Part shown: positions 1-33,282 of the stretch, piece by piece | Layout: the number at the start of each line of letters is the position of its first letter | Numbering within the stretch: the first letter of the stretch is position 1 | IMG/VR virus record: IMGVR_UViG_3300045988_114316 | Coordinates: 1-33,282 of that record | DNA length: 33,282 nucleotides | DNA from: a virus | Strand: one strand, 5' to 3' | Notes under the pieces: generated by a model | What the model saw: the letters and a program-made list of their open reading frames with translations, nothing else | Databases searched by the model: none | Told to the model about the DNA's origin: nothing | Translations under genes and position numbers: made by a program

Positions 1-125
1 GATACTGGTCAGCGGCAACCAACACCGGAGACCGGTCAGCGGCAACCAACACCGGAGACCGGTCAGCGGCAACCAACACCGGATACCGGTCAGCGGCAAC
101 CAACACCGGATACCGGTCAGCGGCG
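1..125. repeat. Tandem 27-bp coding repeats, about 4.6 units, unit accggagaccggtcagcggcaaccaac encoding TGDRSAATN or TGYRSAATN
   Basis: Read directly. The same unit recurs at 33127-33282. Bases 1-32 are identical to 33251-33282. Confidence 0.9.
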
Positions 126-350
126 ATCGTTACTGGCGATGAATCCATCGCTATAGCAACAGGAATATACGGAAAAGCAAAAGGCAGTATAGGTTGTTAT
201 TTGGTGATTGCAGAGTGGAAAATGACAAATAGTGAATGGCACATCGTAGACGTGAAATCTACGAAAGTAGACGGAGTGAAAATCAAAGCAGATATATTTT
301 ACCGGTTAGTCGATGGGAAATTCGTTGAAGTTGAAGGAGAAGAAAAATGA
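1..350 (+). CDS. 3' part of the repeat-containing protein. It is 5'-partial at the window edge. If the contig is circular it continues the CDS that starts at 32806.
   Basis: Frame 3 is open from the window edge to TGA 348-350, translating YWSAATNTGDRSAATNTG...IVTGDESIAIATGIYGKAKGS...VEGEEK*. The stop overlaps the next start as ATGA. Confidence 0.7.
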   Translation, partial: YWSAATNTGDRSAATNTGDRSAATNTGYRSAATNTGYRSAAIVTGDESIAIATGIYGKAKGSIGCYLVIAEWKMTNSEWHIVDVKSTKVDGVKIKADIFYRLVDGKFVEVEGEEK

Positions 351-1261
351 GATGTGCAAAATGTGGGAAAGAGATTCATAAGGTGCTATTAAATGTATTC
401 AACTTTGATGGTTTAGACGATTTTGTTGAAGGAGACATAGGAGAGATTGAGTGCTGTGATGCTGTTTACATTTCAACGTATAGAAATTGGACAGGATATG
501 AATTGTCAGAAGAAGAACAAAGAGAAACGATCTTATGTCCGCATTGTGAGCAATTTCCATTTAAATCTGATGAAGTAAACGTTTTTGACAAAATTGAAAT
601 TCAGTGCTTTAAAGGAGAAGAAGAAATGGAAAATCCATTTAGACCAAAACAGGAAATTACAGTCGGCGGAGTTAAATTCACGATCATTCAGACCGCCGAA
701 AGCTGGGTGAAGTGCATTGCTTCGGAGTGTATCGGAAACGGCGCTTTTGCCGCGAAGAATCGAAATAATTTCGCCGAGTCCGATATTCGCGAGTTCTTGA
801 ACGGCGAATTCCTGCAAAAGCTGATCGAGGCGGGCGCACCTGAAGCAATGTTCGAGTATTTCAACATAGACTTGACCGCCGACGACGGCTTGAAGGACTA
901 CGGCGGCGATCGCGTCCGCGTCGGGCTTATCACGTGCGACGAATACAGGCTTCTTCGCGGCAACATTCCGGGTCTTACGGGCACTTGGTGGTGGACAGCT
1001 ACACCGGACAGTTCGAAAAACAATTTCGTCCGCAACGTCTATTCCGACGGCACGCTGAACAGCAACAATGCTTCCTTCGGGAACATCGGCGTTCGCCCGA
1101 TTTGCGTTCTGAAATCGGAAATCTTGAAATCTTACCTTGACGGGGGCGAAAAGAAACGCGCCGAAGCTGTCGATATGATGAAACATATTGCGGCGGTGTG
1201 GAACATCAAACCGGAAGAGATATTTATTCCAGAAATCGAAAAAGGTGAAAGCATTGTTTGA
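347..1261 (+). CDS. Hypothetical protein: N-terminal CxxC...CxxC zinc-ribbon-like region plus a C-terminal DUF6273-like domain (TWWWTATPDS...GVRPICVL motif)
   Basis: 304-aa ORF with RBS GAAGGAGAAG. The C-terminal motifs WWW..SP and GVRP match the DUF6273 family as I recall it. The 3' half, about 690-1130, is markedly GC-rich. Confidence 0.6.
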   Translation: MRCAKCGKEIHKVLLNVFNFDGLDDFVEGDIGEIECCDAVYISTYRNWTGYELSEEEQRETILCPHCEQFPFKSDEVNVFDKIEIQCFKGEEEMENPFRPKQEITVGGVKFTIIQTAESWVKCIASECIGNGAFAAKNRNNFAESDIREFLNGEFLQKLIEAGAPEAMFEYFNIDLTADDGLKDYGGDRVRVGLITCDEYRLLRGNIPGLTGTWWWTATPDSSKNNFVRNVYSDGTLNSNNASFGNIGVRPICVLKSEILKSYLDGGEKKRAEAVDMMKHIAAVWNIKPEEIFIPEIEKGESIV

Positions 1262-1345
1262 ATTGGAGGGAGAAGAAAATAAAACCGAAAAGGTGACAAA
1301 GGAGACTGTTGAAAATGAATAGAGTACCTTTATCTCCGAAGAAAG

Positions 1346-1540
1346 ATGAATTATGCTATTGTACTGCTTATTCCTGCTCGAACAGATACGACCTATTTTC
1401 ACGATTACATATACGGGAAAGCAGAAATTCGCTTCATTCGTGGACGGCTTCGCTTCATAGACGAAGAAGGAAACACCAGTGGTCCCGCGCCTTTTCCTTC
1501 TATGATTGTAATTTATAACAGGAGTAAACAGAACCAATAA
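1346..1540 (+). pseudogene. C-terminal remnant of a phage Dam-type N6-adenine DNA methyltransferase (PF05869-like: PARTDT..FHDY...AEIRFIRGRL.F...APFPS.IVIY)
   Basis: The 64-aa ORF matches only the C-terminal ~55 aa of Dam-family methylases. An in-frame stop lies 9 codons upstream. No N-terminal catalytic half is visible in any frame. Confidence 0.5.
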
Positions 1541-1553
1541 AAGGAGAATAAAG

Positions 1554-1778
1554 ATGAAAGGTATAGATTTTAGCTATGGTACATGGTGTGATAGTCTGGA
1601 AAAACAGGCCAACGAACAAGGGTATACGTTGGAATGCGCAGATTTGTATGAATCTTTAAGAAAAAGTATAGGTTTGTTATTATTCCAACGAATTGTAACA
1701 GATAAACAAGCTGACATGATGTTTGAAAAATTACATAAAAAAGTTGTAAAGTCTTTAAAACTATTGGAGGAAAAGTAA
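1554..1778 (+). CDS. hypothetical protein
   Basis: 74-aa ORF with RBS AAAAGGAGAA; coupled to the next gene by a TAATG overlap. Confidence 0.5.
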   Translation: MKGIDFSYGTWCDSLEKQANEQGYTLECADLYESLRKSIGLLLFQRIVTDKQADMMFEKLHKKVVKSLKLLEEK

Positions 1779-2206
1779 TGAGTGGAGAACAAATGAATTT
1801 CCCAGAAAGTTGGAGGGAATTTTTAGAAGACTACAGCTTTTTGGATTCAAAAGAAGTATATACGAATGGAAGTAAACTGATTCCAGTTTTTCGTGTTGAG
1901 CAAATGGTAGAGAATTATTGGGAGAAGGAGGTAAAACAAGCAAAGCCAAATTTTCGGTTAGAGGATTATCAAGAAAATTATGTAATGCACTGTAATACCG
2001 AAGAAAAAGCTAAAATCTTCTGTGATTTTTTACATGATGCAGGGAGAACATGGAATAGTGGAGTATTATATAATCAAATAATATTTTGGAGAACCTACAA
2101 GGAAAAAACCGTTTACTGTTTTGATGAGGGAATGTTTGCAGATGTAGAATGTGCAATAAATAGTGATTATCAAGTTTTAGAATTCGATGATTTTAATTGG
2201 GAATAA
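1778..2206 (+). CDS. hypothetical protein
   Basis: 142-aa ORF with RBS TGGAGGAAAAG. Confidence 0.55.
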   Translation: MSGEQMNFPESWREFLEDYSFLDSKEVYTNGSKLIPVFRVEQMVENYWEKEVKQAKPNFRLEDYQENYVMHCNTEEKAKIFCDFLHDAGRTWNSGVLYNQIIFWRTYKEKTVYCFDEGMFADVECAINSDYQVLEFDDFNWE

Positions 2207-2216
2207 GGAGGGTGCT

Positions 2217-2321
2217 ATGGACGCGGTTACATTTTTTAAGGAAAAACAAAGAATGACAAAAGAGTGCACTATTAAATGTTATAAATGCCCTTTATCATAT
2301 GAAAAAACGAGAAAGGTTTAG
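2217..2321 (+). CDS. Small Cys-rich ORF (34 aa, CTIKCYKCP). Possibly the 5' part of a frameshifted zinc-finger gene that continues in the -1 frame to 2560.
   Basis: ATG with RBS GGAGGGTG. A downstream frame-2 ORF 2303-2560 (85 codons, CYPCRKRY motif) has no start codon and begins inside an A7 run. Confidence 0.25.
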   Translation: MDAVTFFKEKQRMTKECTIKCYKCPLSYEKTRKV

Positions 2322-2562
2322 CCTGCTCAATACTTGAAAGATACTATCCGGAAAAGGCCGTTGAGATCATTGAGAATTGGTCAAAGAAACACCCTATAAA
2401 GACAAGACAGAGTGAATTTTTAAAGCTGTATCCGAAAGCAGCCTTAAAAGACGGCGTTTTAGCGTTCAATCCATGTGAGTTGGATTCTGATATAAAGTGT
2501 TTTGAGGAAGATAAAACGTGCTATCCGTGTCGAAAAAGGTATTGGTTGGAAGAGGTGTAGCG

Positions 2563-2787
2563 ATGAAAGGAGAAATATTTTTTCGGTGTACGGACGGCAC
2601 AGAAATCCCCGTAAAAGAGGTTCGAGGGTTAGAAGGCAACGGGGTTTTAATCATTATAATGGCACAAATTCTCCGAAAAGAAGATATGCAAAAAATGGAA
2701 CAAAATATCGAAACACGCCTTGGAAACGGAATGCGCGTGATCGTGCTTGACGAACGAGTCAAAGAAATTATGCGATTAGAGCATTAA
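2563..2787 (+). CDS. hypothetical protein (74 aa)
   Basis: Internal ATG of track ORF 2518-2787, preceded by GGAAGAGGTG. Confidence 0.5.
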   Translation: MKGEIFFRCTDGTEIPVKEVRGLEGNGVLIIIMAQILRKEDMQKMEQNIETRLGNGMRVIVLDERVKEIMRLEH

Positions 2788-2819
2788 ACAAAAGAAAAGA
2801 ATGAGAAAGAGGTAGAGAG

Positions 2820-3026
2820 ATGATTGAATACAAAATAACAGAACATATCGCAACAATCAGCCAAAGGGGAGAGTGGTACCTGGAACTGAATCGAGTAAAA
2901 TGGAACAACGGCGAGGAAAAGCTGGATTTGCGTGCATGGAGCAGTGATCATTTGAAATGCAGCAAAGGAATCACGTTGACCGACGGCGAAGCGAAAACGC
3001 TGAGGGGTGCGTTAGAAGAAATTTAA
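2820..3026 (+). CDS. PC4/YdbC-like ssDNA-binding protein
   Basis: The 68-aa protein matches the YdbC/PC4 pattern W..EL..V.WN.....D.R.W..DH.K..KGITLT.E (ELNRVKWNNGEEKLDLRAWSSDHLKCSKGITLTDGEAKTL). RBS GAAAGAGGTAGAG. Confidence 0.75.
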   Translation: MIEYKITEHIATISQRGEWYLELNRVKWNNGEEKLDLRAWSSDHLKCSKGITLTDGEAKTLRGALEEI

Positions 3027-3050
3027 ACATTATATATATAGAAAGTAATC

Positions 3051-3107
3051 TGCCTGGGACAAGTCCCAGGCATAGCCATAGGCACAAAGGGAGTGGAAGT
3101 CTCCCTT
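3051..3107. promoter_or_regulatory. Two palindromic/hairpin elements upstream of rep (perfect 22-bp palindrome TGCCTGGGAC-AA-GTCCCAGGCA; 7-bp stem AAGGGAG..CTCCCTT). Candidate origin or regulatory site.
   Basis: Read directly; lies between the ssDNA-binding gene and the HUH Rep gene. Confidence 0.3.
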
Positions 3108-3144
3108 ACCTTCTCGCTTAGAGTATTATTATCAGGGACAAAAG

Positions 3145-3945
3145 ATGAAGGTTATTCAGGAAACGTGCATAGCAGGAAGAACCATAGATCGAACGATAAA
3201 AATCACATCAGGAAACCATCGGTCGAAGCGTTCACCTAAAATAAACATCACACCAGAAAAAGTGCAAAAGAATAACGATCGCATCGCCGTAAAAAAATTA
3301 ATGCGATTGCTGAATGCAAATTTCACCGGTGGAGATTTACATATCGTGCTGACATACAAAGATGCGCCAGATCAGCTGCAGGCGAAAAAAGACCGTGAAA
3401 ATTTTTTAAAGGCTCTGCGGCGGAAGTTGAAAAAAAACGGAAAAGATCTGAAGTACATAGCCGTAACAGAATATAAGCACACCAGAATCCACCACCATAT
3501 CATTATTGGCGATTGTGACATTGCGTTAATTGAGGAAACCTGGAAAAAAGGATTTGTCAAATATTCGGTGTTAGATAACACGGGAAACTATGCTGATCTG
3601 GCCGCGTATCTGATCAAAGAAACGACGAAAACGATTCGGGAAGAAGGCAGCGTACAGAAAAAACGCTATTCTCGTAGCGCAAATCTAATTACTCCGATCG
3701 TCACAAAGCGGTATGTCGATGAATCGAAACTATGGGAAGATCCGGAGCCGATCAAAGGCTATTATATTGATCAAGACCACTGCAGGCGGTATGAGCACCC
3801 AGTAACCGGACTGGAACATTTGGAATACATCATGGTGGCAATAGACGAACCGCGAAAGATAAAACGATGGCCAGGGCAAAAGATAAGCGACAGCGAATAC
3901 TATAAAACGACATATGAGGAGGAACAAGAAAGCCTATGGATATAG
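3145..3945 (+). CDS. Rolling-circle replication initiator, HUH endonuclease superfamily (Rep_1/pC194-like motifs)
   Basis: Motif 1-like HIVLTYKD, HUH motif RIHHHIIIG, and catalytic Tyr motif-like ADLAAYLIKE in the canonical order. Confidence 0.6.
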   Translation: MKVIQETCIAGRTIDRTIKITSGNHRSKRSPKINITPEKVQKNNDRIAVKKLMRLLNANFTGGDLHIVLTYKDAPDQLQAKKDRENFLKALRRKLKKNGKDLKYIAVTEYKHTRIHHHIIIGDCDIALIEETWKKGFVKYSVLDNTGNYADLAAYLIKETTKTIREEGSVQKKRYSRSANLITPIVTKRYVDESKLWEDPEPIKGYYIDQDHCRRYEHPVTGLEHLEYIMVAIDEPRKIKRWPGQKISDSEYYKTTYEEEQESLWI

Positions 3946-3976
3946 GCGTAATTAGCATACGCGAAAGGAGGAAGAA

Positions 3977-4438
3977 GTGGAACCGAAAGAATTTCTGAGC
4001 CAGTACCGGAGGGCAGTAACGGATATAGAGAATCTGGAGACCGAAGCGGAAGAACTGGAGAACATGGCGATGGGAATCACGGTAAGTACAGAAGGTGATC
4101 GCGTACAAACATCGGGGAAAAAAGATCGAATGGCCGAACTGGCCGCAAAAGCCGCGGACATTCGAATAGACATCATGAGAAAAAGAACAGAAGCCCTGGA
4201 AGCAATGCACAGGGTCAGCAGACTTATCGCCGGAATGGAAAACAACCGATACAGAAAACTATTACACATGCGGTACATAAAGGGCGCTACTTGGGAAGAG
4301 ATCGCTGTGAACATGCATTATTCGATCAAGCACATATATAAACTGCACGGCTGGGCACTTCGGGAAATCCGCAGCGAGTTGAAAGAGGAGACTAAATGCG
4401 ACAAAAAGAGAGCGTATAATGATAGTGTGGACGAATGA
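3977..4438 (+). CDS. Phage late-gene transcriptional activator, sigma-70 region-4-like (ArpU/RinA-type)
   Basis: GTG start with RBS AAGGAGG. C-terminal YIKGATWEEIAVNMHYSIKHIYKLHGWALREI is a sigma region-4-like HTH. It sits immediately upstream of HNH and terminase, the usual position for RinA/ArpU-type activators. Confidence 0.55.
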   Translation: MEPKEFLSQYRRAVTDIENLETEAEELENMAMGITVSTEGDRVQTSGKKDRMAELAAKAADIRIDIMRKRTEALEAMHRVSRLIAGMENNRYRKLLHMRYIKGATWEEIAVNMHYSIKHIYKLHGWALREIRSELKEETKCDKKRAYNDSVDE

Positions 4439-4544
4439 AAAAATGTAAAAAAAGATGGGAGGCACTCTCCTGTACAAGATGTTTGTTGCCGTCCACATTC
4501 CTCTATACTCTGGGCGCTGTGCATGCGGCGCCCCATAAAAACAC

Positions 4545-4859
4545 ATGGCGAAACAGTTTGCAAAAAAATTCTATCACTCTGCAAAATGGAGGGCGGCGAG
4601 GAGTGCATACATTGACCGGCGCATCATGATCGATGGGGGTATGTGCGAAGTATGCCGCAAAAGACCGGGCTACATCGTGCACCATATCAAGAACCTCACG
4701 GAAGAAAACATCATTGATCCGGAAATAAGTCTCAACGAGGAAAACTTTCGGTTCGAGTGCAAGGCATGCCACGACCGGGAAGAAGGACACTTCATAAACG
4801 ATAAACGGACGTCGTGTATATTCGATGAAGAGGGGCAGCCGATACCAAAGAGTGAATAA
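4545..4859 (+). CDS. HNH endonuclease (terminase-associated)
   Basis: Motifs CEVC...HHIK...N....C..CH. Located directly upstream of the terS/terL pair. Confidence 0.85.
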   Translation: MAKQFAKKFYHSAKWRAARSAYIDRRIMIDGGMCEVCRKRPGYIVHHIKNLTEENIIDPEISLNEENFRFECKACHDREEGHFINDKRTSCIFDEEGQPIPKSE

Positions 4860-4960
4860 ATATTCATTAATCCCCCCTATTATACAAATTGGCGTCGACT
4901 ATCCTACACCGCATGCCGGACCACATTTATCACCGATGACGTGCGCAGGGGGAGGGGGTA

Positions 4961-5015
4961 CATATTTATAACTATGCAAAATAGAAAGGGAGCATATTTA
5001 TAACTATGCAAAATA
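4961..5015 (+). repeat. Perfect 23-bp direct repeat CATATTTATAACTATGCAAAATA x2 (4961-4983 and 4993-5015). The second copy contains the terS start codon.
   Basis: Read directly. The first copy creates a 9-codon decoy ORF (MQNRKGAYL) whose first three codons match those of terS. Confidence 0.85.
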
Positions 5016-5368
5016 AACCAGAAAAAACAAAAGATGAATTGATTTTGGCGACGTATCGAAAAATGCGTCGTTTTTTTAAAAATTTGGACAAAGATCGCAT
5101 GGAAATTGCTGACAGGCTATGCAAAAAAGCGGCGTTTATGGACGTAACCTTAAACGAGCTGCAGGAGAAGATCACCGAAGAAGGCGCAGTGATTGAAGGC
5201 GTAAACGGAAACGGATTTAAAGTGAAAATGGATAATCCAGCGATACGCAGCTATAATACCATGTTTAAAAATTACTCCGCGGCAATGAAGCAGCTAATCG
5301 AATTACTGCCAGAAACGGGCCAGTACAGCGACGAATTCATGACATTCGTTATGGGTAGAAAAAAATGA
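5006..5368 (+). CDS. terS: Terminase small subunit, P27 family
   Basis: 120 aa. Sits between HNH and terL. Terminase_4-like sequence (...VNGNGFKVKMDNPAIRSYNTMFKNY...). ATGA overlap with terL. Confidence 0.8.
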   Translation: MQNKPEKTKDELILATYRKMRRFFKNLDKDRMEIADRLCKKAAFMDVTLNELQEKITEEGAVIEGVNGNGFKVKMDNPAIRSYNTMFKNYSAAMKQLIELLPETGQYSDEFMTFVMGRKK

Positions 5369-7035
5369 TCGAGATGGAACAATATTTTACCGCAGTTGCC
5401 GACGGGGAAATCTGGTCATGCGAAAAGATGAAGAGGATCGCAGACAGGATTCTTGAGGATTATGCCTGCCCGGGCGAATATCATTTTGACGCGGAGCTGG
5501 CCAGCCGGCACATTGAGTTTATCGAACGATTCTGTAAGGTCCCGGCAGGAGACGTCGGGGCACCGTTGAGACTGGAACTATTCCAAAAGGCAAGACTGCA
5601 AACCATATTCGGTTTCGTCGATGATAACGACCTCCGGCAGTACAACGAAGTCATGATCGTAGAAGGCCGGAAAAACGGAAAAACAACGGAATGCGCCGCC
5701 GTCGAGCTGGATCTATTGATGAACGACGGAGAAGGCGCGCCAGAAATCTATAATATCGCCACAAAATATGAACAGGCGATGAAGGGTTTCACGGCAGCAA
5801 ATAATATGCGCGTCCAATCGAAAGAGATCAGTCAGCATCTACGAAAGAGAGCATCAGATCTTTACTGCCATTACAACATGGGGACCATAAAAGCGATGGC
5901 AAGTAACGTAAAAAGCCTGGACTCTTTAGACGCACACGGAGTGATCATTGACGAACTGGCGGCAATTACTAACAGAGATATCTATGACCTGATGAAACAA
6001 TCAATGGGAGCGAGAAAACAACCGCTCCTTTTTTGTATTACGACAAATGGATTCGTGCGGCATGGGATTTTTGATGCGCAGTATGAATACGCCTACAAAG
6101 TTTTGACCGGGGAAGTGAAGAATAAGCGATTCTTGCCGTTCATTTACGAATTGGACGACGTAAATGAGATGTGGGATCGGAAAAACTGGATCAAAGCCAA
6201 CCCGGGACTGGGAACGATCAAAAAAGAGTCGTTTCTGGAAGAGATGGTACAAAAGGCCAAAGATGATCCGCCGTTTAAACCGACGGTCATTGTGAAAGAT
6301 TTCAATATCCCGCAGACGAATGAAGCGGCGTGGTTACGCTATGAAGAACTGAATAATGAGGAGAAATTCGATATCAGATTCGATTACGCAATAGGTGGAT
6401 TCGATGCGGCGGACAGCATCGACTTGAATGCCGCCAAGGTGATTTGTATGCGGCCAGATGATCCGCATATTTACGTGAAATCCATGTATTGGATCCCAGA
6501 AAGCGTGCTGCAGCAGGCCGAAAAAATGGGAAACCGTCAGGAACGTGACCGGGTGCCATATTCATTGTGGATAAATCAGGGATATATGCGAACCTGTCCA
6601 GGACAGAAATGTGACAAACGCATTTTTTTAGAATGGTTTAAGGAACTTCGTGATGAAGAGGATTTATATATCCTGTACATCGGGTACGACCCGTGGCACA
6701 TTGATGATACGCTGCTACGGGAGTTCAAAACAGAATTCGGAGAAAGCAGCATGATCCCAATTCGGCAGGGGGTGAAAACCTTGTCTACGCCAATGAAGGA
6801 TCTGAAAGCAGAATTTCGAGAAAAGAACATCGTCTATAACAACAACCCCATAGACAAGTGGTGCCTGATCAATACTGCGGTGAAAACCGACGTCAATGGC
6901 AACATTCAACCCGTAAAAACAGAGGATCCAACGCAGCGAATCGACGGAACTATCGCCCTAATTTGCGCGTATAAAGTGTTGCAGGATTATAAAGACAGAT
7001 ACATCAACTTAAACGAACCGGAAGAAGGTGAGTAA
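5365..7035 (+). CDS. terL: Terminase large subunit (Terminase_1 family)
   Basis: 556 aa with a Walker A-like EGRKNGKTTE and a C-terminal nuclease domain; followed by the portal gene. Confidence 0.9.
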   Translation: MIEMEQYFTAVADGEIWSCEKMKRIADRILEDYACPGEYHFDAELASRHIEFIERFCKVPAGDVGAPLRLELFQKARLQTIFGFVDDNDLRQYNEVMIVEGRKNGKTTECAAVELDLLMNDGEGAPEIYNIATKYEQAMKGFTAANNMRVQSKEISQHLRKRASDLYCHYNMGTIKAMASNVKSLDSLDAHGVIIDELAAITNRDIYDLMKQSMGARKQPLLFCITTNGFVRHGIFDAQYEYAYKVLTGEVKNKRFLPFIYELDDVNEMWDRKNWIKANPGLGTIKKESFLEEMVQKAKDDPPFKPTVIVKDFNIPQTNEAAWLRYEELNNEEKFDIRFDYAIGGFDAADSIDLNAAKVICMRPDDPHIYVKSMYWIPESVLQQAEKMGNRQERDRVPYSLWINQGYMRTCPGQKCDKRIFLEWFKELRDEEDLYILYIGYDPWHIDDTLLREFKTEFGESSMIPIRQGVKTLSTPMKDLKAEFREKNIVYNNNPIDKWCLINTAVKTDVNGNIQPVKTEDPTQRIDGTIALICAYKVLQDYKDRYINLNEPEEGE

Positions 7036-8290
7036 GATCGGATTATTCGAAAAAATATTTTCAAAGTACGCAGTAAATAAAGCTACAGCGAGCTATTTTA
7101 ACACGCTAACTGCCTACCAACCGCAGTTTACCACGTTTAACGGTGGAATCTATGAAGCGCTGCTTTGCAGGGCATCAATTCACACATTCGCAAATCACTG
7201 TAGCAAACTGAAAGTGGAGGTCATGGGCAATGATAAGGGACTGAAAAACATTTTGTCCGTAAGGCCAAACCCCTGGCAGACCACATCGCAGTTTTTATAT
7301 CGGCTGGCCACAATTTTAGAAAACGATACGACAGCGTTTATCGTACCGATTTTAGATTCTGCAGACATGCGGATTCGCGGTTTATTTCCAGTCAAACCGG
7401 CGAATGTGACGGTAAAAGAGTACCGTGGTGAGGAATATATTCAATTCCTGTTTCCGACCGGGAAAACGGCAATGGTAGAGTCGAAATATGTCGGCACATT
7501 AACAAAGTTTCAATACAACGACGATCTGTTCGGATCGGGAAATAAACCGATGTATCCAACGATCCGTATGATCGACACGCAGGACCAGGGCATCGTTGAA
7601 GGCGTAAAAAGCAATGCCGCGATTCGATTTATGGCAACGTTAGCGGGAGTATTCAAAAAGAAGGACATTGAAGAGGCACGGAAGACGTTTGCTGAAACGA
7701 ATTTGCAGAACAACGACACGGGCGTAATGATGTTCGACGAAAAATTCCGCGACGTCAAACAGATTACATCAAATCCGGCATACATCGACGATAAACAAAT
7801 GCAGCAGATCAAGAACAATGTCTATAGCTATTTCGGAACAAATGAGGCGGTTTTAATGAACACATTCGACGAAGGGCAATGGAACGCCTACTACGAAGGG
7901 AAAGTGGAGCCGTTTGCTATTCAGGTATCCGAAGTCATTACGACAATGCTATACACACTGAGAGAGTTGGCATATGGAAACAAAGTGGTGTTAAGTTCGA
8001 ACCGGCTGGAATATGCGTCAAATGAAACAAAAATCAACGTGGTTACGCAGTTATTTGACCGGGGAATGATGACGAAAAACCAAGGTCTGGAAGTGTTTAA
8101 CATGCCACCGGTAGAAGACGGAGATAAATTCTACATCCGGAAAGAATACGCAGAACTGGACAAGCTGAATGAAGCGCAAGGGTTAGAAGCGCAAAATCCA
8201 TATCAGGAAGGAGAAAAAAATGCCAAAAAGTCAGGAGAGGGAGTACCGAACAATGCCGGTGATCCTTCCAGTGAAGGAGAAACGAATTGA
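7028..8290 (+). CDS. Portal protein, HK97 family
   Basis: GTG start giving MSKIGLFEKIF (HK97 portal N-terminal signature); 420 aa; lies between terL and the prohead protease. Confidence 0.8.
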   Translation: MSKIGLFEKIFSKYAVNKATASYFNTLTAYQPQFTTFNGGIYEALLCRASIHTFANHCSKLKVEVMGNDKGLKNILSVRPNPWQTTSQFLYRLATILENDTTAFIVPILDSADMRIRGLFPVKPANVTVKEYRGEEYIQFLFPTGKTAMVESKYVGTLTKFQYNDDLFGSGNKPMYPTIRMIDTQDQGIVEGVKSNAAIRFMATLAGVFKKKDIEEARKTFAETNLQNNDTGVMMFDEKFRDVKQITSNPAYIDDKQMQQIKNNVYSYFGTNEAVLMNTFDEGQWNAYYEGKVEPFAIQVSEVITTMLYTLRELAYGNKVVLSSNRLEYASNETKINVVTQLFDRGMMTKNQGLEVFNMPPVEDGDKFYIRKEYAELDKLNEAQGLEAQNPYQEGEKNAKKSGEGVPNNAGDPSSEGETN

Positions 8291-8825
8291 TTCAGATTAC
8301 TACGTGGAGGGTTATGCCACGACATTCAATGAACCATATGTATTATGGGAATATGAAGGCCGAAAATACAAAGAGGTGATTGATCGAAATGCGCTTGCCG
8401 GCGCAGATATGAGCGATGTGCTGTTCCAATACAATCACATGGGAAAAGTATTCGCCCGAACAAAAATGAAACAAGGAAAGAAACCGACCCTGATCCTGGA
8501 AGCCCAGGAAAAGGGTCTTTTTATTGCCTGCGATTTAAGCCTGACAGAAGAAGCCCGAAAGCTATGGGAGGAAATCAATAGTGGACTGATCTATCAGATG
8601 TCATGGGGATTCACCGTTGAAGAGGATAGCTACAACCGTGACACCAGAACAAGAACCATCAAAAAAATCAAGAAGGTCTACGACGTTAGTGCGGTGGATT
8701 TACCGGCTAACCCGTCAACCGATATATCGTCTCGAAGCTGGATCGACGGAGTGATCGAAACGGAACGGCAGGAGTTCGCCGCGAGACAAAGGCAAATCAT
8801 CAAAATTTTAACGGAGGTAAGGTAA
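8220..8825 (+). CDS. Prohead protease, HK97 family (Peptidase_S78)
   Basis: Motifs GYATTFN, LFQYNHMGKVFART, SWGF and DVSAVDLPANPST. The start is ambiguous (ATG 8220 has RBS AAGGAG; alternative ATG 8253). It overlaps the portal 3' end. Confidence 0.8.
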   Translation: MPKSQEREYRTMPVILPVKEKRIDSDYYVEGYATTFNEPYVLWEYEGRKYKEVIDRNALAGADMSDVLFQYNHMGKVFARTKMKQGKKPTLILEAQEKGLFIACDLSLTEEARKLWEEINSGLIYQMSWGFTVEEDSYNRDTRTRTIKKIKKVYDVSAVDLPANPSTDISSRSWIDGVIETERQEFAARQRQIIKILTEVR

Positions 8826-9967
8826 TGAACGAAAGAATGAAAGAAATCGAAAAAAGACTGGCCGAAATAAGAGAAGAAGTAGATAAACCGGAAGCGGATC
8901 TGGACGCGCTGCAGGAAGAAAGCAGAAAGTTAGCTGATGAATATGATGAGCTGAAGAAAAAAGCAGAGACCGCAGAAAAAAGACAGGCCATTCTTGACGC
9001 AGCTATGAGAGAGGGCAGAGTAACCAGACGGTTCGGAAACGGAAAGGAAGAAGAACGGACGTTTGCTGTAGATACACCAGAATACAGAAGGGCGTGGCTG
9101 AAAAATCTACAGGGGAAACCGCTCGATGCAGAGGAAAGAGCGGCAATAACAGCAAGTGCGGCAATCCCGACGCAGACGATGAATATGATCGTAGGCCGTC
9201 TGGAACTGAATCCACTGTTAAACGCCATTGATGTTTCCTACATTCCGAGCAATATCTCCTTCCCGGTAGAGGGAACGGTAAACGACGCATCGTGGACAGC
9301 AATGGGCACGGCGGCAACGGATTCTGCTGATACGCTGACATCGGTAACGCTAAGTGCGTACAAGCTGATCAAAACGGTAGAAATCACAGCTGACGTAGAG
9401 GCGATGGCTATCGACGCGTTTGAAAACTGGCTTGTGGCACGGCTGGCAAATAAAATCGACGTCGCGTTAGACAAAGCAATCCTGTCCGGGACCGGAAGCA
9501 GCCAGGCAACCGGCATCGCAACCACGATTGATACTGAATCCGGGACATTCACCAAAGCAGGCATGACTCTAAAAGACCTGATGAAGATCATCGCAACCCT
9601 TCCGACAAAGTACGCGCGAAATGCGTCGTTCGTTATGTCGCGAACCGTATTCTATAACGAGGTTATGGGCATGACCACGACTACAGGGGACAAAGTCGTC
9701 GTCGCGGACATGCAGGCGCCAGGAAAATTCAATATATTAGGCTATCCGGTCATCATTGACGACAACGCAACCATCGATTCAACAGATAACGTATTCTTCG
9801 GCGATCTGAAGGAATACAAGCTAAATTTTGCCAAAGCGCCGGAAGTTGCCCGTGACACATCTGTCGGGTTCAGAAGCGGCAGTACGGTGTACAGGGCGAT
9901 GGCGTTGGCCGACGGAAAGTTAGTCGACAAGAACGCTGTCGTAAGATTTGAGAGAGCATCGGCATAA
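8825..9967 (+). CDS. Major capsid protein, HK97 fold, with N-terminal coiled-coil delta/scaffold region
   Basis: 380 aa following the protease; N-terminal charged coiled coil then capsid-like core; RBS GAGGTAAGG. Confidence 0.85.
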   Translation: MNERMKEIEKRLAEIREEVDKPEADLDALQEESRKLADEYDELKKKAETAEKRQAILDAAMREGRVTRRFGNGKEEERTFAVDTPEYRRAWLKNLQGKPLDAEERAAITASAAIPTQTMNMIVGRLELNPLLNAIDVSYIPSNISFPVEGTVNDASWTAMGTAATDSADTLTSVTLSAYKLIKTVEITADVEAMAIDAFENWLVARLANKIDVALDKAILSGTGSSQATGIATTIDTESGTFTKAGMTLKDLMKIIATLPTKYARNASFVMSRTVFYNEVMGMTTTTGDKVVVADMQAPGKFNILGYPVIIDDNATIDSTDNVFFGDLKEYKLNFAKAPEVARDTSVGFRSGSTVYRAMALADGKLVDKNAVVRFERASA

Positions 9968-9981
9968 AAAGGAGGTTCAGA

Positions 9982-10281
9982 ATGGAACGGAAGATTCTGG
10001 ACAGCATTAAAGACTATTTGAAGATCGAGGACGACGATAGCGCCGTCCTCGAATCTATTATCGAAGCTGTGATCGAGCGGTGCGAAAATGAAACGGGGAA
10101 AGCCTTTACCGGAGAATCTGCCCTATATCTGCAGGCGGTCAGAATGATCACTGCTGATTGGTACGATCACCGAGGAACAACGACCACGGAACAGTTAAAG
10201 GAGTTGCCGTTAGCCACACATGTACAGTCCATTCTGAACCACATTGCCATATCTACGGAATATGAAGAGGTGACGCAATGA
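9982..10281 (+). CDS. Head-tail connector protein (gp6-like, Phage_connect_1)
   Basis: 99 aa; LKIEDDDSAVLESIIEAVIERCENETGKAF pattern; position after the capsid gene. Confidence 0.7.
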   Translation: MERKILDSIKDYLKIEDDDSAVLESIIEAVIERCENETGKAFTGESALYLQAVRMITADWYDHRGTTTTEQLKELPLATHVQSILNHIAISTEYEEVTQ

Positions 10282-10622
10282 ACATCGGGCAGCTGGACAG
10301 TAGAATCAGCATCTATCAGGACACACTGATAACCAGCGAACTAAATGAGGATCAGCCGCAACCAACATTGTTAAAAAAAGTATGGGCGAATGTGCAGCCG
10401 CGAACTGGATCGCTGATGACCGGGCGCCCTGCGGACACAATGCTGTCAAAAACGACACATACCATCACTGTACGCGCGGAAGTGGTCGCGGATATCGAAA
10501 CGGACTGTTATTTACTGTGGGAGGATCGAAACAAACGGGTGCACCGGTTTGAAATCGACTACATTTTGCCGCCAAATCGAACATCAGTGTATGCAACGAT
10601 TTACGTACAGGAGGTGATCTGA
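10278..10622 (+). CDS. Head closure / head-tail adaptor protein
   Basis: 114 aa; ATGA overlap with the upstream gene; VWANVQPRTG...TVRAEVV pattern typical of the head-tail joining family. Confidence 0.65.
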   Translation: MNIGQLDSRISIYQDTLITSELNEDQPQPTLLKKVWANVQPRTGSLMTGRPADTMLSKTTHTITVRAEVVADIETDCYLLWEDRNKRVHRFEIDYILPPNRTSVYATIYVQEVI

Positions 10623-11035
10623 TGGCAGATGATCTGATTAAATTTGCAGACGATATCAATGACGCGATCAAAGCATTCCCCAAAGAAACAAAAAAATTCA
10701 TGAAGGAAGAAGGCCGAAAACTGCGTAAACAGATGCGCGCACGCGCACGAAGAACGGTTAACCGAAAGACGGGAAACTATCTGAGCGGGTTTCAAGTCGG
10801 CCGGAAGATCTATAAATGGGGCGATGCTGACTACAATATCAGGGTCTATAACAGTTCACCGCATACACACCTATTGGAATACGGGCATCGTATGTTGACA
10901 CATGCAGGGAAAATGGTTGGCTACGTCACCGGCTATCATATCATCGAACATGCAGGAAAAGCGTTTGAACCAGAATATCTGGACGATATCAATAATGACC
11001 TGGTGGATTTCATTTTAGAGGAGCTGGGAGAATGA
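10622..11035 (+). CDS. HK97 gp10-family tail-component protein
   Basis: 137 aa; ...TGNYLSGFQV...LLEYGH pattern; gene-order position. Confidence 0.65.
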   Translation: MADDLIKFADDINDAIKAFPKETKKFMKEEGRKLRKQMRARARRTVNRKTGNYLSGFQVGRKIYKWGDADYNIRVYNSSPHTHLLEYGHRMLTHAGKMVGYVTGYHIIEHAGKAFEPEYLDDINNDLVDFILEELGE

Positions 11036-11454
11036 TTACCACAAAAGACGTCGTTAAAGCGATAAATACCGTACTAAAAAGCACATTTCCGGATAAATCG
11101 GTCGTATCGACAGACAAGGATAAGGCGGTTAAACCTGGGAGTTTTTATGTGGAATATCCTGCGCCGATCATGGACGGGCCAAAAAATTTCAAACACGAGT
11201 CAGGGACGATCTATATCGACTACTTCCCTCCAGACAGATACAACAATCGTCTGGAGTTTTTTAATGTGCAGGAAAAACTGCGGGAGGCATTTGCGGACAC
11301 GTTGACCGTTGAAGAGGATTTTGTGATCCCCATCAATGAACTGCAGTTCACGGAAAACGATGACGTATTGATTTTGCAATTCGATTATGAAATGTGGCAA
11401 TACATCGAAGAAACCGGACCAGACATGGAAGAACTGGTCATCAAGGAGGAATAA
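11032..11454 (+). CDS. Hypothetical protein, putative tail completion/terminator (XkdJ position)
   Basis: 140 aa; gene-order position only. Confidence 0.4.
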   Translation: MITTKDVVKAINTVLKSTFPDKSVVSTDKDKAVKPGSFYVEYPAPIMDGPKNFKHESGTIYIDYFPPDRYNNRLEFFNVQEKLREAFADTLTVEEDFVIPINELQFTENDDVLILQFDYEMWQYIEETGPDMEELVIKEE

Positions 11455-11457
11455 TCT

Positions 11458-12510
11458 ATGGGTTTACCAAATATTACCGTGGAGTTTTTAACGAAGGCAA
11501 AGACAGCAATCACACGAAGTGAACGAGGGATCGTCTGCCTGGTCGTTGATGATACCACAAAGGAAACAGCCGTATCGGAATACAGCGCACTGAGCGAGGT
11601 ACTGTCGACAGACTATACGGCGGAAAACTACGCAGCAATCGAAGACGCGTTCACTGACGGGCCAACAAAGGTATATGTGGTAAGGATTCCTGACAGTAAA
11701 GCGTTTACGGACATTGAAGCTACGTTAGATACGTTGAAGTTTAATTGGTTGGCATATATCGGGCAGACGCAGACGGCAGTACCGACCTATGTCGAATCGC
11801 GAAACGCGAAACCGGCAGCCGTGCCAATCAAAGCCGTCGTGTATAACCAGCCGGCAGATGATCCGCATGTCGTCAATTTCACAAACACAAAAGTAAAACG
11901 AAAAGATGACGCGGCAGAAATCGACGGATACAAATACCTGGGCAGAATTGCCGGAATGTTAGCTGCATTACCGCTGGATCGCAGCAGCACGTACTACATT
12001 TTTAACGATCTGGAATCCGTTGTTGATGTAGCAGACGCAGGCTCTGCAGTAGATGACGGCGAATTTGTCCTATTTAACGACTATGGGACCGTTCGCGTAG
12101 CAAGAGGCGTGAATTCCGCCACTACTGTAGAAAACGAGGATTTAAAAAAGATCACGATCGTCGAAGGCATGGATCTGATGAAAGAGGACATCATTACGTC
12201 GTTCAAGGAAAGCTATATCGGAAAATACAAAAACACAGTGGACAACCAGACGGTTTTCATGGCCGCGGTAAATACCTATTTCCGGCAGCTCGAAATTGAA
12301 GATGTGTTAAGCCGGGATTTTAATAATCTGGCAGAGATCGATGTGGAAACGCAGCGGAAGGCGTGGATCTCAGCAGGAAAAACCGAAGCGATGGACTGGG
12401 ACACCGAAACGGTAAAAAAGAACCCGTACAAAACCTATGTTTACCTGCAAGCAAATGTCAGATTTTCCGATGCCATCGAAGATCTGCAGTTCAACGTATA
12501 TATGAACTAA
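11458..12510 (+). CDS. Putative tail sheath protein (XkdK position)
   Basis: 350 aa, immediately upstream of the tube-like gene and the frameshifted chaperone in a PBSX-like contractile tail cluster. Confidence 0.6.
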   Translation: MGLPNITVEFLTKAKTAITRSERGIVCLVVDDTTKETAVSEYSALSEVLSTDYTAENYAAIEDAFTDGPTKVYVVRIPDSKAFTDIEATLDTLKFNWLAYIGQTQTAVPTYVESRNAKPAAVPIKAVVYNQPADDPHVVNFTNTKVKRKDDAAEIDGYKYLGRIAGMLAALPLDRSSTYYIFNDLESVVDVADAGSAVDDGEFVLFNDYGTVRVARGVNSATTVENEDLKKITIVEGMDLMKEDIITSFKESYIGKYKNTVDNQTVFMAAVNTYFRQLEIEDVLSRDFNNLAEIDVETQRKAWISAGKTEAMDWDTETVKKNPYKTYVYLQANVRFSDAIEDLQFNVYMN

Positions 12511-12520
12511 GGAGGAAAAC

Positions 12521-12955
12521 ATGAAGAAAAAACCAAACGCCAATCAGGTATTCAACGGGACATTCGGACGGGTGTTCATTAACGGCGAAAAATTCGCTAA
12601 CATAAAAAGTTTTGAAGCGAAGTTAACATTCACCTTTGAAGAGGTGAACATCGCGGAGGACACAGGAACACACCAGAAGTATATGGGTTACGCCGGAGAA
12701 GGAACGATGACGTTTCACAAAGTCGATTCGTCGATTATGCAGATGCTGCTGGCGGACCTGAAAGCGGGACGTTTCCCAGAAATCGTCGTAGTAGGAATGA
12801 TTGATGATCCAGCCGGAATCGGAGCAGAACGTGTACAGATGAATGAGGTAACCTTCGACGAGGCGACGATCCTAAAATTTGAAGAGAAAACCATCGGAGA
12901 GGAAGAAGTACCATTTAAGTTTGCGGACTTCGAGATGTTAGATATGGCGGTGTAA
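12521..12955 (+). CDS. Tail tube protein (XkdM-like)
   Basis: 144 aa; position between sheath and chaperone; RBS AAGGAGGAAAAC. Confidence 0.65.
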   Translation: MKKKPNANQVFNGTFGRVFINGEKFANIKSFEAKLTFTFEEVNIAEDTGTHQKYMGYAGEGTMTFHKVDSSIMQMLLADLKAGRFPEIVVVGMIDDPAGIGAERVQMNEVTFDEATILKFEEKTIGEEEVPFKFADFEMLDMAV

Positions 12956-12956
12956 A

Positions 12957-13349
12957 ATGGGCGAAAAAATGAAGAAAGCAACAAAAGAGTCTTTGATCGC
13001 AAGAGCACAGGCGAAAAAAGCGAATGAAATAAAATATATTGAGTACGATTGCAAAGCGATCGGCGAAACGCTGATGATCAAGAAGCTGCCGATAACCAGA
13101 ATCGCGGATATCATGGATATGACAGAAGAAGATTCCCTTCGTGCGAATATGGAACTGAACGCAGAATTGATCTACGCCTCTGTTCCATTGTTTCACGACA
13201 AGGAGTTACAGGAAGCCTATGATTGCAAAGAGCCGACAGAAATTGTTATGAAGGTTCTGGACGACGATCTGGGCGAGATGAATCGGATTTGCAACCGGAT
13301 TTTAGACATGTATGGATTAGCCGATACAGTCGAAGACATAAAAAACTGA
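12957..13349 (+). CDS. Tail assembly chaperone (G-like, XkdN position)
   Basis: 130 aa ending at the slippery heptamer A_AAA_AAC (13340-13346), then TGA. Confidence 0.7.
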   Translation: MGEKMKKATKESLIARAQAKKANEIKYIEYDCKAIGETLMIKKLPITRIADIMDMTEEDSLRANMELNAELIYASVPLFHDKELQEAYDCKEPTEIVMKVLDDDLGEMNRICNRILDMYGLADTVEDIKN

Positions 13350-13501
13350 TGGGCCGCGACGGAGAAGCGCAGATGATTGCGTTTTATCTCCTGCGCGGCC
13401 ATTCTTTAGATGAACTTTTCGGTTTAGGTATGATTGAAAAAATGTTCTATATCGCTGCGATGGAAAAATATGCTGAAGAGGTGAGCGAAGTTGGCAAGTA
13501 G
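12957..13501 (+). CDS. Tail assembly chaperone -1 frameshift fusion product (G-T-like)
   Basis: The A_AAA_AAC heptamer lies in the zero frame at 13340-13346. The -1 frame continues as KLMGRDGEAQMIAFYLLRG... to TAG 13499-13501, overlapping the tape-measure start. Confidence 0.6.
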
Positions 13502-15131
13502 AAAGTTAGCCGTCATTTTAAAACTGAAAGATGAAATTTCGAAGCCGCTTCGCAATGTTTCAAACGAAACGAAAAAGGTTCAGAATCAGGTGAAAATCGC
13601 CGATGCGCGAATTAAACGATTTGCGACGTCTATGGATAAAAAACTGACCAAAGCGGCAAAACGCGCAGCGGCAGGATTGGGGCTATTAGGTGCGGCGGCA
13701 GTGAAAACAGGTTTTTCTGAAGCGTTCGACATGGAAGGCTACCGCGCACAGTTGGAAACTGCCACGAAAGACACGCAAAAAGCGGCGAAAATCATGACCT
13801 ACGCAATGAACTACGCCAACAAAACGCCATTCGAAGGCGGCGAAGTCGTAGAAGGTGCGGCAAAGTTTGAATCGATGGGCATGTCAGCAAAAAAATGGCT
13901 GACCTATACCGGGGATATGGCGGGCGCGACAAACAAATCGTTCGATCAGGCCGTCGAAGCATTAATTGACGCGCAGACCGGAGAATTGGAGCGCCTAAAA
14001 GAGTTCGGCATTACAAAGCGACAAATCCAAGAAAAGGCCGAAAAAATGTTCACGAACGAACAGATCGTAAACAATAAAGGCCAGATCACCAATCAGAAAA
14101 AATTTAACCAGGCAATGCTCGCACTGATGGAAGACAAATTCGCCGGAGGTGCAGCCAAACAAGCGCAAACCCTAAAAGGCGCATGGTCCACAGTAACCGG
14201 AACGGTAAAAAGTGCGCTTGCCAACGTAATGGGCATGCAATCAGACGGAACTGTTCGAGCAGGAAGTGCATTCGACATTATCCGCGAAAAAATGATTAAG
14301 TTGGCAGAAACGCTGGACAAGTGGCAGCAAGACGGGACGATAGATCGGATCGCTGAAAAGGTAGGAAATGTATTTTCAAAAGCCTGCAACACAGCAGCCG
14401 ACGCGATCAAATGGTTGAAAGATAATGCGGATTGGCTGATTCCCGTTGCAAAAAATCTATTAAAGGCAATGCTTGTGCTAAAAGGAATCAGCGTTTTAAA
14501 AAATGCGTTCGATCAGGTTAAAACAGTGGTCGACGTATTAGGAAAAGCGTTTACTGGTTTAGATCCGAAAGTGCTGTTAATCCGATTAGCCATCGCCGCC
14601 GTCGTCGCAGTCGTGCTTTGGCTGATTAAAAACTGGAAAAAATTAGGAAAATGGATCGAAAAAGCGAAAAAATGGTTCATGAATGCCAGAGGGCCAATCG
14701 GCGTTTTTCGTGATGCAATTTTCGGGATCGTCGGCGTGATCCAGACGGTGGTCGGCTGGATCGGTACGGCAATAGATAAGTTCAAAGAACTATTCGGCCT
14801 TGCCGGCGACGCGGAAAAAATCAACAAAGCGACGGGAAAAGGCGCAAACAGCGCAAGAAGTATAGCAAACAGCGTAGCTGGACATGCCACAGGAACGGCA
14901 TATTTTAAAGGCGGTTTAACCGGGTTCTCTGAAAGAGGCCGTTCTGAAGCGGCGATTTTTCCGTCGGGTACGCAGATTATCCCTCATGATCAAGTACCGA
15001 AGATGGGAGGAGGCACGACCATTACGGTGAACTATACTGTTCAGGGGAACATGATTGGAAACGAAGAATACATGGAAAAATCCGGGAAATACATTGCAAA
15101 CAGAATCATATCTGCGTTAGGAAACTGCTAA
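13491..15131 (+). CDS. Tail tape measure protein
   Basis: 546 aa; TTG start with RBS GAGGTG; long helical sequence with internal hydrophobic segments (LLIRLAIAAVVAVVLWLI); follows the frameshifted chaperone. Confidence 0.8.
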   Translation: MASRKLAVILKLKDEISKPLRNVSNETKKVQNQVKIADARIKRFATSMDKKLTKAAKRAAAGLGLLGAAAVKTGFSEAFDMEGYRAQLETATKDTQKAAKIMTYAMNYANKTPFEGGEVVEGAAKFESMGMSAKKWLTYTGDMAGATNKSFDQAVEALIDAQTGELERLKEFGITKRQIQEKAEKMFTNEQIVNNKGQITNQKKFNQAMLALMEDKFAGGAAKQAQTLKGAWSTVTGTVKSALANVMGMQSDGTVRAGSAFDIIREKMIKLAETLDKWQQDGTIDRIAEKVGNVFSKACNTAADAIKWLKDNADWLIPVAKNLLKAMLVLKGISVLKNAFDQVKTVVDVLGKAFTGLDPKVLLIRLAIAAVVAVVLWLIKNWKKLGKWIEKAKKWFMNARGPIGVFRDAIFGIVGVIQTVVGWIGTAIDKFKELFGLAGDAEKINKATGKGANSARSIANSVAGHATGTAYFKGGLTGFSERGRSEAAIFPSGTQIIPHDQVPKMGGGTTITVNYTVQGNMIGNEEYMEKSGKYIANRIISALGNC

Positions 15132-15140
15132 GGAGGGCGC

Positions 15141-15563
15141 ATGAAGATTACTATCGGAATAGACAACAATAAAACGATCGTCGTGTTGCCCTATGTAACG
15201 ACGGAGATGCTGACAATATCGTACGGGGATAGTCCAAACGAGAACAAAGATGCCGTGAAATACAGCCAGATCAAAGTCATGGGTGCAGAGCCGCTGGCAA
15301 AAGTCAGCATTTCCAGTATTTTTCCAAACGGAAGACAGGAATACATGGAACCGGACGCCTATGAAGACCCGATGCAATATGTAAGACTGTTTCGCAATTC
15401 CAGAAAAAACCGGAAAACCATGCGGATCGTTATAACCCGCAACGACGGAACTGAGGTATTCAATCGGCTATGTGCGCTGGAGACGTTTGAAATCAGCGGA
15501 ATAAACAAGAATGGAGATTACTCTTATAGCATGGAATTTGAGCAGTACAGACTGGTGTATTAA
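15141..15563 (+). CDS. Hypothetical tail/baseplate protein (XkdP position, no LysM motif seen)
   Basis: 140 aa; RBS AAGGAGGG; position only. Confidence 0.4.
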   Translation: MKITIGIDNNKTIVVLPYVTTEMLTISYGDSPNENKDAVKYSQIKVMGAEPLAKVSISSIFPNGRQEYMEPDAYEDPMQYVRLFRNSRKNRKTMRIVITRNDGTEVFNRLCALETFEISGINKNGDYSYSMEFEQYRLVY

Positions 15564-16535
15564 ATGAATTATCAAATTTACCAAATTCGAAACGGAAAAC
15601 GAACAAACATTTCAAAAGCAATCGGAAATCTAACCTGGTCAGATTCCGTTGATTCGCTGGGAATGGAATTTAGCTTTGATCTTCCGCACAGCTATTTTGA
15701 CGAACAATTCAAAGGCAGGCTATATAACGGGGATACGATACTGATCACGAATAACGGAAAGGAACTCTTACGCGGCATGATTACGTCCGTGCCGCTGGAA
15801 GGAGGAACTTACAGCGGATATGATTACGCCTATTACCTGAACAAATCAGAAACCGTTATTCAGTTTAATAAAATTTCTGCGTCGAAGGCAATCCGAAAAT
15901 TGTGCGACCGTTATGATGTGCCTATTGGCACAATGCCAAATCTGGCCACGCTGATCAATAAGACCTATAAAGACGAAATTGTGGCAGATGTGCTGACAGA
16001 TATCCTGAAAAAAGTTAAGAATGAAACCGGAAAAGGATACCGCATGGAGATGTCCAAAGGGAAACTAAACATCATACAGGACGGGTACATCAAAGTAAAA
16101 CCGACGTATGAAGACAAAACGGGCAGGATTCTGTCCTGCACGAAATCGTGCAATATTACCGGGACCAGATCGATCGAGGATCTGCGAAATAAAGTGATCG
16201 TTGCTGGAACTGACGAAAAAAAGACGCAGATCAAAGCGACGGCAAAGTCAGACACATCGATTGCAAAATACGGACTATTGACTGAGGTAGAAACACAAGA
16301 TGATATAAATGAAGCGAAAGCGAGAAACATTGCGAAGAATAAGCTGGCCAGCCTAAATAAGGTCATCGTATCGTTTACGGCGGAAATGGTCGGGAACAAT
16401 GTGGTAAGGGCATCACGTATGGTCTACTTTGACCGTCCAGAGGTCGGGATAAAAGGCTGGTACAAATGCAAAAGCTGCACACACACGCTAAACAAGGGAC
16501 TACATATGATGAACTGCGAAATGGAGAATTATTAA
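15564..16535 (+). CDS. Baseplate/tail protein, XkdQ-like
   Basis: 323 aa; gene order TMP-P-Q-R-S-T-U. Confidence 0.5.
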   Translation: MNYQIYQIRNGKRTNISKAIGNLTWSDSVDSLGMEFSFDLPHSYFDEQFKGRLYNGDTILITNNGKELLRGMITSVPLEGGTYSGYDYAYYLNKSETVIQFNKISASKAIRKLCDRYDVPIGTMPNLATLINKTYKDEIVADVLTDILKKVKNETGKGYRMEMSKGKLNIIQDGYIKVKPTYEDKTGRILSCTKSCNITGTRSIEDLRNKVIVAGTDEKKTQIKATAKSDTSIAKYGLLTEVETQDDINEAKARNIAKNKLASLNKVIVSFTAEMVGNNVVRASRMVYFDRPEVGIKGWYKCKSCTHTLNKGLHMMNCEMENY

Positions 16536-16870
16536 TGTGGGAGTATGAAATTGCGAACAGGATCAAAAATGGAGAAAGAAAAGCAAGAGCACAGGCTATA
16601 AGCGACGCGTCGTTCTACATTGGCACATTGGAAAACTTGTCGCCGGTAACGGTATCCGTCCTGGGCGGCGAAGCAATGTATTACGCCGGAGATAATCTGT
16701 TTTTAAGCAGAACATTTTCCGAATACAGTGAAAACATTACGTTTGAAAGGCCAGATGGAACGACGATTACGGCAAAACGCAAGGACGTACCGAAAAAAGG
16801 TCAGCGAGTATTGATTGCGCCGATTGATGGCGTGTCAACAATGGCGCTGATCGATCTACTGGAGGAATGA
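16535..16870 (+). CDS. XkdR-like small baseplate protein
   Basis: Internal ATG of track ORF 16466-16870, coupled by TAATG to the upstream stop; 111 aa. Confidence 0.45.
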   Translation: MWEYEIANRIKNGERKARAQAISDASFYIGTLENLSPVTVSVLGGEAMYYAGDNLFLSRTFSEYSENITFERPDGTTITAKRKDVPKKGQRVLIAPIDGVSTMALIDLLEE

Positions 16871-16871
16871 C

Positions 16872-17309
16872 ATGTTTCCCGAAGTAAATTATGATTTTGA
16901 AACAGAAGAAGAAAATCTGGTCGCCATGCAGTCGACGAAAATCGGGCGAACGCCGCTGTATGATTTCGATCGTGGTCGCTACGTCGTGAGAGACGGCAAG
17001 ATCATTGAATGCACCCAGAAAGAGGCGGTAAGGCAATGGGTCGGATTCTTGGTCAAAACTGCCGCGGATAAATTTGACGTATATGATGGAACGGATTTTG
17101 GTACATACATCGAAAACTACATCGGATACAAAGATACCGCGTTCGTCGCCAGTGAAATCAAACGCGAAGTCGAAGAAAAAGCACTGGACAATCGGGCAAT
17201 TGAAAGCATAGAAGATTTTCAGTTTAAAAAAGAAGGCGATAAGCTGACGATATCGTTAACAGTAGTAATGACAGACAAAACAGAGGTGGAGGTGGAAACC
17301 AGTGTCTGA
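16872..17309 (+). CDS. Baseplate wedge protein, XkdS/gp25-like
   Basis: 145 aa; directly upstream of baseplate J; start overlaps the J start (GTGTCTGA). Confidence 0.55.
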   Translation: MFPEVNYDFETEEENLVAMQSTKIGRTPLYDFDRGRYVVRDGKIIECTQKEAVRQWVGFLVKTAADKFDVYDGTDFGTYIENYIGYKDTAFVASEIKREVEEKALDNRAIESIEDFQFKKEGDKLTISLTVVMTDKTEVEVETSV

Positions 17310-18351
17310 AAACGGACAGGAAATTCGCGACCGGATCTCAAATGAATATGAAAAAACACCGGGGTATTTGATTTATGATTTGACGGAATCCGTAGGACAG
17401 GTTATGGACGAAATGGACACGGATCTGGCTGCAGTAGACGCAAAATTCGACATCGAAAATCTGACCGGGGACGAACTGGAACGATTCGTCAGCCAGCGAA
17501 AAGGCGTAAGTCGGCGGGCAGCCACCTACGCCAAAGGAACTGTTACCGTGACGGGAACCGGAACCGTAAGCCAAGGGGATATTTTTGAAACCCCGAATGG
17601 TGTACAGTTTGCAGCAGATGAAACCGTGCAGATTGTAAATACCGGCGAGGTACCGGTAACTGCACTGGTGTCTGGAAACACAGGTATGGTTGGTGCCGGC
17701 AGCATCACGCAGATGCCAGTAACGATCGCTGGGATAAATGCGTGCACAAACGCTGAACCTACACACGACGGATATGACGCAGAAACAGACGAAGCGCTAC
17801 GAGAACGGTATTTGTTAATACTGAGAAATCCGCCAGGCAGCAGCAATAAGGCGGCGTACAAAACGTGGGCGCTGGAAGTTAGTGGCGTTGGCGATGCAGA
17901 AGTATTTCCGCTGGCAAAAGGAGACAACACGGTTGACGTTGTCATCATCGATACGGACAAAAAACCAGCTTCAGAATTGTTGGTGCAGCAGGTGCAGGAA
18001 TACATTGATCCGGAATCATCAGGAAAAGGCGAAGGCGTCGCACCGATGGGCGCCCATTGCTATGTATCTGCAGCAACGGGTTTGGACATCAATATAACCG
18101 CAAAACTGACGGTAAATGGGGATCATACAACGATTGAACAGGGAATAAAGGATTCTATAGAAACGTATCTGGCCAGCATTGCGTTTACTGACGCGAACGT
18201 GTCCTATGCTCAAATTGGAAGCTGCATACTGGACGTGGAAGGGGTACTGGATTACGAACAACTGACGGTTAACAGCGGTACGGGAAACATCAGCGTGCCG
18301 GAGCGTAGTGTGGCAGTATTGGGAACGGCGGTATTCACCTATGCGGAATGA
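17302..18351 (+). CDS. Baseplate J-like protein (XkdT-like)
   Basis: 349 aa; GTG start with RBS GGAGGTGG; N-terminal YEKTPGYLIYDLTESVGQVMDE resembles the Baseplate_J family. Confidence 0.7.
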   Translation: MSENGQEIRDRISNEYEKTPGYLIYDLTESVGQVMDEMDTDLAAVDAKFDIENLTGDELERFVSQRKGVSRRAATYAKGTVTVTGTGTVSQGDIFETPNGVQFAADETVQIVNTGEVPVTALVSGNTGMVGAGSITQMPVTIAGINACTNAEPTHDGYDAETDEALRERYLLILRNPPGSSNKAAYKTWALEVSGVGDAEVFPLAKGDNTVDVVIIDTDKKPASELLVQQVQEYIDPESSGKGEGVAPMGAHCYVSAATGLDINITAKLTVNGDHTTIEQGIKDSIETYLASIAFTDANVSYAQIGSCILDVEGVLDYEQLTVNSGTGNISVPERSVAVLGTAVFTYAE

Positions 18352-18868
18352 TGAATTAAAACGAAAAGTAAATAAAATCAATCTGACCTGTCCAATGGTC
18401 AATGCCATTCTGGACGCGTTCGGCATGGAATTGGACGATCTGGACGGCCGAAGACGACAGATTAATGATGACATGTTCTTTGACACCTGTTCAGAAGAAA
18501 TGCTAAAGTTCTATGAAAATGAAGCGGGGATCACGCCTTATCAGTCAGACATCGATGACCGACGATATAGTTTGATTGCAAAATGGCGCGCATCGGGACA
18601 TACCAGTGTAGAAACACTACAGAACATTGCAGACAGCTGGAAATATGGAAAAACGGAAATTGATTTTCAAGATGGGAAGATCGTTGTCACGTTTACAGAC
18701 AAAGGAATACCAAACGACTTGGAAGGACTGAAAGCGGCGTTGGAAGATGCAAAACCTGCACATTTGCCGATTGAATATGTATTTACATACAATACATGGA
18801 ACGACGTGTTAACGCTGACATGGGATCAGGCTAAAACGTCGACATGGGACGAACTGCAAACGAGGTGA
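18341..18868 (+). CDS. XkdU-like tail protein (DUF2313 position)
   Basis: ATG 18341 gives MRNDELKRKV...; 175 aa; overlaps the J stop. Confidence 0.5.
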   Translation: MRNDELKRKVNKINLTCPMVNAILDAFGMELDDLDGRRRQINDDMFFDTCSEEMLKFYENEAGITPYQSDIDDRRYSLIAKWRASGHTSVETLQNIADSWKYGKTEIDFQDGKIVVTFTDKGIPNDLEGLKAALEDAKPAHLPIEYVFTYNTWNDVLTLTWDQAKTSTWDELQTR

Positions 18869-18872
18869 TAAG

Positions 18873-19262
18873 ATGGCAACACAAACACAATATTACAACC
18901 TGACCAAACCAGCAGGAAACGAAAACGTGGACATTTCTGTGATAAACAATAATATGGACATCGTAGACGAAAAACTGCACGAGGCCATAGAAGGGCAAGG
19001 AGCTACCTACCTAACGGCTACCCTATTATCTACTGGTTGGACAGGGGAAACAGCACCGTACACCTATAATCTGACATTAGAGGGGATCACAGCAGATAGT
19101 GATGGCCTGATTTCTGTAGCCGATACGGCAACCGACGAACAATATCAATCAGCGGTTACAGCTATGCTGCGGAAAACAGCACAGGCAGAAAGTAGTCTGA
19201 CGATCAAAGCATATGGTGAAAAACCAACAACGGATATTCCTATCGTTGTGAGATTAGGGTAG
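18873..19262 (+). CDS. Tail fibre N-terminal domain protein (XkdV-like; YYNLTKP...N.N.D.VD motif)
   Basis: 129 aa; the conserved N-terminal motif seen in Firmicutes phage tail-fibre proteins. Confidence 0.5.
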   Translation: MATQTQYYNLTKPAGNENVDISVINNNMDIVDEKLHEAIEGQGATYLTATLLSTGWTGETAPYTYNLTLEGITADSDGLISVADTATDEQYQSAVTAMLRKTAQAESSLTIKAYGEKPTTDIPIVVRLG

Positions 19263-19272
19263 GAGGTAGAGT

Positions 19273-19857
19273 ATGGGACAGATTATTAATCAATTTCCCG
19301 GCGGCGGGGAAGATGTGACAGCAGAAGTACAGGTGCAGACTCCGCTGGTAGATCAGATCATGACCGCGCTGATCGGCAAAGTCGGAGATGATGCCAACGC
19401 GACAGCGGAAACGATCTTAGAAGGATATAAAGCGTGGGTACAGGGAGAAAAAGTCGTAGGAACATACAAAGTGAATGAAAGTATTGGAATAATTGAAAAG
19501 TTTTTCGGATGCACTGAATACACAGAAGATACTTTTACACTTAGTTCTAATTCATCTGCGTATGAAACCAAAATAAATCATTCTTTAGGTAAAGTTCCAA
19601 AATTGATATTTTTATATACAGAATGGAACCTTCCGGATTCATATATAAAATATGCTATGATAGATAATACACAAAAATTAGGCACTGTATACGCCTATTT
19701 ATGTGTAGAAAATTCACCATACGCAAATTACGGATTTAATGTAGAAGGTAGTTTTAATAATACAAGAGATAAGCAGCCTACATCTAATTCGTTTTATTTG
19801 GGTTCTACCAACGAATACTTTTCAGGCATAGAATACAAAGTAATTACTATGGCATAA
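19273..19857 (+). CDS. Tail fibre / receptor-binding protein A. Its AT-rich C-terminal module is paralogous to the C-terminus of the 20871-21515 gene.
   Basis: 194 aa; the shared KINHSLGKVPK motif; compositional drop from about 19480 onward. Confidence 0.45.
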   Translation: MGQIINQFPGGGEDVTAEVQVQTPLVDQIMTALIGKVGDDANATAETILEGYKAWVQGEKVVGTYKVNESIGIIEKFFGCTEYTEDTFTLSSNSSAYETKINHSLGKVPKLIFLYTEWNLPDSYIKYAMIDNTQKLGTVYAYLCVENSPYANYGFNVEGSFNNTRDKQPTSNSFYLGSTNEYFSGIEYKVITMA

Positions 19858-19868
19858 GGAGGAACAGA

Positions 19869-20429
19869 ATGAGTAATAAAATACAGCTGCAGGCGAACAA
19901 CATAGACCTGCAGACAATAAAAAACAACGTAGAAGAATTGCCAGAAAGTAACGCTTGGACAGGACAAACTTCTATCGTTCCGGGCACGCAATCAATAACC
20001 ATTCCGGCCTACACGGACAAAGAACTGACGGTTCAAGGAGACGCTGATTTAATCGCGGTCAATATAGCTGCCGGCATACAAATTTTTGGTGTAAATGGAA
20101 GTGCGAATGTAGCGCCGATGAAAGTTACTACTGGATCGTTTGTGCCGACAGAGTCAGGGTTCCTAAAAACCGTGACTGTACAGCATGGTATAGGCGCTAC
20201 ACCCCGTTTCTTTATGGCGTACAGCTTAGAAACCGGTGACGGTTACGACTGCTTATTCTTTAAAGCCTTTGTCGATCCGAAGAACCTGATTTATTCCATA
20301 GACACAGATTATCATGGCGGTTCTCCAGGTTATGAAAGAACAGACAGAGGGCTGGACAGTACGACGGCAGAATTAACCGCTCGAAAGATGTTTATTGGAG
20401 CAACGTATCACTGGATCGCCGTTGCATAA
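19869..20429 (+). CDS. Tail fibre protein B. Its N-terminus (MSNK.QLQANN.DLQ...TIPAYTD.ELTV) is paralogous to that of the 20871-21515 gene.
   Basis: 186 aa; RBS TAAGGAGG. Confidence 0.45.
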   Translation: MSNKIQLQANNIDLQTIKNNVEELPESNAWTGQTSIVPGTQSITIPAYTDKELTVQGDADLIAVNIAAGIQIFGVNGSANVAPMKVTTGSFVPTESGFLKTVTVQHGIGATPRFFMAYSLETGDGYDCLFFKAFVDPKNLIYSIDTDYHGGSPGYERTDRGLDSTTAELTARKMFIGATYHWIAVA

Positions 20430-20449
20430 AAAGGAGGTAGAAGTAGAAA

Positions 20450-20878
20450 ATGATTTATTATTACAAAGTCGAAGAAGAAGGAAAACTGAAAATGATTGGG
20501 ACGCAGTCATTCCCAGCAGTAGAAGGGCAGACGTCCGTCACGGAAGAAGAGTACAATCAGCTGATGAACGAGATCAAAGCACATGCTGAAACAGTACGCG
20601 GCTACGCAGATCAGCTGGTATCTGGAAGCATTGAGTATTCTGCAATTCCGGAAGATTACCGGGAGGAAGCGGGAATTTCCGCAGCACCGCAGTTTGCAGA
20701 CAAAATCATCGCCGGAGACATTACCATCGATGATATACCGTCTGAAATCAAAGACCGTGTGCAGGAAATCGTCGACAGCAGACCTAAAAACCCGTATGGA
20801 ATCAGCGATGAGTTATGCGAAACGATCAAGCAGGATACTGTAGACGAGATTGTAAGCGAGGTAAGTGAAAATGAGTAA
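20450..20878 (+). CDS. Hypothetical acidic protein within the tail-fibre cassette (possible fibre assembly factor)
   Basis: 142 aa; RBS AAAAAGGAGG. Confidence 0.35.
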   Translation: MIYYYKVEEEGKLKMIGTQSFPAVEGQTSVTEEEYNQLMNEIKAHAETVRGYADQLVSGSIEYSAIPEDYREEAGISAAPQFADKIIAGDITIDDIPSEIKDRVQEIVDSRPKNPYGISDELCETIKQDTVDEIVSEVSENE

Positions 20879-21515
20879 TAAAACGGATCTGCAGGCGAAT
20901 AACGCAGACCTGCAGCAAATTTTGCAAGCAGTTCAAGCTCTTCCTGCGGCAAATTCGTGGGGGGGGGGGTCAACCATAATTGAACCGGGAAGCGAAGCGG
21001 TCACGATCCCGGCTTACACCGATACGGAGCTGACCGTGAATCCAGTGCAGACGGAAGAAAAAACCGTTACACCATCAGGCAGTCAGCAGATTGTCACACC
21101 GGCAGCCGGCAAGTATCTGAGTAAAGTGACCGTCGGAGCTATTCCGGATTCGTACATGGACTTCATCTCGTTTGTCGGATACTCGCAAGTTGAAAAAGTG
21201 ACCTTTACACCATCAGCAAACACGACATTAAACAGAAAAACAATAAATCACTCGCTGGGTGTGAGGCCGAAAATGGTGATGATACTATCTGATATGATGG
21301 AAATAAGATCGCAGCAAAATCTATATTTTTCAGTAGCCGTAAGTCGGGACGGATCCTCTACGCTGACCGCGCTACAATTCATATCGTATGCTACTGACGT
21401 AGACACAAGGGACTATCCGATGAACGTAACGGCTTCGACTGCAGAGTTTATAAGCGATGCAGCCGGACTCTACTACACCGGAGGACAGGAGTATACCGTT
21501 TTATTATTTGCGTAA
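20871..21515 (+). CDS. Tail fibre protein D. A chimeric paralogue (N-terminus like gene B, C-terminus like gene A) carrying an in-frame G11 tract.
   Basis: ATG 20871 with RBS GAGGTAAG (the track ORF starts at GTG 20865); WGGGS is encoded by tggggggggggg. Confidence 0.45.
   Translation: MSNKTDLQANNADLQQILQAVQALPAANSWGGGSTIIEPGSEAVTIPAYTDTELTVNPVQTEEKTVTPSGSQQIVTPAAGKYLSKVTVGAIPDSYMDFISFVGYSQVEKVTFTPSANTTLNRKTINHSLGVRPKMVMILSDMMEIRSQQNLYFSVAVSRDGSSTLTALQFISYATDVDTRDYPMNVTASTAEFISDAAGLYYTGGQEYTVLLFA
20959..20969 (+). repeat. Homopolymeric G11 tract inside the tail-fibre gene D coding sequence
   Basis: Read directly (aaattcgtggggggggggtcaacc). Confidence 0.9.
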
Positions 21516-21533
21516 TCAGAAAGGAAGGACATC

Positions 21534-21989
21534 ATGAGCATGAACAAAGAAGAACTGGTAAGTTATCTGAAAGATGTAAGATTCACCGCATCAGATCAGA
21601 CAGCAGTAAAGGGTATCGAGCTATACCCGGAATGGGCGGTCGGTATCGAGATCACACAGAAAATGATCGACGACGGGCAGAACCGGTATCGCTGTGACGG
21701 AATTTTGTGGCGAACAGGAACACCACACACGACACAAGAGAACTGGAGGCCGTCGATTTACACCGCATCGATCTGGACGGCGATCAACGCAGAACACGCC
21801 GGAACCATCGAGGATCCGATTCCGGTTCCGGAACAGCTGACATCGTTTGAATACGAATGGGGCAAATACTACAGTGAATCTGGCACGCTGTACATATGTG
21901 ACCGGCAGGGCGGAAAAGACGGCGACACCTACACACTGGCTTACAAGCCGAGCGCGTTGGTCGGTCACTATTTCAGCGTAGTCGAATAG
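21534..21989 (+). CDS. Hypothetical protein with CBM5/12 (ChtBD3)-like Trp/Tyr-rich carbohydrate-binding repeats
   Basis: RYRCDGILWRTGTPHTTQENWRPSIYTASIW resembles Y.C...HTS..W.PS...LW. Confidence 0.35.
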   Translation: MSMNKEELVSYLKDVRFTASDQTAVKGIELYPEWAVGIEITQKMIDDGQNRYRCDGILWRTGTPHTTQENWRPSIYTASIWTAINAEHAGTIEDPIPVPEQLTSFEYEWGKYYSESGTLYICDRQGGKDGDTYTLAYKPSALVGHYFSVVE

Positions 21990-21997
21990 GGGGAACA

Positions 21998-22360
21998 ATG
22001 GAACAGATTTTCAACCTGATTTTGGACAATCTGATCGGGATAGCCTGTGCAGGACTTGCGGCCTACGCAGTGAAAACGCTATCACGCATTTTGAAAAACA
22101 TGCAGGGCGTGATGACAGCGGAAAAAGTGAACTGCAGGGAGAAGATTCGCCGGTTTGGCGAGTTTTACGTTACCACCAACCAGATCACCGTAGAAGAATA
22201 CGACGATCTGAAAGAAATCTATGATGCCTATCACGCGCTGGGAGGAAACGGGGCAATGACCGAACTGGTAGAACGCTGCAAGGATCTTCCTGTGGTACCG
22301 GTCAGAACGATCAGAAACCCGTACTACACGAATGAAAACGGGATAGAACCAGGGAAATAA
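21998..22360 (+). CDS. Hypothetical membrane-anchored protein (N-terminal TM; lysis-associated position)
   Basis: 120 aa; hydrophobic NLIGIACAGLAAYAV. Confidence 0.4.
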   Translation: MEQIFNLILDNLIGIACAGLAAYAVKTLSRILKNMQGVMTAEKVNCREKIRRFGEFYVTTNQITVEEYDDLKEIYDAYHALGGNGAMTELVERCKDLPVVPVRTIRNPYYTNENGIEPGK

Positions 22361-22426
22361 ATATGATATAATGGACAGGTCAAGAGAACATGGAAGCGGT
22401 TAGCCCCCTTGAAAGGGGGTGATGCA

Positions 22427-22498
22427 ATGAGTGATTATGAAGTGTTAATGATCGTATTAACAATACTGATTCTGATTGTATCCGTAAAAAATAAGTAA
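22427..22498 (+). CDS. Hol-Tox-like small hydrophobic peptide (23 aa, MSDYEVLMIVLTILILIVSVKNK)
   Basis: Y-E-x-L then a hydrophobic stretch then a KNK terminus, as in putative holin-like toxin peptides; RBS AGGGGGTG 5 nt upstream, embedded in a hairpin. Confidence 0.45.
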   Translation: MSDYEVLMIVLTILILIVSVKNK

Positions 22499-22620
22499 CC
22501 GCCCTCCTGTGCTAAAGTTGGCGGTTACATACAGCTAAAGTTGGCGACCGTTTTCAACGGTTTCCTCTTGACATTATATTAGCACACGAATAGAAAAAAA
22601 TCAATAAACAGATCAATTCA

Positions 22621-22645
22621 CCCTGCCACATCGGTAGGGTTTTTA
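22621..22645 (+). terminator. Intrinsic-terminator-like hairpin (CCCTGCC-acatc-GGTAGGG + T5) 20 nt upstream of the holin start
   Basis: Read directly; preceded by a TTGACA box at 22568-22573. Confidence 0.35.
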
Positions 22646-22664
22646 CGTGGAAAGGAGAAAAACA

Positions 22665-22925
22665 ATGAAAGTAAACTGGAAGGTAAGACTAAAAAATAAG
22701 ACGTGGCTGCTGGCGTTTTTGGGAACAATTATCACATTTATCTACCAGATTTTAGGCATGATCGGTATTGTTCCACCGATTTCTGAGGACAATGTAACGC
22801 AGATCATCGGCATTCTGGTTAATCTGTTGGTAGCAATAGGCGTTGTGCAGGATCCGACTACCGCCGGTGTAGCCGACAGCCAGCAGGCTTTAGAATACAG
22901 CGAACCACGAAAGGAAAACGAGTAA
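22665..22925 (+). CDS. Holin, phage phi LC3 family (Phage_holin_1)
   Basis: MKVNWKVRLKN...two TM segments...VQDPTTAGVADSQQAL matches the phiLC3 holin family; RBS AAAGGAG. Confidence 0.8.
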   Translation: MKVNWKVRLKNKTWLLAFLGTIITFIYQILGMIGIVPPISEDNVTQIIGILVNLLVAIGVVQDPTTAGVADSQQALEYSEPRKENE

Positions 22926-23914
22926 TGGCTACAGCAAAAATGACAGGAATTGATGTATCCTACTGGCAGGGAAAACCAGGTCTATCTGCATTTAAAACGT
23001 TCAAAAACGCTGGTTGGGATTTTATCGTCGCCCGTATTGGCTATGCGTCCGGTGGGCAGCGCTATCCGGACAGCACGTTTGAAACAAACTATAAAAACAG
23101 TAACAGCGCCGGTCTGCGGATCGGCGTCTACTTTTACAGCAATGCCCGCAGCGCGGCAGAGGGAAAAGCCGAAGCGAACTATGTTATCAGCCTGCTGCAG
23201 GGAAAAGCGCTGAATCTGCCGGTATTCATTGATGTGGAGGACAATGCGACATCGGGAACGGCAAGCAAAACAAATCTGGCCGCAGCCTGCAAAGCGTTTT
23301 GCGAAACCATCGAAGATGCCGGATATATGGCCGGAGTATATGCGTCCACATCATGGTTTCAATCCAAAATCGGCAGTTTGGGTAATCTAAGTAAGTGGGT
23401 AGCACAATATAACGATCGTGTGACCTACAGCGGAGATTATGATATGTGGCAGTATTCCAGTACGACAACGGTGAAAGGATTTTCCGGACGGCGGGACGTG
23501 AATAAATGCTACGTTGGTTACGACGACAATTTTCTGATCCGGCCAAAGATGAATCTGCTGATCCGCAAAGGCTACGGTCTGAAATCAAAAAAACTCGGAA
23601 CACTGGATAAAAACGGAATTTACCGGGTTACCAAAACAGCCAGCAATGGAACACGGGGATATATCCCCGGGAAAGGCTGGGTAACGGTGACGGCAAAATA
23701 TGCAAAAGAAGTTGACTTTACGGATAATGTCCGGGTAAAGACCAAAGGAAAACTGATTTACCGGGAATCGCCACTGCTATCGTCAAAAAACAAGGGAAAG
23801 TTAAAAGCGAACACAGTATATATTGTATCCCGCATCAGCCAAGACGGAACACGAGGATACGTTCATGGATATGGTTGGATTACAATCGCAAATAAGTATG
23901 TAGCATTTGTTTAG
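22925..23914 (+). CDS. Endolysin: GH25 muramidase plus two SH3b-like cell-wall-binding repeats
   Basis: GIDVSYWQG...FIVARIGY...GLRIGVYFYS is a GH25 signature. There are two C-terminal ~65-aa repeats (GTRGYIPGKGWVTV and GTRGYVHGYGWITI). Confidence 0.9.
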   Translation: MATAKMTGIDVSYWQGKPGLSAFKTFKNAGWDFIVARIGYASGGQRYPDSTFETNYKNSNSAGLRIGVYFYSNARSAAEGKAEANYVISLLQGKALNLPVFIDVEDNATSGTASKTNLAAACKAFCETIEDAGYMAGVYASTSWFQSKIGSLGNLSKWVAQYNDRVTYSGDYDMWQYSSTTTVKGFSGRRDVNKCYVGYDDNFLIRPKMNLLIRKGYGLKSKKLGTLDKNGIYRVTKTASNGTRGYIPGKGWVTVTAKYAKEVDFTDNVRVKTKGKLIYRESPLLSSKNKGKLKANTVYIVSRISQDGTRGYVHGYGWITIANKYVAFV

Positions 23915-23940
23915 GGGCCTTGTGCCCCTTATTTTTATTG
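23913..23940 (+). terminator. Rho-independent terminator GGGGC-cttgt-GCCCC + TTATTTTTATT
   Basis: Read directly after the endolysin stop. Confidence 0.7.
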
Positions 23941-24012
23941 AAATTGGCACAAAAATTGCTATTATAAAATAAAAATAGATACCATAGGGGTAAATATTTG
24001 TCAAGTAAATGA

Positions 24013-24043
24013 TTGAAAAAATCCTATAAAAAAAGTATAATGG
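24013..24043 (+). promoter_or_regulatory. Sigma-A-like promoter TTGAAA-17-TATAAT
   Basis: Read directly; followed by RBS AAGGAGG and ATG 24073. Confidence 0.5.
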
Positions 24044-24072
24044 GGTAAAAGAAATAAGAAGGAGGTGACAAT

Positions 24073-24507
24073 ATGGGTAAATATAGAGCTATGGATATTG
24101 CAAAATACGTGATTTCAAAATGCACAGAGGATAAAAAACCAATAACAAATTTACAGCTGCAAAAAATTCTGTTCTTTATTCAACGGGATTATTTGAAGGA
24201 AAATTCTTGTCCGCTTTTTTCAGATGATGTAGAAGCGTGGCAATTTGGCCCAGTAGTCGCCGATGTCTATTATGCCTTTTGCGGTATGGGATCGATGAAA
24301 ATTCTTGGTGAATATACTCCATCAACGAGCATTGAAAAAAATGATAGATGTTTTATAGATAAAATCGTCGAAGCAAAAAGAGAAAAATATCCGTGGGATC
24401 TCGTAAGAGAAAGTCATAAAAAAGACGGAGCTTGGGACACCATTTTTCAAAATGGAGAAGGAAATCATTGCATCATACCGATCAAACTAATAGCAGAAAG
24501 AGGATAA
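24073..24507 (+). CDS. Panacea-domain (DUF4065, SocA/PanA-like) protein
   Basis: ITNLQLQKILFFIQRDYLKENSCPLFSDDVEAWQFGPVVADVYYAF matches the DUF4065 core (...KLLY..q...l...g.plf.d.ieAw.yGPVv..vY). Confidence 0.65.
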   Translation: MGKYRAMDIAKYVISKCTEDKKPITNLQLQKILFFIQRDYLKENSCPLFSDDVEAWQFGPVVADVYYAFCGMGSMKILGEYTPSTSIEKNDRCFIDKIVEAKREKYPWDLVRESHKKDGAWDTIFQNGEGNHCIIPIKLIAERG

Positions 24508-24508
24508 C

Positions 24509-25309
24509 GTGTTTGAAAGCAGTGTAGTTAATGAAGATGAAAAAAGGCAGGCGCTAATTGAGCTTTTAAAGGAACTATCAATTCGTCAGGATATTCTTGA
24601 AAGTGGGGAAGAAAAGGAATATTTTCTTGCTAAGTTTCAAGAAGTATATAGCTATCCGAGTAGTGATGAACTGTATCGGCATTACTACTCGGATATTTTT
24701 GCCGTTATTTCGCAAATCGATCAAAAATTAATTGATGGAGATAAAGAGACTCTGTCACAAAATATGGAGTTGTTTAAAACATACTGTGAATTGCAATTTC
24801 AGGAGCAGAAAATATCCGATAACTTTTTAAAGGCTATTCGTAAATTATATGACCATGTAAATTTAGATGTTGCGAGATTAAACTACTTTTCCAAAATCAT
24901 GGAAACGTCAGAACAGAATTTAAAAGATATTGCTCCTAAGATAGATTCTTTACGTACTGAGCAAAAAGAAATACAGGCAAATATAGATGATGCTAAAAAG
25001 ATTGGAAGAGACTATATCACTATTTTAGGAATTTTTGCATCGATTGTATTGGCATTTACAGGAGGAATTGCTTTTTCTACTTCTGTATTAGAAAATATTA
25101 ATGCAGTTAGTCCAGTAAGACTTGCAGCAGTAATTATTGGACTGGCATTTGTTTTAATTAATGTCGTATATATACTAACTCGTTTTATCCAGGAAATAAA
25201 TAAAAGGAAAGAAGAAAAAATTAAAACACCGCTCTTTATTGTTGCTATTGATATAGTTTTGATCATAGCATCATTAATCATTTTTATTTACTATCTATAT
25301 ACAATTTAA
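24509..25309 (+). CDS. Membrane protein with an N-terminal helical cytoplasmic domain (~175 aa) and three C-terminal TM helices; candidate toxin/effector partner of the Panacea protein
   Basis: GTG start 1 nt after the upstream stop with RBS GAAAGAGGA; TM segments ITILGIFASIVLAFTGGIAF, LAAVIIGLAFVLINVVYIL and LFIVAIDIVLIIASLIIFIYYLY. Confidence 0.6.
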   Translation: MFESSVVNEDEKRQALIELLKELSIRQDILESGEEKEYFLAKFQEVYSYPSSDELYRHYYSDIFAVISQIDQKLIDGDKETLSQNMELFKTYCELQFQEQKISDNFLKAIRKLYDHVNLDVARLNYFSKIMETSEQNLKDIAPKIDSLRTEQKEIQANIDDAKKIGRDYITILGIFASIVLAFTGGIAFSTSVLENINAVSPVRLAAVIIGLAFVLINVVYILTRFIQEINKRKEEKIKTPLFIVAIDIVLIIASLIIFIYYLYTI

Positions 25310-25318
25310 GTTTATATA

Positions 25319-25348
25319 GGGGGCCTCGTGCCCCTCTTTTTTTTATTA
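25319..25348 (+). terminator. Rho-independent terminator GGGGC-ctcgt-GCCCC + T9
   Basis: Read directly; near-identical to the 23913 terminator. Confidence 0.7.
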
Positions 25349-25377
25349 GAAAATGTTGAAAAAATAGTAAATACTGC

Positions 25378-25406
25378 TTGACGTATCACTCAATGAGTGA
25401 TATAAT
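25378..25406 (+). promoter_or_regulatory. Promoter TTGACG-17-TATAAT whose spacer is a 17-bp perfect palindrome ATCACTCA-A-TGAGTGAT (operator-like)
   Basis: Read directly. Confidence 0.6.
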
Positions 25407-25435
25407 ATAATTAAAGAAAGGAGGAAAACACATGA

Positions 25436-25552
25436 ATGGGTAAACACGATAAAAGAAAAGAGCCGATAGACTTAAGAGACGTAGCAGTCCAGTCAATATC
25501 CGCTCTTGTGGTTGGAACCATATTACTACTTATCGACAAGTACATAATATGA
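25436..25552 (+). CDS. Small membrane peptide (38 aa, MGKHDKRKEPIDLRDVAVQSISALVVGTILLLIDKYII)
   Basis: RBS AAAGGAGG at 25417-25424; C-terminal TM segment; followed by a GGGGC-ttcg-GCCCC hairpin. Confidence 0.4.
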   Translation: MGKHDKRKEPIDLRDVAVQSISALVVGTILLLIDKYII

Positions 25553-25708
25553 ACAGGGGCTTCGGCCCCGTTCCACCTATACTATACCCGATAGAAAATC
25601 ATGTGTCAACGATTATGCATGGAATACTATATTATATGGGCATTGCTTTTATATCAATAGGCATTGTGCAAGGAATTAGGGCGATTTATCTATATCGGAG
25701 GAAGAGAA

Positions 25709-26080
25709 ATGGAAAACAGGATTAAAGAAGCACGTAAATCAGCAGGTATTACACAAGAAGAAATGTCGAAACTTTTTAGGATTCCGAAAAGGACAATAGG
25801 AAACTGGGAAACTGGGGAACGGAAACCAGCGAAATATGTTGAAGATCTGATTGTTGAAAAAATAGAAAATATGAAAAGCGAGGAAAAAAACATGACGATA
25901 ATGAAAGATGATTTGATCTTAAGAAAAGAAGGAAAGTACTGGACACTATATCTTGGCGACTACTCCCTCAGCTGTGGGGACTTAGAAGATATGACGGAGA
26001 GCATAGAGGAAGTAGGGAAGAGGTTAGAAAACGGGGAAGCTGCTGAAGATATCATAAAAGAATTTAACAATTTCAGATAA
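25709..26080 (+). CDS. XRE-family HTH transcriptional regulator with a C-terminal domain of unknown function
   Basis: IKEARKSAGITQEEMSKLFRIPKRTIGNWETGERKP is a Cro/C1-type HTH; RBS GGAGGAAG; internal ATG of the track ORF. Confidence 0.7.
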   Translation: MENRIKEARKSAGITQEEMSKLFRIPKRTIGNWETGERKPAKYVEDLIVEKIENMKSEEKNMTIMKDDLILRKEGKYWTLYLGDYSLSCGDLEDMTESIEEVGKRLENGEAAEDIIKEFNNFR

Positions 26081-26085
26081 AACAG

Positions 26086-26125
26086 CTGTACAAAAGGTCG
26101 CTTACGTTGGCGATCTTTTTTCATT
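26086..26125 (+). terminator. Terminator-like hairpin GGTCGC-ttacgttg-GCGATC + T6
   Basis: Read directly after the XRE gene. Confidence 0.5.
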
Positions 26126-26138
26126 ATAATTGCACATT

Positions 26139-26241
26139 TTGACATATTTCGACAACTGAATAATATATAATGAAAATACCCCGTATATAGGGACAATAGT
26201 TCTTCGAAAATGAACCGGTAATAATATCGGTTCATTTTTAC
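26139..26241 (+). ncRNA. Candidate small RNA: promoter (TTGACA-16-TAATAT) plus a ~65-nt transcript ending in a terminator hairpin AATGAACCG..CGGTTCATT + T5; no plausible ORF
   Basis: Read directly; the only ORF is 3 codons long. Confidence 0.25.
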
Positions 26242-26382
26242 GTAATAATGAAACAAGAAAGCGTATATAAACACATTCCATAAATAAATGATGATCAGAA
26301 AAAGTGGCACGTTTTTGGCACGGTATGACACGATTTTAGGCTAATATTTGGAAATAAATGTAATAAAAATAGACATTCACAG

Positions 26383-26438
26383 AATCACTGCACGCATTGA
26401 AATTTGAACGTTTTTCAATGCGTGCAGTGATTTTTTAA
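26383..26438 (+). terminator. Perfect 20-bp-stem hairpin (AATCACTGCACGCATTGAAA / TTTCAATGCGTGCAGTGATT) + T6, just beyond the integrase 3' end
   Basis: Read directly. Confidence 0.6.
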
Positions 26439-26491
26439 AAGATATGTATGAGAAGGTGCAGGTGGCGATATAATGTTGAAATTTCAGTGAT

Positions 26492-27547
26492 TTAAACAAT
26501 GTTGACACGCGTATGGCACGGATCAGAAACATATTCATTCATTTTTTCTCTGGCAGATTCCATAGATTTTTCCGTGTGGTGCGTATAAATTTGCGCGGTA
26601 ACTTTTATGGACGAGTGACCCATCAAAACCTTAGCCACATTGATCGGGACACCGGCGTCCTGGAGATCCGTGCAAAACGTATGCCTTAAACAATATGGAA
26701 CCAGATCTGGAGATACTGAGAAAGGGTGCTCTTCCTCCATGCTTTTTTTGAATGACTTCCAGCTTTTTTGAAATGTACTATTCGTGAATCTTTTACCTCT
26801 GGGTGTCGTAAAAACCGGCTCAAATGGTTTCAGATCGAGTTTTCTCAATTCCTTTGCGTAAACATCTACTATAGGTACTTTCCTGACACCTGCAGAGGTT
26901 TTTGGAGCCTTTTTATTTCCGTTGTAATCGATGTTAGAGCGTACATAGACCAGATTATTCTTTAAATCTATGTCACGGCCTTCGAGGGCGGCGACCTCCA
27001 TAGTTCTCAAACCACAAAAAAGCATCATTTTGAGGTACATTCCCAACGGGTGGTGATCTGATACCTCTAATATGATTCTTCGCTCAGAATCGCTTATAGA
27101 GCGCCTTGAAATGTGCTCACTGACCATTGGGCGTTTAATGTTTTTTACAGGATTGGCACGAATAAGATCGTTGTCTGCAGCGGTTTCAAAAAAGGATTTA
27201 ACCACTGCCAAATATTTGCTATATGTGATCTGAGACAACCCGCTCAACGAGTTTGCCCAGATCTGCACGTTTTTCTGCGCGATCTTGTTGAGGGGGAAAT
27301 TTCCATACATACTGCAAAATGAATTTAAGATGCAGTGAATATTTTTGTTCCATTTTCCGTTTATAGCGGGCCTGAATGTTTCAGGCCATTCTTTTGCCCA
27401 TTGCGAACAGGTTATATTTTTTCGGATAATAAGAACATTTTCGTCAATATCGCGGATTTTCAAAGCCTTTTTTACTTCAAAGTCCTTTTCGTCTTTTGCC
27501 CTAATGAAATACCGCTGTCTCTCATACGTAAAAGATTTCCTTATCAT
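26492..27547 (-). CDS. int: Tyrosine-type integrase (site-specific recombinase)
   Basis: C-terminal LRHTFCTDL...LMGHSSIKVTAQIYTH (R, HxxR and Y catalytic motifs). The start is set at the second ATG (MIRKSF), which is preceded by AAGGAGGA; the first ATG at 27571 has no RBS. Confidence 0.9.
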   Translation of the reverse strand: MIRKSFTYERQRYFIRAKDEKDFEVKKALKIRDIDENVLIIRKNITCSQWAKEWPETFRPAINGKWNKNIHCILNSFCSMYGNFPLNKIAQKNVQIWANSLSGLSQITYSKYLAVVKSFFETAADNDLIRANPVKNIKRPMVSEHISRRSISDSERRIILEVSDHHPLGMYLKMMLFCGLRTMEVAALEGRDIDLKNNLVYVRSNIDYNGNKKAPKTSAGVRKVPIVDVYAKELRKLDLKPFEPVFTTPRGKRFTNSTFQKSWKSFKKSMEEEHPFSVSPDLVPYCLRHTFCTDLQDAGVPINVAKVLMGHSSIKVTAQIYTHHTEKSMESAREKMNEYVSDPCHTRVNIV

Positions 27548-27582
27548 GATATCCTCCTTTCTGTCTCTCATTTTGTAAAATT

Positions 27583-27604
27583 ATGCCTCCTGAATTACCA
27601 GGAG
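27583..27604 (-). terminator. Hairpin GCCTCCTG-aattac-CAGGAGGC between the Ltp-like gene and int
   Basis: Read directly; weak U tail on the minus strand. Confidence 0.3.
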
Positions 27605-27734
27605 GCGGATAAATGAATTACGTCATTGATGGTAGCTGTGCTTTTGTTAACATTTCCACAAACTGTAAAACATAAAATCAAAGCAGCAATCTTTGTAAAA
27701 ACTTAATATGTTTTTTTATCTATTTCCTCCTTCA

Positions 27735-28253
27735 TTAATAACCTACTTGAGATACTCCATATTCAGCTTGATCTTGTGTGAATCCCTCGTATAATAGTTG
27801 TTCGATCAATCCTTCACGGGAAAATGAAGAGGTATCAAGGTATTCTTGTGCTTTTTTAGCCGCTTGTTCTTTCCAGTTAGCCCCGCAGTTGTCAACTGCG
27901 TAAGTCGCTTCTTCTGTTGTATAGCCTTCATATTCTAACTGATCGATTAAACCGGTTCTCGAAAATGACATTAAACTCAAATAACTTTGCGCTTGATCTA
28001 ATGCGTTCTGTTCTCCTATGGTAGCATCATTTTCATTATCAGAAGCTTTCGTGTTGTTTTGAGTCTCAGTGTTTTCCTCAGTAACTATTTGATCATTATC
28101 TTTTGGTGCAGTTGTTGTTTCGTCATCGCCTCCAGACATTGCACCAATTATTCCGATAACGAGAATAACGACAATGACAATAAACCACCATTTCTTATAA
28201 AACGGTTTTTTCACTGGGGGGGTAACGTTACTTGAGTTCATTTCTTTCTTCAT
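27735..28253 (-). CDS. Ltp-family superinfection-exclusion protein (two Ltp repeats, N-terminal membrane anchor)
   Basis: Two copies of the A...A..YL....FSR.GLI.QL.YEGFT..EA.YAVD motif. The start is set at the second ATG (MKKEMNSS), which is preceded by AAAGGAG. Confidence 0.8.
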   Translation of the reverse strand: MKKEMNSSNVTPPVKKPFYKKWWFIVIVVILVIGIIGAMSGGDDETTTAPKDNDQIVTEENTETQNNTKASDNENDATIGEQNALDQAQSYLSLMSFSRTGLIDQLEYEGYTTEEATYAVDNCGANWKEQAAKKAQEYLDTSSFSREGLIEQLLYEGFTQDQAEYGVSQVGY

Positions 28254-28428
28254 TTTTCTTTCTCCTTTTTTTCTTTTTATTAAAACGGTCAAGCCGAATT
28301 AATCTATATAAATATTGTTTTTGATAGAAAGATTTATTCGCAATAGCTTAAAAACACAAATGTTCGATAATGGTTATATTTTTAGCACCCCTCTCGAACG
28401 GACTCTCGAAGTATACAAAGAATTGCTA

Positions 28429-28457
28429 TTGACGAAAAAGAACATATGTTCTATACT
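28429..28457 (+). promoter_or_regulatory. Promoter TTGACG-17-TATACT with the 12-bp palindrome GAACATATGTTC in its spacer
   Basis: Read directly. Confidence 0.5.
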
Positions 28458-28503
28458 GACAATATATCTTCGGTGTGAGTCCTTTCCAGGAACGAGGTGC
28501 GCT

Positions 28504-28605
28504 ATGGAACAATTAGACTCTATTTACAAACTGCTTCAGCATGCGTCAGAAAAACAATTAAAAATCATTTATGCGTTTATCCGGCAGCTGGTAGAGGGGT
28601 ATTAA
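28504..28605 (+). CDS. Small ORF (33 aa, MEQLDSIYKLLQHASEKQLKIIYAFIRQLVEGY), convergent with the repressor gene and overlapping its 3' end
   Basis: RBS GAGGTG 6 nt upstream; it is the last 33 codons of track ORF 28315-28605. Confidence 0.35.
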   Translation: MEQLDSIYKLLQHASEKQLKIIYAFIRQLVEGY

Positions 28606-28982
28606 CCCCTCTTTTTTATGATCTCAATCGCCTGCTCTAAAATCTCCCATTCGTCGGAAGAAAGCGCGACAAGCATTTCGATGAACCTTCTTTTGAACGA
28701 CTCTTCTTCTTCGTTCAAAATCTTGGCAACGAATTTTGCAATCTCTTCCTCTTTGGATAACTGTTCAAACATTTCGCCCTGGCCATATTTTAGCCAATCC
28801 ATACTGACGTTATATTTGCTGCAGATATTGATAAAAATAGGCTCTTTTAGCTCCATTCGTTTCAATCTATCCAATTCAATGTTATTTATCTCGTCCGGAG
28901 TCGCACCAACTTCTTGCGCAAACTCCCGCCTTGATTTTTTAAAATGATCTCTGATTTGCCTGACTCTTGTTCCGATAGTCAA
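28602..28982 (-). CDS. CI-like XRE-family repressor
   Basis: TTG start with RBS AGGAG; N-terminal HTH IGTRVRQIRDHFKKSRREFAQEVGATPDEINNIE; divergent from the early operon. Confidence 0.8.
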   Translation of the reverse strand: MTIGTRVRQIRDHFKKSRREFAQEVGATPDEINNIELDRLKRMELKEPIFINICSKYNVSMDWLKYGQGEMFEQLSKEEEIAKFVAKILNEEEESFKRRFIEMLVALSSDEWEILEQAIEIIKKRG

Positions 28983-29010
28983 TTTAGTACCTCCTGTTCA
29001 TTATAGATGT

Positions 29011-29101
29011 ATTATAACATTCAAAAATTGGTTAGTCAACTAAAAACAGAAAATGAAATTAGCGTTTAGTGGTTGACTAACCATAAAAAAGGTTGTATAA
29101 T
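29011..29101. promoter_or_regulatory. Genetic-switch region: back-to-back divergent promoters (minus TTGACT-17-TATAAT at 29011-29039; plus TTGACT-17-TATAAT at 29073-29101). Each -35 box lies inside one arm of an 11-bp inverted repeat GGTTAGTCAAC/GTTGACTAACC.
   Basis: Read directly. Confidence 0.65.
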
Positions 29102-29130
29102 TTGTTCAACAACTAAACGGAGGTGAAAAA

Positions 29131-29298
29131 ATGCAAGACAAAGACAAAGAACTGCTAAAGTCTATCGCTGAAGGCATAAAAGACATGGAAGAGAAGAACA
29201 AAGAGTATCTTCTCGGGATCGGCGAAGGGCTGAGACTGGCCAGAAAGAGAGAACAGGAGAAAGAAAAAAATAGAGATGGACAAAGAATGGATAGCTGA
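29131..29298 (+). CDS. First early-operon gene, 55-aa helical protein
   Basis: RBS GGAGGTG; sits directly downstream of the plus-strand switch promoter. Confidence 0.4.
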   Translation: MQDKDKELLKSIAEGIKDMEEKNKEYLLGIGEGLRLARKREQEKEKNRDGQRMDS

Positions 29299-29458
29299 TG
29301 TAAGACGTGAGCTTTATCTACGCGGCGAAAGTTTAAAGGATTTAGCCGAGAACATCGGCATGAGTTACTCGTATATTCGTCAGATAATGACAGGAAAAGT
29401 GGAGAGCCTTAACGCAGAAGAAAAAATTTCGGAGCATTTAAAAACGAAGATTACATAA
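29276..29458 (+). CDS. Cro-like small HTH protein
   Basis: 60 aa; LAENIGMSYSYIRQIMTGK HTH. Confidence 0.5.
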   Translation: MDKEWIADVRRELYLRGESLKDLAENIGMSYSYIRQIMTGKVESLNAEEKISEHLKTKIT

Positions 29459-29484
29459 ATGCGAGAAGGAAGGAGGAAGGGGAA

Positions 29485-29664
29485 ATGAAAGACAAAATAA
29501 AACGCATTGGAGCTGGCATATCAGACATCCTTTTCATTCCATTGGGGTTACTGGAGGAGTTTATCAATTATATAGAAGACACAGAGCGCCCACATAGGGA
29601 GTGGATATTTCAAATAATAATCATGCTTGCAGCATTGAGCTGTTTTCTGAAATTGCTTTTATGA
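29485..29664 (+). CDS. Small membrane protein (59 aa)
   Basis: Strong RBS GGAAGGAGGAAGGGG; hydrophobic C-terminus IFQIIIMLAALSCFLKLLL. Confidence 0.45.
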   Translation: MKDKIKRIGAGISDILFIPLGLLEEFINYIEDTERPHREWIFQIIIMLAALSCFLKLLL

Positions 29665-29712
29665 TAAGCGAAAATAAGAAACCAATGAAAGCATGTGAGG
29701 AGGTGATTATAT

Positions 29713-29928
29713 ATGAAGGATCAGGCATATGAAGCCTTTAAAGAGTCATTCATACGCGCAGCCGGAAAACCATTCTTAAACATCTCGGAGATCTGCAAGA
29801 TAACAGGTCACTCTTACGACTACATAAAACCACTTATGCAGTATCGAAGAGGAAAAAAGATAGGACGGCAATACTGCTATCCAATTGGGGAAGTAATACA
29901 AGCGACGTATGAAGATGTTACCCAATAA
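29713..29928 (+). CDS. Small putative DNA-binding protein (71 aa)
   Basis: RBS GAGGAGGTG; HTH-like ISEICKITGHSYDYIK. Confidence 0.5.
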   Translation: MKDQAYEAFKESFIRAAGKPFLNISEICKITGHSYDYIKPLMQYRRGKKIGRQYCYPIGEVIQATYEDVTQ

Positions 29929-29960
29929 GTTAAGAAAGTATATTCAAGTAGGTACAACAG

Positions 29961-30128
29961 ATGAAAAAAGTAAAACGATTTTTAAAACGGAACTGCATCA
30001 AGATCCCGTTCTGGATCGCAATTATAGCGGTATTCGGATTTGCCAGTCATCTGGATAGACCGATACCGGATCCGGCGGAAAAAGTGCCGGCAGAAACTGC
30101 AGGCTATGTAGAACAGGAGAATGTTTAG
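29961..30128 (+). CDS. Small membrane protein (55 aa)
   Basis: TM segment IPFWIAIIAVFGFASHL; ORF not in the track because it is shorter than 60 aa. Confidence 0.35.
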   Translation: MKKVKRFLKRNCIKIPFWIAIIAVFGFASHLDRPIPDPAEKVPAETAGYVEQENV

Positions 30129-30131
30129 AAA

Positions 30132-30497
30132 ATGGACATTAAAACGGAAGACGAAAGGATCGAAGAGGTAAATCGATATCGAATTGAGGAGCTGTTAAAA
30201 GGAGAAAAAACACCAGAGTTAGAACAGGTGTTAAAAAAGTGGCAGGAAACAAAAGCAGAGTTTGCCAGAAAAGAGATGATCAGACGCAAAAAAACATTTG
30301 CAAAAGACATAGAGATCATGCTGCGTAACGACATTGAAAATAACTACGTGGTTTCCGTGCTATATACCTATGACAAAAAGATGGACGATGAATATATTCA
30401 TTTGCTATGGACGGACGACAGAACAGAGACGCTGCTGATTACGGGAATGTCGTTTGAAAAAATTCTAAAAAACATCATCGCAGCAGTATATGAATAG
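30132..30497 (+). CDS. hypothetical early protein
   Basis: 121-aa ORF. Confidence 0.5.
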   Translation: MDIKTEDERIEEVNRYRIEELLKGEKTPELEQVLKKWQETKAEFARKEMIRRKKTFAKDIEIMLRNDIENNYVVSVLYTYDKKMDDEYIHLLWTDDRTETLLITGMSFEKILKNIIAAVYE

Positions 30498-30505
30498 GAG
30501 AGAGT

Positions 30506-30904
30506 ATGGAGATTGATGAAAGATACTATGACTACGCTATGGCGCAGATGGATCGCGCCGAGCGGGAGAAAAGAAAATATAACGGTTACAAAGATAAAAT
30601 GGATAGAATGTGTTTTTATACCGGAACGCCGTATGCCGAAAGGCATGAAGTATTCGGCGGGACAGCAAACCGAAAGATCAGCCTGAGTTTAGGATTCCAG
30701 GTAGATCTTTGCCCGGAAAAACATCTGGAAATCCAGATGTGTACGACGCCGTGGGGGAAATCAGAGAACGACAAGTGGAGGACGCATTTTCAGAGAGCAT
30801 ATATGGACCGGATCAAGGAAGAAGGAATAACCGAGGAGGAAGCGTTGCGTGCCTGGGTGATACTGATCGGGAGAAATTACATTATGGATCTGATGCCGCA
30901 ATGA
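30506..30904 (+). CDS. Hypothetical protein with a degenerate HNH/His-Me-finger-like core (CFYTG...ERHEVFGG...NRKISLSLGFQVDLCPEKH)
   Basis: RBS GGAGAGAG; the pattern resembles CxYCG...DHI..GG...N...LC..CH. Confidence 0.45.
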   Translation: MEIDERYYDYAMAQMDRAEREKRKYNGYKDKMDRMCFYTGTPYAERHEVFGGTANRKISLSLGFQVDLCPEKHLEIQMCTTPWGKSENDKWRTHFQRAYMDRIKEEGITEEEALRAWVILIGRNYIMDLMPQ

Positions 30905-31308
30905 CACCCTGTCCAAAATGCGGGAATCAGCATTACAAAGAGTCACGGCAGTGCCCGGAGCACAGCGGACTTCCGGTATGTATAAGGTGCTGCAGAGAAT
31001 GCGCCTACTACGATCCGGATCCGTGCGGACTAACATGCAGATGGTACATTAACCATCAGGAAACAGACTATCAATCGGAAATAGAAAAAATTAATCAAAA
31101 GATCAACCATATGGAAGGTAAAGTCAGAAGACTATACGAGTTGAACTGGCCCAAAAAGGCGGAGGTTCTGGAACTGGAAGTTCGCCGTTTGATGGCAGAA
31201 AAAAAGAAGATAGAGGAAAAATATGATAAAGCAGCAGAAGATAAATCTAAAAGATTTGAAGGAAGAGGCAGAGAAAAACGACTGCATGGTCAGAAATGCG
31301 ATATATGA
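30901..31308 (+). CDS. Cys-rich zinc-ribbon protein with a C-terminal coiled coil
   Basis: Internal ATG of track ORF 30709-31308, coupled by ATGA to the upstream stop; CPKC...CPEH...CIRCCREC...C. Confidence 0.5.
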   Translation: MTPCPKCGNQHYKESRQCPEHSGLPVCIRCCRECAYYDPDPCGLTCRWYINHQETDYQSEIEKINQKINHMEGKVRRLYELNWPKKAEVLELEVRRLMAEKKKIEEKYDKAAEDKSKRFEGRGREKRLHGQKCDI

Positions 31309-31552
31309 TAGACGCTGTTACATCACTGACGGCAGAGGAATCATGATCGCAACGGAAAAAGGTGAGGTAATTATACCGATAGAAGAAGCCACACGATTTG
31401 TAAAGGAATTCGCGGAGATGATCCATAAAGCAGCGAAAATATTAAACGAACTGCCACTGGAACAAAAAAATGAAGTTGCAAGAGTAAAAAAGATGTCCTA
31501 TGGAACGTTACAGAAAATCATATATGACGCGATGGACATTACGGTGGGATAA
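31223..31552 (+). CDS. hypothetical protein (start uncertain; alternative ATG at 31286)
   Basis: 109-aa ORF that overlaps the upstream gene by up to 86 nt. Confidence 0.4.
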   Translation: MIKQQKINLKDLKEEAEKNDCMVRNAIYDRRCYITDGRGIMIATEKGEVIIPIEEATRFVKEFAEMIHKAAKILNELPLEQKNEVARVKKMSYGTLQKIIYDAMDITVG

Positions 31553-31553
31553 T

Positions 31554-32333
31554 ATGGAATTCACGCATCTAAGTCTATTTAGTGGGATTGGCGGATTGGA
31601 TTTAGCGGCTGAATGGGCAGGTTTTAAAACAGTTGGGCAATGTGAATCCGCAGATTATCCGGCAAGAGTATTGACTAAAAATTGGCCGAATGTGCCAAAG
31701 TGGGGAGATATAAGAACGCTGACAAAGGAGACATTTCATGAACGAACAGGAAGAAAAACAGTTAACGTTATTTCCGGAGGTTTTCCATGCCAACCGTTTA
31801 GCATCGCCGGGAAGCGAGGCGGCCAGACAGATGACCGTTATCTCTGGCCAGAAATGCTTAGAGTTATCAAAGAACTGCAACCAGATTGGGTTGTTGGAGA
31901 AAATGTTGCTGGGTTCATCTCGATGGGTCTCGACACAGCGTTATCTGATCTGGAAAGCGCAGGTTACGCCGCAAGGGCGTTTGTACTTCCGGCTTGTGCC
32001 GTTGGTGCCTGCCATCGAAGGGACAGAGTGGCCATTGTGGCCAACGCCAACAGCCAGAGACACACGGGGATTGAACGACTATGCGAAAACAATGAAAAAA
32101 ATACAGAAAGGGGAACGGGGGCATTTAGGACAGTTACCGAATTATTTGATGGTACTGACGGGAAAACGTGGGCGACTAAATCCGCGTTTTTACGAAAAAC
32201 TGATGGGATTCCCCACCGGTTGGACAGAATTAGATGTTTAGGTAATGCCGTTGTACCACAGCAATTTTATCCGATTTTCGAATCAATAATGGAGATAGAG
32301 CGAAGGACGAATTTCAGTAAATACAAGGGATAA
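31554..32333 (+). CDS. DNA (cytosine-5)-methyltransferase. The full motif set is distributed over two reading frames.
   Basis: Frame 0 carries motif I FSGIGG, IV GGFPCQPFS, VI VVGENV, VIII GACHRRDRVAIVA and X LGNAVVPQQFYPI. A pre-X motif GRLNPRFYEKLMGFPTGWT lies in the +1 frame (ORF 31738-32241). Confidence 0.75.
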   Translation: MEFTHLSLFSGIGGLDLAAEWAGFKTVGQCESADYPARVLTKNWPNVPKWGDIRTLTKETFHERTGRKTVNVISGGFPCQPFSIAGKRGGQTDDRYLWPEMLRVIKELQPDWVVGENVAGFISMGLDTALSDLESAGYAARAFVLPACAVGACHRRDRVAIVANANSQRHTGIERLCENNEKNTERGTGAFRTVTELFDGTDGKTWATKSAFLRKTDGIPHRLDRIRCLGNAVVPQQFYPIFESIMEIERRTNFSKYKG

Positions 32334-32407
32334 AGACTATGTTAAATCGACATGGAAGACCCCAGAAGACGTAATGAAATGGTGGATAGGCGAAACAGGA
32401 GGGAAAA

Positions 32408-32809
32408 ATGATTGATGAAAAGAAGCTGATCGAAAAAATAAAGTACCTGTTATTCAACTCGGAAATATTAAGCCCGCGATGGTTTGCGATAAATGAAGTG
32501 TTTGAAAAAATAAAACGTCAGCCCAAAACCGGCGAGTGGACACCATGCAGTGAGAGAATGCCGGAAGACCTTACACCTGTTAACATCACATGGACGAATC
32601 ACTTTCCGCCGGACTACTATGCACACATAAAAGACGTGCATTTTACAAATACTGGCGTTTTATGCAAAGGTAAATGGTTTTGGTGGTCGGCCTATGCAAA
32701 GGATACGCTCGCAGAATATGGTAACGATGAGGTAGACGAAATGGCCGATGAGATAGAAGTTCTTGCGTGGCAGCCGTTACCTGAGCCGTGGAAAGGAGAA
32801 GAAAAATGA
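32408..32809 (+). CDS. DUF551-like phage protein
   Basis: ...GEWTPCSERMPEDLTPV...WQPLPEPWKGE pattern typical of DUF551. Confidence 0.65.
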   Translation: MIDEKKLIEKIKYLLFNSEILSPRWFAINEVFEKIKRQPKTGEWTPCSERMPEDLTPVNITWTNHFPPDYYAHIKDVHFTNTGVLCKGKWFWWSAYAKDTLAEYGNDEVDEMADEIEVLAWQPLPEPWKGEEK

Positions 32810-33282
32810 AAGCATATAAAGGCTTTGATGAAAATTTAAAATGCAGAGATTTCCAGTACGAGATTGGAAAAGAATACGAAGAGACAAATGCAAAACTGTG
32901 TGAAACAGGTTTTCACGCATGCGAAAATCCTATAGACGTTTTTGGATACTATACACCAGCAAACAGCCGTTATTGTGAAGTAGAGCTGGAAGATGTAACT
33001 GATGAATCATCTGATGATAGCAAAAAATGCGGGAAAAGAATTCACATAAATGCAGAGATTGGAATAAAAGGGATTGTTGATGCGTTTATAAAATTCACAT
33101 TAGATCATATTCCGTCAGGAAATCATACGGCAACCAATACCGGAGACCGGTCAGCGGCAACCAACACCGGAGACCGGTCAGCGGCAACCAACACCGGATA
33201 CCGGTCAGCGGCAACCAATACCGGAGACCGGTCAGCGGCAACCAACACCGGATACTGGTCAGCGGCAACCAACACCGGAGAC
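32806..33282 (+). CDS. Repeat-containing protein, 5' part: conserved N-terminal domain (KGFDENLKCRDFQYEIGKEYEE...CETGFHACENPIDVFGYY) followed by 9-aa tandem repeats SAATNTGDR. It runs off the window end.
   Basis: ATG 32806 overlaps the upstream stop (ATGA). The open frame continues to the window edge and is in phase with the fragment at 1-350 if the termini are joined. Confidence 0.7.
   Translation, partial: MKAYKGFDENLKCRDFQYEIGKEYEETNAKLCETGFHACENPIDVFGYYTPANSRYCEVELEDVTDESSDDSKKCGKRIHINAEIGIKGIVDAFIKFTLDHIPSGNHTATNTGDRSAATNTGDRSAATNTGYRSAATNTGDRSAATNTGYWSAATNTGD
33127..33282. repeat. Tandem 27-bp coding repeats (about 5.8 units)
   Basis: Read directly. Confidence 0.9.

What the first reader, a model, noticed from the sequence alone, without database searches (positions are those of the whole stretch)
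1..33282. Window termini overlap in phase: probably a complete circular (circularly permuted) phage genome of about 33.25 kb
Bases 1-32 equal bases 33251-33282 exactly. In both places they sit in the same codon phase of a 27-nt tandem-repeat coding region. The CDS starting at 32806 and the fragment ending at 350 therefore join into one ORF. Attachment-site candidates, the integrase and all modules are internal to the window. This layout fits an excised or episomal phage, or a metagenomic viral contig assembled with a terminal overlap. It does not fit a chromosomal prophage with host flanks.
Basis: seen in the sequence. Interest (0 to 1): 0.55.

Follow-up and report, generated by a model that had tools for sequence, protein, structure and literature searches.

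The report
Complete circular temperate gut phage genome
The window is an ordinary complete genome of an uncultivated temperate phage of gut Emergencia/Anaerovoracaceae bacteria. It assembled as a circle and was cut open inside a repetitive gene, so the matching ends come from assembly and are not a biological feature.

Summary
Bases 1-32 equal 33251-33282 exactly. This is the only prefix=suffix length, and the 32-mer occurs nowhere else in the window. Joining the ends gives a 264-aa ORF: a DUF7666 domain, ten 9-aa repeats and a C-terminal domain. The listed homologues have this same architecture.

Independent data confirm the join. ENA contig k119_36056 is the same phage at 99.99% identity. 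It runs straight through the junction with an intact gene, but with 5 repeat units instead of 10.

I recovered all four attachment sites. The 15-bp core GGTGCAGGTGGCGAT (26455-26469) is intact and internal in the window. In lysogens the two arms lie at opposite prophage ends, inside the host flp pilin gene next to tadC. The window is therefore the excised, circular form and has no host flanks.

There are two corrections. First, the packaging module (HNH, TerS, TerL) matches proven 3'-cos phages phiCD506 and phiCD481-1, so virion DNA is probably not circularly permuted. Second, the array contains an 80-nt internal exact repeat, so its unit number, and hence the 33,250-bp size, is uncertain in steps of 27 nt.

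The main finding is ordinary. Two side findings are the hypervariable repeat protein and the integration into flp.

The parts
1..32 (+). Terminal direct repeat, left copy (identical to 33251-33282). It is an assembly overlap, and one copy must be removed to give a circle of 33,250 bp.
33251..33282 (+). Terminal direct repeat, right copy.
33116..33282 (+). 5' part of the 27-nt tandem array (units A,B,B,C',B,D plus 5 nt) inside the DUF7666 gene.
1..135 (+). 3' part of the same array (units D,B,B,C,E). After joining there are 10 units. The longest internal exact repeat is 80 nt.
32806..33282 (+). DUF7666 gene, N-terminal part (Pfam PF24703, residues 1-92, E 1e-32) and the first repeats.
33..350 (+). 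DUF7666 gene, remaining repeats and the conserved C-terminal domain, up to the TGA at 348-350.
32793..32809 (+). 17-nt direct repeat AAGGAGAAGAAAAATGA (second copy at 334-350). The two copies bracket the DUF7666 ORF exactly and probably mark the cassette boundary.
   Evidence: relatives lacking the gene
347..1261 (+). DUF6273 protein gene, the first gene after the join.
32408..32809 (+). DUF551-like gene, the last gene before the join.
31554..32333 (+). Cytosine-C5 DNA methyltransferase.
3145..3945 (+). Replication initiator (REP_ORF2-G2P; PHROG rolling-circle/replication initiation).
3977..4438 (+). DUF1492 late transcriptional regulator.
4545..4859 (+). HNH endonuclease of the packaging module.
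4860..5005 (+). HNH-terS intergenic gap, the predicted location of cos by synteny with phiCD506. This is an inference and the sequence similarity is only weak.
5006..5368 (+). Small terminase candidate.
5365..7035 (+). Large terminase (TerL_ATPase and TerL_nuclease domains).
7028..8290 (+). Portal protein.
8253..8825 (+). S78 prohead protease.
8825..9967 (+). HK97-fold major capsid protein.
11458..12510 (+). Tail sheath (contractile tail).
12521..12955 (+). Tail tube.
13491..15131 (+). Tape measure protein.
17302..18351 (+). Baseplate J protein. Gp48-like protein and fibre genes follow, up to about 22360.
22647..22925 (+). Holin.
22925..23914 (+). GH25 endolysin.
24073..25309 (+). SocA/Panacea-domain gene plus a 266-aa partner (accessory pair, possibly toxin-antitoxin or defence).
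25709..26080 (+). HTH protein, the last gene before attP.
26376..26439 (+). 27-nt inverted repeat (terminator-like hairpin) in the left arm of attP.
26455..26469 (+). attP core GGTGCAGGTGGCGAT, identical in attB, attL and attR.
26492..27571 (-). Tyrosine integrase.
27735..28292 (-). Superinfection-exclusion-like protein.
28602..28982 (-). HTH repressor candidate.

Best explanation
The window is the complete genome of a temperate, contractile-tailed phage of human-gut Emergencia/Anaerovoracaceae. The circular map is about 33,250 bp, plus or minus multiples of 27 nt. It was assembled as a circle from excised, replicating or cos-joined DNA.

The assembler opened the circle inside a 27-nt tandem array of an accessory DUF7666 gene, because that array is the only place in the genome where short k-mers repeat. 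This left a 32-nt overlap at the two ends.

Inferred life cycle:
- The tyrosine integrase recombines the 15-bp attP core (26455-26469) with the identical core inside the host flp pilin gene. The integrated state is shown by attL and attR contigs.
- After excision the circle replicates using the Rep initiator (inferred).
- Concatemers are cut at a cos site predicted between the HNH and terS genes, giving linear virion DNA with unique 3' cohesive ends (inferred from homology and synteny with phiCD506 and phiCD481-1).
For: - Exact and unique 32-nt overlap.
- The joined ORF is a full-length DUF7666 protein. Of the 120 best homologues, 119 cover 98-100% of it in a single chain, and the 28 that were aligned show the same N-domain, repeats and C-domain.
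- ENA contig ERZ27250559:k119_36056 matches window 15709-33239 with 2 mismatches and no gaps. It then continues into window 13-1422 through an intact 219-aa gene.
- That contig's length fits a circle: 33,250 - 135 + 119 = 33,234. This implies a k=119 overlap at window 1304-1422, a different break point.
- Relatives L008, L028 and the prophage L015 are also continuous across the window ends.
- All modules are present: HNH, TerS, TerL, portal, protease, capsid, sheath, tube, tape measure, baseplate, holin, endolysin, integrase, repressor, Rep and methylase.
- The size equals that of the nearest characterised phages, 32.8-33.6 kb.
- The att tetrad is complete. attL contigs match the window from exactly 26455. 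attR contigs match up to exactly 26469. Empty attB sites carry the same 15 bp.
- Logan contig ERR636401_7739 is 100% identical to the window and runs through attP without a branch, but stops in the repeat array.
Against: - No reads were available, so the physical form of the template is not distinguished. It could be a free circle, a concatemer, ligated cos ends or a tandem prophage.
- The overlap lies in an array with an 80-nt internal exact repeat, so the unit count of 10 is not secure.
- No intact 264-aa allele appeared among the homologues found in the protein collection.
- A 32-nt overlap does not equal a k large enough (81 or more) to resolve the array, so how the overlap arose in the source pipeline is unknown.
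- The first 14.4 kb of k119_36056 could not be fetched. Its circularity therefore rests on the length arithmetic.
- The cos assignment rests on 55-56% TerL identity plus synteny and was not measured.
Confidence: 0.88

Rival explanations
1. The virion DNA really is terminally redundant and circularly permuted (headful, pac packaging), and the overlap reflects that.
For: Only the existence of a terminal overlap. Headful phages also assemble as circles.
Against: The overlap sits in the middle of a gene that is intact in another assembly and exactly where short k-mers repeat. An HNH endonuclease lies directly upstream of terS and terL, as in phiCD506. The closest characterised TerL relatives, phiCD481-1 and phiCD506, are 3'-cos phages with 13-nt overhangs, confirmed by experiment (PMC5557969).
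Confidence: 0.08
2. The circle is an assembly artefact. The two ends belong to two different repeat-bearing genes or loci that merely share the 27-nt repeat, so the true molecule is linear or larger.
For: Both ends lie in a tandem repeat, where false joins are common. Any in-register match keeps the reading frame automatically.
Against: The overlap contains the single variant unit (GATACTGG) of the array. An independent contig crosses the region with one intact gene and identical flanks. Homologues always have the N-domain, repeats and C-domain in one protein. Relatives and prophages are collinear across the ends. There is only one DUF7666 N-domain and one C-domain in the window.
Confidence: 0.03
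3. The window is a chromosomal prophage (or a piece of one) whose host flanks were trimmed, or a tandem double lysogen whose internal junction mimics a circle.
For: Close relatives are integrated in Emergencia/Anaerovoracaceae genomes. A tandem dimer would also yield an attP-like junction and a circular graph.
Against: A single prophage would end at attL and attR. Here both arms are contiguous around one core at 26455-26469, and the ends fall 6.8 kb away from it in an early gene. The k=31 Logan contig from the likely source run passes attP with no branch to host DNA. A tandem dimer cannot be excluded without reads, but it would not change the genome sequence or its completeness.
Confidence: 0.06

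Closest known systems
Clostridioides phages phiCD506 and phiCD481-1 (Sherbrookevirus; small 3'-cos myoviruses)
   Same: Genome size is 33.3 and 32.8 kb. They have contractile tails. The late gene order is the same: DUF1492 regulator, HNH, small terminase, TerL, portal, protease, capsid, sheath, tube, tape measure, baseplate, holin, endolysin. TerL is 55-56% identical over 99% of its length.
   Different: There is no nucleotide-level match. phiCD506 carries ParA-like, helicase and polymerase genes in its early region. The window instead has a tyrosine integrase with a defined attP, a Rep-type initiator and the DUF7666, DUF6273 and Panacea cargo. The host family also differs (Anaerovoracaceae rather than Clostridioides).
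Paenibacillus phage PG1
   Same: It has the best TerL match in the GenBank phage collection (63.8% identity, 99% coverage) and a similar size of 37.6 kb.
   Different: Only the terminase was compared. There is no DNA similarity and the host is unrelated.
Metagenomic 'DTR' complete viral genomes (contigs with a direct terminal repeat of at least 20 bp, as used by CheckV/IMG-VR; from my own knowledge)
   Same: The window has an exact terminal direct repeat, viral hallmark genes, no host genes and the size expected from relatives.
   Different: The repeat lies inside a tandem array with near-copies elsewhere. That is the class of DTR such tools flag as potentially repetitive. Completeness here rests on independent contigs and the att tetrad.
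HK97-type packaging modules with an HNH endonuclease next to the terminase (Kala et al. 2014, from my own knowledge; PhageTerm classes in PMC5557969)
   Same: The HNH gene lies immediately upstream of terS and terL, followed by portal, S78 protease and HK97-fold capsid.
   Different: The ends were not determined for this phage. Similarity to the phiCD506 cos sequence is weak.
Prophages that integrate inside a host coding gene (for example Listeria A118-like phages in comK, staphylococcal phi13 in hlb; from my own knowledge)
   Same: A tyrosine integrase acts on a short core (15 bp) inside an ORF, here the 44-aa Flp pilin gene of a tad locus. attL truncates the gene after 15 codons.
   Different: The target gene is different. 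attR keeps an in-frame ORF with a phage-supplied ATG but without the prepilin leader. No functional data exist.
Pfam DUF7666 (PF24703) proteins
   Same: The N-terminal domain scores 112.9 bits against a cut-off of 27. The homologues examined share the N-T-G-x-x-S-A-A-T repeats and the C-terminal domain.
   Different: The family has no known function and no paper mentions it. The window allele's unit number is uncertain.

Membership tests
Complete circular viral genome from assembly (DTR contig) | Exact direct terminal repeat of at least 20 bp | tested here: met
   32 nt, exact, the only prefix=suffix length
Complete circular viral genome from assembly (DTR contig) | The terminal repeat is not merely a repetitive or low-complexity element | tested here: inconclusive
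   The exact 32-mer is unique to the ends, but it is one unit of a 27-nt tandem array with near-copies. The array has an 80-nt internal exact repeat.
Complete circular viral genome from assembly (DTR contig) | Continuity across the join shown by independent sequence | tested here: met
   k119_36056 crosses it at 99.9-99.99% identity. L008, L028 and L015 are collinear across it.
Complete circular viral genome from assembly (DTR contig) | Full set of phage modules, no host genes, size as in relatives | tested here: met
   relatives are 32.8-33.6 kb
Complete circular viral genome from assembly (DTR contig) | Reads or read pairs spanning the join | not testable with these tools
   No read data were available.
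Temperate phage with tyrosine-integrase site-specific integration | Tyrosine integrase gene | tested here: met
   PF00589 hit and PHROG integrase, E 2e-55
Temperate phage with tyrosine-integrase site-specific integration | attP, attB, attL and attB-derived attR share one core, with arms exchanged as expected | tested here: met
   The 15-bp core GGTGCAGGTGGCGAT is present in the window (26455-26469), in 2 empty sites aligned directly, in 3 attL contigs and in 5 attR contigs.
Temperate phage with tyrosine-integrase site-specific integration | Repressor or immunity region next to the integrase | tested here: met
   HTH repressor candidate at 28602-28982(-) and a sie-like gene at 27735-28292(-). 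Function was not tested.
HK97-like 3'-cos packaging (as in phiCD506 and phiCD481-1) | HNH endonuclease adjacent to terS and terL, with an HK97-type head module | tested here: met
HK97-like 3'-cos packaging (as in phiCD506 and phiCD481-1) | TerL homologous to terminases of phages with experimentally shown 3' cos ends | tested here: met
   55.5-55.7% identity over 99% of the length. Ends of those phages are reported in PMC5557969.
HK97-like 3'-cos packaging (as in phiCD506 and phiCD481-1) | Defined cohesive termini in virion DNA | not testable with these tools
   Only a weak local similarity of window ~4905-4930 to the phiCD506 cos region.
Headful (pac) phage with circularly permuted, terminally redundant DNA | Distributed termini or a pac-type terminase | not testable with these tools
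   The nearest characterised terminases listed are from cos phages. No positive evidence for pac was found.
Pfam DUF7666 (PF24703) | Score above the Pfam gathering threshold | tested here: met
   112.9 bits against a threshold of 27, residues 1-92

The most novel reading that the evidence does not exclude
The assembly may break in the DUF7666 array for a biological reason as well as a technical one. The array could be a fast-evolving modular recognition surface.

- Two phage genomes that are 99.98% identical elsewhere differ by five whole units (5 versus 10).
- Family members carry 2-20 units.
- Within each 9-aa unit (N-T-G-x-x-S-A-A-T), seven positions are almost invariant and two adjacent ones vary (D/Y/N, then Q/R/Y/W/K/C).

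On this reading each unit contributes two specificity residues to a beta-solenoid whose length and surface are reshuffled by repeat recombination. That would be a phage accessory protein with a repeat code, aimed at a target that is still unknown.
Probability: 0.15. Interest if true: 0.55.

Novelty: new member of a known kind. Interest (0 to 1): 0.18.

Why it matters
The contig can be treated as a complete, correctly closed reference genome for an uncultivated Emergencia/Anaerovoracaceae phage. Its host, integration site and probable packaging mode are now assigned. The array length in the DUF7666 gene should be treated as unresolved.

This case also illustrates a general caution. A terminal overlap inside a tandem repeat is not proof of circularity by itself. 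Here circularity is established only because independent contigs and the attP/attB/attL/attR set agree.

Two by-products may merit follow-up. The first is integration into the flp pilin gene of a tad locus, which should abolish or alter Tad pili in lysogens. The second is a widespread, unstudied phage repeat protein with two hypervariable residues per unit.

Tried and rejected
- Start of k119_36056. I tried to fetch it to see its own 119-nt overlap directly. Look-ups from four window genes either did not list the contig or found nothing. Its circularity is therefore argued from length arithmetic only.
- GenBank phage collection. A megablast of window 1-25000 found nothing.
- IMG/VR. No exact match to attP, the left arm or the predicted attR, and only a distant HTH relative.
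- Logan contigs as cos evidence. Logan contigs of ERR636401 tile the window with an 11-nt overlap at 4899-4909, inside the predicted cos gap. I rejected this as evidence for physical ends because an identical 11-nt overlap occurs at 20959-20969, and other samples' contigs run through 4899-4909.
- Diversity-generating retroelement. I considered one as the source of the N/D/Y variation. No reverse transcriptase turned up among the genes annotated, and variation is limited to single-base changes. I did not pursue it, and not every small ORF was scanned.
- DUF7666 fold. The AlphaFold model has a confident N-domain (pLDDT about 90) and C-domain (about 80-89), but the repeats score only 52-59. Foldseek against the PDB gave nothing below E=1, only weak beta-helix/RTX-like hits. 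No fold assignment is made.
- RNA genes. No tRNA genes and no Rfam families were found in the window.
- Literature. Searches for DUF7666, ERR636401 and Emergencia prophages found nothing relevant.


Full report
**1. The observation**

Bases 1-32 and 33251-33282 are identical (GATACTGGTCAGCGGCAACCAACACCGGAGAC). 32 is the only length from 6 to 299 at which the prefix equals the suffix, and the 32-mer occurs nowhere else in the window. Both ends lie in a 27-nt tandem array (Tandem Repeats Finder: 7-124 and 33128-33282).

Written in register, the joined array has ten units: A,B,B,C',B,D,B,B,C,E. The overlap is unit D plus 5 nt. D is the only unit with the variant GATACTGG. The match is therefore more specific than a generic meeting of two arrays of the same repeat.

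Joining 32806..33282 to 33..350 gives a 795-nt ORF of 264 aa without stops. It adds nothing, however, because 27 is a multiple of 3 and any in-register overlap keeps the frame.

**2. Is the join real?**

Three independent lines say it is.

(a) Protein architecture. The joined protein has a Pfam DUF7666 domain at residues 1-92 (112.9 bits, cut-off 27). Of the 120 best homologues, 119 cover 98-100% of it in one chain. An alignment of 28 of them shows the same N-domain, a variable number of 9-aa repeats and the same C-terminal domain.

(b) An independent assembly. ENA contig ERZ27250559:k119_36056 (33,234 nt) is the same phage. It matches window 15709-33239 with 2 mismatches and no gaps. It then continues through an intact 219-aa DUF7666 gene into window 13-1422 with 1 mismatch. 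The flanking genes are the same: DUF551 (133 aa) upstream and DUF6273 (304 aa) downstream.

Its array is A,B,B,C,E, five units fewer. Over the 18.8 kb I could see, the coordinate offset is constant. The contig would therefore start at window 1304 and end at 1422, an overlap of 119 nt, which equals its assembler's k. Indeed 33,250 - 135 + 119 = 33,234, the contig's exact length. I read this as a second circular assembly of the same genome opened at another place. I could not fetch its first 14.4 kb, so this step is inference.

(c) Relatives. Relatives that lack DUF7666 (L008, L028) and an integrated prophage in an Emergencia MAG (L015) run from the methylase/DUF551 region into the genes at window 600-2800. 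They too are continuous across the window's ends.

**3. Why the contig ends there**

The joined array contains an 80-nt exact internal repeat. It is the only place in the genome where k-mers of 31 to 77 nt repeat, and k of 81 or more is needed for uniqueness.

Logan (k=31) contigs of run ERR636401 are 100% identical to the window over 942-4909, 4899-20969 and 20959-33157. The last one stops 15 nt into the first B unit of the array. The window thus probably comes from that sample, and the array is where short-read graphs break.

Two consequences follow. The unit number (10), and therefore the size of 33,250 bp, is uncertain in steps of 27 nt. No intact 264-aa allele appeared among the homologues retrieved from the 5.8-billion-protein collection. 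The 5-unit allele of k119_36056 is short enough (135 nt) to be nearly spanned by a single 119-mer, so I take the copy-number difference between samples as probably real.

**4. What the molecule is**

The gene content is that of a complete temperate myovirus.

| Module | Coordinates |
|---|---|
| Rep-type initiator | 3145-3945 |
| DUF1492 late regulator | 3977-4438 |
| HNH endonuclease | 4545-4859 |
| TerS | 5006-5368 |
| TerL | 5365-7035 |
| Portal, S78 protease, HK97-fold capsid, connectors | 7028 onward |
| Tail sheath | 11458-12510 |
| Tail tube | 12521-12955 |
| Tape measure | 13491-15131 |
| Baseplate J | 17302-18351 |
| Fibre genes | up to about 22360 |
| Holin | 22647-22925 |
| GH25 endolysin | 22925-23914 |
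| Panacea-domain pair | 24073-25309 |
| HTH gene | 25709-26080 |
| Integrase | 26492-27571 (-) |
| sie-like gene | 27735-28292 (-) |
| Repressor candidate | 28602-28982 (-) |
| Small early genes, C5 methylase, DUF551, DUF7666, DUF6273 | from ~29100, through the window ends, to 1261 |

There are no tRNA genes, no Rfam families and no host genes. G+C content is 43%.

The nearest phages in GenBank by TerL are Paenibacillus phage PG1 (63.8%) and the small Clostridioides difficile myoviruses phiCD481-1, phiCD506 and phiCDHM13 (about 55-56%; 32.8-33.6 kb). phiCD506 has the same late gene order. There is no nucleotide-level match to any GenBank phage.

**5. Attachment sites**

A search with the integrase found a 141-kb contig of an uncultured Emergencia MAG. 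It carries a related prophage whose similarity to the window stops at 26455, followed by tad pilus and riboflavin genes. A second junction contig breaks at the same base.

Using the host tadC-like protein and the gene downstream of flp as handles, I recovered the other site types:
- empty sites (ten loci by gene layout; the attB sequence was compared directly in L039 and L049),
- attL contigs (L015, L036, L040-L044),
- attR contigs (L050, L051, L054, L055, L057).

The four site types share one 15-bp core, GGTGCAGGTGGCGAT, which is window 26455-26469. attL contigs match the window from exactly 26455 rightwards, towards the integrase. attR contigs match it up to exactly 26469 from the left, that is the HTH gene and a 27-nt hairpin. 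One sample (ERZ15614034) has both junction contigs.

The window therefore holds an intact attP with both arms contiguous. In lysogens those arms are a genome length apart and abut host DNA. The window is the excised, circular arrangement and not a chromosomal prophage with flanks. The k=31 contig from the probable source run also passes attP without a branch. This suggests that free phage DNA dominated there.

**6. Packaging, and the word 'permuted'**

The HNH-terS-terL arrangement with an HK97-type head module is that of phiCD506. phiCD506 and phiCD481-1 were shown to have 13-nt 3' cohesive ends of the HK97 class by PhageTerm. Ligation-digestion experiments in the same laboratory gave packaging modes that were compared with those predictions (PMC5557969). 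In phiCD506 the cos site lies between the HNH gene and terS.

By analogy I predict cos in window 4860-5005. A weak local resemblance to the phiCD506 cos region exists around 4905-4930, but it is not significant. The virion DNA is thus probably linear with unique ends. The 'permutation' is only the arbitrary opening of a circular map. This step is inferred and was not measured.

**7. Rivals**

- Two separate repeat genes or a false join is contradicted by section 2.
- A trimmed prophage is contradicted by section 5.
- Headful, permuted DNA is unlikely by section 6.
- A tandem double lysogen or a concatemer as the physical template cannot be excluded without reads. Neither would change the genome sequence or its completeness.

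**8. Side observations**

(a) Integration splits the 44-aa Flp pilin gene of a tad locus. attL leaves 15 codons and then a stop. attR keeps an in-frame ORF in which a phage-supplied MYEK (MCEK in relatives) replaces the leader MLTNKKGMEM. The pilin is then cut off from its operon, sits behind a hairpin and lacks its leader. Lysogens probably lose or alter Tad pili.

(b) The DUF7666 ORF is bracketed exactly by a 17-nt direct repeat (32793-32809 and 334-350; none expected by chance). The gene is absent from several relatives, so it behaves as a cassette.

(c) Across 1,551 repeat units of 120 homologues the unit is N-T-G-x-x-S-A-A-T. Positions 2, 3 and 6 were fixed by the search pattern. Positions 1, 7, 8 and 9 are 93-99% conserved. 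Positions 4 (D/Y/N) and 5 (Q/R/Y/W/K/C) are hypervariable. There are 2-20 units per protein. The AlphaFold model is confident for the two end domains but not for the repeats (pLDDT 52-59). Foldseek finds no significant PDB match. No paper mentions the family.

**9. Verdict**

The object is a new member of a well-known kind, a complete metagenomic genome of a temperate myovirus. It is already present almost identically in other public assemblies. Interest in the finding itself is low. The flp integration site and the hypervariable DUF7666 repeat protein are the only parts that might repay further work.

Noticed in passing
window 26455-26469; loci L039/L049 (attB), L040-L044, L015, L036 (attL), L050, L051, L054, L055, L057 (attR): The phage integrates at a 15-bp core inside the 44-aa Flp pilin gene of the host tad locus. 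attL truncates flp after 15 codons. attR keeps an in-frame ORF with a phage-supplied start (MYEK or MCEK) but without the prepilin leader. Lysogeny probably abolishes or alters Tad pili.
   Followed up: yes
window 33116-33282 + 1-135; P0001-P0120: DUF7666 repeats follow N-T-G-x-x-S-A-A-T, with two adjacent hypervariable residues per 9-aa unit and 2-20 units per protein. Two genomes that are 99.98% identical elsewhere differ by 5 units. The family has no known function, no significant fold match and no literature.
   Followed up: partly
window 32793-32809 and 334-350: A 17-nt direct repeat AAGGAGAAGAAAAATGA brackets the DUF7666 ORF exactly (0 expected by chance). Relatives L008, L028 and L015 lack the gene, so it looks like a mobile cassette or moron.
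   Followed up: partly
window 4899-4909 and 20959-20969: Logan contigs of run ERR636401 tile the window at 100% identity with overlaps of exactly 11 nt at both boundaries, not the 30 nt expected for k=31. The first boundary lies in the predicted cos gap. The cause is unknown and probably technical.
   Followed up: partly
window 24073-25309: A SocA/Panacea-domain gene (144 aa) is followed by a 266-aa protein with a hydrophobic C-terminus, between the lysis genes and attP. This is probably a toxin-antitoxin or defence cargo pair. It is replaced by other genes in relatives (L017, L050, L054).
   Followed up: no
window 26249/26250; L017, L020, L021: Relatives share the window sequence up to 26249 and then carry a different integrase (357 aa, with a SAM_3 N-domain) and a different attP. 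This is a module swap of the integration cassette.
   Followed up: no
window 942; L005, L006, L010, L012, L014: Contigs from several samples and assemblers start at about window 905-942, inside the DUF6273 gene. This suggests a recurrent mosaic boundary or strain-variation break point there.
   Followed up: no
window 12957-13501: The tail assembly chaperone gene (12957-13349) is overlapped at its 3' end by ORF 13223-13501 in another reading frame, the usual arrangement for a programmed frameshift product.
   Followed up: no
P0004-P0120 contig lengths: Many DUF7666 homologues sit on contigs of about 77-84 kb. This suggests the gene is also common in a second, larger phage group.
   Followed up: no

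What the first reader, a model, noticed from the sequence alone, without database searches (positions are those of the whole stretch)
20959..20969. G11 homopolymer inside a tail-fibre paralogue: candidate slipped-strand phase variation of a receptor-binding protein
An uninterrupted run of 11 G (tgg ggg ggg ggg, encoding WGGG) lies in-frame near the 5' end of tail-fibre gene D (20871-21515). Paralogue B has no such tract at the equivalent position. Homopolymer tracts of this length are classic contingency loci. A +/-1 change would truncate this fibre after about 35 codons, switching one of three fibre variants on or off in the phage population.
Basis: partly seen in the sequence, partly recalled or inferred. 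Interest (0 to 1): 0.7.

Follow-up and report, generated by a model that had tools for sequence, protein, structure and literature searches.

The report
Poly-G on/off switch in phage fibre gene
A run of 11 G's near the start of a small putative tail-fibre gene of a gut Clostridia (Emergencia-type) prophage is a genuine hypermutable switch: in near-identical phages from other samples the only insertions or deletions are changes in the number of G's, which put the gene in or out of frame, as already known for Campylobacter phages.

Summary
G11 sits at 20959-20969, in frame (W-G-G-G) in a 214-aa gene (20871-21515). The next-longest G/C run in the window is 7, and about 0.005 runs of this length are expected by chance.

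- The orthologous tract ranges from G8 to G14 in DNA; gene calls imply G7.
- In phages with 0-2 substitutions over 1.3-5.8 kb, the only indels are G-count changes in this tract and in a second tract at the same position of another paralogue.
- A6/T6 runs never vary.
- Out-of-frame alleles give 34-38-aa stubs, yet the ORF behind the tract is intact in all 26 copies examined, with dN/dS 0.11-0.3. These are reversible OFF states, not pseudogenes.
- All four ON/OFF combinations of the two switches occur.

Less certain points:
- The "tail fibre / receptor-binding" label rests on synteny, modular architecture and weak fold matches only.
- Within-sample heterogeneity could not be measured, because no reads were available.

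The mechanism is already known from Campylobacter Fletchervirus phages (Sørensen 2021). This is a new member of that kind, in temperate phages of gut Clostridia.

The parts
20959..20969 (+). G11 homopolymer (TGG GGG GGG GGG = W30-G31-G32-G33). This is the hypermutable tract. It is in frame here; in-frame lengths in this context are G8, G11 and G14.
   Evidence: Orthologous tracts range from G8 to G14 in relatives.
20871..21515 (+). Gene D, 214 aa, a putative small tail-fibre / receptor-binding protein and the gene controlled by the tract. It is identical to P0065, held in JGI/IMG and ENA.
   Evidence: It has no Pfam, PHROG or NCBIfam family. BFVD fold hits to tail fibre or tail proteins are at E about 1e-5.
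20871..20958 (+). Conserved N-terminal module (MSNKxxLQxNNxxLQxI..V..LP...W). It has a predicted helix at aa 4-22 and is shared by several paralogues per phage. It is the presumed anchoring or oligomerisation part, and is the only part translated in OFF alleles.
   Evidence: There is a weak coiled-coil match to 3jqh.
20970..21512 (+). Post-tract part of gene D. It comprises the conserved STIIEPGSEAVTIPAYTDTELT segment, one VQTEEKTVTPS..GKYLSKVTVGAI repeat unit (aa 57-93) and a variable C-terminal beta domain (about aa 105-214).
   Evidence: The ORF is intact in all 26 orthologous copies and dN/dS is 0.11-0.3.
21026..21038 (+). GGAG (21026-21029), a 6-nt spacer, then an in-frame GTG (21036-21038). 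This is a possible internal restart that gene callers use in OFF alleles (159-aa 'MNPVQTEEK...' products). Its use in vivo is unproven.
19869..20429 (+). Paralogue B, 186 aa. It has the same N-terminal module but W-T-G-Q-T (tgg aca gga caa act) at the tract position, so there is no homopolymer and it is constitutively in frame.
19273..19857 (+). Paralogue A, 194 aa. Its C-terminal domain is related to that of D (INHSLG..PK motif), its N-terminus is different, and it has no tract.
20450..20878 (+). Gene C, 142 aa. It immediately precedes D, and its stop overlaps D's start by 8 nt. A 142-aa gene sits directly upstream of the tract-bearing D-type gene in most relatives. Its role is unknown; an assembly factor is possible.
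   Evidence: There are weak phrog_1382 and CD1375_fam hits.
17302..18868 (+). Baseplate J-like (17302-18351) and Mu gp48-like (18308-18868) baseplate genes. These give the synteny context that places A, B and D in the fibre region of a contractile-tail phage.
   Evidence: The sheath, tape measure and terminase are identified.

Best explanation
The G11 run is a contingency locus: a simple-sequence repeat that gains and loses G's by slipped-strand mispairing during DNA replication, in the prophage or during lytic growth. It sits in a flexible Gly linker directly after the conserved N-terminal module of a small putative tail-fibre / receptor-binding protein. Lengths of 8, 11 or 14 keep the C-terminal binding domain in frame (ON). 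Any other length stops translation 2-5 codons after the tract, leaving a 34-38-aa stub (OFF). Related phages carry a second, independent tract at the same junction of another paralogue. A population of these phages is therefore a mixture of virions with different sets of fibre paralogues, which is bet-hedging on host-surface recognition. Shown here: the tract exists, it is a statistical outlier, it is by far the most indel-prone site in this phage group, it toggles the reading frame, and the domain behind it stays under purifying selection in OFF lineages. Inferred: replication slippage as the cause, the protein's role in receptor binding, and the ecological benefit.
For: (1) Tract outlier: G11 against the next-longest run of 7, with about 0.005 expected by chance. 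GGG is a minority Gly codon and is not used in tandem anywhere else. (2) Length polymorphism across independent assemblies. Context gccgt-Gn-tcaacc: G8 ON three times, G9 OFF five times. Context ggctc-Gn-tcaacc: G8 OFF once, G9 ON seven times, G10 OFF twice, G11 OFF six times. Context attcgt-Gn: G11 ON (window), G10 OFF and G14 OFF. Gene calls starting MGGS, MGGGS, MGGA and MGGGGA imply G7-G14. (3) The tracts are the only indels in near-identical genomes. Against L012, L018 has 0 mismatches in 4,521 bp and +2 G; L021 has 0 in 3,455 bp and +1 G; L022 has 0 in 2,417 bp and +2 G; L019 has 2 in 5,830 bp and +1 G in each tract; the MAG L004 has 2 in 5,627 bp with +1 and +2 G. A6/T6 runs are invariant. 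L005 vs L007 has 13 substitutions in 3,495 bp, and its only 2 indels are one G in each tract. (4) OFF alleles are not decaying. The post-tract ORF (180-185 codons) is intact in 26 of 26 copies, and dN/dS is 0.11-0.3, including pairs that are both OFF such as L001 vs L002 at 0.18 and L001 vs L010 at 0.19 (states). (5) There is an independent second switch at the same junction in another paralogue: tggtc-Gn-tactatc is G8 OFF four times and G9 ON three times, and tggtcc-Gn is G7, G9 and G10, all OFF. All four ON/OFF combinations are seen: L016 ON/ON, L011/L012/L014 OFF/ON, L004/L019 ON/OFF and L018 OFF/OFF. (6) Heritability: G11 recurs in four samples of one cohort (L018, L022, L023, L024), which random read error would not do. 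(7) The Gly run is the lowest-confidence segment of the model (aa 31-35, pLDDT below 50) between the N-terminal helix and the rest, so the in-frame lengths that add or remove a Gly should be tolerated. WGGS, WGGGS and WLGGGS forms all exist. (8) Precedent: Fletchervirus phages carry 7-11 G tracts in receptor-binding proteins that generate phenotypic diversity (Sørensen et al. 2021, Cell Rep 35:109214, as summarised in bioRxiv 10.1101/2025.10.21.683753).
Against: No raw reads were available, so heterogeneity within one sample, switching rates and reversibility in real time are untested. All relatives are short-read metagenome assemblies, some at 2-4x coverage, and no other G run of 8 or more exists in these genomes to serve as a like-for-like error control. 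Roughly two-thirds of listed contigs are OFF, close to the one-third in-frame fraction expected from unselected drift, so selection for ON at any one time is not evident. The receptor-binding role has no curated-family or solved-structure support. No near-identical relative of the window itself was recovered (88-94% DNA identity), so the polymorphism is shown for orthologous tracts, not for this exact genome.
Confidence: 0.78

Rival explanations
1. The tract-length differences are sequencing or assembly artefacts. Poly-G runs are error-prone through PCR slippage in library preparation and low-coverage consensus, and the true genomes all carry an in-frame tract.
For: Several contigs have only 2-4x coverage (L005, L006, L007, L016). 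All data are short-read assemblies. The only invariant control homopolymers are short A6/T6 runs, which are not equivalent to G9-G11.
Against: Differences of 2 nt or more are common (G9 vs G11, and G14), and consensus errors of that size are unlikely. The same out-of-frame length (G11) recurs in four samples of one cohort, in an unrelated 11x contig (L002) and in a MAG (L004). Different assemblers and pipelines (Logan, SPAdes NODE contigs, MEGAHIT k141 contigs, scaffolds) all show variation. Two different tracts vary independently. Illumina reads one base per cycle and is not intrinsically prone to homopolymer-length errors (own knowledge).
Confidence: 0.06
2. The DNA tract length matters little, because RNA polymerase slippage or ribosomal frameshifting on the G run restores the frame in a fraction of transcripts. 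The tract would then act as an expression rheostat or be effectively neutral, and not a true ON/OFF switch.
For: The ON fraction of about one-third looks like unselected drift, yet the downstream domain is under strong purifying selection. That combination is what one would see if out-of-frame genotypes still made some protein. Transcriptional slippage on long homopolymers is established for A/T runs of 9 or more (own knowledge).
Against: Slippage during elongation is documented mainly for A/T runs. In bacteria and Campylobacter phages, poly-G tracts behave phenotypically as ON/OFF switches. No stimulatory structure or shifty heptamer was looked for or seen. Rapid reversible switching explains the same pattern equally well.
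Confidence: 0.1
3. Gene D is a dispensable accessory gene that is being lost. The tract is a mutational hotspot without adaptive value, and OFF alleles are early pseudogenes in prophages that rarely replicate lytically.
For: OFF alleles are in the majority. One OFF class-2 allele (L006) also carries an 80-bp internal deletion. Tract-free paralogues (B and A in the window) could cover the function.
Against: All 26 post-tract ORFs are intact, and dN/dS is 0.11-0.3 even between OFF alleles. The uninterrupted G run is retained in at least five different flanking contexts and in two paralogue classes, even though a single synonymous change would destroy it. A T-to-G change (TCA to GCA, Ser to Ala) has extended the run in some lineages and not interrupted it. 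In-frame alleles of three different lengths exist.
Confidence: 0.06

Closest known systems
Hypermutable poly-G tracts in receptor-binding protein genes of Campylobacter Fletchervirus phages (Sørensen et al. 2021, Cell Rep 35:109214; summarised in bioRxiv 10.1101/2025.10.21.683753)
   Same: Both have an intragenic poly-G run of 7-11 nt in a phage tail or receptor-binding gene, and length changes shift the reading frame. The outcome is a phage population with mixed phenotypes, and several tract-bearing genes occur per phage.
   Different: Those are lytic phages of a Gram-negative host that itself uses poly-G phase variation, and their switching and phenotypes were shown experimentally. Here the phages are temperate (they carry an integrase), are myovirus-like and are linked to Emergencia (Clostridia). 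The proteins are about 200-aa paralogues unrelated in sequence. The tract sits in a Gly linker at a domain junction. The evidence is comparative only.
Bacterial contingency loci (slipped-strand mispairing at homopolymers in Neisseria, Haemophilus, Campylobacter and Bordetella surface genes; e.g. PMC5084427, PMC1891110)
   Same: Both have a homopolymer near the 5' end of an ORF encoding a surface-interaction protein, with frequent ±1 changes. Alleles are ON or OFF while the downstream ORF stays intact, and several loci combine to give combinatorial variation.
   Different: Here the locus is carried by a phage, not by the cell, so the unit of selection is the virion's attachment repertoire. The rates and the role of host mismatch repair are unknown.
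Phage contingency loci in T2/T4 and other phages (Gomez, Barrick & Waters 2025, bioRxiv 10.1101/2025.10.21.683753)
   Same: Both involve homopolymer repeats in phage genes that give reversible frameshifts and bet-hedging.
   Different: Those are mostly short runs (6 nt or more) in non-structural genes such as agt and rIIA. That study found such repeats under-represented in tail fibres of coliphages. The present tract is much longer and lies in a putative fibre gene.
Other tail-fibre diversification systems: invertible segments (Mu Gin/G segment, P1 Cin) and diversity-generating retroelements (BPP-1 Mtd)
   Same: They serve the same purpose, stochastic and heritable switching of receptor-binding specificity within a phage lineage. 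They are listed together with poly-G tracts as host-range determinants in PMC12823448.
   Different: They use different mechanisms: site-specific inversion swaps C-termini, and DGRs rewrite codons through reverse transcription. No invertase or reverse transcriptase was noted in the fibre region here. This switch needs no dedicated enzyme.

Membership tests
Slipped-strand (simple-sequence-repeat) contingency locus | An uninterrupted simple-sequence repeat, long enough to slip (about 7 nt or more for G/C), lying inside an ORF or promoter. | tested here: met
   G11 lies in frame at codons 30-33 of gene D.
Slipped-strand (simple-sequence-repeat) contingency locus | Repeat-number changes occur far more often than other mutations. 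| tested here: met
   Between genomes with 0-2 substitutions over 1.3-5.8 kb, the only indels are G-count changes in the two tracts, while A6/T6 runs are invariant. This is a between-sample comparison; the rate itself was not measured.
Slipped-strand (simple-sequence-repeat) contingency locus | Length changes switch expression ON or OFF by frameshift. | tested here: met
   In-frame lengths give products of 213-218 aa, and all other lengths give stubs of 34-43 aa. This was shown at the sequence level only, not at the protein level.
Slipped-strand (simple-sequence-repeat) contingency locus | Switching is reversible, so OFF alleles remain functional genes. | tested here: met
   All 26 post-tract ORFs are intact, dN/dS is 0.11-0.3 including OFF-OFF pairs, and several in-frame lengths (G8, G9, G11 in their contexts) exist. 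Direct observation of reversion was not possible.
Slipped-strand (simple-sequence-repeat) contingency locus | Length heterogeneity within a single clonal population. | not testable with these tools
   This needs raw reads or amplicon sequencing, and only consensus contigs were available.
Phase-variable phage receptor-binding protein (Fletchervirus type) | The tract-bearing gene encodes a virion protein that binds the host receptor. | tested here: inconclusive
   Synteny places the gene after Baseplate_J and gp48-like genes and before the holin and endolysin. The protein is modular, with a conserved N-terminus and a variable C-terminal beta domain. BFVD hits to 'tail fiber' or 'tail protein' are at E 2e-5 to 3e-4 with TM about 0.33. 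A repeat unit is shared with a protein containing CBM_5_12. However, there is no curated family and no significant PDB match.
Phase-variable phage receptor-binding protein (Fletchervirus type) | Sequence homology to the Fletchervirus RBPs. | not tested
   No direct comparison was run. A distant-mode DNA search of the fibre region against 50,697 cultured-phage records found no match, so close relatedness is excluded.
Phase-variable phage receptor-binding protein (Fletchervirus type) | Tract state changes host range or adsorption. | not testable with these tools
   This requires experiments with an inducible lysogen.

The most novel reading that the evidence does not exclude
The poly-G switch may be built into a portable 'anchor plus linker' module. 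The same N-terminal module with its tract is found on at least two paralogue classes. The cassette is also nearly identical (27 mismatches in 4,290 bp) in phages with different baseplate backbones: P2 gpI-type in L011 and Mu gp48-type in L012. Temperate phages of gut Clostridia would then carry a mobile, combinatorial, enzyme-free host-range switchboard (two or more independent bits), with the lysogen population acting as a reservoir of pre-diversified virion types. This would be the first such system in Gram-positive commensal phages, and would be directly observable in ordinary metagenomes.
Probability: 0.35. Interest if true: 0.72.

Novelty: new member of a known kind. Interest (0 to 1): 0.6.

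Why it matters
Host range is the central unknown for gut phages. Phase variation of phage receptor-binding genes by homopolymer slippage has been demonstrated experimentally only in Campylobacter phages, and a recent survey found such repeats depleted in coliphage tail fibres. Here natural metagenome data show the same device operating in temperate phages of a gut Clostridia lineage (Emergencia), with two independent switches and every ON/OFF combination present in nature.

There is also a practical consequence. Gene callers split or truncate these genes into fragments of 36, 80, 159 and 184-187 aa, so annotation pipelines and protein clustering misrepresent them. Poly-G length in this cassette is also a ready-made marker for tracking phage sub-populations in read data.

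Tried and rejected
- **Cultured-phage DNA search:** a distant-mode search of the fibre region found no match.
- **Viral-contig scans:** the protein-based scan and the flank-pattern scan both found nothing, so relatives had to come from metagenome protein look-ups.
- **Exact look-up of the window's own protein:** The look-up of encoding contigs had nothing on record, although the identical P0065 exists in the cluster table. No near-identical genome to the window was obtained.
- **Curated families for genes D, B and A:** Pfam, PHROGs and NCBIfam gave nothing.
- **Solved structures:** the PDB Foldseek search had no hit at E of 1e-3 or better. The PDB sequence-profile search gave only a marginal coiled-coil match.
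- **N-terminal module fused to binding domains:** I expected P0032, P0050 and P0059 to share the N-terminal module. They share the internal VQTEEK...GKYLSKVTVGAI repeat instead. The module itself is fused to DUF6273/DUF7483 in L002:797.
- **Pseudogene decay:** rejected on intact ORFs and low dN/dS.
- **Alternative long products in shifted frames:** rejected, because both shifted frames stop within 2-5 codons of the tract.
- **GTG at the 5' edge of the tract (20957):** it gives the 184-187-aa gene calls, but it has no Shine-Dalgarno sequence upstream and is most likely a gene-caller artefact.
- **The 80-aa cluster members:** they turned out to be OFF alleles with intact downstream ORFs, not a different kind of disruption.

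Full report
**1. The observation**

Positions 20959-20969 are eleven consecutive G's, flanked by T on both sides. They read TGG GGG GGG GGG (W30 G31 G32 G33) in a plus-strand ORF. The mechanical ORF list starts this ORF at GTG 20865, but all homologues begin MSNK, so the start is ATG 20871, with GAGG 9 nt upstream. The ORF ends at 21515 and encodes 214 aa.

The tract is a clear outlier. The next-longest G or C run in the 33,282-bp window is 7, and about 0.005 G runs of 11 or more are expected under iid or first-order models. GGG accounts for 17.8% of Gly codons in 27 plus-strand ORFs (terminase to endolysin). None of the other 14 Gly-Gly(-Gly) stretches uses consecutive GGG codons.

Paralogue B (19869-20429) has the same N-terminal module but reads W-T-G-Q-T (tgg aca gga caa act) at this position. 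Simulating the tract gives a 35-aa product for G10 and a 37-aa product for G12. G8, G11 and G14 are in frame.

**2. Context**

The window is a temperate, contractile-tail phage or prophage. Pfam identifies the following genes:

| Gene | Coordinates |
|---|---|
| Large terminase | 5365-7035 |
| Sheath | 11458-12510 |
| Tape measure | 13491-15131 |
| Baseplate J | 17302-18351 |
| Mu gp48-like | 18308-18868 |
| GH25 endolysin | 22925-23914 |
| Integrase | 26492-27571, minus strand |

Genes A (19273-19857), B (19869-20429), C (20450-20878) and D (20871-21515) lie between the baseplate genes and the lysis genes, where tail fibres are normally encoded.

Gene D has no Pfam, PHROG or NCBIfam family. 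An AlphaFold model built from 33 homologues has mean pLDDT 72. It shows:
- an N-terminal helix at aa 4-22;
- the lowest-confidence segment exactly on the Gly run, aa 31-35;
- a C-terminal beta domain.

Foldseek found nothing significant in the PDB (best E 0.016). In BFVD it found weak but consistent hits to uncultured-phage "tail fiber" and "tail" proteins (E 2e-5 to 3e-4, TM about 0.33). Residues 57-93 (VQTEEKTVTPS..Q.VTP..GKYLSKVTVGAI) form a unit that is tandemly repeated in larger homologues, one of which also carries a CBM5/12 carbohydrate-binding module. The N-terminal module is also fused to a 402-aa DUF6273/DUF7483 protein in L002.

The "tail fibre / receptor-binding protein" label is therefore a reasonable inference from synteny and modularity. 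It is not a demonstrated fact.

The fibre region has no match in cultured phages. One genome hit places a closely related prophage on a 141-kb contig of an uncultured Emergencia sp. MAG (Clostridia, Anaerovoracaceae). That is the best available host assignment.

**3. Comparative test of hypermutability**

A protein search gave 64 homologues. The closest ones fell into odd length classes: 213-216 aa full-length, 203 aa with an unrelated N-terminus, and 159 aa starting at MNPVQTEEK. Fetching the DNA showed that these are frameshifted versions of the same gene.

In all, 25 loci were collected from independent samples. Every copy of the N-terminal module was located and its tract measured.

Gene-D orthologues:

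| Flanking context | Tract length | State | Loci |
|---|---|---|---|
| gccgt-Gn-tcaacc | G8 | ON | L007, L008, L009 |
| gccgt-Gn-tcaacc | G9 | OFF | L001, L003 (second copy), L005, L006, L025 |
| ggctc-Gn-tcaacc | G8 | OFF | L020 |
| ggctc-Gn-tcaacc | G9 | ON | L011-L017 |
| ggctc-Gn-tcaacc | G10 | OFF | L019, L021 |
| ggctc-Gn-tcaacc | G11 | OFF | L002, L004, L018, L022, L023, L024 |
| attcgt-Gn-tcaacc | G11 | ON | window |
| attcgt-Gn-caacc | G10 | OFF | L003 (first copy) |
| attcgt-Gn-caacc | G14 | OFF | L010 |

In the attcgt-Gn-caacc lineages, a TCA-to-GCA change has lengthened the run by one.

Cluster members add more forms:
- in-frame WGGA and WLGGGS forms;
- gene calls beginning MGGS, MGGGS, MGGA, MGGGGA and MARGGGS, which correspond to G7-G14.

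A second paralogue class, absent from the window, carries its own tract at the same junction:

| Flanking context | Tract length | State | Loci |
|---|---|---|---|
| tggtc-Gn-tactatc | G8 | OFF | L011, L012, L014, L018 |
| tggtc-Gn-tactatc | G9 | ON | L004, L016, L019 |
| tggtcc-Gn-tactatc | G7 | OFF | L025 |
| tggtcc-Gn-tactatc | G9 | OFF | L007 |
| tggtcc-Gn-tactatc | G10 | OFF | L005, L006 |

All four combinations of the two switches occur (class 2 / gene D): ON/ON in L016, OFF/ON in L011, L012 and L014, ON/OFF in L004 and L019, and OFF/OFF in L018.

**4. Are the tracts special?**

I aligned all loci to L012 over 6 kb:

| Locus | Aligned bp | Mismatches | Indels |
|---|---|---|---|
| L018 | 4,521 | 0 | +2 G in the gene-D tract |
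| L021 | 3,455 | 0 | +1 G |
| L022 | 2,417 | 0 | +2 G |
| L024 | 1,278 | 0 | +2 G |
| L019 | 5,830 | 2 | +1 G in each tract |
| L004 (Emergencia MAG) | 5,627 | 2 | +1 G and +2 G |

The four A6/T6 runs in the region never vary. L005 and L007 share 3,495 bp with 13 substitutions, and their only two indels are one G in each tract. Across about 190 kb of collected loci, the only G/C runs of 7 or more are these fibre tracts and one invariant G7 elsewhere. The tracts are therefore by far the most indel-prone sites in this phage group.

**5. Pseudogenes or switches?**

In all 26 gene-D-type copies examined, including 15 OFF alleles, the ORF behind the tract is intact for 180-185 codons. The 80-aa gene calls on long contigs are also OFF alleles with intact downstream ORFs.

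Nei-Gojobori dN/dS between diverged alleles is 0.11-0.3. This includes pairs in which both alleles are OFF, such as L001 vs L002 at 0.18, L001 vs L010 at 0.19 and L002 vs L010 at 0.18 (states). The domain is therefore under purifying selection in lineages that are currently OFF. That requires OFF states to be short-lived or reversible, or to be leaky.

The G run is retained uninterrupted in at least five flanking contexts, although one synonymous change would destroy it.

**6. Caveats**

- No reads were available, so heterogeneity within a sample and switching rates are untested.
- Some contigs have only 2-4x coverage.
- Among listed cluster members, roughly 20 contigs are ON and 50 are OFF. 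That is close to the one-third in-frame fraction expected without selection. The sampling is not unbiased, and only 15 of the 31 members of one cluster were listed.
- A sequencing artefact is unlikely. Differences of 2 nt or more are common. The same OFF length recurs in four samples of one cohort, in an unrelated 11x contig and in a MAG. Several assemblers also agree that the tract varies.
- Transcriptional slippage on the G run could make OFF genotypes leaky. This cannot be excluded and is kept as a rival.
- A possible restart exists (GGAG at 21026-21029, GTG at 21036), which explains the 159-aa gene calls. It would yield a protein lacking the N-terminal module, and there is no evidence that it is used.

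**7. Comparison with known systems**

The closest known system is the poly-G tracts of 7-11 G in receptor-binding protein genes of Campylobacter Fletchervirus phages. These create phenotypic diversity and help evade receptor phase variation (Sørensen et al. 2021, Cell Rep 35:109214; cited). Gomez et al. 2025 (bioRxiv 10.1101/2025.10.21.683753) generalise contingency loci to T-even and other phages, and report that homopolymers are depleted in coliphage tail fibres.

The present case uses the same mechanism in a different setting:
- temperate phages of gut Clostridia;
- unrelated small fibre paralogues;
- the tract placed in a Gly linker between a portable N-terminal module and a variable C-terminal domain;
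- two independent switches in some relatives.

Searches of the held literature found no earlier report for this group.

**8. Verdict**

I class this as a new member of a known kind, with interest 0.6.

Noticed in passing
window 28216-28222 (also L010 12095-12101 and L012 11783-11789): The second-longest G/C run in the window is a G7, which is C7 on the coding strand. It lies about 70 nt into the minus-strand ORF 27735-28292. That ORF encodes an Ltp-type surface lipoprotein (PF07553, E 2e-33), a family linked to superinfection exclusion. The run is G7 in all three copies available, so there is no sign of variation.
   Followed up: partly
window 24073-25309 (also L008 9654-10890): A SocA/Panacea antitoxin-domain protein (24073-24507, PF13274, E 8e-16) is immediately followed by a 266-aa protein with a hydrophobic C-terminus and no family hit (24509-25309). 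The pair sits between the endolysin and the lysogeny genes. It looks like a Panacea-type toxin-antitoxin or defence cargo pair.
   Followed up: no
L011 vs L012 (fibre cassette about 3000-7500 in both): The fibre cassette, including both poly-G tracts, is nearly identical in the two loci (27 mismatches in 4,290 bp). Their baseplate genes nevertheless differ in type: Tail_P2_I (PF09684) in L011 and Mu Gp48 (PF10076) in L012. The lysis modules differ too (GH25 versus Amidase_3). The cassette is exchanged between different tail backbones.
   Followed up: partly
L006, reverse complement (class-2 gene; alignment columns 2028-2107): An 80-bp deletion lies inside the already out-of-frame class-2 paralogue of L006, relative to L005 and L007. 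It is either real decay of an OFF allele or an assembly artefact in a 2x-coverage contig.
   Followed up: no
window 21039-21149 (gene D aa 57-93); P0017, P0032, P0050, P0059: A roughly 35-aa unit (VQTEEKTVTPS..Q.VTP..GKYLSKVTVGAI) is present once in gene D. It is tandemly repeated 3-6 times in larger homologues, one of which has a CBM_5_12 domain. It is probably a fibre-shaft repeat and is not covered by any Pfam model.
   Followed up: partly
window 20450-20878 (gene C): This 142-aa gene has a stop that overlaps the start of gene D by 8 nt. A 142-aa gene sits directly upstream of the tract-bearing D-type gene in most relatives. It has only weak hits (phrog_1382, NCBIfam CD1375_fam at E 9e-5). 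It may be a fibre assembly factor that is translationally coupled to D.
   Followed up: no
Protein clusters of P0001 and P0002: Gene callers turn the OFF alleles into fragments of 36-43, 80, 159, 184-187 and 203 aa. The 203-aa form starts in the wrong frame upstream of the tract. These fragments are clustered together with full-length proteins. This is a systematic annotation artefact caused by the switch.
   Followed up: yes

Follow-up and report, generated by a model that had tools for sequence, protein, structure and literature searches.

The segment at 22344-22646 of the viral DNA analysed here (the window, 33,282 nt in full) is, on the evidence of its sequence, probably a type I toxin-antitoxin cassette of the BsrG/SR4 kind, an accessory gene and no lysis-timing gene. 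It likely belongs to the TxpA/BsrG/SprG 'holin-like toxin' superfamily and would be carried by a temperate prophage whose host is a gut member of the Clostridia, probably Emergencia (Anaerovoracaceae). The self-contained cassette of about 280 nt lies between the tail-fibre genes and the holin; it may serve to maintain the prophage or to defend against other phages. Its ORF is 167 nt upstream of a Phage_holin_1 holin (ATG 22665) on the same strand, with a GH25 endolysin next; the first-pass annotation had correctly located it between the tail module and these lysis genes.

The putative toxin ORF and its ribosome binding site

The small hydrophobic ORF at 22427-22498 is real, and its sequence is as first described: the frame from ATG 22427 to the TAA at 22496-22498 encodes MSDYEVLMIVLTILILIVSVKNK, 23 aa. 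ORFs of 20-40 aa are commonplace in the window (253 across six frames), and this one, with a GRAVY of 1.39, is among the top 3% of the window's small ORFs in hydrophobicity. A TTG start at 22409 (29 aa, MKGGDA...) was rejected; it sits in a hairpin loop and has no Shine-Dalgarno (SD) sequence.

The peptide had been called Hol-Tox-like, and the likeness is borne out by a family profile and by codon alignment, although formal membership is not. The ORF ranks first among 1,139 small ORFs of the window (E = 2.3e-5, 20.6 bits) against a profile from 12 phage BsrG/Hol_Tox peptides, which were themselves collected with a pattern partly modelled on the window ORF sequence. It has in common with BsrG-like peptides the N-terminal motif M-[ST]-x-[YF]-E-x-L-M-[IL]-[VM] and a basic tail, it aligns codon by codon with SPbeta bsrG and with the bona fide Hol_Tox gene of the control locus L001, and the peptide is about 50% identical, by manual count, to that of L114, an independent homologue discussed below. 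Pfam PF16935 Hol_Tox (gathering score 23.3 bits) gave no match at E <= 10 to either the 23-aa or the 29-aa version; the controls L001, L115, L114 and L117 scored 50.9, 43.3, 19.7 and 16.4 bits. Because the Pfam model is not passed, we describe the peptide as Hol_Tox-'like' and not as a formal member. The 23-aa peptide likewise had no match in NCBIfam and none by tblastn against phages, and BLASTP gave no alignment with the SPbetaL8 BsrG-like peptide because the sequences are short and hydrophobic. The ORF is most likely an unusually short representative of the BsrG/"holin-like toxin" type I toxins. At about 15-17 residues, the hydrophobic stretch of the 22-23-aa peptides is on the short side for a helix that spans a membrane.

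The SD sequence GAAAGGGGGTGAT occupies 22411-22423, 3 nt 5' of the ATG, and by manual reading matches the complement of the Firmicute anti-SD at 12 of 13 positions. Sites of the form GG[AG]GGTGAT number only three in the 33-kb window, the toxin SD among them. The first-pass annotation had placed this SD in the 3' arm of a hairpin of 8 bp with a 2-nt loop. That form is physically unrealistic, whereas the sequestration itself is upheld by prediction (unpaired probability 0.03 in the window's version of the cassette, allele A): the realistic form of the hairpin, SL1, has 7 bp with one G-U pair and a 4-nt UGAA loop, at -13.7 kcal/mol. Taken alone SL1 stands out only modestly (z = -2.4; 4 of 200 shuffles reach as stable a fold), and its region is nearly identical in SPbeta-type bsrG and L001.

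Predicted convergent promoters and RNA structure

The elements read or predicted along the cassette are these:

22344-22372, plus strand: toxin promoter, -35 TAGAAC (22344-22349), extended -10 TGaTATAAT (22364-22372), predicted start about 22379
22379-22401, plus strand: 5' strand of helix P1, which pairs the mRNA 5' end with the 3' end
22403-22420, plus strand: SL1, GCCCCCU-UGAA-AGGGGGU, its 3' arm being part of the SD
22421-22482, plus strand: SL2, a long hairpin of the ORF plus the bases just 5' (from 22421)
22427-22498, plus strand: toxin ORF, 23 aa
22486-22569, minus strand: predicted antisense RNA (antitoxin), about 84 nt, bounds taken from promoter and terminator
22495-22528: SL3, GUAACCGCC...GGCGGUUAC, a hairpin holding the stop codon
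22545-22572, plus strand: 3' strand of P1, GACCGUUUUCAACGGUUUCCUCUUGAC, a near-invariant block in alignment A1
22576-22604, minus strand: antisense promoter, -35 TTGATT (22604-22599), 17-nt spacer, TGc plus -10 TAATAT (22584-22576), predicted start about 22569
22620-22645, plus strand: intrinsic terminator, ACCCUGCC-loop-GGUAGGGU followed by UUUUU

The toxin promoter is the best-scoring plus-strand promoter in 8 of 8 allele variants and is invariant in alignment A1, and the antisense promoter is the best-scoring minus-strand site in all 8, kept in four versions (TTGATT..TGcTAATAT, TTGCAT..TGtTATAGT, TTGATT..TGtTAATAT and TTGATT..TGaTAGTAT). Two other promoter candidates were set aside. Within the ORF, a promoter-like minus-strand site (22463-22434) was considered for the antitoxin and is not conserved in allele B; a plus-strand TTGACA-17-TAGAAA (22568-22596), considered as a holin promoter, has lost its -10 in L041, L004 and L008 and is followed by the terminator. 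The intrinsic terminator ends about 10 nt 5' of the holin ribosome-binding site GGAAAGGAGAA, and in all relatives its stem is conserved while its loops vary.

Helix P1 is an exact inverted repeat, GTCAAGAG/CTCTTGAC, appears in the minimum-free-energy folds of both alleles, and corresponds to the outer helix of the Rfam BsrG model; its 3' strand is also the template for the 5' end of the antisense RNA. An RNAalifold consensus of seven sequences keeps the 20 P1 pairs, save one A-C mismatch in the window sequence, with changes that are one-sided and wobble-compatible, and it keeps 9 of 9 pairs in SL3 with one compensatory A-U/G-C change. The flanking inverted repeat of about 26 nt might suggest the ends of a small mobile element. 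We rejected this, since P1 and the mirrored promoters account for the repeat; the repeat in the homologue L103 differs in sequence. As a whole, the predicted 268-nt toxin transcript folds far better than its shuffles (z = -6.9, with 0 of 200 as good), and allele B also gives z = -6.9.

On the minus strand a U-run (22494-22486) follows SL3, which makes that hairpin the predicted terminator of the antisense RNA. The predicted RNA consists of a 5' hairpin, a single-stranded spacer and the terminator hairpin with its U-run (-27.9 kcal/mol, z = -3.3), and it can pair without a mismatch to the end of the ORF (~13 nt, with the stop codon) and to the 3' UTR of the toxin mRNA, in which the P1 3' strand lies. 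The first-pass annotation had suggested looking for an antisense RNA across 22400-22500; one is indeed predicted, but its span of 22486-22569 covers the 3' end of the ORF and the 3' UTR.

The Rfam search points to the same family. RF01412 BsrG aligns with 22380-22596 (plus strand) over model positions 1-259 of 259, at 34.1 bits and E ~1e-6 in a search of ~400 bases, a score below the gathering score of 55, and nothing in the search reached its gathering threshold. The match is best exactly over the SD hairpin, the start codon and the codons that follow it. The control L001 scored 105.4 bits with the same model; allele B (from L041) and L103 gave no match to it, nor did allele B match the BsrG-like peptide profile. 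The full-length match and the predicted bsrG-like set of P1, SL1, SL2 and SL3 agree well with the type I toxin arrangement proposed at first pass. Against the window, Rfam rli28 reached 25.8 bits (gathering score 45, E = 0.25) and RatA had no match on the minus strand. A ctRNA_pT181 hit (22579-22480, minus strand, 21.5 bits, E = 2) coincides with the predicted antisense RNA and was discarded as not significant.

How such a cassette would work, from its toxicity and the transcription of both RNAs to their decay and translation and its biological role, we infer from these features. A constitutive-type, TG-extended promoter would produce an mRNA of about 265 nt (about 22379-22645) for a 23-aa membrane-active peptide. 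This mRNA would be nearly untranslatable, its SD locked in SL1, its AUG at the base of the long ORF hairpin and its ends paired in P1. The convergent promoter within the 3' UTR would yield an antisense RNA of about 84 nt, a perfect complement of the last codons, SL3 and the 3' strand of P1. If SR4 is a guide, pairing of the two RNAs may create a long duplex for decay of the RNase III type. It may also free the 5' leader, with tighter sequestration of the SD predicted in allele B and L103: with the antisense target masked, allele B drops in predicted SD accessibility from 0.50 to 0.18, and L103 from 0.32 to 0.17. The effect of masking mirrors the extension of the SD helix from 4 to 8 bp that SR4 induces in bsrG mRNA (PMC3834814). 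For allele A the prediction is of a closed SD with or without bound antisense RNA, and because it is closed in both states a translational switch cannot be argued from this allele. Should the supply of antisense RNA fall while the mRNA persists, the peptide would be made and would damage the envelope. The addiction-peptide role suggested at first pass fits this toxin-antitoxin reading.

Alleles, relatives and alternative roles

Near-identical prophages come from the human gut, including one Emergencia genome assembled from a metagenome (L041). Eleven loci have an identical upstream gene, and L052 and L041 are two further copies. Identical flanks hold two alleles of the cassette, A and B, with both promoters retained. 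Among allele A copies the single difference within the ORF is synonymous (TCC to TCT). Allele B encodes a different peptide of 22 aa, M[TI]EYI[FM][DN]VIYLLILYR[VI]VREIK. The SD before it is again GGTGAT, the anti-SD hairpin is another one, and the allele B ORF ends at the same TAA inside SL3. The toxicity of this peptide is doubtful, since it is only moderately hydrophobic (GRAVY 0.85-1.06): of its 22 residues one is D and two or three are R. Two forms of this allele, B1 and B2, differ by four amino-acid changes and one synonymous change in the ORF, and the flanking RNA is nearly invariant. This pattern looks more like constraint on RNA structure than on the peptide. Conservation among related phages, raised at first pass, holds for the arrangement of the cassette; the allele B peptide is a different one, and more distant relatives lack the cassette.

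These distant relatives have an upstream protein 45-76% identical and a Phage_holin_6_1 lysis cassette. When the DNA ahead of 28 holin homologues (L013-L040) was searched by nhmmer with the alignment of the cassette, no match emerged. The GenBank phage collection had no match for the 2.5-kb region (near mode) or the 321-nt cassette (distant mode), and in IMG/VR neither the 120-aa neighbour protein nor the invariant 19-mer of the cassette retrieved relatives. In species genomes the 19-mer had one true match (L041, Emergencia) and two chance matches. It had 38 matches in metagenomes, all except L089 in unrelated sequence; nearly all of the unrelated ones fall in a single promoter region between genes of a high-GC gut bacterium. 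Gene calls were present in the intergenic region of the cassette in 0 of 10 related contigs.

It is possible to read the ORF instead as incidental to a non-coding RNA element, in which a structured RNA and its antisense partner insulate or regulate tail-lysis transcription through the terminator, interference from the convergent promoter and RNase III processing of late mRNA. The helices and promoters are better conserved than the peptide, the four amino-acid changes between B1 and B2 lie in hairpin loops or are wobble-compatible, the allele B peptide is weakly hydrophobic, the allele A SD is almost fully closed, and the conserved terminator lies immediately 5' of the holin. Yet a near-consensus SD stands 3 nt from an ATG in three unrelated versions (A, B and L103), the ORF always ends with the TAA in SL3, the allele A peptide is found by the BsrG-family profile and aligns codon by codon with bsrG, and the sole allele A difference within the ORF is synonymous. 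The bsrG mRNA, moreover, is equally refractory to translation in vitro although it encodes a proven toxin (PMC3834814). We consider a purely RNA-based role very improbable.

The location of the ORF, just upstream of the holin and on its strand, also invites the view that the peptide is a lysis-timing or antiholin-like factor, as the first-pass annotation had proposed, or a holin-assisting one; it would be made from late read-through and act on the membrane with the Phage_holin_1 holin. Late transcripts have to cross the cassette before they reach the holin, a related S. aureus phage cassette occupies the same tail-holin junction, and BsrG causes cell lysis via membrane invaginations and delocalised cell-wall synthesis (PMC6562991). 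What weighs against a lysis factor is that the cassette comes with a promoter of its own and a convergent one for the antisense RNA and is set apart from the holin by a conserved intrinsic terminator, and that its alleles swap independently of the lysis genes: A and B2 are paired with the same holin and GH25 endolysin, and B1 with another holin and an Amidase_3 endolysin. Moreover, homologues of the same architecture lie in tail (L103, L117) and lysogeny (L114) modules, the holin relatives L013-L040 have no cassette by nhmmer, and the distant relatives with another lysis cassette have no toxin cassette either. A role in lysis is therefore improbable, and the first-pass suggestion finds little favour here.

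If the cassette is indeed a toxin-antitoxin module, the same mechanism might serve abortive infection against superinfecting phages and not prophage stabilisation, with shut-off of host or prophage transcription depleting the labile antisense RNA. Its neighbours, likewise accessory genes, include a Panacea toxin-antitoxin pair (a SocA/Panacea antitoxin with a membrane partner, 24073-25309), an Ltp-type lipoprotein (27735-28292) and the integrase, and the first two form an accessory cluster typical of prophage defence or exclusion. Allele diversity in identical flanks would fit selection for specificities that do not cross-react. However, sequence alone does not separate defence from maintenance, and the role ascribed to the prophage type I systems characterised in B. 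subtilis and C. difficile is stabilisation of the element (PMC6563280). A defensive role is unlikely, if not negligibly so.

What varies between the alleles is the toxin ORF with its SD hairpin, the loop of SL3 and the antisense RNA's single-stranded spacer; their stems and promoters are conserved. The variable parts would include the presumed first-contact sites of both RNAs. This pattern would fit a diversification into 'specificity types', in which case related prophages that co-reside or compete would not neutralise each other's toxins. The terminator and convergent promoter ahead of the holin could, in turn, block read-through in the lysogen, and holin mRNA in lytic growth could depend on antitermination or RNase III processing. 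That S. aureus SprG/SprF-like cassettes use the same slot hints that the tail-holin position is selected and not accidental. It is tempting to speculate that the cassette is more than a passive addiction module, by way of specificity types, a gate on the lysis genes, or both, but we think this rather unlikely.

The toxin-antitoxin reading, our preferred one, would extend the BsrG/"holin-like toxin" type I family into human-gut Clostridia prophages, by way of a cassette that gene callers, Pfam and Rfam all missed. It would also define a compact form of the system, with a 22-23-aa toxin and an antisense RNA of about 84 nt starting within the toxin 3' UTR. The allele swaps and the independent homologues offer a comparative set for studying the SD-hairpin/P1 switch and the evolution of antitoxin specificity, and the recurrent placement at the tail-lysis junction bears on the means by which lysis genes are insulated in temperate phages. 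Where annotation is concerned, the intergenic gaps of Firmicute prophages are worth scanning for mini-ORFs with the SD in a hairpin.

Comparison with related type I systems

Four independent homologues were found in IMG/VR viral contigs (L103, L114, L117 and L126), with peptides MS[DT]YE..M.. of 27-36 aa; the literature searched held no description of these cassettes. Their nucleotide sequences are unrelated to the window except in the SD region, and P1 sequences are unrelated among homologues as well (GCAGGGAGA/UCUCCCUGC in L103). Nevertheless they have the same compact layout, with the antisense promoter immediately past the 3' strand of P1: TTGACA-17-TATAAT stands at that position in L103, and L114, L117 and L126 have strong promoters. 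In L117 the stop codon lies within a AUAACCGCC...GCGGUUAU hairpin, as in the window's SL3, and in both L103 and L117 a plus-strand terminator directly precedes the next late gene. The bsrG-like architecture is predicted for alleles A and B and for L103, each with z of about -6.7 to -6.9.

That architecture is the one probed experimentally in bsrG mRNA, in which the 5' and 3' ends form helix P1, the SD lies in SL1, the start codon is at the base of SL2 and the stop codon is in the 5' part of SL3 (PMC3834814); the fold predicted for the window has the same P1, SL1, SL2, SL3 and stop codon in SL3. Like the cassette described here, bsrG/SR4 of B. subtilis SPbeta is prophage-borne and encodes a small hydrophobic peptide of the form M-[ST]-x-[YF]-[EQ]-x-L-M with a basic tail. 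Its SL1/SD is almost identical to that of the window (CCCCU..GAAAGGGGGUGAUGC..AUG), and a convergent antisense RNA covers the 3' part of its mRNA, as predicted for ours. The two differ in host, Bacillus as opposed to a Clostridia gut anaerobe, and in the length of the toxin, which is 38 aa in BsrG and 27-43 aa in other phage copies, as against 23 aa in the window; type I toxins of B. subtilis are quoted at 28-60 aa (PMC6563280). They differ also in the antisense promoter, which in the window lies within the toxin 3' UTR, between P1, which it directly follows, and the terminator, whereas in phage copies of the classical type the best one is beyond the terminator.

A second parallel is one of position. 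At the tail-holin junction, the S. aureus phages phiPV83 and StauST398-4 have a Hol_Tox-like ORF with an rli28-family RNA and a convergent RatA-like RNA. These SprG/SprF-type cassettes fill the same slot, from the last tail gene to the holin and on the late-gene strand, with a convergent small RNA just downstream and, by eye, a terminator-like hairpin before the holin start. Their peptides are of the Hol_Tox/PepG1 type and about 30 aa or longer, in contrast to 23 aa in the window, and their RNAs pass the rli28 model at 87-89 bits and score 44-50 with RatA (threshold 49), two models that the window fails.

The prophage type I modules of C. difficile (for example CD0956.2/RCd10 and CD0977.1/RCd11), for which a role in prophage stabilisation has been proposed (PMC6563280), offer a further comparison. 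They too are carried by Clostridia prophages and combine a small hydrophobic toxin with a charged C-terminus and an antisense RNA, as we propose for the window. They bear no sequence relationship to its cassette, their toxins are longer (34-59 aa), and for some there is a link to CRISPR arrays or c-di-GMP riboswitches, unlike the cassette described here.

A self-contained cassette read from both strands

The first-pass annotation had noticed an ORF for a 23-aa peptide with an upstream hairpin holding its Shine-Dalgarno (SD) sequence, and both are confirmed on the window sequence. Once both strands are read, the feature exceeds that ORF and becomes a self-contained cassette at 22344-22646.

Parts of the cassette (coordinates; strand where assigned; description)
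22364-22372; +; toxin promoter, TG-extended TGaTATAAT, predicted start near 22379
First ~23 nt of the toxin mRNA with 22545-22572; +; P1, a long helix that includes the exact repeat GTCAAGAG/CTCTTGAC
22403-22409 and 22414-22420; +; SL1 hairpin, GCCCCCU/AGGGGGU with a UGAA loop, 7 bp, -13.7 kcal/mol
22421-22482; +; SL2, hairpin formed by the start region and the greater part of the ORF
22427 (ATG) to 22496-22498 (TAA); +; putative toxin ORF, encoding MSDYEVLMIVLTILILIVSVKNK
22495-22528; SL3, GUAACCGCC...GGCGGUUAC, which holds the stop codon
22604-22576; -; predicted antisense promoter, TTGATT, 17 nt, TGcTAATAT, directed back toward the ORF
22620-22645; +; intrinsic terminator, ~10 nt ahead of the holin ribosome-binding site

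The SD sequence, GAAAGGGGGTGAT, is very strong, ends 3 nt ahead of the ATG and includes the 3' arm of SL1; the window contains only two other GG[AG]GGTGAT sites. The pairing first described for it is present, as 7 bp; the original 8 bp with a 2-nt loop is sterically unrealistic. The 268-nt RNA has a predicted fold of -88.6 kcal/mol (z = -6.9 against dinucleotide shuffles). A spurious TTG ORF at 22409 gives a 'MKGGDA' artefact, as in the annotation of Bacillus phage SPbetaL8 (L113, OQ921348.1, locus 382-495), where the annotated CDS WIT28162.1 reads MKGGDANVNISG... from a wrong-frame start within the SD hairpin and the BsrG-like ORF MSTFQALMLMLAFGSFIIALLTYINKK occupies a different frame.

SL3 and its U-run (to 22486) form a terminator in the minus-strand direction. 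Because a minus-strand promoter faces it, we predict an antisense RNA of ~84 nt (22569 to 22486, minus strand). It would base-pair with the final ~13 nt of the ORF, including the stop codon, and with the 3' UTR, in which the 3' strand of P1 lies. A second terminator-like hairpin, GGGGGCUAACCGCUUCC followed by a U-rich tail, lies on the minus strand at 22392-22408. Antisense read-through past SL3 could stop there as a ~185-nt form that would span the entire ORF together with the SD and be similar in size to SR4, the antisense RNA of bsrG.

An imperfect inverted repeat of ~26 nt (22366-22386 vs 22565-22579) bounds the cassette, likewise in an Emergencia genome (L041) and at a locus on another viral contig (L103). 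Within it lie, for both RNAs, the -10 box and the ~10 bases transcribed first; toxin mRNA and antisense RNA therefore share the 5' sequence GUCAAGAGGA.... In one allele only (A, that of the window), an exact 13-nt direct repeat, GCTAAAGTTGGCG, occurs at 22511-22523 and 22534-22546 (spacing 23 nt); one copy is the SL3 loop and 3' arm, the other a small hairpin beside P1, and the antisense RNA carries two resulting CGCCAACUUUAGC motifs.

Alleles and the lysis junction

The exact 120-aa protein encoded upstream is found on many human-gut contigs. In the ten related contigs fetched, chosen by that protein, gene callers left the intergenic ORF unannotated in 10/10. One genome match is a metagenome-assembled, uncultured Emergencia (Anaerovoracaceae, Clostridia). 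A 19-mer, CGGTTTCCTCTTGACATTA (metagenome matches L053-L090), recurs in an intergenic promoter region of a high-GC human-gut bacterium (~35 contigs); this bacterium is unrelated, and we rejected these sites as related cassettes, the recurrence being a chance coincidence.

Alignment of the relatives revealed two alleles within identical flanks. As to peptide conservation in related phages, a check raised in the first pass, the peptide is unchanged in allele A (window, L007, L009, L011, L089), whose sole ORF change is a synonymous TCC to TCT, and differs in allele B (L003-L006, L008, L010, L012, L041, L052). The allele B ORF, behind the same GGTGAT SD, encodes 22 aa, MTEYIFDVIYLLILYRVVREIK or MIEYIMNVIYLLILYRIVREIK, moderately hydrophobic only, and stops at allele A's TAA, inside SL3; its hairpin is different, longer and nested, with CCUUCC pairing to the SD GGAAGG.

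One predicted architecture is common to both alleles (allele B fold z = -6.9). In the RNAalifold consensus, 20 pairs of P1 and 9 of SL3 are retained, the latter with one compensatory change. The covariation evidence draws on two alleles and a few independent lineages, a shallow sample. The two convergent promoters are top-scoring on their strands in 8/8 variants, and the antisense promoter is maintained in four different sequence versions. A competing plus-strand TTGACA-17-TAGAAA site is not preserved across variants and was set aside. Between B1 and B2, two versions of allele B, four changes alter the amino acid and one is synonymous; these sit in hairpin loops or are wobble-compatible, so RNA structure seems constrained at least as strongly as the peptide.

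In the window, 167 nt separate the ORF from the holin gene (Phage_holin_1, ATG 22665), which is followed by a GH25 endolysin. Cassette alleles and lysis genes are combined differently among the relatives: A and B2 accompany this holin type with GH25, and B1 another holin with Amidase_3. The cassette is absent from relatives with a 45-76% identical 120-aa homologue (L044-L051), whose junction has a 92-aa gene, Phage_holin_6_1 and an M15 peptidase endolysin instead; in this comparison lysis module and cassette are exchanged as blocks. An nhmmer search of holin homologues in IMG/VR found no such cassette. The lysis-timing role first offered for the peptide is not supported.

The terminator at 22620-22645 is conserved in all relatives, with its stem kept and its loop variable. 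No promoter lies between it and the holin ribosome-binding site (22620-22664), so late transcription must cross both the terminator and the convergent antisense promoter to reach holin and endolysin. A terminator likewise precedes the next late gene in L103 and L117, another viral-contig locus, and the holin in S. aureus phages (read by eye).

The surrounding phage genome

The phage is temperate and tailed: genes for terminase, portal, capsid, tape measure and tail fibres are followed by the lysis genes and, after these, by a probable Panacea toxin-antitoxin pair, the integrase and the Ltp lipoprotein.

Other features of the window (coordinates; strand where assigned; description)
3145-3945; ORF with a REP_ORF2-G2P replication-initiator domain (Pfam 59 bits)
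24073-25309 region; SocA/Panacea-domain antitoxin gene, 144 aa (Pfam 59 bits)
25436-25552; 38-aa ORF, MGKHDKRKEPIDLRDVAVQSISALVVGTILLLIDKYII, charged N-terminus and hydrophobic C-terminus
26492-27571; -; integrase
27735-28292; -; Ltp-type surface lipoprotein (Pfam 115 bits)

The partner of the Panacea gene is an overlapping 266-aa gene downstream, with no Pfam match and three hydrophobic C-terminal segments; the two are probably a PanA-type toxin-antitoxin pair, directly after the endolysin. Related phages carry other cargo at this position (PemK toxin, other small genes). The 38-aa ORF, which has no Pfam or NCBIfam match, possibly encodes a small membrane protein belonging to the lysogeny region. 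Six related contigs have a called gene that equals it in size (38 aa); in several of them this gene directly precedes an HTH_3 regulator. Ltp-type lipoproteins are typical of superinfection exclusion, and integrase and lipoprotein together confirm a temperate phage with an accessory-gene cluster. DUF6273 occurs in several tail-fibre ORFs of the window and its relatives.

Homologues, proposed mechanism and relation to bsrG/SR4

No Rfam family reached its gathering score in a scan of the window. In a permissive scan, RF01412 (BsrG) aligned at full length, model 1-259 on 22380-22596 (+); its score of 34.1 bits (E about 1e-6 when ~400 bases are searched) falls short of the gathering score of 55. 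The alignment is best over SL1, the start codon and the codons right after it. Neither Pfam nor NCBIfam matches the window peptide. An IMG/VR pattern search recovered L001, which scores 105 bits on the BsrG model and encodes a Pfam Hol_Tox peptide, MSVFETLMIMFAFGTFIISLIGLIVKLTKK (50.9 bits), and two further pattern scans recovered 13 BsrG-like mini-ORFs of 27-43 aa in viral contigs, with Hol_Tox scores from 43 bits to sub-threshold 19.7 and 16.4 bits. By a profile of 12 peptides (11 retrieved mini-ORFs and one SPbeta-type copy; L103 and L125 excluded), the window ORF ranks first among the 1,139 small ORFs obtained with every start codon in six frames (E = 2.3e-5), the retrieval pattern having been built partly from the window sequence. 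In DNA alignment the ORF corresponds codon by codon with SPbeta-type bsrG and L001. Allele B is recognised by neither RNA model nor profile.

The experimentally probed bsrG mRNA of SPbeta has the parts predicted for the window mRNA: its 5' and 3' ends pair in helix P1, a 4-bp stem of SL1 holds the SD, translation starts at the base of SL2 and the stop codon falls within the 5' part of SL3 (PMC3834814). Its ~180-nt antisense RNA, SR4, is complementary to the mRNA 3' end, triggers RNase III-dependent decay and lengthens the SD helix to 8 bp (PMC3834814). RNA model, peptide profile, codon alignment and mRNA parts thus support the first proposal, a type I toxin of the Hol-Tox/BsrG kind whose ribosome-binding site is sequestered, and we consider it likely that the cassette is a toxin-antitoxin system.

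Among independent homologues, L103 encodes MSDYEMIMVTLAIIGLLFTAIKLKDKR and has the promoter TGgTATAAT, a P1 (GCAGGGAGA/UCUCCCUGC) unrelated to that of the window, CCUCC/GGAGG anti-SD pairing, a bidirectional hairpin near the stop, a perfect minus-strand TTGACA-17-TATAAT immediately after P1 and a plus-strand terminator before the next gene (fold z = -6.65). It lies in the tail module, upstream of the tape-measure gene. L117, window-like in layout with a AUAACCGCC stop-codon hairpin, is flanked by a tail structural gene and a tail assembly chaperone. The L114 copy has a cI-like repressor on one side and an integrase on the other, and L126 adjoins a PemK-like gene. The cassette is not linked to holins in general. 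Since L103, L117 and other homologues repeat the window layout, a compact sub-architecture exists, in which P1 is followed first by the antisense promoter and then by the mRNA terminator.

The mechanism we propose starts from what is directly legible in the DNA: ORF, SD, hairpins, promoters, terminators and helices, their conservation and the family similarity. The toxin mRNA would be made constitutively and be nearly untranslatable; for allele A the predicted unpaired probability of the SD is 0.03, for allele B about 0.4-0.5. Pairing with the antisense RNA would extend over ~80 nt and offer a substrate for RNase III-type decay; the antisense RNA would also displace the 5' leader from P1. Blocking the antisense target in silico lowered SD accessibility from 0.50 to 0.18 in allele B and from 0.32 to 0.17 in L103; the allele A SD stays closed with and without the block. 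By analogy, the 23-aa peptide may act like BsrG, which inserts into the membrane without forming pores and causes invaginations, delocalised cell-wall synthesis and finally lysis (PMC6562991). Candidate roles are defence or prophage stabilisation, the latter having been suggested for prophage systems of B. subtilis and C. difficile (PMC6563280).

In classical Bacillus-type copies (L001, L113, L115, L116, L128) the best antisense promoter lies past the terminator, whereas that of the window lies before it. The tail-holin slot is shared with S. aureus phages phiPV83 and StauST398-4, which have a Hol_Tox/PepG1-like ORF between last tail gene and holin, with an rli28-family RNA (87-89 bits) and a convergent RatA-like RNA (44-50 bits). 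The cassette is an unusually short, compact representative of a known type, in an under-annotated host group.

Follow-up and report, generated by a model that had tools for sequence, protein, structure and literature searches.

A prophage-borne Panacea and membrane protein gene pair assigned by homology to toxin cluster T4 of the PanAT family

The described systems closest to the locus analysed here are the PanAT pairs, in which a Panacea-domain antitoxin, PanA, is paired with a toxin, PanT, and among these the pairs of toxin cluster T4, approximately 40 of which, from Firmicutes for the most part, are listed in Dataset S1 of Kurata et al. (2022, PNAS 119:e2102212119; PMC8832971). One T4 pair, WP_095295401/WP_095295403 of Helicobacter sp. 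13S00482-2, is marked 'TA', i.e. experimentally validated (PMC8832971): the PanT acts as a toxin, which its own PanA neutralises (Kurata et al. 2022; PMC8832971). The toxin brings transcription, translation and replication to a halt at the same time and causes strong depolarisation as judged by DiSC3(5), with the SYTOX Green signal unchanged, i.e. no large pores are formed (PMC8832971). It is described as coiled-coil-like in its N-terminal region, with transmembrane (TM) helices at the C terminus (PMC8832971). [quoted passage not shown] In the literature we found no report of a defence phenotype for T4 PanATs and no description of a phage challenge of one.

We analysed a DNA stretch of 33,282 nucleotides (IMG/VR record IMGVR_UViG_3300045988_114316, positions 1 to 33,282; 'the window' from here on) that originates from a temperate phage, probably one of Firmicutes. 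Between the GH25 endolysin and the HTH gene and tyrosine integrase of this phage lies a compact two-gene unit (Table 1), with panA coding for a Panacea-domain protein and panT for a membrane protein. The original prediction, read from the letters of the DNA, had proposed that the two genes form a self-contained, translationally coupled module with a Panacea antitoxin and an effector of an undescribed family; the gene coordinates and the GTG start one nucleotide after the panA stop codon proved to lie where it had placed them, and each gene is preceded by a ribosome-binding site (Table 1).

Table 1. Features of the cassette and of its phage neighbourhood, in window coordinates (L166, a second metagenomic contig)
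Feature	Positions	Strand	Remarks
Holin	22647-22925		Upstream of endolysin
GH25 endolysin	22925-23914		
Zero-difference block versus L166	23717-25336	+	Endolysin 3' end, both terminators, promoter, panA, panT
Intrinsic terminator, upstream twin	23913-23936	+	Ends lysis operon; AGGGGCCTTGTGCCCCT + T-run; hairpin scan 23913-23929
Sigma-70-like promoter TTGAAA-17-TATAAT of two-gene operon (putative)	24013-24041	+	11/12 consensus matches
RBS AGGAGG of panA	24060-24065	+	7 nt before ATG; read from sequence
panA (gene 1), single-domain Panacea (DUF4065) antitoxin	24073-24507	+	144 aa; ATG start, TAA 24505-24507
Internal RBS AGAAAGAGGA of panT	24495-24504	+	Within panA end; GAGG 24500-24503, 5 nt before GTG
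panT (gene 2), T4-cluster PanT toxin (by homology)	24509-25309	+	266 aa; GTG start, 1 base after panA TAA
TM1 of PanT	25013-25090	+	Residues 169-194, YITILGIFASIVLAFTGGIAFSTSVL; most conserved stretch of the family; hydropathy and model
TM2 of PanT	25115-25183	+	Residues 203-225; hydropathy and model
TM3 of PanT	25232-25300	+	Residues 242-264; hydropathy and model
Intrinsic terminator of cassette, downstream twin	25319-25342	+	GGGGGCCTCGTGCCCCT + T8; hairpin scan 25319-25335
HTH gene	25664-26080		
Tyrosine integrase	26492-27571	-	

As judged by homology, the cassette belongs to the already described PanAT family and, within it, to toxin cluster T4. In BLASTP alignments PanT shares 35% of 238 aligned columns with the validated toxin of Helicobacter sp. 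13S00482-2 (L072:2778-3590; E 1e-32), and PanA and the antitoxin of that pair are 40% identical across 142 columns (E 4e-34). The contig that carries this pair, L072, was recovered by our profile scan of GTDB species genomes, and has the same 11-nt gene overlap as is given in Dataset S1. Searching phage records with PanT by tblastn led to a prophage of Helicobacter rodentium ATCC 700285, in which the gene for a 144-aa Panacea protein overlaps by 20 nt with that for a 294-aa membrane protein (34% identity to PanT, E 6e-26); Dataset S1 lists this pair, WP_084310206/WP_026943962, in the order A then T, at distance -20 and in cluster T4 (PMC8832971). Further listed T4 hosts – Lactimicrobium, Schaedlerella DSM 106076 and H. 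mesocricetorum – turned up among the relatives found with the family profile. The original claim that gene 2 matches nothing recognisable and represents an undescribed effector family thus does not hold: the protein is a T4 member in the sense of Kurata et al. 2022. In generic databases PanT matches phrog_5763 (E 6e-28), which carries no assigned function, and has no match above threshold in Pfam or NCBIfam; the T4 toxin family as a whole is represented by no model in Pfam, NCBIfam or PADLOC and by no solved structure. Matches of PanT to Cas5b, LeoBC, LmuB and MkoC in PADLOC-DB 2.0 (E 2e-5 to 2e-3, 14-22 bits) were rejected as compositional, since they all fall on one coiled-coil stretch and the models are unrelated to each other, and the sub-threshold Pfam matches to Spc7, Vma12 and DivIC were rejected as compositional likewise.

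The assignment of gene 1 as a Panacea/SocA-type protein was borne out by a match to Pfam PF13274, SocA_Panacea (59.4 bits against a cut-off of 25.7 bits, E 8e-16), and the protein also matches phrog_1281 (E 7e-36). PanA consists of the Panacea domain alone, with no additional N-terminal domain and no DNA-binding domain, and a search of PADLOC-DB 2.0 gave no match. The residues W56, G59, H115 and W121 of PanA are invariant. The Panacea domain being the SocA domain, one may ask whether the pair works as a type VI, SocAB-like system, in which PanA, rather than blocking the toxin by binding, would hand it over to ClpXP or another protease to be degraded constantly. The NCBIfam model SocA_antitoxin (NF047745) does match PanA with E 3.7e-24; however, the score of 85.4 bits lies below the cut-off of 190 bits and PanA is therefore no SocA equivalog. 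Moreover, PanT is unrelated to SocB, ClpXP is unlikely to take a polytopic membrane protein as its substrate, and PanA neutralisation in E. coli is independent of both ClpXP and Lon (PMC8832971), all of which renders delivery to a protease highly improbable. Complexes of PanA with PanT have been pulled down for five PanAT pairs, the Helicobacter T4 pair not being among them (PMC8832971).

PanT is predicted to consist of a cytoplasmic helical domain (residues 1-168) followed by three C-terminal TM helices, as the original prediction had it. Hydropathy places the TM segments at residues ~170-194, 203-225 and 242-264, and the AlphaFold2 model, computed with 68 homologues in the input, is all-helical with a pLDDT of 87. 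In this model an N-terminal bundle within residues 3-98 (helices 3-23, 33-47, 60-71 and 79-98) is followed by an unbroken long helix, residues 104-196, which continues straight into TM1, then by TM2 and TM3. The loop between TM1 and TM2 is short and uncharged, whereas that preceding TM3, QEINKRKEEKIK, is rich in K/R and predicted to be cytoplasmic, and this distribution of charge points to an N-in, C-out topology. Motifs invariant across the family are RHYYSDIF (57-64), KLYDHxNLDxAR (112-123) and, in TM1, YITILGIFASIVLAFTGGIAFSTSVLENI (169-197), with the columns Y169-L194 invariant or almost so among 68 PanT sequences. Both hydropathy and the model fit the published description of T4 toxins, with an N-terminal helical part and C-terminal TM helices.

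A survey of the gene neighbourhoods of PanT homologues had been suggested as a check on the original prediction, and we carried it out on 160 loci gathered by PanT similarity alone, 80 of them from GTDB species genomes and 80 from IMG/VR. Scanning IMG/VR with the single PanT sequence yielded nothing; a family profile was required to reach the relatives. The loci contain 165 PanT-like ORFs, four at a contig edge and 161 with upstream sequence, and a Panacea-like ORF lies immediately 5' of panT on the same strand in 159 of the 161. Of the two exceptions, one has its toxin gene split by an insertion but retains panA in place (L062), and the other is an N-terminally truncated toxin remnant (L068). 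All 138 distinct partner proteins match PF13274, and the gaps between the two genes are mainly -20 to +8 nt. The pairwise identity matrices of PanA and PanT correlate with r = 0.83 as compared to a permutation maximum of 0.08, which indicates that the pair is inherited as a unit. We found no conserved third gene: 139 upstream neighbours represent 122 Pfam families, among them some repressors, recombinases, Bro-N proteins and endolysins. The pairing, together with the homology of both proteins to a validated PanA and PanT, argues for the originally proposed toxin-antitoxin module carried as prophage cargo. The family is large: searching 1.84 billion representatives with a profile retrieved 2,596 clusters (50% identity) at E <=1e-3 and 572 at E <=1e-30, and the best 150 of the 2,596 matches are 208-379 aa long, most of them covering nearly the whole profile. 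It is widespread in gut Clostridia, Negativicutes, Helicobacter, Campylobacter and the phages of these bacteria.

Signals for independent expression of the cassette are present at consensus level. The TTGAAA-17-TATAAT element is found as originally described, and it plausibly drives a panA–panT operon; this rests on its position and falls short of proof, since promoter-like matches as a class are no more frequent in this AT-rich region than in shuffled sequence (17 found as compared to 15.3 expected). Terminator-like sites, in contrast, are in excess over expectation (15 found as compared to 3.4 expected), and the two terminators flanking the cassette, predicted to be nearly identical, share 20 of 23 bases (23914-23936 and 25320-25342). 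The location of the panT ribosome-binding site inside the end of panA, 5 nt ahead of the GTG, suggests that the two genes are translationally coupled. Similar signals accompany the pair elsewhere in the family: a promoter-like match of at least 10/12 lies within 160 nt 5' of panA at 43% of 145 loci, as compared to 6% of control windows, and terminator-like sites are found at the end of the pair at 34% of loci, as compared to 1% of controls.

A phage moron in the sense of Hendrix and Juhala is an independently transcribed cargo gene, expected to have its own promoter and terminator apart from neighbouring operons, to deviate in base composition and to be absent from close relatives in which the genes on its two sides adjoin. 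Here, the sequence signals set the cassette apart from the operons on either side, and its GC content is 32.4%, as compared to 43.3% for the whole window (11 points lower) and 46.6% for the endolysin, the low-GC stretch extending past the cassette from ~23800 to 26600. As for relatives, blastn of positions 20500-28400 against INPHARED phages returned none, the endolysin has only three distant relatives in IMG/VR, and the sole close relative, contig L166, has an identical copy of the cassette and a swapped neighbouring one. A search of the window and of L166 for a tRNA gene that could serve as an integration target found none. The location of the pair could alternatively mean that PanT is an accessory of the lysis module – a second holin, an antiholin-like timer or a superinfection-exclusion membrane protein – for it is a three-TM protein encoded directly 3' of holin and endolysin, and its closest homologue (57% identity) is likewise encoded behind a lysis cassette, one of other families (Dp1 holin, Amidase_3). 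We consider this explanation very improbable: a terminator separates the pair from the lysis operon, a putative promoter of its own precedes it, the phage already has a classical holin as well as an Ltp-type exclusion lipoprotein adjoining int, and known holin systems have no place for a cytoplasmic Panacea partner. Neither does the lysis setting hold across the family, with amidase endolysins making up only 3/139 upstream neighbours and most contexts unrelated to lysis, and the validated homologue is encoded on a chromosome and carries the label 'NotPhage'.

The comparison with L166, which encodes an identical PanT, bears on the mobility of the cassette. The block without a single difference (Table 1) is preceded by 35 differences in 23338-23716, within the endolysin, and ends at the downstream terminator, where the T-run differs in length by 2 nt; after 25343 the sequences are unrelated, L166 having another promoter and a different gene at this place. 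Similarity returns at 26132-26469 and ends again 22 nt before the stop codon of the integrase. An identical cassette amid diverged or replaced flanks shows a recent exchange between diverging phages. On this sequence comparison, the mosaic is joined at the downstream terminator, and the stretch between the lysis genes and int behaves like a slot for cargo. In the closest homologue panA ends 1 nt before panT, as it does here; another close homologue is chromosomal and adjoins a PemK fragment.

We consider it likely, as one combined reading, that the cassette is independently transcribed prophage cargo, located in a temperate phage at its lysis-distal end, and that it acts as a T4 toxin-antitoxin operon, in which free PanT would depolarise the membrane and PanA would neutralise it. 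Toxicity, neutralisation and depolarisation are carried over from the homologue at 35-40% identity; membership, pairing, architecture and mobility come from the present analysis. The operon would be expressed constitutively from the prophage, and PanT would be inserted in the cytoplasmic membrane by its three C-terminal helices with the N terminus inside the cell. Left free, it would be expected from the validated homologue to collapse the membrane potential and halt growth, probably by way of a small ion-conducting or membrane-perturbing oligomer around the conserved TM1 rather than a large pore. Of the originally proposed 'membrane-disrupting' effector, action at the membrane stands, while the word 'disrupting' is too strong given that the validated homologue depolarises without SYTOX-detectable pores. 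PanA, made from the same mRNA just 5' of panT, would keep the toxin inactive, most likely by binding the cytoplasmic helical domain or the stalk of PanT directly, as in type II systems.

Toxicity is the step at which a different explanation is to be weighed: PanT, albeit a PanAT homologue, may be non-toxic in its native Firmicute host and serve as a membrane-anchored signalling or scaffolding protein, with the Panacea protein as its partner or regulator. Dataset S1 gives a phage-borne C. difficile T4 member as 'not Toxic' in E. coli (PMC8832971), and eight PanTs in total were non-toxic in that screen (PMC8832971); the toxicity of T4 members is, consequently, not guaranteed. The large conserved cytoplasmic domain, with its RHYYSD and KLYDHxNLDxAR motifs, also exceeds the needs of a simple membrane-poisoning peptide. 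However, the C. difficile result may reflect the surrogate host, non-toxicity in a heterologous Gram-negative host being weak evidence, and the sole T4 member with a result on this point is a genuine, neutralisable toxin. The strict two-gene linkage, the gene overlaps and the patchy spread over unrelated contexts and phyla are, furthermore, typical of toxin-antitoxin modules, and we regard a non-toxic PanT as unlikely.

Given a toxin-antitoxin operon, phage defence or inter-phage competition on the one hand and prophage stabilisation (addiction) on the other appear about equally likely as its role. In the former case the release of PanT would be set off by a cue that acts on PanA. A more specific proposal, possible if rather doubtful in our estimation, would have the cassette serve as a prophage-borne abortive-infection or inter-phage competition device, in which Panacea senses a phage cue and releases a structurally new class of toxin: a helical cytoplasmic domain and a rigid stalk helix leading into an invariant Gly/Ser/Thr-rich TM1 that would oligomerise into a small ion channel and form no pore. 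As the effector is a member of an experimentally anchored family, the locus does not amount to the discovery of an undescribed one. A family model could, on the other hand, be started from the present alignment, the invariant motifs and the confident structure prediction, and the strict linkage to PanA combined with the recent exchange of an identical cassette makes this a clean natural case for asking whether prophage-borne PanATs serve defence or addiction.

Among known systems, the pair of Helicobacter sp. 13S00482-2 (WP_095295401.1/WP_095295403.1) resembles the cassette in its antitoxin-then-toxin order with abutting or overlapping genes, in its single-domain Panacea antitoxin of ~145-150 aa (40% identity) and in its toxin, ~270 aa long and helical or coiled-coil in its N-terminal part, with C-terminal TM helices and the shared TM1 motif YITILGIFASIVL...FSTSV. 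It differs in being chromosomal ('NotPhage') rather than prophage cargo, and in its gene junction, an 11-nt overlap as opposed to a 1-nt gap. The T4 pair of the H. rodentium ATCC 700285 prophage (BK070140; WP_084310206.1/WP_026943962.1) shares the prophage location, the 144-aa PanA and a partner with three C-terminal TM helices; its proteins are, however, only 34-35% identical to those of the cassette, its genes overlap by 20 nt, and it resides among Mu-like phage genes rather than after a lysis cassette.

More distant parallels come from other toxin clusters and from other families. The PanTs of E. coli STEC O31 (T3) and Bartonella (T12/D11) are likewise neutralised by Panacea and depolarise the membrane, and in the Bartonella pair the Panacea domain contacts the segment of the toxin immediately before the TM region. 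These toxins are, however, small peptides of unrelated sequence with a charged N terminus that form SYTOX-permeable pores, whereas T4 toxins reach ~270 aa and have a large folded domain in the cytoplasm, and permeabilisation is not seen with the T4 member assayed. The type VI system SocAB of Caulobacter crescentus has the same Panacea/DUF4065 domain in its antitoxin, but there the antitoxin serves as an adaptor for ClpXP and the toxin, SocB, acts by blocking the DNA sliding clamp, while the partner encoded here is a membrane protein. Finally, RmrT/RmrA (RosmerTA) of Gordonia phage Kita differs in its ImmA/HTH-type antitoxin, in its unrelated toxin and in the pore formation observed for it; like the cassette it is a module of two phage genes, the toxin being anchored in the membrane by its C terminus; this toxin depolarises the membrane, and the module has been shown to defend against phages, thus providing a functional precedent for a role in defence.

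The interval between PanAT, the two-gene toxin–antitoxin cassette, and int, the tyrosine integrase gene, is judged from a comparison of two contigs to be an exchangeable cargo slot, because positions 25343-26131 of the window are replaced by unrelated DNA (positions 2028-2793) in L166, a second metagenomic contig that is otherwise near-identical. The window segment holds a 38-aa ORF and the HTH gene at 25664-26080; the replacement DNA carries its own promoter (TTGACA-17-TATACT) and a gene of 136 aa. Similarity resumes at 26132-26469 (95.6% identity) and ends 22 nt short of the int stop codon at 26492, beyond which L166 contains GC-richer, coding-looking DNA where the window has the integrase. 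This arrangement fits a candidate attP core at approximately 26440-26469, with L166 representing a putative prophage–host junction. A scan for tRNA genes found none in the window or in L166.

A second small cassette (25378-25573) lies immediately beyond the hairpin and T-run that terminate PanAT (see the table). The 38-aa ORF that it encodes is without a Pfam match, and the product appears to be a small membrane peptide similar in kind to type I toxins or holins.

Features of the small cassette 3′ of PanAT and of the lysogeny module
Feature	Position	Strand	Remarks
Promoter TTGACG-17-TATAAT	25378-25406		extended -10 TG
GGAGG	25420-25424		ahead of the 38-aa ORF
38-aa ORF, MGKHDKRKEPIDLRDVAVQSISALVVGTILLLIDKYII	25436-25552		charged N terminus, one TM helix
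GC-rich hairpin	25551-25573		after the 38-aa ORF
Ltp-type lipoprotein gene	27735-28292	-	adjoins integrase; two PF07553 repeats, E 2e-33
cI-like HTH gene	28602-28982	-	next after the lipoprotein gene

The start and the end of the contig both fall within the same 27-nt tandem repeat, GGTCAGCGGCAACCAACACCGGAGACC, present in 4.4 copies at 7-124 and in 5.7 copies at 33128-33282. The assembled contig probably represents a phage genome that is circular or terminally redundant and was broken inside a repeat-containing gene.

Among the loci retrieved as carriers of relatives of the toxin PanT, two hold decayed copies of panT. In L062 (3625-4804) the gene is split by an insertion of ~70-300 nt while the antitoxin gene panA is intact; in L068 (189-1380) the N terminus of the toxin is replaced and no panA is recognised, an ORF of 147 aa (189-632) lying upstream. 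A further locus is L002, from the Streptococcus satellite phage Javan360 (MK448453), where a 144-aa Panacea ORF at 2183-2617, absent from the annotation, abuts QBX09618, an annotated hypothetical protein and distant PanT relative. Thus a phage satellite also bears a PanAT pair, the antitoxin gene having been overlooked in the deposited annotation.

Finally, the lysogeny module of the phage encodes, beside the integrase, an Ltp-type lipoprotein with PF07553 repeats, and so the phage is already equipped with a classical exclusion gene of its own: this lipoprotein is of the same family as the superinfection-exclusion protein of TP-J34.
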